NCBI GenBank assembly: GCA_026770705.1
Contig: JANJGN010000034.1
Span: forward strand, 3,534,001 to 3,598,000
DNA from: Isurus oxyrinchus
Lineage: Eukaryota
Reading direction: 5' to 3'
DNA length: 64,000 bases
This document shows, piece by piece, positions 1 to 64,000 of the stretch. Every line of letters starts with the position of its first letter. Position 1 is the stretch's first letter. A model generated the notes under the pieces. That model searched no databases. It saw nothing but the letters and a program-made list of their open reading frames with translations, and was not told where the DNA came from. Made by a program: the position numbers and the translations under genes.

Positions 1-405
1 ATGTGAAGCATTCATTAAACACATTAGAGATGTCCTCCCGCTCCACCCATAGTTTGTCTCCTTGGTCCCTTATGGGCCCTACTCTTTCCCTGGTTATCCT
101 AATCCCATTGATATACTTAGAGAATATCTTAGGTTGTTCCCTACTTTTACGAGCTAGAGCTTCCTCATTTCCCTCTTTGCTCTCCTAATTGCTTTCTTAC
201 GCTCTACTCTGTGATGTCTGTACTCGACTAATGCCTCTGCTGATTTGCTTCCCTTGTACCTGCTAAAAGCCTCTCTTTTCCTCCTCATCGTTAAATGAAG
301 ATCTCTAGACATCCATGGTTCTCCGAGCCTGTAACACCTTCCTATCACCCATGTGGGAACATATCGAGTCTGTAACCTCCCCAGTTCATTCTTGAACACC
401 CCATA
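1..405 (-). mobile_element. CR1-type LINE ORF2 fragment (endonuclease-RT linker)
   Basis: ORF 154-453 (EPWMSRD..RRKREAFSRYK..YRHHRVERKKAIRRAKR) is typical of the CR1 linker. Confidence 0.75.
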
Positions 406-409
406 GATG

Positions 410-992
410 ATGATATTTAGCTTTATTTGATCAGGCCAATGGTGAAAACCCATACCGAATATTGCGTGCCGCTTTGGAATCCCTATTTAAGGAAGGATGT
501 GGATTTGTTGGAGGCAGCTGAGAGCAAGTTAACTAGATTGATAACGAGGTTCAGCGCATTGCATTATGACTATAGGCTGGACATAATTAGTCCACTGGAG
601 TTCGGAAGAGTGAATGGTGAATTGATCGAAGCATATAGTGGTCTTGACAAATTGCACGTGTGCCCTATGTTTCCTCTTTTGGGTGAGAATACAACGAGGT
701 TGCAATGTTTTAAAACTCGGAGCCATCCTTACTCGAAACATGCAAGGAGACATTTTTTCACTCAGAGAATTGTGTGAGCTGGAACTGTGCCTCAGCAGGC
801 AGTGGAAGCTGAATCTCTGAATAGTTTTAAGGCAGAAAAAGAAAGATTAATGTTAGGCCAGGGGATCAAAGGTTATTGAAGGGGTACTTGGTAATGGAGA
901 ACTTGAAACATAAAGTGATCAGCCTTGAGCTTATTGAACCATCAAGACCCGAGAGGCCGAAAAGTCTACTTCTGCTCCTATTTTGCATGTTC
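410..992 (+). mobile_element. CR1-type LINE 3' end
   Basis: EYCVPLWNPYLRKDVDLLEA..RRHFFTQRIV is the CR1 ORF2 C-terminus, followed by a 3' UTR ending cttctgctcctattttgcatgttc. Confidence 0.85.
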
Positions 993-2168
993 GTATAGAA
1001 TTCGTTAGAGAAGTAAACAGGCAAAGACCACCCAACGATTGAAAAATAAATATAGAAATGTTCAGTCACATGCTTGCTTTCGCAATCTATCGTTGCCGAG
1101 TGGGGAGAGTGGGGGTAGCTTAGCAGATTTGCTGCAATTCATGGCATGATCAACATAACTCTGTGCAACAAGTCAGGGATGGCATTATCTGGGAGATATG
1201 TCAGAAGTGAGAAGTGACTACTTCTAGAGATAGTGAAGGCAGAAATGTGGATTCTGAAATCAAATACAATGTGTCAATGTTAGTGGCAAATATTTCGGCA
1301 GTTCTAATAATGGTGCACATAGGATTTCAGAAGCCCAATTCAGAGTTTTCATACACAAAAAACACATAAATAGCTAATTACATACGGACATACACATATA
1401 CATATGTTAAGAAATACATCAATAAATTCATAAATAAATATGTGTGTATAAGAAAAAATGCATAAAATAAAAATTAAAAATATCTAAATAGGGCGCAAAA
1501 ATCGGGATAGAAGTTTGGCCGAAACATGGATGCAGGCATTAGCTAAGGAGAGCAGCTGGTATTGCGGAATTAAGTGACTGTCTTCAAAATTCTCAACATG
1601 CATTTGAAGGCATTTTTATTTTCCTCATGCAGTATCGATCCCCAAAACACAGTCTAACAATTTAGCAACAGTGGAGGGTTCAATTTTGGTGCCAGTGGTA
1701 TAATCCTATCGTCAATCGTATATCTGAAAACTAAGGCTGTGCTATCAGTTTGCTTGTCATGCTGAAACATGCCGAGAAGAAATTGGCTGCACGAATGAGT
1801 AATCCTCAGAGGAAAGAACATGATCATTGCACGAAAAGGCAGAGAAGCCAGTGCAATGGATAGTGATCAGGACTGATGAAGTTGGAAAGTTTCGTTATTA
1901 CAGTCATATTATGTGCATTCTAACTTTGATCAGCATTGTGACAAGAGGGGACACCTAATTCGATGGATTTAAATTTGCATTCAGGAAAAATAACAATAAT
2001 AATTTTAGATGGCAAAACGTTTATGTGCTTGGTTTGGGAAAAAAAAAATAACCATTGAGGCGGGACACTAATATAGAAAGACAATTGTTTTCAAGTGGTT
2101 GAGTGGATAATTTGAAGGAGACATACATTTTTTTTTAAATGGCTGACATGTGAGGTAAGGGAAGATGC

Positions 2169-2230
2169 CTAATTTACATTTCTGACGAATAGCAGAGGAA
2201 ACAGAAGGTATGCCTTGTGGCTAATTTGAG
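2169..2230 (-). CDS. Candidate terminal coding exon with two possible acceptors (EM* or [20 protein letters not shown])
   Basis: Acceptors ccttctttaag (exon starts 2230) and tttcctctgctattcgtcag (exon starts 2181); minus-strand AATAAA at 1615-1620. Confidence 0.4.
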
Positions 2231-5200
2231 CTTAAAGAAGGCAAGAGCGGGAATGAATGTCAAAACACTCATGAGTGCGATTTTAACAAGTGGACAGCAC
2301 GATACAAGTTGGAAGGGAGTAAGTAGACAGTGTGATGCAAGATGGAAGGGAGTATGTAGATTTACAAATGTTGCAAAGTTGTATCGCCACTTCGGGAAGT
2401 ACCTTACCTGAAACATGTTCATTCTTGACTTGATCTGTTGGTACACGAGGTGGAAATGTAAGCATACAATACAATCCCATCATTACCGGATGATAATGAC
2501 TGCTTTGGAATCTGCTGCCGTACTAACGGTTAAATCTGCAGTTAATACATAATATACTTCATTAACACAAATAGTTTCTTGCCATTTTCAAACATGTGCA
2601 GGAGAACAGACAAATCTATGCCTCACTGCCTGTGTAACCCTGTTTCGTTCACAGGATACGCTGTTTCAGTATTTACATATAGAAATAACACACAGCTAGA
2701 TATTGCACGTGAACTTCATTTATACACTGTGCAATTACTAGAACAAATATTAGAAAGAAAATCATATCTAGCCAGGTATATTTCTTGGCAGCGCCCTAGT
2801 TAAGGCGTATGCTGAGCAACATCTGGGACCCTGAACAGAAATCTACAATTTGGCAGGTGTTGCTAAATTTTGTATGTACAATCGCTCTTCTTTCCACTTT
2901 CTATTGATTTTTCAAAGATTTGTTCCCAGTTAGTCATTGCACGTTGGCATGAGAATGTTATTCTTCTTTAAGATCTACAATGTTGATATGAAGCCTTGAA
3001 ATACTTCAGGACATACAGATACTCTTTACAACCACCAGGAATTACAATGAAGGAGAAATAGCCATTTATTTGCGATGAGCGTGGTGCTCATAATGGACCT
3101 AGCTCACATTTTCAACAATTCGACTCGATCTGATAGTTCTTTTATCGGGAAAGATATGTGGTGTTATTCCTATTCCCAAATGAATATGCAAGTCCGTAAC
3201 AAGAAGCTGCAGAGATACGAAAGTGACTTCCAATGTTACAAATATTACACGGGAGATCATAGCAGATGTCATGAATTGTAGTGGATAGCTTAGGGACCAT
3301 CAGAAATTGCAAAGACTGCTTGCAATCAAATGCAACCTGTCGAGCCAATTCGACACACTTATTAATAAGGGCATTGTGGTGTGGATCAGGGGTACTAGTG
3401 AAGTATGCTCGCAGACTTTGAAAATGTCTTTCAGTATTTACTCACACTGATATATATTAAGCTCTTGTGCACCGCTGGTAGGGGTATGGTCAGAGTTGGG
3501 CACAACAACAGCATTTGTAACACAGGACACAGTATGGCAGGACGTTCAATGCATAAACACGTCACTGTACTCGGAATGTGTGGCTCATGACAGGAAAGGA
3601 CAATAAATTTAAATAAATGCTATGTCGTACATGTGGACACTGACAACGTCAAAATGCAGCTTCACTCGGACGTACTGAGGCTATAATATATCAAGCAAAA
3701 TTTAGCATATTTGGTACATTTGTGAAAAGTTCACTGAGGGTTCAAGGGCAATGTTTTTATTTTAGGTAATGCCTCGGCATCGAGCATAATTCGTTTCCTT
3801 TTTGTTTCGATGAAGTCTGTGGTGGCCCAGGAGCCCAATGCTTAAACTACAGCCTCTAAATTTGTCGGGCTGTTAGCATTTGTGATGTCGATTAGATGCA
3901 TTGTTGGGAGGTGTTTACTGCCTCTCCGACTCCCCGGCACTGGCTGTTTGTGTTTCTGCGTATCCTATTGCAGTTTTCGGTGTCTTCACGATGAAGCAAT
4001 CTCCATTCTCGTCTGCTAGAAGCTACAGACTCCAAAGAGTTGGGTGCTGGTTTGACAGCTGAGGGGATGATATCACTGCCTCCCTTATCCTTCTGTGAGT
4101 TTGTTGCCACTGTAGTGTTTTGAGTGGGGCAATTCCCTCAGACATTTGGTGTTCGGCAAAGAACTACATTTCCTGCCTGGGGGAGGTGATATTGACTAAT
4201 TGAACTTAGAAATGGGTATTTTCGCATGGATAGGTAATTGTGCTTGGGATGATCTTTTGCACTTCGATTTATAGGAAATTGTTAAGCCAACACCAGTTGC
4301 ACATCTAGACAGCCCTCCACCTCCCGCTTGATTTATGAATTTCCTATTTTGCAGGTATTATCCCTGTTCAATGGTTGACTTAGCATTTTCCAGTCGTTTC
4401 TTTTTCCAATGCTGTTTGGCTGGATTCCCAATTTTATAAAATCAAAAAACTGCGGATGCTGGAAATCCAAAACAAAAACAAAATTACCTGGAAAAACTCA
4501 GCAGGTCTGGCAGCACCGGTGGAGAAGAAAAGAGTTGACGTTTCGAGTCCTCATGATCCTTGAATAGGAAGGGCATGAGGACTCTAAACGTCAAGTCTTT
4601 TCTTCTCCGCCGATGCTGCCAGACCTGCTGAGTTTTTCCAGATAATCTTGTTGTTTTTTCCGAATTTTATAGTTCAGAACTGTGGGCGAATTCCTTATTT
4701 TGCAGGCGTCATGGCCTATTTACTCCTGAACACATTTGATGCGCCTCCTGTTGGTTACGGGTATCAGTGGTCAACTGTAAATGATGAACTAAGCCTGAAT
4801 TTTGCGAGCTTGGTCCTCAATTGATATTTCATCAGTCGGCCAAATGTTGAGCTGACAGGACGGAGGCGAAAATGAATGTAGTCAAAAATGCCCGTCCAGA
4901 TACAGGTGTTTTCCAAAAAATTAAAAATCATTTAAATTTTCCCAGTTTTCAATGTTCACCTCATTCGATGGATCAGGAACTGTAGGAGCTGTTTTGTAAA
5001 ACACCAGTTGGTTCATGCAATGTCCATTTTCACATATGCTTCATAGAAGAAAGTGTCATTTCAGAGTTAATTCACGTGAGTGTTCAATGCTGAAACGAAC
5101 TTGTGTAACGTTAAAAGAAAGTCTGATCTAAATAAACAGGTAACATTTTTACACTTTGCAGCCCACCTGCGAGGCAGAATCTGGGAAATTGTGCTCAATT

Positions 5201-6486
5201 TCTCTCCAGCCACATACCAGCTCATGCAATGACCTTCCAGGATGTGCGCACAATAGGCAAAGCATAACTTCTAACCTGCGGAACATCAACTAATCAGATA
5301 GACATAGTGGTATTTGGCTTTTGATTTAAGTCCAGCGTAGGCTTTCAGATTGTTTCACGCCAGATGGGTTTCATATTTGCATGTTTGTATTGAAAATAAT
5401 TTTTGGGGCTTGGTATTTATGCAGTGAGCAACGGTGTTCTAGAAAGTATTGCATAATGTGAGTGAATTATTGTTCCTTACAACTTCAAATGCGTGTTTGC
5501 CACAATCCAGGCAAAACAGGCAATCACATGGCACTATTGTTATGTTTTCAATTTGAATATCATTCATTACGGCAGGGGTTGTTGAGTAATAGGAACTTCT
5601 GTTCCAGGATCCGACCAAATAGTAATTTTTTTGAAGTTATGAATGAGATGGAAAGTATTTGGATGGTATTTACCATTATTATTCCACGTTTCTCTTCCTT
5701 CTCTCTCCAGGGAAGTCCCATGTCAATCAGAGATCAGGGAGCTAAGTGAGCTGAGGGATACAGTGGTGCATGATTTGAGTGGATCTGAACAATTGCATAC
5801 GACAGATGAGCTCACTGTATGCAGGGATGAATCGAGGGGCTTGTTTCTTTTTTCTTTTCTGCCCGTTAACTCTGTTTGTTCCTTGAACCTTGAAGTCAAG
5901 GAGTGATACATATTAACTACCAGATAAGTAGCTTTGAGTGAAGAATATCGAGTTTTAATCTTGGCAGGAATCTGGGCAGAACGCTTATTGCTAATCTCAT
6001 AAACCATTACAATTTAGTATTCTTTTCCACCTTAGGTGGGAGGCAGGACCTTTATTTTAGAATTCTGTTTGTTGGAGGCAACCACGTACAGCATTTCTTC
6101 GCTATTGACACTGGAAAGTCGGCCATGGCTGTCACTTTTCCCATTACTGAGACCATCACTCATCAAAGATTTATCAATTGATTAATCAAAGTAATTGCAT
6201 GGTTCTTCGTTATTTTTCTGTGCAGAGCAAGAATTAGTTAACCGTTGTTAAATTGTTGCAATCAGAAATATGTCATGATAACCATCACTGTACTACACAT
6301 TTGTGAAAATTGTGTAGCGATGCACATTCTTTCGAATCTAGATACATTGTGCATTAAACTTGACGTGTTTGTTTACGGAAAGCCATGATTTCATAATGAT
6401 TGGGCAGTTGTCCAAAAATCACAAAATGACAAACTTGCATGATACACCTAAAGAAAGAAACAGACTTGGGCACACACACACATGCC

Positions 6487-6528
<42 letters not shown>

Positions 6529-8804
6529 GTCTCTCTCCCTCACACACACAAAGATACAGACACACACACATTGTCTGTCTCTCAAACAGACACAAACAGA
6601 CACGTACACGCACTCACACATCCTTTTAAATTCGTACAGCTGGACTGATAGACAATGTAACTTTAGGAGATTTAAACAGAATCATATCAAATGGCTCACC
6701 TAATTCTTTTATCGAGTTGTGGCACGTGGATAATTCTAAGTCACAGAAAAGAATAATAGCCTTGTATTCCAACTTGTTTTCTAGTCCTTCTTCCGTAGTT
6801 TTATCAATTCACAATTCCTGAGTGTTCCATTGAAATTAGAATTCCTAAGTAACTCATTTACTACACCTGGTCTATGCCTTTGAGTACACTTTAAAATAGT
6901 ACAATAACAAATATCTCATATTATCCTACCGCATATTATTCATTTTGTTTCCATATCCTCTATCTTTCTTAAATGTAACTCGGCAAATCACTTCACCTAC
7001 TCTTGGATCTTATGCAGATTGACGGCTTAAAAATAGAGCTTATTTTGTTGGGGTGGGTTGGGGAGTGTGCTCATTAAATTATTAGGGACCCTACTACAAA
7101 CACAGCTAACATATTATTTCGCTGCTAGTGGAGGTTGATACGTTGGTCTCAGAACATTACCCTGAAGCTCTGGAAAGCTAGTCCAGAGATGTTATCACTT
7201 CCTTGACACCTACTCGATTTAATCTGATTAGTCAACTGCTGAAAGAGTTTTTAACATCGATTCGGAACTTGCCCAGTCCTATAAAAACAAGGACAGAGAG
7301 TGTGCATCGCCTCTTGGAGTCAAAGAGTCACTCGGTTATTTCTGCCTTGAAAGACATTCCGTCCATAGATGTTATTCCATAGAGCAATCCAGTCACACAC
7401 ATTGCCCCTTCTACCCGCTTTGCTCCAGATGCTTATCTCTTTCAACTTCATATCAAATTTAAATTAAGAACCGTGCATCAATTGCAATGTCAACGCCACA
7501 AGTCTAGCAAATGCAAAACTATTACCAGTCCCTCTGTGATAAAAAAACACCAAATTGCCTTTCCATGATATACTGTTGTTTGACGAAACAGTTAAATAGA
7601 TGTGCCAAGCAAGATATAAATTTACAAAACCCCACTGATTATTTTTAAATCATTCAATCTTTTCCAGTGCCTGTTTATTGCTCCCTTCCATTATGTTTTT
7701 CGATAACCTTGAAGACCACCAGTCTTTAGATAAATGGCGTGTCGTTCCACGGCCTGTCTTTTCCTTTACACTGATGCAAACCTTGGCCATATTCACTCTT
7801 CCGACACAGGCCCCGTATCTAGGGAAGTTTGGCATATGACAAGCCCCTCCACAACATACACTAGTGAACCCCTTGGCAGTCGTGGCTGCGAACCTCCCGG
7901 CCAGGACGTTGATAACATTTAGAATTGTTAGAACTTGCAGTACACCATGATCTCCTAGTAGTTCCAACTTCGACTATTCTGGATATTCACTAGAAAAAAG
8001 ATCCTTTGTACTTCCTTCTGCTGTAGAATGGCCTTTATGTAATTTTGTAAAACGTTATTTTGAGATCAGAGTACTTATATGGTTGAATCCAATTTGTGTC
8101 ATGATACTAAAATAGCAAGAAGGAACTAAAAGCTAATGTAGTACATGGATGGTGCAAAATCAGCTTTGGGAAGTTCTGAGGCAGAGAAGAGTGCTACTTA
8201 ATGCAGATATGTATTCAGCGCACTGGACAGAGAGGCAAAACAAAAGAATATATAATTCCACCTGAATTTAAAATTATCAAACAATACATGAATAACTTAA
8301 AATAATCCATTTGTAATTACAGTAGGAATCGACAGGTCAGATGTTAAGATTTGACGCAAGTTGCTTTGCATAATCACTAACAGCACGCCCATATGTAAAT
8401 AACAATAAAACGACAGTAAAGTGTACATCAGGCAAGCGGCTTTTTAATTCAAGTTACCTATGCCTTTCTCTTCCAGCTTTTTTTCTATTGTACAGAACCA
8501 GAATTCCAAAAAATGCCGGATTAATGAAAGTAATTGCATGGTTTTTCATTATTTTTCTGTGCAGTGCAGGAATAAGTGAACCGTTGTTACGTTTTTGCAT
8601 TTAGAAACATATCATGATAACCATCACGGTACTAAACATTTGTGAAAATTGTGTAGCGACCCACATTCTTTCGAATCTAGATATATTGTCCATTACATTT
8701 GATGTGTGTGATTAGACAAAGCCATGATCTCATACATCTCATACAAAAATGACAAAATGACAAACTTGCATGATACACCTAAAGAAAGAAACAGACGCGG
8801 GTGC

Positions 8805-8844
<40 letters not shown>

Positions 8845-8911
8845 CAACACACAAAAGCTCTCACACACATAAAGATAGTCACACACACAATGTCTATCTC
8901 TCACACAGATA

Positions 8912-8947
<36 letters not shown>

Positions 8948-11900
8948 GTCCCTCTCTCTCTCTCACACACACACACAGCAAAACACACACACTGTCTGTC
9001 TCCCACACAGACACAAACACACACGCCCAAGCACGCACACATCATTTAAAATTCGTACATCTGGACTGATACATGATGTTGCTGCGGGAGATATAAACAG
9101 ACTCATATCAAATGGCTCACCTAATTCTTTTATCAAGTTCAGGCAATTGGATATTTCTAAGTCACAGAAAAGATTAATAGCCTTTTAGTTCAAAATGTTT
9201 TCTGGCCCTTCTTCCGTAATTTTCTCGATTCACAATTCCTGAGAGTTACATTGAAATTAGAAGGACTAAATGGCTCATTTAGTTCACCTGGTCTATGCTT
9301 TTGAGTACACTTTAAAAGAGTGCAATAAAACATATCTCGTCTTATCTTACAGAATATTCTTCATTTCGTTTCGATATCCTCTACCTTTCTTAAATGTACC
9401 TCGGCAAATCACTTCAATAACTCTTGGATTGATGCAGATTGACGTCTTCCAAAATAGAGAATTTTTTGTTGGGTTGGGGGTGGGGAGCGTGCTCGTTAAC
9501 TTATTAGGGACCCTATTACAGAAACAGCCAACATATTTTTTCGATGCAACACCTGATTTTCCATCCAACTGGAAAGTTTTTTTTAAATTTGAAAATCTGT
9601 GACTTGTAACAAACAGCCATCACTTTCTGACAGGCATGACCTTCTGGCTATTTGACCTCATGATAGCCAGGACGCATTTTTCTCCTACCTTCTTTGCCAA
9701 TATATTCGTACATTCTCTCCTGTCTTTATAGTTTTTTTTTTTCCATTTGAAGATCAAATTACGTGCGTTTTACTAAAGGTGACCCAATAAATGTCGAATA
9801 GAATTTCCTGCATTTAAATTCTAACTCTATAGATCAGTCGTGCAAACATGTATTTGCAGTTTACTACTGTAATTCGCCATCAGAATTTCTACTGCGTTAA
9901 GAATGCAATCTAAATGGAACGGTTGTATTGTTGTTCAAACTGACTGATAACACTTTCCAATATACGGAAGACAAGTAACATTCCAATCCAATCAAACAGG
10001 TGGACAGGTAAGGCACCACTTTAAAAAGGAAACCTACCTCGATTTAGTCCACGTATTGCATCCTCTATTTGAAACAAACAAGTACGAATATCATTCCAAC
10101 AACATCATATTATTTCAAAAAAATGAATTGGATAATGTTTAATTGTGAAAGTTAAGGGGAAACAAGATCCTTATAACAGGTAGCAGTAAATTAGTATATC
10201 TACTCAGCTGCCTGTTGTAGGGCGGGCTTGCTAAATAGATTCCCGCAAGCTCATGGACATGTAACTTTGTGGAGAGTATAACATGGAAATGATGGGAAAC
10301 TAATGGTTATCACTGCTGCCCATAGCCTTCACATCAACTCCACAAGTGTGTCCCAATACTTCCTGGGACTCCATGATAAATGTATTTCAAGCAAGGTCAG
10401 CACCTGCCATATTAGCGAATCTCCAGTTCTTAACGTCACATTTCACGTCCTCTTAACAATAGCAAACATAAATTAACCTTCTTCGTTTTTAATTATATCC
10501 CTGACTGTAAATCCTGAGAATGTAGGATGCATAATTCCCGTGTGGTGCCTCTTCACTGCCATGCTATTAGCTGCTTCTAAGCTTCCATTATCTTCCTTAT
10601 CTTTCTAAACGTGGGTACGAAATTACCAGAAGCAACTACTCTTTTTGTCACTGCAATATTACTCGTGGTGTTGAGCTGAAGAGCAACTCTTGCATTTCCA
10701 GAACCGCTGTTAAATAACAGATTCATTGTCTGACATTGGTATGAGACGAGCAGAGATGTCCATCAATTAAGCTTTTCTTTTATGTTTGATCCAGGCTAAA
10801 AATTCTGTTCCCTAGCAATGGAAACGTCCTCTCTCACTGAACACTGTGGGGAAGGCACTGGACGGTTCGGATTTGATTGTCATAATTGGCCCTCGGCTGC
10901 AAAGTGCACCACCGAGATATGCTACTACCCGCACAGCCACATCACTAATGTTTCATGTTTCTACCTCTTCAGCACCAAGAAGCTACCCCCTAATTTGCTA
11001 TTTTGTTTTTCTTTTTTCCCCTCCTCATTCCTGGATCTAACTATCGGAAAACCGACGTAATTGGGCTCCTAGAATGCAAGTTATATTTTTCACCCTAATT
11101 TGCTTGCGTGCCAATTTCATCCGAGTCCTGTGTCTGCTGATTGTTGTAGCAGGCCAGAGAAGGACATGGGGTCATTAACCACCAACGAGAAATTCGTTGT
11201 CTGGGATACCACGAGGCAGAGAAGCTGCCAAATCCTGTCCACTCTGTTGTTCCTGAGATAAACTAAAGCGTAATCTAATTGAAAAACAAGTAAGTCATTT
11301 GTAAGTAAATGTTTTCTTTTTCATTTACCTTCAAAAGAAGTAATTTTGTAGCAAACGTGACCTTTTGTTAGTTGTAGTAATGTTCACGGTCTTAACTAAA
11401 TTATAGTGGAAGTAGCCACTATCATAAGCATAACAATGAAAAATTAGATAATAAGAGAATAATTGATACGAAATAACGTTGACATTGCGAGTGACGTGTT
11501 GTGACCGCAGAATGCTGGAGTTCATAGATAGTTCCTAGGTTGACCCAGGGCAAAAATTGATAATTGGGGTAAATATCTGTGGCTGGAGGAACATCGGCTA
11601 AGAGTCATTGAGCAGGAGCATAAGTGTGCTCCTTAAGGGATGGGAAATATTACTTTTCCACTTTGTGCCAGGAGGCAGTTACTCACCTAAGCATAGGGTT
11701 TTCTGATTTGTTCATTGTTCAGGGTGCGAGCATGTAACTGCAAGAGTGGCAGGTATGGAGACACAGAAAGTAGAAGAAGAGGAGCCTCAGCCTATGCAGT
11801 TGTATAATATTTTTGACGTTCCTTCCACCTGTATGGGTGAAATTGGTGGCTAAAAGATAGATGCGAAAATTGGCCATTGCACCATCGTACATGGAACCAT

Positions 11901-14900
11901 TCAATAGGAATGATTTAATAGGAATGCAGTGGAGCAATATGGTCAAAGAGGTAGACATAATTCTCTGCAGACGAGAGCAGTGTACACGCGGCTGTGTTGC
12001 GGGTCTGGCGCCAATAATCTATCTCCATGCTTCGGGATGGAGCCACAATTGAATTGTGAGGGGTGAACCTTTTCGCCATCCTCCCAGGCATTGCTGACAC
12101 TATTGATGGAACTAGTACAATAATTCTGCTGAGAGACTATGAGCACCAACGTGCTTAATTAGAATGCAGAACCTCAATGGTAATGATCTCTGAATTGCCA
12201 CCTGAGTAACAAACAAATTTCAATATAATAATTTAGAATAAAGAGTTACACGCTTGCGCAAAAAGATGGTGTAGGAGAAGTGGGCTTCGGATCAATGGGC
12301 ATTGATGCCAATGCTGCAGAATTTGGGATATGCTACATTGGAACAGAGTTCTCCAGAGGCGTACTGGGACGAATATGCTGGAGAGCGATATGTTTAGGGG
12401 TGGGGTTAAATTAATGTGGGAAAATACCAAATTTCAGAAGATATGATGAATTAATTTTGGAAGTGAAGGGAAAAGTGTTAGGTGGAAGTAAGGTGACTAA
12501 TCATTAGATTAAAACAAGGAGAGGCAGTGTTTAAAAACCTGAGAATGCAACAGCATTCATGGCTAGAGAGTGGAAAAGTCACGTGAAAATGTGCAGCTAA
12601 AGGCATTGTATGACTGCACGCAGCATTGTTAGCAATACAGATGAATTGCCAGAACAGTTAGATAAAATGTGTATGATTTTATAGCCGTTCCAGAGACATC
12701 GCTACAGGATGACAAAGGCAAACCTATATATTCGAGAGTACATGATATTTAGGAAATGAAGGCGGCTATATAAACTTGGAAGTGTATCTCGTTTAGTAAA
12801 GGATGATATTGGTAAATTAGAGGTAACTGATGTTAGATTTGAAGATCATGATGTAGAATCAGTTCAGCTAGAGATGAGAAAGTGTACATTCAAGATATCA
12901 CTTGTTTATAGGCCTCCTCACCATAGTGTAAAACAGGATAAATAGGACTAAAGAATGGTGCCTTCAGAGGATGTAACGATGGTAATAATGAACAAGTACA
13001 ATCTTCATGTACAATTGACAAATCAGATTGACCAATGTAGCATAATTGGTGAAGTCATAGACTGTTAGCGATACAGTTGTATTGAGCATCACGTTTTAGC
13101 ACGAAGCAGAGAGCAGGCTACTGTTGATCTGACAGTGTGCAATGGGACTGGATTAATTAATGTCCTCATATTGAAGGAACCCCTGGTCGCATTGATCATA
13201 ACATGATCGAATTTTACATTCAGTTTGAAGGAGACAGCAATGGATATAAGAGTGCTGCTTTAATCTTAAATAAGGGCAATTATGAGGGAGTATGAAGACG
13301 GAGCTGAATAAAGTGAACTGGAAAACTATGTAAAATGAGAGGTCAGTGGAGTTTTGGAGGCAGACATTTAAGAATATATTTCAGAATGCTCAGAAAAGAT
13401 TCAGCCTTTGAAAAGTGAAGATGCTAAGAGAAGAGAACTTCATCAGTTGCTAAATAAAGAAGCTTCACATTCACTCAGATTGAAATAAAACGCATACAAT
13501 TTCACTGTGATGTTTTTCAAACCAGAAGATTCGAAAGGAGAAAAAGCAGAGAAAATCATAGCTATAAGAAGATAATACCTTTGGAGAAATTGGAATACTA
13601 GAGAAAGTTGAGTAGGAATACAAAAACAGATAATCAGAGTGTGTAGATACATTTATAAGACCATAAGACATGGCAACAGAAATTAGGCCATTCAGCCCAT
13701 CGAGTCTGCTCCACCATTCAACCATGGCTGATATGTTTCTCAACCCCATTCTCCCGCCTTCTCCCCATAACCTTTGATCACCTTACCAATCATTATCTCG
13801 GTATTAAATACACTCAATGACCTGGCTTCCACAGCCCTCTGTGGCAATGATTTCCATAGATTCACCACTCTCTGGCTAAAGAAGTTTCTCCTCATCTCTG
13901 CTCTAAAAGGTCTTCCCTGTCATCTGAGTCTGTGCCCTCGTGTACTACAATCTCCTCCTAATCTTCCTCACAACCAGTCTATCCAGGCCTTTCATTATTC
14001 TGTAAGTTTCTGTCAGATCCTCACTCATCCTTCTTATCTCCATGGAGTATAGACCCAGAATCCTCAAACGTTCCGTATATTTTAACCCTTTGATTCCTGG
14101 CATCATTCTCGTGAACCTCCTCCAGGGCCAGCCCTTCCTTCCTGAGATACGGGGCCTAAAATTGCTCACAATATTCTAAAGGTAGTCTTACCAAATCCTT
14201 ATAATTCCTGAGCAACACATCGCTGCTTTTATATTCTAGTCCTTTCGAAATGAAGGCCAAAATTATATTTGCCTTCCAAACTACCGACTCAAACTGCAAG
14301 TTAACCTTCAGAGAATCCTGGACTAGGACTCCCAAGTCCCTTTGCAGATTTCTGAATTCTCTCCCCATTTAGAAAATATTCTATTCTTCCTACCAAAGTG
14401 CATGAGCTCACACTTCCCCACGTTCTATTCCAGCTGCCTATTCTTTGGCCATTCTCCTAACCTGTCCAAATATTTCTGAAGCCTTCCCGCCTCCTCAATA
14501 CTACATATCCCTCCACTTACCTTTGAAAAGCAATGTAGTGATAAGTGGCTATTTTTTTGTGTTGTTATGTTGTGCCACGTGCAGTGCCACTGGGATTGGT
14601 GCTTGGGATTCAATTGCTTACATTTTATATCAATGACTTGAATGAAGAGACATAATGCATGGTTGCTATATATGCTGCAGACACAAGGACAAGAAAACCA
14701 TTTGTGGCTTGGACATTAAGAGTGCGCAAAGCGGCAAGAGAGGTTAAGTGAATGGAATGAAGACTTGGCAGATGGATTAAAATGGAAGAAGTTGTGAACT
14801 CCACCAATTTGTGGGGAAGCATACAAAAGCAGCACTCCACTTAAATGGATAGGCTCTTTAGCACACTGATGTATAGAGCGATCAGGACATGCTGGTAGAT

Positions 14901-17900
14901 GGCTCAGAAAAAATCAGTTTGCTGGTACCGCAAATGGTTAGGAAGTCAAAAGGAATAGGGTCAAGTATTGAAAGGGATTCAAACATACGATTGGGTTGAT
15001 TTATTACAGTTCTACAGGGCTTTGTTGTATCCACGTTTACAGTGCTGTGTAAAATTCTGATCTTCTTATTAAAAAAGGATAAAAATGATTTTAAGTTGTT
15101 CATAAAGGATATACTCAACTTATTGCTTTGATGGATGTTGGGGGCTAATCTCCGAAGAATGGTTTGACAATCTAGGTCTGTATGCATGCATTCAACCAAG
15201 TTTGTATCCATAAATCCCCCACACAAAATCAATTGGCTACTGGTTCACTTGGACCAGTTATTGAACCCGACCAGCGATGTCAATAATGTGCCTTCAAGAG
15301 TAGGTCAAGGGCTGAGAGTTTAGCGGTGATTATCCCAAATGCTGAATTTCCGAAGCCTTTCCACCATCTGCAATGCAAACAGGGTGAGCACAATGGAGTA
15401 CTGTCCACTGCCCGGCATGAGCACAGCTGTGACAAAGCTGAAGAGATGCCAAACTATCAAGGACAAGGTATTCCTTCCGAATGGCACCCCGCCCAGAACC
15501 TTAAAAGAAATAATTCCCTCAACTACGTATGCAGAGTGTCAACAGTGTGACTCATCAAGAAGGTGCACAATAGCAGTCTAGCAAGGTACTTCTCATAGCA
15601 ATTCCCAGCGAACCCAACAGACTAAATTGACACTGGTATCTTGAGAATTGAACGCCAACACCTGCGAGCTCGATTCATATCTGATGCTGTGTTCTAATTA
15701 GTTTGCTGTTCCACCAAGACAAAATCCAGGATTTCCATCCCCAATAGCCCTGCGGGTGCATGTATGAAAATACGGAGGCAGCTCAATAGCATTTTTGCAA
15801 AGGCATCTAAAGATGTGCAACGGGTGCTGGCATGGCCAGCGCCGCCCACAGATAATGAATTAATTAATTATTAAATGGTTCGCTTGTCGAGCTGCTGAGC
15901 TCTTGAATTCTTTTGTGAACTCCTTAAGCCTTTACAGTTTGTTCCTCTTTTGTCAGTCGTTGCTTAAATTCTCACGCTTTGAAGATTAACTTCGCCTTCT
16001 TTTCATTATTTTTTGCTGAGTTTTTGGCTCAAATCATGCTTCATAATGTTCGGCTGCCAATTAGATTATTTTCTGGTCGCTAGGTCACTACACCTATTTT
16101 GTATTCTTATGTTCTCTATTATACAATGACAAAATAAGAATTTCAGAAATATAGAATATTGCCGCTCAGGAAGGCAACCATTCTGCTTGAAGTTCGGTCG
16201 AAGTTCTTCCTCTGAGAATATTCGGCTGTTTTCACCTCTCCATGCTTTCTCCGAATTGCTGCATTTGATTTTTTCAATTCATATACTGGGATTGTTTGAA
16301 AGCTGAAATTCATGCGTTAACCAGTCAGTGCCCACAAAATCATGAGTATTAAATGCTGAAATATAAGTATATTGATGGGCATGCTTGTTCTGACAATCAA
16401 CTAAATTCCCTTCTTTCCAAAACTCTTCAACGATTGACAACAGCGTATTTTTATTTTAGACGTCGAAACAAATCATGACCTTAAAAAAATAATGTCTCCC
16501 AATGAGAGCCTTAGGCTTCCTTCCACAAAGGAATTTCATATATTCTCCAGGCTTGCACCTCATTGCAACTATTGATTCCGGGCCCAAGCTCGAACACACA
16601 AGCAATATAAAATATAATTTCTGCATACGGCTTTAATATTGCAGTGGACCGCATGTACTCAGGATGGAGGCTTTAACAAAAAATAAATATAAAACAAAAA
16701 TAAATTCGCAGAACTGGTAGGCATTTGGTAAAATAGGTTTCTATGGTATTAAGTGAGTTTTCATGTTTGGCTGAGCAAAATAAAATGAGGTAAAATAACA
16801 CGTAAATTAAATTTTAACTTATGTGGTTGGCCAATATTGTAGCAATACTCAGATAAGAAATATTTTTCTGAGATAAATTAACAATTAAGAAGCAAATCGA
16901 ATGGCGTTATGTGAAGGAGATTCAACTTGAAGTAATGTTTCGCTGCAGGTGGCACAGATTGACTGTTTACACATAGCAGTAAATTGAGGTGCCGGCTTCA
17001 ACATCAGACTTTAAGGAAGGAATCAAAGAGCGATTAAAGTAGAAACATAATTTACCAGAGGTTGACTAGAATTTGGAACTGGCTGGCATGGCAGTAAGTT
17101 AGTAACATTGCATTTTGTTTTGATCTGAGCGACTTTTTGCGTCATGACGCTGCAATCTCTATGCAATCAAACTCAAAAACGTCAACATAAGTCTATACAG
17201 TGCATTATTTATTATTTGATTTCCAACAGCGTAAAATTATTGGCAGCAGGCTACTAGATCAGCATATGTGTTAAGCGCAATGTCTACCTACCCCTCCAGT
17301 GTTGCCCTGCAGTTCCTGAGGACTCTAAGATTAATCTCATGGGTTGCTCCGATATAAACTTGGAGATAAAACACAATGCTGGGAAACACATTAAGTAAAA
17401 ATGATTTTGAGGACTTTATTAACTGTCCTTGAATTAATAAATAGAGCAATAACACCGTTGGATAACAGTGAAATGTTATCAAAAAGCCATCAATGTATGA
17501 AAGATCATAAGATGTATATTATTGTTGGTTGACAAACATTTCTGCCTAATAGGGCATCCTTATGGTATAACGATGACCACATCCATTGTATGTTATTGAC
17601 AAGGTTGAAGTTAATCCACAAACCCTACCAAACAATGACAGAACCATTTTATTTTCTTTCATATTTTGTTCAGCAGAGGAGAAGTACTATCACCCTAGAA
17701 TTGCATTGGGAAAATAGTGAAACGAACGGAGTCCCTATCATATAGATGTCATAACCGCTGTGATACAATTCGACTTAAAGCATGTGCCAATGTCATTCAG
17801 AAATGTATGTACTCAATTCACCAAAATCGAAACAATAATAATTCTAAAATGGAAAGTTAAATTTTGGAAAGATCTTTATTTAATTTATCTGCTGTGGAAA

Positions 17901-20900
17901 AAAATATTGTTTTGATCCCTCACTAATAAGAAAGTTAACAATGTTTCCCTCTCCCCGGATGCTGTCCAATCTTTTCCTAATTTGAAATATATAGAAAGAA
18001 AATGCAATGCATTCATTTGTGAATAATGGAAAATATGCATTTATGTAAGATTTTTATGCAAACACTTTGCTTATAACCTCAGCCTCAAAGTAAAGGAAAT
18101 AAAACAGTGCACAAATCGAATGACGAGGCACCCTGAAAACGGGTTAGGATCTCTGATGTATTTAACGAGGGGGCAGGGACAGAAATAATAAGGTAACAAA
18201 TGCCAATGCTAACGGCAGAAAAAAAGATGAAAGCACATTCGCGTAGTTTAGGCTGAAGGGTGTTTGAAAAATTCAAATGCCAAAAGCCGTGGAGCTGCGA
18301 GATTTTTCTGTTCTTTCATTTGTTTAAATCGTACTTTTGAGGGACCATGCAACAATTGAAGTAAACAGCTCCAGCGTTGAGGAACAAAAGGGGACATGGA
18401 TTACAACAGCAGGGCTTGGGTGAAACGACATCTAAGGAAGAAACAATGTGTAGGCTTCAACAGGACATTGAAATGCTCAGCAGGTATAGAGGCATGTGTG
18501 TTATTGTGAGAAATGTTATGAAAATATCATAGCTTGAGTAGGATTTTTCCCTACCTTTGGCTTTTACCGCTTCTGTAATATATGCGAGATATGTGTTAGT
18601 ACTTTCATGCCAGCAAAAAAACAAAGTTCCTTGTTTCTCTGGAACAATAATCAGTAATAACTTCATTCATGCAGAATTCATTGTTCAGTATGTGGAAGCA
18701 AAATTAACAACGCAAATGCAAAACTGAATAATTTAATTATCTGGCTTCTGGTATGGCCTCAGGTCACCCTACTCCGCCTTACGAACAACGTGATTCCTTG
18801 GACATACAATGACCGTTTAAGATTTGTCCTCGGACGGCTACAACGATTTTGATTCATTAATGATCTGGCCATTTTTTTTTGAATGTCAGTGTTAATTTTT
18901 TAATCGACAGATCAATCTACAGAAATGTTGAGAAGTAAAGCCAGTGCACCAGAACAGCATACCACTTATTCTATAGGAATGGTCCACACAGTCAATTGAT
19001 CTAGTTAACTGGAGAACAGATGCTGCTCTCCTCCACATAAAATGCAGAAATCAAAATTATGTTTGGAATCATGGTTGCCTAGGAGAGTTTAGCACAATAA
19101 AACCGTTTTTATACTTATTCTGCACAATTCAAGGAATGAACTTAATTATACAAGACAAACAGTCCTCATGTTGAATTGATGTGCTCTATTTATAGCTTTA
19201 TTCAATATAAACCATAATGCACAAAAATAATACTTTGCATATTTCTTCACCTTGTCTTTTTCTCATATGAAGAGAACATCCATAGCATAGGAACGTCATC
19301 CATGTATATGTGACCCCTCATCCAATCAGCTCAGGAAAACTACAAACATTTAGAATGCTGTAAAATTAAATGAGCGATGGAAGGCAGTCATCTAACAATA
19401 TGTGATGGGGTAATTCTGTTAATTAAACTTGACATGACAATGGTAGTGAGAGAAGATCTTAGAAACAAATATCTAATTGTATAATTCAGTTTGTGCATTG
19501 GTACAAAATTGAATCGTAAGATCTTGTTTGTGTGCGTAATTAGTTGTGCGAGTAGTAACAATTAAGTTCAAGTATGCACGAAGCAATATTGAAGGATTGT
19601 AGGATATTTGGTTCCATGGCCATTAGAAGTTTTGCTGCACATGTATATTGGACAAATCGAATTCGCAATCATAAGCTAGACGAGTAGTTCATATTGACTT
19701 TTCAGATATTTTATGTAATGCAGCACCATGTACAGCTATCAAAACAGCAGGACATTTTCGACCTGTCAATGTGCAATGAGGCAGGAGCAATTAATTATCT
19801 CACAGGGAAAAAAAAATCTCCAGATGGTTTTCCTTATGACATGATCGAAATTGGCATTAAGCATAAGTTCAATAAATTTGGCTCAGGGATTTACATTTCA
19901 TTCAATATTATTTCTCTTCTTCCAAACTTAAATTAAGAAAAAAACTACAAGATTATGACACTGCCCAAAGTGATCTGGGAAATTATGTCAAAGTGTAGAA
20001 CAGATTGGATTCAATGGCAGATATTGAAGCAGGTCTTGCAGAACACTCAGGAAGTGCAATTTGCAGTGAGCAAGATAGAACATAGGAAAATGTAAGGCCA
20101 TTCTTGGCCAACTATTTGATTCAGCGATAGTATAACATTGATGGAAAGGAGTATAAATCTGAAAAGTGCAATAGTAATTCGTAAAGTTGTACAGCTTTTG
20201 GTGTCCAACAACAAATTACCAAAAAAAAAATCAATAAGAAGGAATAAATTAGAATATGAGAACAATCGAGCTAGAAATAGAGAATGCAATAACAAGGCGA
20301 ACTAAGTATTTGAAAATAATGTCGAAGTCGAGTGTTGGTCGTGCAGGTAGAGGATCTATGTAACTAAGAATAGGAAGCATTGAACACACAGCTTTTGTCT
20401 GTCTTCACAGTAAAATACAGAAGTGTTGTGGCAAAAACGCATGTAAATCAAGAGGGAAAAGTGATAGAGGCACTTAAATCATTTGGAAAACTGCATTCAG
20501 AAAACTATTGGAACCAGTGCTGACAAGTCCGCAGAACCCAATGGCTAGCATTATATTGTGTTAAAGGAAATGGCTGCTGCGATAGTAGCTGCATTCGCTG
20601 CAATTTTCCAGAAGTCCCTTTATTGTGGAAAGTTGGCATAAACTTTGGAAAATAGAGAGTTCGAGAAATAAGGGATATCTGCCTTACGAAAAATGCCAGA
20701 ATATATTATTAAAGAGTTGAGAGCAAGAGATTAGGAAAACTTAATGCAATGAGAAAGAGGCAACACAAATTCAAATTGAGTTTAATTATTTTTTGTTTTG
20801 AGATCTTTGAAGAATTAGCATGGAGCATGTATAAAAGTGGACCGGCAGATGTACTTTATTGAAGTTGCAGAAGACATAAAAAGCTTGCAAAGTAATATAG

Positions 20901-23900
20901 ATAGCTTAAGCGAGTGGGCAAATTATTGGCAGATTGAATATAAGTGTGAAAATATGAATACCTCCACGTTAAGAGGGTGAACAGGACATTCATAACTCTC
21001 TAAATTGGAATGGCTTTTAGAGCTTTGTGTTTCATAGATATCTTCGTATTATGTTATATAAAACTGAACAAAAATATTATGCACTTGTTGGAAGTAATTA
21101 GGTCGTTAAATCAAATGGTATTCTTTTAATGCAAAGGAAAATAATTATAAAATTGGCTAAGTTTTGATACTGTTGTACATAGCTTGGGCAAGGCCACAGT
21201 TGCAGTGCTGTTGGCAGTTTTCTCTTGCCTGTATGCATAGTGGCATAATTGTATAAGAAGCAGCTCATCGTTCAATCGGCTGATTCGTGCAATATTGATG
21301 ACATAGTTCAACGCAATTTTTCGTGCCCAGGCGAAGGCGGACACACCAAGCAGCCAGGAGACCTTTATGCTTTTCATGAATCTTCTTCTAAGGGCGCAAT
21401 GAAATCTCCGTTCGGAAACAAAATAAACATAAATATCTGGAGACAGCATTTTTATGACGTATGATTTCAGGCGCTTGATTCTGCTGTCAGGAAATTTTGC
21501 TTCCCACTTTTTATTTATGTTCCATTTTGTTATTTGCAGGTCTGTAGGCCCCTGGGGCAGCTCTCAGCCTTGAGAGTGCTCTCCCACTGTTTTCCCACGT
21601 GTTCGATAACGTCCTCAAAGATCATTGAATAGACGCCCTCATTTAGGCGGCCCTGAGCTTTTTAGCACACATTTCATGCTGGCTAGGTGTTAATTGACAG
21701 GACTAAATGGAATATCCGTCAGTTCCTATTGCCTAGGGCACGTTTCCTGCATGTTCCCGTACCCACCGACCGCACATGCCCAACAAGGGATAAAGTCAAC
21801 CCATAATCTATTGTGATGAAAGTGCACCAGTGCCAGTATACAATCATGTGTAGAAGGACTCATTGAAACGTATACAATCCTGAAGGAACCTGGCAGCGTT
21901 TCTTTGTTCATTCTTGGGCTGGTTAGGCCTGAATATATTGCCCATCATTCATTGTTCTTGGGTAGGTGATGATGAGCTGTCTTCTTGGACCATTGCAGTC
22001 TTCTGGTGTAGCAAAACACACGGCGCAGTTACGGAGGGATTGAGATGATTTCGACCAAGTGGCAGTGAAGGAACGTGATATAATTCCAAGTCAGGATACG
22101 AGGGGAATTTGCATTTGCTGTTCTTCCAATCTGTCAGGTACCATTGACTTTCAATATTGTAACAGCTTTGGATTTTTGTTGTGTTCAATAGGAGCTTGGT
22201 GCATTCTTGCAGCGCACCTTGCTCATAGTACACACTGGCGTCATTGTTTGATGGTGCTACAGGAAGTGAGCATTTGCGGATGGGATGCTAATCAATGAGG
22301 CTGCTTTCTCCTGAATTGTGGGAAGCTTCTTGAGTTTGGTTGGAGCTGAACTCATCCAGACAACTGGAGATTTTCATTCACACTCCTCAGTTATGCCTTG
22401 TAGATGGTGATGGTGTTTGGGGCGTCAGGTGATGATTTCGCTGCCACATCTTTGCTAGACAATGAACTGCTTTTGTAGCCACAGTAAATATATAGCTAGC
22501 CACAACAAATATATGGCTAGCCCAATGCAGTGTATAGCCCGTTATTAGCCCATGATGTTCATCAGATGATTTGCCTTGTGGGACAGATTGTTTCTGTTTC
22601 TTTCAGGGGTCATATATTGAAAATAAAGTAGTCTTCTAATTAAGATGGAGATAAGTAATATTTTTTTTCCTGCAGGGTGATGCTAATTTGTGGAATTCCT
22701 ATACACAGTGAGCTGTGGATGTAGGGTAATGAAATTACATTACAGGCTTACTTAGTAGGGATGTAAACTGCGACCAGCGTCAGACAGTGCTGGCCTGCCA
22801 AAATTAGAAGATGTTAACATTTAATTATCCGGTCTTAAAATCCTGTTGCCACTTCCGTTCGCCAGAGCTGATTGGGACCTGCATGAAAGACTCCTCACAG
22901 TACACAGCGAAGCTAAGCTCTATGCCATTTAACTTCACGCCCTCTTTTCTGGCAGTTGCTGCCATAAAGCAGGTAAGTTTAAAGGGCCAGGGATATAGGC
23001 AGGCCAGGTTCAAGTTAAGTAGCGAATTAAATTGTATAGGATTTGTGGAGTGGGTGTGCCTGGGGTTGTACCATGTTCCGTGTGGTCGTAGAGAGCTCGG
23101 TGTGTGGTGGGGAGAGTGTGGGCTGGGACGTTTCAGAAGCCGGTGATGGGAGCATTGAGGATGGTCGTACAGTATCGCAGAAGTGGCCGGTGTGCCAGGT
23201 ATCAGGGAGGTGGAGGGTGTCGCGGAATGGGGTTTGTCGGAATGGCGTACAGATGGGGCTTTTCTAAGGTCCGAGTCTTGTTCGAATTCTGGGGCTTGGG
23301 GGATTGTTGGAGTTTGTCCAAGTGGGGCTGTGGGGCATCGAGGCGCTGTTGGAGAATGGGGGTGATGTTGGGATTCACGGTGAAGGTTGGGTGAGGTTGG
23401 TGGCGGAGGTCCGAGCTGCGTGTGCCGCAAGCCAATAAGTGGCTGTTGTCGGAGGTTGGGAGCTAGTATTAACCCCAGTTAGGGGTGGAGCGAGCAGATA
23501 GTATTGCCGGAGAGAGGGAGAGTGCAGTGGGGTCATTCTGGTGCTCTGCAATAGTTACTCAGATGTTAGAAGAGGTTTTCATTGTTCTCAATTTTTCTGA
23601 CAAACTGCTGGCAAAAACCCGATGGAACCATTCAATCTCACCGATTCACAGAGCACTTTCCGTTGGTTCCCAGGGCAGCCCAGTTGTCCAGTAAAAGTGT
23701 GCACTTCTGGCCAAATGCCGTGGATCCCCAGCCCTATTTCTGTGTCTTTCCCAAATCCGACGCCAAGGAGCTGGTCAGTTAAGGGCAATTGATTCCTTCG
23801 TGACAAGCCAGTCCAAGGTTTTTGTTCAAATATCTTAAAATGCCTTTTGAAAATCTTTCCTTGATTATTGTTTCTATTAGGCTTCAGACCACTGATGCTA

Positions 23901-26900
23901 GAAAGTCTACCCTGTCGCAACTAAGACTGTCCTTTCTTGAATAAGCTTTGTACAGTCGCCATCCTTTAATCTTCCGACACCAACCAGGAACATAAGGAAG
24001 TTTATAACATGATGTGAAGCCCTTGCAGTGTCTACACCTTGAATTCCTTTAGCAGTCTGCGATGCGAGTAACCCAGTCCACGCAATATTATTTATGCTGG
24101 ATCTTTAGCCTTTACTGTATTTAACACTTCTCTATGTCTTTGGAAGAGGAAGGCATAAAATATGGGCTGTATCTACCGTGGAAAGTAGATCATTTAGCTT
24201 TTTACTCCTATAATTTTGTCATTAAGCATTCGTTTAAACCTAGCATTTTGAGATGATAGTCCCTTGCAGGTCGATTATACTTTCCAATGATATCTGTGAT
24301 ATATAACTAATAACTACTAAGAACTTAAGAAAACATGGCAGGCGCCGACCTTTCGACCACTCGAGACCAATCAACCATTCAATAAGTTCATGATTTATTG
24401 TGCTTATATTTCCAAATTGCAATCTGATCTCAATTACCTATGGTTCCCTTGCCTAATAGTAATCTATGTAATTGTGGCTTAAAAAATATTCAAGAACCCC
24501 ACTTCCACCAGCTTCTGATGTAGAGAGCTCCAGAGCCGCACAATTCTCTGAAAGAGAAAAATACATTTTCTCATATCTGTCCAGAAAGGGCGACAGCTAA
24601 TTTATGAACAGTGCACCCTTGTTCTGGGCTCACCAACAAGAGGAAACATCTTTTACACATTAACCTTATCAAGGCCGTTCAGGACTTTGTATGATTCTGT
24701 CAAATTTCCCCTCAGTCTTCTAAACTCCACTGGAAACAAGGCGAGTCTGTCCAATCTTTCCTCATAAGACAAACCACTCATTCCAGGTATCATTCTAGTA
24801 AACCTCAATCGCACCGCCTCCGATGCATTTACATCCTAATTTAAAGAAGGAGACACATACTGCACACAATGTTCGAGATGCAGCCTCACCAATGCTCTGT
24901 ATAACGGAAGCATCACATTGTTATTTTTATGTTTAATCCCATCTCGTAATAAAGGATAGCATTAGATTAGCCTTCTTAATTCCTGTGCCTGCACAATAAC
25001 TTTTTGTGATACGTGGTGGAACATTAGATCCCTCTGTACCTCAGAGTTATGCACAGTCCACAATTTAAGTAATCCTCTGTTTTTTGTTCTTCCTGCCAAA
25101 GTGAACAACTTCAAATTTTCCAACATCAAACTCCATTGTACAGTATTTTGCCACTTACTCATCCTTTCGATATTCAACTTCAATCTTCTAATGTCCTTTC
25201 ACAACACAATGTCCTACCTATCCTTGTGACGTCTGCAAATTTATCTATGGTGTGTTCGCTCCCCTCATCAAAGTCATTCAATAAATGGTAAAAAGATTAA
25301 GCCTCAGCGCTGTCCCATATGGGAAGGCACTGGTCACCTACTGTCAATGCGAAAGAAACGACCCGTGTTTACATGCTCTCTTCTTGCTAGACAGTCATCC
25401 ATTTACTCATGCTAATATGGTACGCCATACACCATGCAGTTTTATTTTCTGCAATGACCCTTGATGTGGCACCTTATCAAATCCAAGTACCTTGTGCCTA
25501 AAGGCTCCCTTTTATGCACTGTGCAAGTAAGTCTTTGAAAAAGCTCAAATAAATTTGTTAAAATGATGTCTTTTTCCCGAAACCATTCTGACTCTTTCCG
25601 ATTCCGGTGAATTTTCATGTGCCCAGCTTTAATCTCATTAATAATCGATACTAACAACCTCCCCACTACAGACTTCAAACCAACTGGCCTATGGATTCCT
25701 AGTTTCTGCCAGCCTCTCTTGTTGAATGGCAAAGTTATACGCGCTTCTCGCTAATCTGATGGAACCTTTCTAGAATGTGGCAAATTGTGGAAAATTTGCA
25801 TTCAGCGCATCATAAAAACTCATTGGCCACCTAGAAAGGACCCGACGATGAAGCCCATTTGGACTCTGAGACAGGAAATCACGCAATGCTATCAATTGGC
25901 TCAGTACTGTTTATCTAGTGATTTCAAATTCACATTGTTCCTCTCTCTCTTTCACCTCTTGATTTGCAGTAATATACAGGAATATTTCCATGTATCTTCT
26001 ACAGTAAATGCAGAAACAAAGTATTTTTTTCATTTATTCTGTCATTTCCTTATTATCTACGACTATCACAGCAATGTCACTCTCTGGAGGACCAACACTC
26101 ACTTAAATTTATTTTTCCCCTTCAATTGCCGATAAAAACACTTGGTATCCGTGTTTACATTTCTAACTTCTTCTCATTCCCTAATTTATTTTCCCAATTA
26201 ACGTTTTAATCATTCTCTTCTTTTATTTATATTCTGTTCAACCATCTGCCCTGCTACTCATCTCAGCTGAGTTGTATGCTTTTTGCTTAAGTTTGATGTT
26301 TTTCACAACTTATTTAGTTAACCTTGGATGATATGTCATCCTATTAGAATTGTCCTTTAGAATTTGAATGTAATTATTCTGAATACGCTGAAATATCTGT
26401 GCTACTGCTCCTTTATTGATCAAAACTTTATTTTATTTTGCTAGTTCAGGTCAGCTAACTGAGCCTCATCTGCATATATCTGCTTGTATTTAAGTTAATG
26501 ATACTAGTCCTAGACCCACTGTTCTCCCTTCCAAACCCAATGTAATACTCAAACATATTTTGGTTGTTGTTACCTAGGGGTGGTTTTATTTTGAGGTCTT
26601 TACTTAGCCCAGTGACTTCGCCCACTACCAATCCTCATATAACCTGCAGCCTGCTTCGTTCGGGAATATGCTGCGCTAAAAAAAAACAATCTTGAAACCA
26701 TTCTAAATGCTCCTCATCCAGGCTACTAATGGCAATCTGATTTTTCAAGTTTATGTGTAGAATAACATCCACCAAGATTGTCACCACCACTTTATCAAAT
26801 GTTCACAATATATTCCCTTGAAAACACTGCGGCTGCTGTAAGGAGACCTGTAGACCACTGCCACTAAGCCAGTTTTCCCTGACTATTCCTCTTGTCCACC

Positions 26901-29900
26901 AAACCGCTTTTATATTCTTATCCCCTGAAGCAAGGTCATCTCGATCTATTGCACAAATGCACTCTTTGATAAACATTGTTATCTGTGCACTTATACCTAA
27001 CTGTCTATTCTGCTCAGATGTCATGTATCCCTCAATATTAAAGACCCACTCTTTGTCGCCCTGTAGCCACATCTCCGTAATTGCTATCTGATCTTATTTA
27101 TTTACTTCAATGTGTGCCATTGATTCAATTACTTCCTTATAGGTGCTACACAAATTTGGATGTAGAGACTTCTGATCTGTCTTTTTGTACATTTCTAACA
27201 TCTAGACTTAAATGTTGATGTCTTAGGTTTTTTCCTCTCTGTCCCTTCCCACCATTGTCGGGCCTTTATTTTTAAATATTTATATTTTGTTCTCCTGTCT
27301 TGATCCTACACTTTGAATTGGTAGCTCGAACCAAGCATGATATATCAGCCCTATTATTTAGTATAAAGCCCTTTCTACTTTACACTTACTTAGTAACTTA
27401 TTGCTAACAAGTTTGCTTTTAGACTTCTCGAGGCAGAGAATGGTCATGCACAAATGCAGATATAGATGGCTCTTGCTGGGCATGAAAGTTTGGAGTTCAT
27501 TTTCACAACACCGCGCACAATTAAAATTATCGCACGATGTTACATTCACACATTTCGCTGATCAATTTGAACTTCAGCCTCGTAAACACCAAAATACCGT
27601 TTTTTATTATGTCGATCTTTAGAACCACTAATAAAAAGGAGCAGAGATAAATGAAAATTTCGCATTCAAAAAAATGTTCATAAAAGCAATGGATTGTTTA
27701 TTCATGTTACCTTTGGCTGCTTCGTCCGTCTTTTTTTCTATTATGGAGAACCACAATTACACAAGTTCCAAATTTATGCAAGTAATGCCCGATTTTTCAT
27801 TAAATTCTGTATCGGGAAGGAATCAGCATACTGGTGCTAATTGCTACATCTACATTTATGTTGGGTTATCTGATATCCTACTACAGATTTATGCAAATTG
27901 CCTAACGATGCAAACATTTTCGACCTTATCTATATCGTGACATTATTATTGAATGTGCAGTTTTAGAAAGAGATAAGCTCTTAGTGATTTTGCATGATTA
28001 CAATAATGATAAGATGAGAAGATGTGAGTTAACAAGCAAATGCACGCACACCACCACACCCGATACTCACCTATTGCTTTTAAAGAGTTTTGGCAGGCGG
28101 CCAATTCTGAACAACAGAAGAAAGCAACAGCTTAGTAGTGAATACAGATTTTTATTTACGGTCTTCAATCCAGTACAAGTTTGAGGAGGATGTTCTTCTC
28201 CTAAACTTGTTAGTCTGTGTTTTTGTTTATTTCAAATGTTGTAGTGGAGTTCATTGGAATTATTTGAGGCTGAAGTAGATCGAATCTTGATTGACAAGTT
28301 AATCAATGGTCATAGGCATTTAGAAAGGGCAGCAGGGTTGAGGGGAATTTCAGATACGTTATGATCTAATGAAGTTGTGGAGCAGACTCGAGTGACCAAA
28401 TGGCATACATTTTCCCCCAATTTTTGTTTCTACATCCTAATAGATATAGATTTATTACACGCGGACTACTGCCTATTTATCAAGCCTCCTGGTTATGAAA
28501 AAAAAACTAATAACATTCCAGAAGGAAACAACAAGCTTTTTTTCTCTGTAATCATGAGCTATCTCATCGACCATTCTCTCTCAAAATATAATTGGGCCAA
28601 ACTCTTGAAATCCCACTGTCGATATTGTGCAAGAGCACAAACATACCAGTTAAGAAGGGTGTCGAGAAAAGGAATTGACGGGAGGACGATATACTTCCAA
28701 GCAACGATGCTGTATGACTTGGAGGATACCTTGCAGGTTGTGGTTTTAAAATTGATCCGCTACCATTGTTCTTCTCGTTGGTTTAAGTAATGCTGTCCAA
28801 GATAGGTTAGAGAATTGCTGCCTTCCACCTTTTGCCTCATCCACACCGTTTCCAGTGTATTCTAATGTCAGAGGTACCGTTTGCTCAGAGCAAGATGGAG
28901 TATGGTTCAATTGGACTGCTTTGCTAAAGGTTACATCGATATTCCTCAGTTATTTTTAAATTCCACTCAGCCAGCGACATGGGGAGCATTCTATCAAAAT
29001 CCTGGTTTTTGACATAAAAATCGTAGAAATTTATTGGGAAGAGAGCAAGTGGTTTCCGTTGAAGAATTTGCAGCTTCTTGCTTCCTGAACCATCAAGTGC
29101 ATTGTATGGCTAAAAAAAAAAGCAAATTTTCTGGCCAATTGCAGCATCCAAAATTTTAATGCTGTCGAAATGGAAAAGCTCGTGCCACTGAATATGAGTA
29201 AGACATTGTTAGATATTCGATTGTTGGAAAGGGTCTTTTTCTCGCATTTCTAAGGCTCTTCCAATATGTTTCACAGTGCAACTCAAGTATGGATGAGCAT
29301 CGCACAATTTGTTATCCTGCTGGTTGGAAAATAATTGCTGAAGCATCTGAAGATGCTAGTTTCTGAGGAACAGCTCCAAGGTTTTCCAGTAAAAAAATGT
29401 TGATGCTGAGAAGATTTAACCATAACAACCACAGCCAAATTCTACTACACTAGATATGAATCCAACTATTGGTTGTTTGCCCACTGAATCCTAATTAATC
29501 CAACTTTGCTTAGGCACCTTTATGCCATTTTCTGTCAAATGCTCATCTGACCTAAAATGCAGTCCCTCTGACAAAGCCTATTGAGTTCAACCCATTCGCC
29601 CAAGTTTTGAGTCAGTCCGTAATGGGTTCAGAAGGCGATTGGCACTGGCAAAAACCCAATCTGAGCATCAATGAACATATATTGACTTTGCCAGCTAGAT
29701 GGGTGACCGCGTGGAAGTTGGGGTTATATAGTTTTACATGGACCACACAAACGCCTGAAGTGCATCGAGGAAATTATCAAAGCCAGCAGTAGCTGCTGTA
29801 CAAAATGCCTTTACCTATTCCATAACATCATTTGAACGGAATCAAAATCACAAATGAATGGCATCTGTGTTTCCAAGGACCACACGAGAAAGCAAAAATT

Positions 29901-32900
29901 GATCATCAATTGGGAACCCCTAGCTGGTAGAACATTGCAAATGTTCCAGCCTTGACTACTTCACAACTGTGCTGCCATCACACATCATTGTCGATATTTC
30001 GACAGCATTGTTTTTTGAATTGGTTTTGGCTCGTTGGTTGATCTCTACACGAACATTCATGTCAATGTGGCAGAACCGCAAAATTGTGCAATGATATTAA
30101 AGAAGGGTAATTAATGACAATTTCTAAAGTATCATTTTTCCAGTATAATAGATGGGCTCTTCAATATGCATCATTGCTTGTGGTGGTCAATTAGATTTCC
30201 ACTTCTAACTCTGGCCAGTGTCAACACGTACCTGCCTCCTTGTCTTTCAAAATCACCTCTGAATGTCAAAAACGTAATTGTGTAAAAAATGTGTTGAAAT
30301 TAATGTAATTAATGTTGCATCGATAAGGCCAAATCCAAACATTTTCTGCCATTGTGCAATGTGGAATACATTATCCAAAATATTAAAATTATGATAACAA
30401 CCACAAAAAAATGTGCATTTCTGAATCAGATTTAACATGCTGAAATATTTTAACTAATGTTCATACATAAAACCATGAGTCAAAGGGCATACAGTAAAAT
30501 TAGGAAGTTAAGTGAGTTAGAGGACTAAATGTCTGCGAAACGATGTTGAGTTCAAACAGAACCAAAATAGAATAACAAAGTTGAGGTAGTGAAAGTAGAA
30601 ATGCCATAGTTAACTGATTTAACAGATGAGGCCACCGTTCTGTTTGCTGGATCGACGGATGAAAGGGATGAACAAGAATTATGAATTCGCAAGGTGCACT
30701 AAAACTGGAATGTCAGAGATCTGGAAGCGAGGAAATTGACAGATCTCTAGGGAGAACTAACTATCGAGGAACAGAAATTAAGCAGTGAGGCTTTGGTGGA
30801 CATAGGGGAAATAGAAAGCGGATGAAGAACAGGCTTGAACTGAAAGGGGATAAGTATTTGGTAGCCTCATCTCACATTAGTGCCAGTAGAAGGATGAAAG
30901 CAGATGATGGTTTGTTGTTTGAAAGAAAGAATGGGATAATATTCAGATATAACGATACTTTGTATAGTCATAAACAAATGTATTAAAGCAAGTCTCTTTT
31001 CTCCCCACGTCTAAGGATTTAACCCTGCATTATTTAATGGAGGAAATGAAAGGCTCGAGTCAAATGATTTGAACTATAATTGATTTNNNNNNNNNNNNNN
31101 NNNNNNNNNNNNNNNNNNNNNNNNNNNNNNNNNNNNNNNNNNNNNNNNNNNNNNNNNNNNNNNNNNNNNNNNNNNNNNNNNNNNNNNNNNNNNNNNNNNN
31201 NNNNNNNNNNNNNNNNNNNNNNNNNNNNNNNNNNNNNNNNNNNNNNNNNNNNNNNNNNNNNNNNNNNNNNNNNNNNNNNNNNNNNNNNNNNNNNNNNNNN
31301 NNNTCTGNNNNNNNNNNNNNNNNNNNNNNNNNNNNNNNNNNNNNNNNNNNNNNNNNNNNNNNNNNNNNNNNNNNNNNNNNNNNNNNNNNNNNNNNNNNNN
31401 NNNNNNNNNNNNNNNNNNNNNNNNNNNNNNNNNNNNNNNNNNNNNNNNNNNNNNNNNNNNNNNNNNNNNNNNNNNNNNNNNNNNNNNNNNNNNNNNNNNN
31501 NNNNNNNNNNNNNNNNNNNNNNNNNNNNNNNNNNNNNNNNNNNNNNNNNNNNNNNNNNNNNNNNNNNNNNNNNNNNNNNNNNNNNATCTACCAATGCATT
31601 TACATAAGAATTTATCACATCTCCTGATTCTCCTTTCCCTAAAATATAAAGCCTTGGAGTAGGACCCCCTACTATTTTCTAGCCCGCTTTTTTTTCTCTG
31701 AAGTTAATTATTGAACTGTCATGTGGAGGTCTTTGCACCTAATCAGAGCATAACGTTGGGCAGTTTATTTCAATTTCTAATGGCTTAATCTGGAAAAATC
31801 TTTCTTGTATCCACCTGGTTATTATTTAATTTCTATCGGCATCTTCTGTTCTTGACACTTCCAAAATAGGTGACCGATTCTCCCTGTGAACTTCATCTAG
31901 ACACCTCACGGTTATGAGATAAAATGATATATAACTGTTGAATCCTGCTTCTACATGGTAACATTAGCCAAGTTCGAGAAAACTTCACACGTGTGAAGGG
32001 CTGCATAGCGAATAAATGTAACAGTTTCTCTCTATCTACCTCGTCCACAGCCCCCGTGATTTTGAGATACTGTGAAAAATATTGAGTTTACCAATCTCCT
32101 TCAATGGCAGGATACCTCGAGTTTCACAAAACTGCACATATGACTGAAGTCCTTCATCCAGAATAATGATACCTTTCATACGGTAATTACAGTTTTTTAA
32201 GTCCCAGATTTCTCCTTTTTGGTCAATACCCAGAACTGAACGCATTGAACGAGTTGAGGCTGAACGAGAATTTTCTAAAATCCATCATAATTTCCTATTT
32301 CTGGCCATTGGCAAATGCTGTGTTTTGCATTAACAATATGTGCACAGTGCCTCATATCTATACGTTCATGCACCCTACTAAGAATTGCATAATCGTCCTT
32401 ATTTTACATCTTATGGATATTTCCCCGAAAAAGAAAATTAAAAATCTTATTTCATAGCAATAGGCGCCACTGTGGTTCGTCTGCCACTTGCCTATCAGTG
32501 CAAAGGGATTACCAATTTACTGCTGGAGTCTGCCAGTATACCGTGCACATTTCACAACCCTTCCACGTTTGTTTTGAAAATCCGCCATCTGGTGCCAATG
32601 ATGTATGACATGCGGGTTGTTATTACCTTCCGACAATAATAAACAGATATCCGCCAATATTTTTTTTTTGTTTCCTGCCACTCCTCAAGCTTCATATTCA
32701 TGCCTGCACGGCCCTTTTATCCAATGCCTCTCAATCTCTTGACACAGTTATGTATTCTGCTCCAGCAATAGGAAACAAAGTTTTAGGGCAACCAAATATT
32801 GATAGCACATGTACATTATTCAACAAATTGAAACATCTTATGCCCTTATTAATTAACCACTTCTTTTGGAAAGGGTGGCAAGTTATGCTCATATAATATT

Positions 32901-35900
32901 GCATACCTGTAGTTGCGAGATTTTTCTTCACCCTTGCTAACTCTACAATTAAAGCAGCAAAGAGTGTCATAATAGTGAGAACCAGCAACAACACCATCCA
33001 TGATGTAGCGTACATTTGCACAGTGGCAACTGGGTGGAGAAGCAGAATAGACTTAGTTGCTTTATTTCAGAAATAAAGAAATAATGAAAAATAGCCAAAG
33101 AGGCCTCAGCTGTTTGAAGAAAATGGTATTGAATCAAAAAACCCCCAATAGGCAGGTTGATTGAACAACGAACTTCTACGTTTTTTTTTTAATAGGACAT
33201 CTTGTGATGTGGTGAGCTTCGAAGAACATGATCGATTAATGCTTGGTGGATGGGAGAATAGGCGGAGATTTGATTTGCCTTGTTCTAGGCTCGACAACAA
33301 GTGAATCGCTTTGCCAGCAATAACAATGGTAATAATGATTTAATGCTGCCGGTTACATTCAAGCATGAATTTGATCACAAACTCGAAACCTATTCATGCT
33401 TGTTAACGGAAACGGGCATTGCGCTGTTCTGTTATTTCCTTTGTAAACCAAATATCACAATGAATGCCGCTGTCCCTTTCTTTTCATGGCAATAACCCAG
33501 GGAATCCGTGCTTCAAAGGTATATTCATTTTCGAAATGGCATAAGTCATGAATCACTGCCTCACCATCTATAAAACTATTCGTGAAATATGCATTTCTAT
33601 TTACATCCGTGACGTTGCATGTTGGTCATGACAGCATCCAGGGCCATATAATTTTTTAATGTACAGAAGCAGGCCCTTCAGCGTATCATGCCATGTTAGC
33701 AATACTGTACCACACGTAGGTGGAACCTTATTATTGGCGATGCAAAGCAGGTCTAATCTCAATCTATTTACTGCTGGGTGTATTTTCTGGCACTTGTGGG
33801 GCTTGTATGCTATGTGTCACTTTCCAGCGGAAGCCTTGATGAATTTCCCAAACCTTGTTATTCTGATGGAGGGACAAAAATACATGAGGCAGCTGAAAAT
33901 GGTTGCTTCTGAGGAGCAACATTGAAACTCTCCAGAAGCAATACGTTAATGCAGCAAAGATTGACCTACGACAACTGCAATCAGTTTCCATTGTGCTAGC
34001 TATGAGGCTATCTAGTGGTTGCTTGCTGACTGATTATTATTTACTTCTGGTTTGCCCGAACTTCCTGATCCCATATTCAGGCAAATGTTCCTAAGTTGCT
34101 AAAACAGTCACTCTCGCAATATTTCTTGAGTTCTTCCTTTTGACCCATGTTTTGAACAATGCTGTAATGAGGTGAGGAATTGATTTCACCTGGTGACGGC
34201 GAATCCGAGGATCACTGAACAAATATCCACATTACAAGTTAGGTGAGTGACTGCGTTGATGTTCCACTTCTGCATGTTGCCTTCAACAACAATAACTTCT
34301 GAAGATCATCCAGCAAGTTATCAAAGCCAGCAGCCGTTGTTGTATAAAATGCCTTCAACTATCGCATGATAACAATTGAACGAAGTGTAAAAAAAAAAAA
34401 AATGTCAGTCATTTGTGCTGCTTAGATCGGCAAGAAGAGGCAAAAAATGATAATCAAATAGGATCCTGTATCTTTCTGAGTGTAACAAATGATTTAGCAA
34501 TGACGTTTTCACATCCATGCTGGACCCCGTCTCTCTGTGGATATTTGGCACCGTCTCTCTTAGTTTTTTTTGCTTGCAATTCATCTCTGCACCAACATTC
34601 ATGATAAAGGTTTTGCTGCAATGTAAAGGGAGGGTCAAGGTTGACAATTTCTAAGGTGTCTCTTTTCCACAGAATGAATGGCCACTCTACTGTATGTGTC
34701 ATTGCTTGTGGTGATCCAATGGATTTCCATTTATCAACTCTTAGCACTGTCAACAAGTACCTTTCCCTTGCCCCTCCAACCTTTCATCTGAGGGAGAGAA
34801 ACATAATTCTGTCAATAATGTGTTGAATAAATTGCAATGAACGTGGAATCAGTCAGGCCAATTCCATGTATATCCTGCTATTTTGGAATGTGGAGTGGGT
34901 GATCCGAAAAATGCAAGTAGTTAATAACAACAACAAAGAAAAAGGTGTTCTTCCAAAAGCACATTTCATATGGGAACATGCTTCAACAAAATTTGCAACA
35001 TCGAAATAAGATATGAAAGAACATATGACTAAAAACAGTGGGTTAATTATGTTGCATAACTAAATCGCTGGTAAGCAAGACATGCTCCCAACTGAATCCA
35101 AAGATAGTAATAGAGAAAGTGAGAGTGGAAATGCCATCGATATCAGCATAAAACGAAGGGGCCAACGCTGTTTTTGCCTGAGAGAAGAATCAGTGGTATG
35201 GACATGAATTCGGACTTCATCAGCTGCAGTACATGTGAAATCGCGTAGGTACGGAAGCCATTTCATAAACAGAAATATAGCTAGAATTTGTTAAGAAGGA
35301 ACATACTTTTAACCACAATAAACCTTTGCCAGGCGTGGAAGCAATAGAAAGCTGATGATCAAAAGGCAGGAAACCAAAGGAGATGTGGGATATGGCAACA
35401 TTGCTTTGCATTCGTTCCAGTAAAATGCTGATAGGAAAGGGAGTCTGGCGATTAAGAAATTGTTACATTTAGTGTGGGTAATCAGAAATAAATGCAATAT
35501 TTTGGAAAGCCACGGGCCCAAGTGATACAAAAATAAAGTATTTTCAACATCTTTATATTTAACACAGCCTTCTTTAATAAATAGCATGAAATGTTCAAGA
35601 AATAAAAGGTGAAAAGTTATTCCTGTTTTGCATTCGGTATCTATCTATGAATCTCTCGATCAAACGATCTCTCTCTCTCGATCTATCTAGCCGTCTGTCC
35701 GTCTGTCTGTCTATGTGTCTGTCTGCTATCCATCCATCTCGCTCTATTTCTCCATCTGTTTATATGTATATTTATTTAATGCATTGACTTTTTTCTCTTT
35801 GCCTAAAGTATGAATTCCAGTAGGATCACCACGTGCTATTTCCCAGCCCACTTTTGTTTTTATTTCTCGTACATTGATTATCAAATTGTCCCGTGGAATT

Positions 35901-38900
35901 CAATGCCGAACATAACCACAGCAGAATCTGTGGCAGGGCATTTCAACTTTTAACGTCTAAAACTCTAAATAACTAGATTTAATTTGCTTGTTTTGTTTTT
36001 GTCCTCTTATATCTAAGCTAATTGTTTTTTTTTACTTATATCGGCTTCTTCTGTTCTTGACACTTCAAATAAAGTTGCATGTATTTATATCTTCTTGGTC
36101 TAGAGCACTCATGATTTTGCGATGCCTCCATTAAAAAAGATGGATTTTACCCGTCTCCAACATGGAAATTTACCCCGGGTTTAACGAACCTGTACACTTC
36201 ACTGTAGGCCTTTGCCTAGAATCATGTTCCTCTGCCTAGTTTATTACATTTCTAAAGCCTCAGCTTCCTTCCTAAACTGTTCTATGCAGAACGGTATGCA
36301 ATTTATCTCTTGAGGCTGAAAGATGATTTCCTGAATCCCATTGGAAATCCCTGGTATGCATTTGTACACAAATCCTCTATTGATAAATGTGCTGTTGCCA
36401 CTTCCTTTCTTTCCATGTTGCAGTTTTGGATAGTTCCCTTTAACCATAAGTGCACATAAGCTCATTCCTATTTGTTGATGCAACCCTCCTAAGAATTGCA
36501 CCATTGTACTTATTTCGGATATTCTGGATCACCCTACAAAACAAAAAAAAATGCATAATTTGTTCGGTCTAGACATTTTTGTGTTTTGTCCGCCTTTTGC
36601 CCATCGGTAAATCCAGCACGCCCATGTACTCCTGTCGTCGACTAGTACGCTCATATTTTTCATAATGCTTCCGAATTTCATTCAGCTGCATTTGTTCATA
36701 AATTCTGCCATCTGCTCCCAATAATGTAAAAAAAAAACACCTGTGTTCATACTACCTAACATCAACGATAAACGACGTCCACCAATATGTTTTGTTTCCT
36801 ATCACACAACAGAGGTCTTGGTCATGCCTTTACGAATCTATTGTTCCAATAGCCCCCACTGAACTGCTAACTTTTCAACACGTTTATGCATACTGACCTA
36901 TAAATTGGAAACGGCGTTTTACTGTAACTAATTATTGATTCGACAGATGTATCAATTAACAAGGCAAAACCTTAGGTTTCCCTACTAATTAATTCACCAA
37001 TATTTTGGTGAAGGTCTTTTTATAATATTGCGCACCTGTATTTTGGAGATTTTTCTTCAGATTTGCTAATTCTGCGATTATAACAATAGAGTGTCAATTT
37101 AGTGACAATCAACAAACAATGCTGTTGCACGGAACATTATTATTATATTATTGAACATAGATTAGGTTACGTTTCAAGGATTAACTAGTGTAGATTCCAG
37201 AGAGTCGTCAATGGTTTGAGAAACAGAATCCAATTCTTTGTTTGGTTTAAGATAAAATCAATAAATGCAAACATTCCAAGGAGGCCTCCACAGACTGACA
37301 AAAACCTTAGCAGATGAGAAATACATCTGTAGGCAATAGGGATCTAAAACGACTTTTTCATTTGTTTAAAGAAAGTTTTATGGCATCCAAAGCCTTTTTT
37401 GAACGTGATCGATTCTTACATGATAAACAAGATGGTCAGCTGAGTTTTGATTTTTGTCGCTGTGTATTGGACGACTGGGGAACAGAATTCCAGAAATATT
37501 AACGGGTGGGGGAGTTAATAATACGAGTTTCGTTGAAACGTAAGTTGAATACAAAATTCTAAATTTAATGATGCATCATAAGAGACGGATATTGCACTGT
37601 TTTTTTTTTGTTTTCTTCATTGCTTTTTGTAGAATATAACATAGCAAGTAATACCGATAAGTGTTTCTTTTCATATCAGGGATTCTGTGCTCTAATGAGG
37701 ATTGATGTTGTGATTGGGGTAACTCCTGTAGTAAATCGTGCCTCTCCATCTGTTTACATATCCCAGGAGAATTCACTTCCATTAGGATCGGTGCAATTGC
37801 ATCTTCGTCATCATGTTATCCACAGCCATTGAAATTTTCACAGTACAGAAGTAGGCCCTTCATTACATTGTGCCATTTTGGCAAAATTGTGGCATATTTA
37901 GATGCAACTTGACGATTTGCTTTTGCACACCGGGCCTAATGACAGTCTGCTTACTGCGGGGTGCAGAAAGAAAGCCGTACTCAAACTGCTGCAAGCCAAT
38001 GTCACATGATTAACGGGAGGTGTCGTCTATAATTCTGAAATGTTTCTGATGGTGGCATGTTGGAATAATGAGCACCAGTTTTCACGGTTAATCAAACCAA
38101 TCCCGCAAGTCCCACCCCAGATGTTCCAGAATATCAGTTGGAATCGGATAATCACTCCTGTAAATGTAATGCTATTTTAAATAATTAATATATGCTTAGG
38201 GAAATGAGGAACTATCTGAGGAAAAAATAACAATTTCGATCCAATTGTTGTTCTGGCAGAGTTAGCCTCTTGCCCTTAGAAGGCGTGGCCTATGTTTTGC
38301 TCTAGCCCATGAGCAACGTGTTCATTCCGAAATGCACTCAGGATTCGCTCCATGGTAATCAATGTTGCATCGTTCTTTGCTTTTTGTGTTCGTTTGTTGA
38401 CCTCTACACCAACATTCAGAACGAAATGACACAATTGCAAGAGTTTGCAACAATACCATTGAAGGCTAAATAGTGACAATTTTTAAGGTCTCTGTTTTAC
38501 AGCATAATAGATCGGCACTGCAAAATGTGACATTGCTTGTGCTGATCGAATAGTTTTGTACTTCTGAACTCTGAAAATTGTCAACAAGTACCTCCCTCTT
38601 TGTCTTTCAACATTGACTCTGTGGGTGAGAAACATTATCAAGTCAGTAATGTCTGAATAAATTTCAAAGACTGTGTCATCAATATTGCAAATCGACACAT
38701 TTTCTGCTATTTTGCATGCGACGTGGAATGCCTAAAATAGGCCAATGGTTCCTAGCCGAAACAAAGAACATTTGCTTTTTTGAAAGTACATTCAACTTGG
38801 GAGCATGCATTGACAAATTGTCAGCCGTAGTATCACATTCAAATGGGCAAGTGTACAAATATTCGGTCAAGTATGAAAGAGGAATAAATGTCTGCTAAGC

Positions 38901-41900
38901 GAGATCTACTAACATTGAATTGAAAAGAACATATGAGGTTGAGTTGGAAGAGTGGAAAATACAGCGCTAGCTTCATAAACTGATGCTGGCACCGCTTCTC
39001 ATCTCTTGGAGACGAATGAGTGGCAGGAGCCAGAGTTGCATTTATGGAACGTACTCAATTTGCAATGTTGTAGATGTGCAATTGATGAAATAGATTGAGA
39101 TCTAGCTGAGTTGGTTAACAAGAAGCAGGGATTAAACAATGACGTTTTGCCAGAAGTGGAAGCAATGAAAAAAAAATTCTATGAAGAAAATGTTTGAACT
39201 CAAAAGGGATTTGGAATATAAAAACACCGTTTGGCATTAGTTGGAAGAGAAGCATGGGGGAAGGTCGCAGTCTGGCGTTGAGGAAGTTTGGATAGTCAGT
39301 GTGGATGACGAGAGGCAAACGGGATATTTTGGACAGTCATGTGCAAATTTAATAAAACAGTAGTATTTTTCCACATCTAGATTTAAAACGGCGTTTTCTT
39401 AAATACTGAACATGAAATGTTCCAGACAATAACTTTGAAAATACATCGCTGTTCTAAANNNNNNNNNNNNNNNNNNNNNNNNNNNNNNNNNNNNNNNNNN
39501 NNNNNNNNNNNNNNNNNNNNNNNNNNNNNNNNNNNNNNNNNNNNNNNNNNNNNNNNNNNNNNNNNNNNNNNNNNNNNNNNNNNNNNNNNNNNNNNNNNNN
39601 NNNNNNTGATAAATGAATAAATAAATATTTAGATATAACACCTCACCGTATTTGCCTCTGTATAAAATATCAATTCAAGCAAGGACATCACTCGTGAATT
39701 CCCAGCGCCTTTTTGTTTTTGTTCTTTCTTGTAAGTTAATTGTCGAATTGTTTTGAGCAGGCCACAGTTGAGCAGTAGTCCAGCACAATGATGGGCACTG
39801 CCTATCGATTTTTAACGCCTACCTCTCTTTGTTTTTTTTTTCGTTTTTTCTCTTGCACCTGCCTTAGTTATTGTTGAAATTATATCGGAATCTTCTGTTC
39901 TTGACTAATGCAAAATAGATGATGGTTTCCGTCTAACTATTTCGGCTGGAGACCTGGTGATCATGAGATACTGCTTTAAAAAAATGATATCAATCTTCTC
40001 CTACATGGTAGCATATCCCGAGATTCACAAACCTGAACAAATCTGTGAAAACATGTATCCTGAAGAACCTTCCCCTGCATTAATTCATTGGTTTTCTAAA
40101 GCCACAGGATCATTCCTAAATTTTTATGCACAGACCTTTACGCAATATCTCAGTTCAGCCTTAACAACAATGTCTTGAAACCCGTCGTTAAGTCCTGGTC
40201 AGCATTTGTGCTCGATTTCCTTTCTGAAAAATCCAACAAAAAGTTTCATTTCATACGTATAAGGAGCAACCTGTTTTATCTGCTTCCAATTTTGCTTCCA
40301 ATCTCCACCCCTGCATCATTTTCACATGGTCCATCTCTGACACTTCTCTTCCCTTCCTTCACATCTCTATCTCAATTTCTGTTGATAGACTGTCCAACAA
40401 TATCCATTACAAGCCTACTGACTCCCACCGCTACGTCGACTACAGCTCTTCACAGCACGCTTTGTGTAAGGACTCCATCCCATTCTCTCAGTTCCTTCGC
40501 CTCAGTGGCATCTGTTCTGATAATGCTACCTTCAAAAACAATTCTTCTGACATGTCCTCCTTCCTTGACCGAGGTTTTCCACCCATGGTCGTTGGCAGGG
40601 CCCTCAACCCTGTCAGGCCCATCTCCCAAGCATCCGCCAACATGCCTTCTCCTCTCTCCCAGAAAAATGATATGGTCCCCCTTGTCCTCACTTATCACCC
40701 CAGCAGAGTCCACATTCAAAGGACCATCCTCCACCATTTCCATCAACTCCAGCATGATGCCACCACCAAACACATCTTCCTTCCTGCTCCCCCCATGAAC
40801 CCCCTCCCGGCTGCATTCCACAGGGATTGTTCCCTCCAGGATGCCCTGGTCCACTCCTCCATTACCCCTTACTCCTGAACCCCTACATATGGCGCCTCCC
40901 CATGCCAAAGCAAAAGATGCAATACCTGCCCCTTCACTTCTCTCCTCGCCGTCCAAGGGCCCAAGCACTCCTCTCAAGTGAAGCAGCGTTGCACTTGCAT
41001 TTCCCCTAACTTAGTCTACTGCATTCGTTGCTCCCAATGCAGTCTCCTTTACATTGGAGACACAAAACGTAATCTAGGCAACCGCTTTGCAGAACACCTG
41101 CAGTCTGTCTGGAAGAAATACCCAAACCTTCCTGTCGCTTGCCATTTTAACTCTCTTGCCCACATGTCTATCCTTGGCTTGCTGTATGATTCCAGTGAAG
41201 CTCGATGCAAACAGGAAAAATAGCACTTCATCTTCTGACTAGGCACGTTACAGCCTTCTGGACTGAATATTCAATTCAGCAACTTTAGATCTTGAACTCT
41301 GTCCTCCATCCCCACCCCCTTTCCGTTTCTTCCCACTTCCTTTTGTTTTTTTACCAATGATTTATATAGATTTTTCTTTTCCCACCTATTTCAAGTATTT
41401 TTAAATCTTGTATGCCCTGCTACTCTTTCCACTGAACCCCCACTGGAGCTCTACCTTGAGTGCCCTGCCATCAATTCTTGATTAGTACATTTGTCCAGAT
41501 AATATCACCACCTCCAATACTTCTTTGTTCCTTTGTCTGTGACATCTTTTGATTATCTGTTTCTATCACTGCTTGCTTGTCCCTACAACCAGCCTTCCCC
41601 CATTTCACTCGCCCACCGCACCCCCCCCCCCCCTCCGACCCACCTTAAACCAGCTTATATTTCACCCCTTTCCTAATATTCAATCAGTTCTGTTGAAGGG
41701 ACATGAGGACTCGAAACGTCAACTCTTCCCCTCTCCGAAGATCCTGCCAGAACTGGTGAGTTTTTCCAGGTAATTCTGTTTGTGTTTTTTCTGCTACTTG
41801 CCTTCGAATCCAAATAGCATGTCCATAAACGGCAGTGGACCAGTACAATATTCAGTCTTCTTGATCATTCCACATTTGATTATCGTGCATTTGTTTTGAG

Positions 41901-55768: not shown

Positions 55769-58700
55769 GTCTGTCTATCTATCATTCTACTATAAATCTA
55801 TAACTCTATCTACTTTTTTATCTATGTATCTATCTATCAATCAATCTATCTATCTATCTAGATATATATATATCAATCTTCTGATCTATGTGTATATTCA
55901 TTTGACACGTCGCTTGATTTTTGTTTGTTTAATATATCAATTCACGTCATATCTCTCTATGATTCCAACCCCCCCCCCCCCCCCCCCCCCACTCCAGATC
56001 ACATATTTTTGTTTTGATTTCCATTCAATTAATTATTGAATTGATTTGTGGTGGTCACTATGTAAATTAACGCCAGTGCAATCTTAGGTAATATCTTTCA
56101 ATTTTTAACCGCTTAATCTCTAAGATCCAATTTTCTTCTTCTTTCTCTTATTTCCACTGTAAATGTTATTCCAATTATTCCAGAATCTTCTGTTCTTGAC
56201 TCTTATGCAAAATGTGACGGTTTCCCTCTATCTATTTCGCATAGGGAACTCGATTTTGACTCACTTCGATTAGAAGAAGAATTATTCTCTTCTCCAATGC
56301 CGGAGGATACCCCGAGCTTCATCAATCTGGGAACACCAGTGAAGACCAGCAGCGCGACAGAACATTACACTGCACCTGCCTTTGCCTTATCAAAATTTTA
56401 AATTATATTGTACAGCATGGTATCCAGAATTGTAAGAGACGTATCACATGAGGCTGAACCAGAATTTCCTAAAATCCACAAAAGATGTCTGGTTTGCTTT
56501 TGTACTCGAATAATGAATTTATAAATCCCACACCATCGTTTTTAACCACATGTGCAGCTTCTGCCGTTACTGTTAACCATCTGTGCACTTGCCCTGATCG
56601 CTATTGACTCATGCACCCTCTTGAGAATTGTAGAATTGTACTTGTTTAGCATCTTTTGGACCTCCCGACGAAAACAATAAAAGGTTTCCCTTTAAAGATT
56701 TAGGCAGCAGTATGTTACGTCTCCTACTTCCATATCATTTCACTACCTTTCACTTTAATCTTGGAGTCAACGAGTATAGTCCTCACACTTCATAGACCTT
56801 CCACGTTTTAATCAGCTGTATTTGTTTTGGAATTCTTTCATCTTCTCCCAATAATATTTAAAATGCATCTTCTTGTTACCTTCTATCAAAGATTAACAGC
56901 GATTCCTTGTTGTTTACTGTAACTCAGCAGGCTTCATATCCATGCCCTCATGAAGCTTTTGCATCGTGTGTGCCCACTGACATGTCGAACTCTCGACACA
57001 TTTATGTATTGTCCTTCACAAATAAGAAACGTGTAAATAAATATTGATGTCACCGATGCCGCAATTGAAAAATTGAAATTCTTGATGTACCCTCTAATTA
57101 ACCCAACACTATTTGAAGCGGCTGACCAGTTCTGTTGTTATGCCACTGCACACCTGTTACTTCAAGATTTTTCTTCAGGCTTGCTAATTCTGAATCAAAG
57201 AGAAAGACAGAGTGCTTCATGTGTGGGAGCAAAGAACACAATTGCATTAAACATGAACTGTTATTGGTTTGTTCAATTTTGGTCAAGGACACAACTAACC
57301 AGAATCTTGTCAAGGAGAATTAATGGTAATAATGAAGAACATCAGTTAGGACTAACACCTAATATCTGAATCAACAACAAATTACATCAGAAAAGAGCAT
57401 CTAAAATAAAAAACAAACTCTAATAACAAATAGCAGGGTAATTACAAAATAGGACCTGCCCACATAAAGGGGCTTTGTCGCTGTTGAACAGATGCCTGGT
57501 TCAAAGGTTCCACCTAGATGTTAGATGCAGCAGGTATGAGCTGTCCTGTAGAAGACAGTTGGAGAATTGCTGTGGTCACCCTGTTGCCTCGTCCACGCTG
57601 CCGCCTGTCGATGCTGGTGTTGGAGTTTCTGGATGCCTGAGGTGATGGAAGGATTGCCGTTCAAGTGGACTTCTTTGCTAAATGTCATGTGGATATTCCT
57701 GAGTGTTTTTGCAACTGCTTTGATTCAGGGAATTGTGGAGTATTCTATAATAATCCTCGTTGGACATTTCTAAATTATGGACATTTTCCGGGAAGTCGGC
57801 AAGTGGTTTTTCGCTGCTGAATATGCAACACCTAGCCTCGTATTGTAATGTCTGGCTAAGAAAAGTAACTTTAGTCATCAATTGCACCATCCAGGTTTCC
57901 AATGTTTGGCCAGCCAGGAAGGCCAGTACAAATCAATGTCACGAAGCAAATGTTAGATATTTAATTGTTGTAGAGAGTTAATTGTTGCTTTTGCATATCG
58001 TTGGTTCTGCACTTCACTTCGCAAAGCACACATGGGTAAGCTACGAAACCTTGCCCTGTAGGAGTGAAATTAATTAATGAGACATGGCAGATGGCTGTTT
58101 CTGAAGTACAACTCGGCTTTCCTCCAGTGGCAATACATTCTGCTGATAAAATTTTCCTAAAACAATTGTAAATGTTTTTCACGGTGCTAGGTGTGTATGG
58201 AAGGTGCTAGGCAAATGCTAACTAGTGAAATTTAGCTAACTGATACCCATTTCTTTGAACTTTGCTTGGGCCCCTTTTTCCTGAGATTGGTCAATGCTCC
58301 TTTGATGTCAAAATCATTCACACTCACGATGTATCATGGGGTTCAGCCTCTTTCGTACATGTTTTGACCTAGGCTGGAATGACTTTCAGAGTTAATTGGC
58401 CCTGTCAGCGCCCACACTGAGCATCAGTGAAGAAACATCCATGTGGCCGGCTAGCTGTGTGACAGCCGTCGCACTTGCACATTTTGGCTTAGACAGCAGT
58501 AAATTCTGAAGCTTATTCGGGAAGTTATCAACGCCAGAGGCAGCAGCTCTATACGTGCCTTCAACGATTCTTAGACATAACTTTAATGGAACCAAAATCG
58601 CAAATGACTGTCGTCTGTGTCTAGCAGCAGCAGGAGACAAATAGAATCATCAATAGGCATCTCCACCTTATGAATCGTACTTTCATTTTTATTTTTTTTG

Positions 58701-61700
58701 TTCGTGTCTACACCTCCATTCACGATAAAGTAACATTATTGTAAATATTTGCTATCATATAATAGGATGTAATTAGTGATAATTTCTAAGATGCCTCTTT
58801 TCCGGGCAAATTGATGGCAATATTTCGCATTGTTTGTGGTGATCAATCGCATTTCCACCTCTGAACTCTCAGCAAAGTCAACAAGTACCTTTCCCTTGTG
58901 CTTGCTGCATTTCCTCTAAGAGGGACAAACATAATTAGGGTCAATAATGTGCTGGAAATATTGCAAATACTTGTGGCAACAATACTGCCAAAACAATACA
59001 TTTTCAGCTACATCGCATTTGCCGTGGAATATACAAAAAGGCAAGGGCTGACATCAGTAACAAAGAAAGCGTATATTTGTAAATCCACTTTTAAAATGGT
59101 TTCATACTTTAACAAAATTATGAGCCACAAAATCATACGTAAATGGGCATGGAATAAAAATAGCATGCCAAGTATGTTAGACAACTAATTCTATGTTAAG
59201 CGACCTATTGTTCAAATTGAATTCAAAAGCGATGAACGAGGTTGTCAGAGTGGGATGCCACACCTAGCTACCCAAACAAATGAGGTCACCGGTGTCATTG
59301 CTTGGGCACTGAATGAGTAGAAGGAACAAGAATTCTGAATGCATGGGACGCTGAAAACGTGGAATGTCGTACGTGTGAAACCGAATATAAAGATAAAAAT
59401 CCATGTAGAATTTGTTAACAGGAACGTAGATTTAGCAAAGAAGATTCTCCAAAAGGGGCGGCAATAAACAATTGCTGAACAACGGGTTGGAACTAAAAGG
59501 ATTTTCGGATCTGGCAGCATACCCGATTATTTCATTTAGAAGAATGGAAGGAGAGGGCAGCTGGTGATTCAAAAAATGGGACAATCATTATGGATAATAA
59601 GAACGAATTTCGCATTTTGGACGCCATGTGCAAATATATTGAAGCAAAACCAAGTTTTCTACATCTAAGTTCTTAACGGTGCTCTCTTTAGCACAGGCCG
59701 TGAAAGGTTCTAGTCACTAAATTTGAACAACAATTCCAGTTCTTTACTTGGTTTCTGTGTATCTGTCTATGCATCTATCTAGTCATCTAATTATCTTTGT
59801 CTAAAATATCCAGTCAATAAATATATCTCGCTGTTTCAAAGCTTCTGTTTGTTTTTCTTAAATTAATACACCTTTTGGCTTGTAGAGGTCAGTATTGAAA
59901 ATAAACCCAGAACAATCTCGGGAAGTGCATTTCATTTATTTTTTAATGGCTTGAGTGCAAACAAACTTTTTTACTTTCTTTGTATCCATATTAATTGTCG
60001 TTCAACTTTTATAGGCATCTCCTGTTCTTGACACAACCAAAAATAAATAGTGACACTTTCTCTCTATCTTATTGGTCTAGAAAACTCGTAATTTTGAGAG
60101 ATTTCGAAAGAAAGATCTTTTACCCTTCCCTTATATGGTCGGATAGGCCGTGTTTCATAATACTGAAATCATCACTGAAGCTCTCCATTCAGAATGATGT
60201 TCCCTTACAAATACTCTTAACTCGTCTAAAATCTCTGCATCGTTCCTAAAGTGCTGTACACAGTATTTGACGGGATTTAGTAGTTGTGGCTGAACGAGTA
60301 TTTCGCAAATTCCAGCAGAAATTCAAGGTTTGCTTTTGTGCTCGATCCCTGAATTGATACAGACCACAAATCTGTGTTTCTTTTTAACCACGGTTTCGCC
60401 TTGCACTGTTTCCCTTATCCATAGATGTGGATTTCTTCATTTCTCTATGTTGACGCGCCATCCTAAGATTTGCACATTTATCCTAATTTTGCATGGGCTG
60501 GATTCCTCTCAAAAAAAGTTACATTTCATAGTTAAAGGCATTAGTGTATTTCACCAGTCACTTACTTATCAGTCCAAACAGCATGTTCGAGTACTCTAAT
60601 AAAGACCTCACGCTTCCTAAATCTTTCATGTTTGATTGAGCTGCTTTTCTGATGAAACTCTACGACCTGCTCGCAATAATATGGATATGCTGTGTTCCAA
60701 TTACCTTTCATAATCGAAAAGTAAACGTCCACAAATACGTTTTGTGCCCTGTCACTCAGCAAGCTTCATTTCGATGCCTGCTCGACCCTTGTATCCCATG
60801 GGTGACTACTGACCTGTCAATCTCTCGACACGTTCATGTATTATGATCCACACATAGGAAGCGGTGCTTTAGTGTAACCAAATATTGATGGTAATGATTA
60901 ATCAATCAACAAAGCAAAACCTGCGATTTCCCTACTAATTAATCGACCAATGTTTTGGAGCAGGTGACCCTTCCTATTGTTATTATATTGCACACCTGTA
61001 GCGTCGTGATTTTTTTTCAAAGTTGCTAGTTCTGCAATTAAAATAATAGAGAATCACATTAATGAGAACGAACAACTTGGTTGCATTGAACGTGGAATAT
61101 CATTGTTCACAACATGTATTACATTTCATCTATGATTTAGCCTGCACTGCACACAGTGGTAACGGTCTCAGAAGCATAAGCCGTGTCATTGCTTCATTTA
61201 AAATACAGCAAAAACAGAGGAAAATAGCTACCCTACTGTCCAAGGAAAATTGAAGTAGATGAACAAGATATCAGCAGGCAGGTTGATTCAAAAACGGCCT
61301 TCTTGTTATTTTTTTCTTAAAGTACACAACGATATGCATAGGCTTTGGTGAATGCTAATGATTAGAGCACTGCAGATGGGAGAATCAGCTGCGTTTTGAT
61401 TTTTCTTGCTGTAGCTTGGACAGCTTGCTACAGTTTGGACATAATGAGGGGCGGGCGACTTAAAAACAATTTCGTTCTAAATTTTCTCTTTGGAAAGTGA
61501 GCCTCTTTTAAGTACATGGCCTGTCCTATCTCTGGGACTAGTTCATAAGGAATGAGCCCAATCAAAAATTGCCCCATCACTCGCTCAATTTTAATCCAGG
61601 AGGCGACTTATTAATATTTTCTCAAGCACAATTATTTGTAGTAATTATGTGGTTCATTAAAAATAATGCCAAAAATCTGAAAGCAACAGAAACTTATATT

Positions 61701-63240
61701 TGCAAAGAGTACTAACATAATGACAACTCACAAAGCAATTAAGAGTCCACTTACAAAATATCACCTTACCACCCTTAATGGGACATTCAGACTATTGACC
61801 AAACGTTTGGTTCAAGAGTTGCTTTTCTTGGTAGAGGCAAGAGGAGTGAGAAGTGCTGTGGAAGTTACGTTGGAGAGTTGCTGCGGTCCATATGTTATCT
61901 CGGCCACGTTCTGCCAGTATATGCATGTGTTGGACGTACTGACAGTCTAAGGGTGAGGATGGGGATGCCGTTCCAGTGGACTCAATTGCTCAAGGTTAAG
62001 TCCTGAATGCTTGTGCCACTGTACTCATCCAAATGGGTGGTAAGTAACTTTTGGACATGTTTTGGGATGTCAGGAAGTGGCTTCTCGCTGCTGTATTTAC
62101 AATCTCTGGTTTCCTGTTTCATCCATTGTATTGTATGGCAAATATAATTTTCTGATTCATTGCACAATTCAGAATGTGAGTAGTTGGCGCATTAGATTGG
62201 CTACCGTCAATGAATGTGAAGAAGAAATGAAAAGATGTTGCATCGTTGGAGAGGGCCATTTTATGGTATTTGGGTCATTTTCGTATTATGTTTCACTTTG
62301 CATCGCAAGCAGGATATCGAACTGGATGGAAAGCTATTGATGAGGAATCTGAAGAAGATTTTTTTTAAAGAGCATTCAGGAAGTTCTCCAGTAGCAATAT
62401 GTTTGCTTTGACAAGATTTGCTTCTTACAAGAAACATTTTGCTTAGAGCACGGTACTCGTGCTTGTCTGCTCACTGATTCCCAGTTACTTTAGATTTGTT
62501 TGAGCTCCTTGATCCGATATTCGGTCAATAGTCATATGATGTTGATGACAGTCACTCTCACAATGTCTCTGGAGTTCAGCCCTTCGCCCTTTTTTTGACC
62601 AAGGCTGCAACCATTGTAGGATTCGATTGGAACTGTTGGAATCCAATCCGAACATCAGTGAACAAATACCAATCTCACTTGTTAAATGAGTGTCTGTTGA
62701 AGTTACACTTGTGTTGTTTGCCTTGAACCACAGTACTTTCTGAGGTTCATCCAGCAATTTGCCATAGGATGCAGCAGTTGCTCTGCAAAATGGTTTCATA
62801 TGTTCCATGTAATCATTTGAACGGCTTCAAAATCACAATTGACTGACATCTGTATTGCTAGGGACGACAAGAAGAGGCAACATTTATTCATCAAATAGTC
62901 ACCTCAAGCTTGATGATTGTCGCTAACCTTTCAGGCCTGACTTTTCACAACTTTGCAGAGATCGTTCATCATTGTATGTACTTGGGCAGCATCATTTATT
63001 CTTTTTATTTGTTTGTTTGTTGTACTTTACGACAACATTTACGACAACGTAACCAAACTGCAATCTTCTGCAACGATATAATTGGAGGGTAATTCATGAA
63101 ATTATCAATGTTATCTCTTTTACGCCCTAACAGATTTTCATTAGCGAATGTGTCATTGCATGTGATGATCAGTTGTTTTTGCACATATTCTCTCTATGGA
63201 ATGTCAACAATACCTTTCTCTTTTTCTTTTAACTTTTCCT
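2174..63240 (-). CDS. Partial multi-micro-exon gene (5' end outside window) encoding a long 21-aa-periodic coiled coil
   Basis: 23 AG..GT-bounded phase-1 exons splice in frame to [234 protein letters not shown]. The end of the CDS is uncertain. Confidence 0.85.
2408..2434 (-). CDS. 27-nt micro-exon (DQVKNEHVS)
   Basis: tttccacctcgtgtaccaacag|ATCAAGTCAAGAATGAACATGTTTCAG|gtaagg. Confidence 0.75.
2950..3750 (+). mobile_element. Highly degraded CR1-type RT fragment
   Basis: LAHIFNNS-like and xxKCxVxHxG-like remnants with many stops. Confidence 0.5.
4439..4660. mobile_element. Palindromic Penelope-derived element with probable target-site duplication
   Basis: ~90-bp inverted arms matching the terminus of the element near 41700-41790; flanked by aattttata at 4430-4438 and 4663-4671. 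Confidence 0.8.
6471..6620. repeat. (CA)n-rich microsatellite
   Basis: Visible CA runs. Confidence 0.95.
6700..6735 (-). CDS. 36-nt micro-exon ([12 protein letters not shown])
   Basis: cttttctgtgacttag|AATTATCCACGTGCCACAACTCGATAAAAGAATTAG|gtgagc. Confidence 0.8.
8458..8484 (-). CDS. 27-nt micro-exon (EKKLEEKGI)
   Basis: ggttctgtacaatag|AAAAAAAGCTGGAAGAGAAAGGCATAG|gtaact; splice sites resemble those of the exon at 27711. Confidence 0.8.
   Translation of the reverse strand, partial: KKSWKRKA
8803..9040. repeat. (CA)n-rich microsatellite
   Basis: Visible CA runs. Confidence 0.95.
9121..9156 (-). CDS. 36-nt micro-exon ([12 protein letters not shown])
   Basis: cttttctgtgacttag|AAATATCCAATTGCCTGAACTTGATAAAAGAATTAG|gtgagc. 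Confidence 0.8.
10038..10064 (-). CDS. 27-nt micro-exon (EDAIRGLNR)
   Basis: cttgtttgtttcaaatag|AGGATGCAATACGTGGACTAAATCGAG|gtaggt. Confidence 0.75.
10478..10513 (-). CDS. Possible 36-nt micro-exon ([12 protein letters not shown]), not counted among the 23
   Basis: catcctacattctcag|GATTTACAGTCAGGGATATAATTAAAAACGAAGAAG|gttaat. Length, phase and position fit, but the donor is weak and the peptide is unlike the other 36-nt exons. Confidence 0.3.
11900..13650 (+). mobile_element. Old CR1-type LINE (ORF1 remnant and endonuclease region)
   Basis: ARSIxxxxDEL-like start of the APE domain near 12615, YRPP motif near 12907, DHNMIEF near 13195; decayed. Confidence 0.65.
13654..14520 (-). mobile_element. 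Younger CR1-type LINE 3' fragment inserted antisense into the older copy
   Basis: [31 protein letters not shown] and LEYCEQF motifs; ataagaccataagac tail. Confidence 0.9.
14530..15190 (+). mobile_element. Old CR1-type RT region
   Basis: VPxGxVLG, YINDL and YAxDTR (YADD-like) remnants. Confidence 0.7.
15240..15860 (+). mobile_element. Degraded CR1/L2-clade LINE 3' fragment
   Basis: [37 protein letters not shown], the RT C-terminal motif. Confidence 0.65.
18555..18572 (-). CDS. 18-nt micro-exon (EAVKAK)
   Basis: TACTAAC branch point (18595-18601), then atattacag|AAGCGGTAAAAGCCAAAG|gtaggg; phase 1-1 and open. Confidence 0.6.
19380..21130 (+). mobile_element. Degraded CR1-type ORF2
   Basis: HDMIEI, FLSVFT, DKSxxP and [12 protein letters not shown]-like remnants. 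Confidence 0.65.
21900..22560 (-). mobile_element. Degraded CR1/L2-clade LINE 3' fragment
   Basis: Reverse-complement similarity to 15240-15860; related decayed pieces recur in the tandem units. Confidence 0.6.
22760..23480. repeat. G-rich interspersed element, unclassified
   Basis: Abrupt G-rich strand bias between LINE fragments; its ORFs are low-complexity. Confidence 0.4.
24318..27200 (-). mobile_element. ~2.9-kb degraded CR1-type ORF2 (endonuclease to 3' tail)
   Basis: [10 protein letters not shown] (endonuclease), [18 protein letters not shown] (RT) and a taagaacttaagaa tail. Confidence 0.85.
27711..27737 (-). CDS. 27-nt micro-exon (EKKTDEAAK)
   Basis: ggttctccataatag|AAAAAAAGACGGACGAAGCAGCCAAAG|gtaaca. 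Confidence 0.8.
28071..28106 (-). CDS. 36-nt micro-exon ([12 protein letters not shown])
   Basis: tttcttctgttgttcag|AATTGGCCGCCTGCCAAAACTCTTTAAAAGCAATAG|gtgagt (consensus donor). Confidence 0.85.
30232..30258 (-). CDS. 27-nt micro-exon (EVILKDKEA)
   Basis: tttttgacattcag|AGGTGATTTTGAAAGACAAGGAGGCAG|gtacgt. Confidence 0.85.
31087..31585. other. N gap
   Basis: Run of N containing four called bases. Confidence 1.
32907..32942 (-). CDS. 36-nt micro-exon ([12 protein letters not shown])
   Basis: gctttaattgtag|AGTTAGCAAGGGTGAAGAAAAATCTCGCAACTACAG|gtatgc. Confidence 0.85.
34761..34787 (-). CDS. 27-nt micro-exon (DERLEGQGK)
   Basis: tttctctccctcag|ATGAAAGGTTGGAGGGGCAAGGGAAAG|gtactt. Confidence 0.85.
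37036..37071 (-). CDS. 36-nt micro-exon ([12 protein letters not shown])
   Basis: ttgttataatcgcag|AATTAGCAAATCTGAAGAAAAATCTCCAAAATACAG|gtgcgc. Confidence 0.85.
38592..38618 (-). CDS. 27-nt micro-exon (ESMLKDKEG)
   Basis: tttctcacccacag|AGTCAATGTTGAAAGACAAAGAGGGAG|gtactt. Confidence 0.85.
39459..39606. other. N gap
   Basis: Run of N. Confidence 1.
40290..41790 (+). mobile_element. Penelope-like element 3' part (RT C-terminus, GIY-YIG endonuclease, terminal repeat)
   Basis: [26 protein letters not shown] and [31 protein letters not shown]; contains stops. Confidence 0.9.
41955..42300 (-). mobile_element. tRNA-derived SINE
   Basis: Homologous to 45660-46000; tRNA-like head remnant at the right end, LINE-like tail at the left. 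Confidence 0.6.
42586..42621 (-). CDS. 36-nt micro-exon ([12 protein letters not shown])
   Basis: gctttaatggcag|AATTAGCAAGCCTGAAGAAAAAGCTCGATGCTGCAG|gtgcgc. Confidence 0.85.
44441..44467 (-). CDS. 27-nt micro-exon (DGRLDEHGK)
   Basis: tttctccttctcag|ACGGAAGGTTGGATGAACATGGGAAAG|gtactt. Confidence 0.85.
45660..46000 (-). mobile_element. tRNA-derived SINE
   Basis: gagggcatatcagagtcaacc..ggagtcacgtgtaggccagaccaggtaag core; same family as 41955-42300. Confidence 0.6.
46231..46266 (-). CDS. 36-nt micro-exon ([12 protein letters not shown])
   Basis: gttttaattgcag|AATTAGCAACGCTGAAGAAAAATCTCGAAACTGCAG|gtgctc. Confidence 0.85.
47779..48919. mobile_element. Large inverted repeat formed by two Penelope 3' ends
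   Basis: Two ~570-bp arms centred near 48360; the right arm resembles 41220-41790. Confidence 0.85.
50430..50456 (-). CDS. 27-nt micro-exon (ENKLEEQLK)
   Basis: tttttctccctctcag|AGAATAAGTTGGAAGAGCAATTGAAAG|gtattc. Confidence 0.85.
51276..52169. other. N gap
   Basis: Run of N. Confidence 1.
52803..52868. repeat. (TA)n microsatellite
   Basis: Visible. Confidence 0.95.
53239..53274 (-). CDS. 36-nt micro-exon ([12 protein letters not shown])
   Basis: gttttaatatcag|AATTGGCAAGCCTAAGGATAAATCTTAAAGATACAG|gtacac. Confidence 0.85.
54780..54806 (-). CDS. 27-nt micro-exon (EEKLKDTEK)
   Basis: ttcctccttctcag|AGGAAAAGTTGAAAGACACGGAGAAAG|gtagtt. Confidence 0.85.
55696..55862. repeat. (TATC)n microsatellite
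   Basis: Visible; degenerate counterparts near 35637 and 59755. Confidence 0.95.
57154..57189 (-). CDS. 36-nt micro-exon ([12 protein letters not shown])
   Basis: ctttctctttgattcag|AATTAGCAAGCCTGAAGAAAAATCTTGAAGTAACAG|gtgtgc. Confidence 0.85.
58889..58915 (-). CDS. 27-nt micro-exon (EEMQQAQGK)
   Basis: tttgtccctcttag|AGGAAATGCAGCAAGCACAAGGGAAAG|gtactt. Confidence 0.8.
60996..61031 (-). CDS. 36-nt micro-exon ([12 protein letters not shown])
   Basis: ttttaattgcag|AACTAGCAACTTTGAAAAAAAATCACGACGCTACAG|gtgtgc. Confidence 0.85.
63214..63240 (-). CDS. 27-nt micro-exon (EEKLKEKEK)
   Basis: tttctcgctctcag|AGGAAAAGTTAAAAGAAAAAGAGAAAG|gtattg. Confidence 0.85.
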
Positions 63241-64000
63241 CTGAGAGCGAGAAACATAATTACTTCAATATTGTTTTGAACATAATGCAATGACTGTGGC
63301 TGCAAGAAGGCCAAAACCAAGTTTTTTTCTGCTGTTTAACATGTGGGTGGGATATGGAAAAATGCATTTAATTGCAATAAAGTAAAAATAGTAAGGCACT
63401 TTGATTAAGGACGAAATGTCTGGTAACAATTTTATCCAACAGAGAGTAACGATATACGGAGAGCAGAGAGGCCATAAAGAACTACATACTCAGCTCAGTG
63501 AACATGTGACGAATAAGTAGAAGGTACAAGAGTTCTGAATTCAAGGACGGAAAGAAATATCAAAAACAGTAGATATGAAGTGATGAAATAGGCAGACATC
63601 CACTTAAATTATCTTAGCAGGGAACACAGATTAAGTGACGAGTTTTAGCCAAACCCCGAAACAATGTAAAGTTGATAAACACAAGTTTGGCAACCAAACG
63701 GGATTTGGGATATCAAAGCATTAGTTTCGCATTACTTCAAACAGAAGGAAAAAAGAAGATGGCATTCTGTCGATGAAGAATTTCGGATAGTGAGTGTGGA
63801 TAATATGAAGCAAGTGTGATGTTTTGGACAATCATGTGCATATGTCTTAAAATACAAGTACGTTTCACACATCTAATTATTTAGCCCCGCCTTTTTTTCT
63901 TACAGAACACGGAATGTTGCAATAGCTAATGTTTAACGGTAATTCCTGTTGTGTGTTTTGGTATCTCTTTTTCTGTCCATTCATTCATCCGGCTATCTAT

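Follow-up and report, generated by a model that had tools for sequence, protein, structure and literature searches.

What kind of protein is lengthened by copying several kilobases of DNA to gain 21 residues, and does selection preserve the result? This question is raised by a stretch of 64,000 nt from the shark Isurus oxyrinchus (contig JANJGN010000034.1, positions 3,534,001-3,598,000; hereafter “the window”), which the initial annotation had described as a tandem duplication of a two-exon cassette, each copy adding 21 residues to a protein. This description holds, but it missed that the duplications are old and star-like, that the unit corresponds to three heptads of a coiled coil, and that the array probably represents only a small portion of a much larger micro-exon gene with a terminal B30.2 domain. 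We consider it probable that the array, i.e., 11 old tandem copies of a pair of 36- and 27-nt exons, forms one block of a single 500-kb gene, in which ~110-120 predicted micro-exons would encode a coiled-coil rod of ~1,100-1,250 residues with a B30.2 (PRY-SPRY) domain at its end. The architecture of this gene is proposed with good confidence, while a cellular role as a cytoplasmic tether, suggested by analogy, is tentative.

Anatomy of the Exon Array

Comparison of the window with itself reveals repeated units that are ~65% alike between 28.8 and 63.4 kb (array at 28,600-64,000, minus strand; positions are in window numbering unless assigned to the contig). Seven exons of 36 nt (A) and eight exons of 27 nt (B) alternate strictly on the minus strand: B at 63,214-63,240, A at 60,996-61,031, B at 58,889-58,915, A at 57,154-57,189, B at 54,780-54,806, A at 53,239-53,274, B at 50,430-50,456, A at 46,231-46,266, B at 44,441-44,467, A at 42,586-42,621, B at 38,592-38,618, A at 37,036-37,071, B at 34,761-34,787, A at 32,907-32,942, and the last B of the array at 30,232-30,258. 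All 15 exons are preceded by AG and followed by GT, terminate in G, lack stop codons, and have a frame that is open after two bases (phase 1-1). The array extends beyond the window: in full, it comprises 11 exons of each type and runs from 81,262 to 30,232. Four stretches of N occur in the window, none of which overlaps an expected exon position.

The distance from one A exon to the next is 3,645-7,008 nt (mean 4.8 kb, 10 intervals), of which the coding part of A and B together accounts for 63 nt, or ~1.3%. Introns of different units share an identity of 0.50-0.70, and the longer units in the window contain private repeat insertions: a retroelement-like interspersed repeat in the intron of one unit (40,288-41,792), and interspersed repeats that are private to the 7-kb unit (47,773-48,926). 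The initial annotation is borne out with regard to the 15 exons of exact length with AG/GT ends and an open frame, as well as the diverged introns with private insertions, while several of its figures need adjustment. About eight units had been counted, and the window indeed holds ~7.5, but the array continues outside; a unit size of ~4.2 kb applies to units without large insertions, but not in general; and the proportion of each unit proposed to be under selection, ~1.5%, is nearer 1.3%. The ELAxLKKNL-like consensus of the 36-nt exon is, as noted, spelled with synonymous leucine codons (CTA, TTA, TTG), but its leading E is a codon split over the exon junction. An intronic stretch that recurs near 31,832 and 36,037 was considered as exon B but rejected, as its length and donor are not conserved. 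A tetranucleotide microsatellite resides in an array intron (55,654-55,904), with many further copies across the locus.

A Three-Heptad Unit and the Predicted Length of the Rod

An A+B pair encodes 12 + 9 = 21 residues, i.e., three heptads. In the translation of the array (230 residues, no stops), hydrophobic residues occupy one heptad position in 94% of the 33 heptads, the position three residues further on in 33%, and each of the other five in less than 10%. Charged residues make up 52-82% at four of these five remaining positions and 42% at the fifth, and the junction codons mostly specify Glu or Asp. By the established rules for coiled coils, this pattern of a leucine stripe accompanied by a weak second stripe suggests that the array encodes a coiled coil, and the heptad register is continuous across both types of junction in genomic order. 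A d-type position that is hydrophobic in 33% of heptads would make for a weak core, however, which counts against the rod model. Outside the array, the sums of many modules are not multiples of seven.

The putative mechanism of lengthening starts from the symmetry of the exons: with phase 1-1 exons whose lengths are multiples of three, unequal crossing-over could add kilobases of DNA while preserving the frame, and duplication of an exon pair would therefore come at no cost to the frame. The three-heptad pair would also keep the register, and copies would therefore be retained, each adding ~3 nm of coil. At 0.15 nm per residue, the predicted length is ~34 nm for the 11 units and ~180 nm for the entire rod. 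Selection would act on the length and register of the rod, via splice sites, exon length and core leucines, and surface residues would be free to drift. The product would most likely be a cytoplasmic tether without RING or Ig domains, which dimerizes and presents two B30.2 heads at the tip of a long spacer. Its length might be tunable through micro-exon skipping, as in the tails of chicken BG proteins, and by analogy with these tails, it may serve as a tether or scaffold.

All exons are inferred to be joined in one transcript. Alternatively, the array exons could constitute a set of cassettes from which each mRNA draws a subset, resulting in many shorter rods of varied length. Since all exons are symmetric, any subset would remain in frame, and relatives do have isoforms that differ by one micro-exon block: in Narcine and catshark, RefSeq isoforms are distinguished by exact 9- and 6-residue blocks, as would be expected from skipping 27- and 18-nt exons. 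RefSeq isoforms of this kind rest on RNA. In addition, most models of relatives are short (automatic predictions, most of 170-460 aa), and size variation along with intron read-through is on record for BG in the available portions of PMC5938342. However, a free choice of cassettes does not sit well with a heptad register that continues, in genomic order, through junctions of both types and would be shifted if a single exon of 9 or 12 residues were skipped, nor with the model from the chimaera Callorhinchus (XP_042192744), which comprises 1,697 aa. On balance, we regard a subset-based use of the array as unlikely and favor its inclusion as one continuous block.

The Proposed Host Gene

Candidate micro-exons are not restricted to the array. 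A model of phase 1-1 exons, which scores splice sites and composition and was trained on 61 of the candidates themselves, detects 137, 125 and 108 candidates at three thresholds on the gene (minus) strand of a 501-kb span, compared to 18, 12 and 5 on the plus strand. At least 85% of the candidates are 27, 30 or 36 nt long; the middle threshold gives 106 candidates of 27 or 36 nt out of 125, and all 125 sum up to 1,241 codons, false ones included. Positions that are not scored by the model nevertheless follow a pattern: 36-nt candidates (n = 40) are hydrophobic at codons 1, 4, and 8 in 93, 93, and 88% of cases, and 27-nt candidates (n = 66) at codon 3 in 79%. About 5-18 candidates are expected to be false, e.g., 39,859-39,894, 43,191-43,208, and 24,509-24,547.

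Next downstream of the array on the minus strand is a 36-nt phase 1-1 candidate of the Cys-containing type (28,071-28,106), followed by candidates of 27 nt (27,711-27,737), 18 nt (18,555-18,572, less certain), 27 nt (10,038-10,064, weak score), 36 nt (9,121-9,156), 27 nt (8,458-8,484) and 36 nt (6,700-6,735), the latter being a younger duplicate of 9,121-9,156 with flanks that are 82-85% alike. The underlying 2.4-kb duplication (6,180-7,125 versus 8,519-9,547, 82-85% alike) copied one 36-nt candidate, and its aligned stretch contains no counterpart of the following 27-nt exon.

The terminal exon is located on the minus strand at contig 3,474,119-3,474,638, 60 kb beyond the window start; it starts in phase 1 and encodes a B30.2/SPRY domain (PF00622, E 3e-18, above cut-off) with a full-length match to solved B30.2 domains. 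It is the only B30.2 exon in 664 contiguous kb, lies downstream of the array on the same strand, and its frame is open. The orthologous model of Scyliorhinus canicula, XP_038668997, is 72% identical to the B30.2 domain, and four of its upstream peptides match, in the same order, four micro-exons that lie just upstream of the B30.2 exon. Judging from strand, phase and the order in the orthologue, the B30.2 exon is probably joined to the array exons, and the host gene would extend from contig ~3,975,000 to this exon, i.e., past the window on both sides.

Another possibility is that two or more genes share the 500-kb span. The array would then form part of a coiled-coil gene, BG-like or of another type, which stops short of the B30.2 exon, or of a membrane protein with ectodomain and transmembrane exons that escaped detection. 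Scans for signal-peptide and internal exons, matching of the chimaera N-terminus and inspection of the 5′ regions of neighbors did not reveal the first exon and returned only repeats or noise, and candidate-free gaps of 20-37 kb (around 240-309 kb) could be gene boundaries. Moreover, the models of two relatives open with a hydrophobic stretch, and blocks of 21-nt exons, the size typical of BG, occur in two paralogous spans. Against this stands that IgV, IgC and RING profiles have no match in the span, while the same profiles recover held-out controls at E 1e-16 to 1e-27; a RING or B-box match better than E 0.3 is absent from 1.66 Mb (control E 2e-27); and tblastn with chimaera BTN1A1 or cartilaginous-fish TRIMs yields no match outside the B30.2 exon. 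Between the host gene and the next (434-484 kb), none of 204 open reading frames of at least 62 aa reaches the Pfam cut-off. The only transmembrane-like candidate is the intronic extension of an A exon, and the scan, in which the first exon was not located, gave no convincing hydrophobic exon of phase 1-1. Finally, each span of this kind on the contig is closed by one B30.2 exon on its own strand. We therefore consider a division into several genes, or a membrane protein with missed exons, quite unlikely, and a single gene remains the preferred reading. A CpG-rich stretch of 500 nt lies at contig ~4,008,500 (L051) between the two divergently oriented micro-exon spans and is a possible shared promoter region.

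Selection and Age of the Array

The initial annotation had proposed purifying selection on the exons. When the 11 copies each of A and B are aligned together with 500-nt flanks, A exons prove more alike than introns (identity 0.76 versus 0.57-0.60), and none of 710 overlapping intronic windows reaches this value. B exons hardly differ from introns (0.64 versus 0.61), and 201 of 808 overlapping intronic windows are as good. Likewise, the dN of A is 0.29, about half the intron distance (0.55-0.63), while that of B, 0.53, shows no reduction, and dN/dS excludes 1 neither in A (0.69, bootstrap 0.35-1.62) nor in B (1.01, 0.45-2.52). The exon boundaries are a different matter: gap-free intronic windows with four invariant end columns do not occur in either alignment (0/710 for A, 0/808 for B), and at exon B, identity amounts to 0.76-0.78 in the acceptor region and to 0.82 at donor positions +3 to +8, both above the rest of the intron. 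In a neutral simulation, which uses intron-derived substitution and indel rates and assumes a star tree, a single exon stays intact with a chance of 18-28%, corresponding to 1e-8 to 1e-6 per 11 exons and to less than 1e-12 for all 22 array exons. An internal control is provided by an exon-like stretch in the A-B intron, which is decayed by indels and has lost its GT in most units.

Since neutral survival is this improbable, and since an exon-like intronic stretch at a homologous place has decayed, selection on the array is real, and it targets splice signals, exon length, frame, and heptad leucines. Constraint on amino acids is modest in the 36-nt exon A and undetectable in the 27-nt exon B. 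The earlier proposal is thus correct insofar as the exons are kept, but it overstated selection on their sequence; of the checks suggested with it, the comparison with intronic windows singles out A and not B, and dN/dS leaves both compatible with 1. A defunct segmental duplication or pseudogene whose conservation is only apparent, as the intron-like identity of B and the dN/dS intervals might suggest, is a highly improbable explanation of the array in view of 22/22 exons that keep AG/GT, length and frame at ~40% intron divergence, the indel-decayed exon-like stretch whose GT is mostly lost, and the open B30.2 frame.

The tree of the introns is roughly star-like, with long terminal branches and no more than two clear pairs. 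As units differ by ~40%, compared to ~6-8% between Isurus and a related species at the orthologous B30.2 locus, the array must be old. Reads of three sets (X1-X3) at the B30.2 locus cover introns too and behave as DNA of a relative that is ~92-94% alike; in read set X7, only repeats are covered at this locus.

Neighboring Paralogues and the Wider Family

Four paralogues of the B30.2 exon are found on the same contig at 2.71, 4.82, 6.40, and 7.50 Mb, within 4.8 Mb, with 43-45% identity. Their spans were sampled in stretches of 10 kb, with gene limits and exon totals of the paralogues being extrapolated. Predicted micro-exons on the strand of the B30.2 exon occur in 78 of 86 upstream samples, all of them outside the training data of the model, namely in 22/22 (2.71-3.43 Mb), 27/29 (4.10-4.82 Mb), 15/20 (4.96-6.40 Mb), and 14/15 (6.53-7.50 Mb), compared to 0, 2, 4, and 5 opposite-strand matches, respectively, and to a single match on either strand in 12 flanking or intergenic stretches. 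Every span terminates in a single B30.2 exon on its own strand. Judging from these patterns, the host gene appears to be accompanied by four giant genes of a similar kind.

Candidate blocks of 21-nt phase 1-1 exons, one heptad each, are present on the plus strand at 4.07-4.18 and 5.10-5.25 Mb (L076-L081, L128, L130); they may be 5′ parts of the neighboring giant genes or separate genes. About 110 kb past the last B30.2 paralogue, at contig ~7.605 Mb, an open frame on the plus strand resembles an Ig V-set domain (L156:5035-5469; sub-cut-off Pfam match, E 9e-5), and a second, degenerate copy lies near 5,900. On another contig (C21), one big cluster at 82-118 Mb contains well over 100 of 150 other scored B30.2 matches, which are 28-44% identical to the domain of the host gene.

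With five B30.2 queries, close relatives among the named matches come solely from cartilaginous fishes (catsharks, bamboo shark, basking shark, skate, rays, Callorhinchus). In a tree of 40 B30.2 sequences (midpoint root, limited sampling), 18 cartilaginous-fish domains cluster together with 100/100 support, and the sampled butyrophilins, TRIMs and long-coil proteins of teleosts fall outside this clade. A bowfin protein, P0296, was rejected as a family member, as it groups with ordinary TRIM/BTN domains. Six relatives that were scanned contain SPRY only, one of them with a sub-cut-off PRY match. SPRY is also the sole Pfam match of XP_042192744, which includes seven E-L-x-x-C-x-x-x-L motifs that resemble the 36-nt exons of the Cys type. 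Forty exon peptides score a mean best value of 23.3 against this protein, compared to 19.9 for shuffled sequence and 18.2-21.9 for three unrelated coils, which is a modest margin. The family appears to be described in none of the literature found in a search of main texts, mostly from outside subscription journals, and its fragments appear as automatic models with TRIM-like names.

These observations lead to a broader hypothesis, for and against which we see about even chances: cartilaginous fishes would possess an undescribed ancient family, represented here by five neighboring genes of ~0.5-1.4 Mb each that take up most of 4.8 Mb, and encoding rods of 1,000-2,000 residues from 100-200 micro-exons apiece with a lineage-specific B30.2 cap. 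Gene prediction pipelines would catch the last exons and misname them as TRIMs, and rod length would be set by duplication of exon pairs during evolution and by skipping of micro-exons in cells.

Comparison With Known Systems

With B30.2 present and neither IgV/IgC nor RING/B-box found, the shark gene fits none of the BG, butyrophilin and TRIM types as defined in the available text of PMC8813856 and PMC5938342. Heptad micro-exons are known as a means of lengthening coiled coils; apparently undescribed are the scale, the cluster of five genes, and the separate B30.2 clade. If the proposed architecture is correct, the locus would be an extreme case of protein building from micro-exons, with ~3.7 kb of coding sequence spread through 500 kb, in five genes. 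It would also illustrate cleanly that selection can act on the length and register of a protein and not on its sequence. Moreover, it would point to an unannotated B30.2 family common to chimaeras, rays and sharks, with a tail like that of BG and a head like that of butyrophilins, which bears on the origin of BG, butyrophilin, and TRIM architectures. Necks of C-type lectins (CD23, CD209) were dropped from the comparison once the B30.2 exon had been identified.

According to the available portions of two reports, the chicken BG (“zipper”) proteins share with the shark gene a long heptad region, which is encoded by dozens of tiny exons with codons split 1+2 at each junction, as well as a variable number of exons between genes and a tandem gene cluster (PMC5938342; PMC8813856). 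Unlike the shark gene, BG genes are described there with signal, single IgV, and transmembrane exons, with 27-38 exons of mostly 21 nt, and without B30.2. The shark gene, in contrast, has mostly 27- and 36-nt exons, ~110-120 of which are predicted over 500 kb, and a terminal B30.2 exon, while IgV was not found; only 5/125 candidates have the 21 nt of a BG exon. One BG tail regulates actin-myosin in gut epithelium, according to the available text of PMC5938342.

TRIM proteins resemble the shark gene in that a coiled coil, here predicted, precedes a B30.2 domain, but RING or B-box were detected in neither the locus nor the models of relatives. Database labels of family members, such as TRIM39-like, TRIM58, TRIM69-like, and A33-like, rest on the SPRY match only. 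The enterophilins of the guinea pig are RING-less and combine a long leucine-zipper repeat region with a B30.2 domain, an architecture similar to that predicted for the shark gene; the resemblance does not imply common descent. Mention of enterophilins is made in the accessible part of PMC13749957. Very long coils with a terminal B30.2 (PRY-SPRY) domain are also predicted for the teleost models P0075, P0085, and P0099 (1,228-1,576 aa), of which P0075 and P0099 have a signal-peptide-like start. As the B30.2 domains of P0075 and P0085 fall outside the cartilaginous-fish clade, the teleost rods look to have been built independently.

Butyrophilins (BTN1A1, BTN3A1, BTNL) share the order of a heptad region followed by a C-terminal B30.2 domain, and among solved structures, the family profile matches the B30.2 domain of BTN3A1 best (4n7i, E 3e-30). 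In contrast to butyrophilins, IgV, IgC, and transmembrane exons were not found in the shark span, the heptad region is long (~1,100-1,250 predicted residues), and the B30.2 domains of the shark family form a clade separate from chimaera and bowfin BTN1A1. Ordinary butyrophilins of cartilaginous fishes and variable heptad numbers in reptiles are covered in the available portions of PMC12841164, which do not report the shark family. H351 of BTN3A1 is a residue of the phosphoantigen pocket, as stated in the available text of PMC7348870. In the alignment, W350-H351-Y352 of BTN3A1 corresponds to D-S-G, so that the shark B30.2 domain carries a serine at the position of H351.
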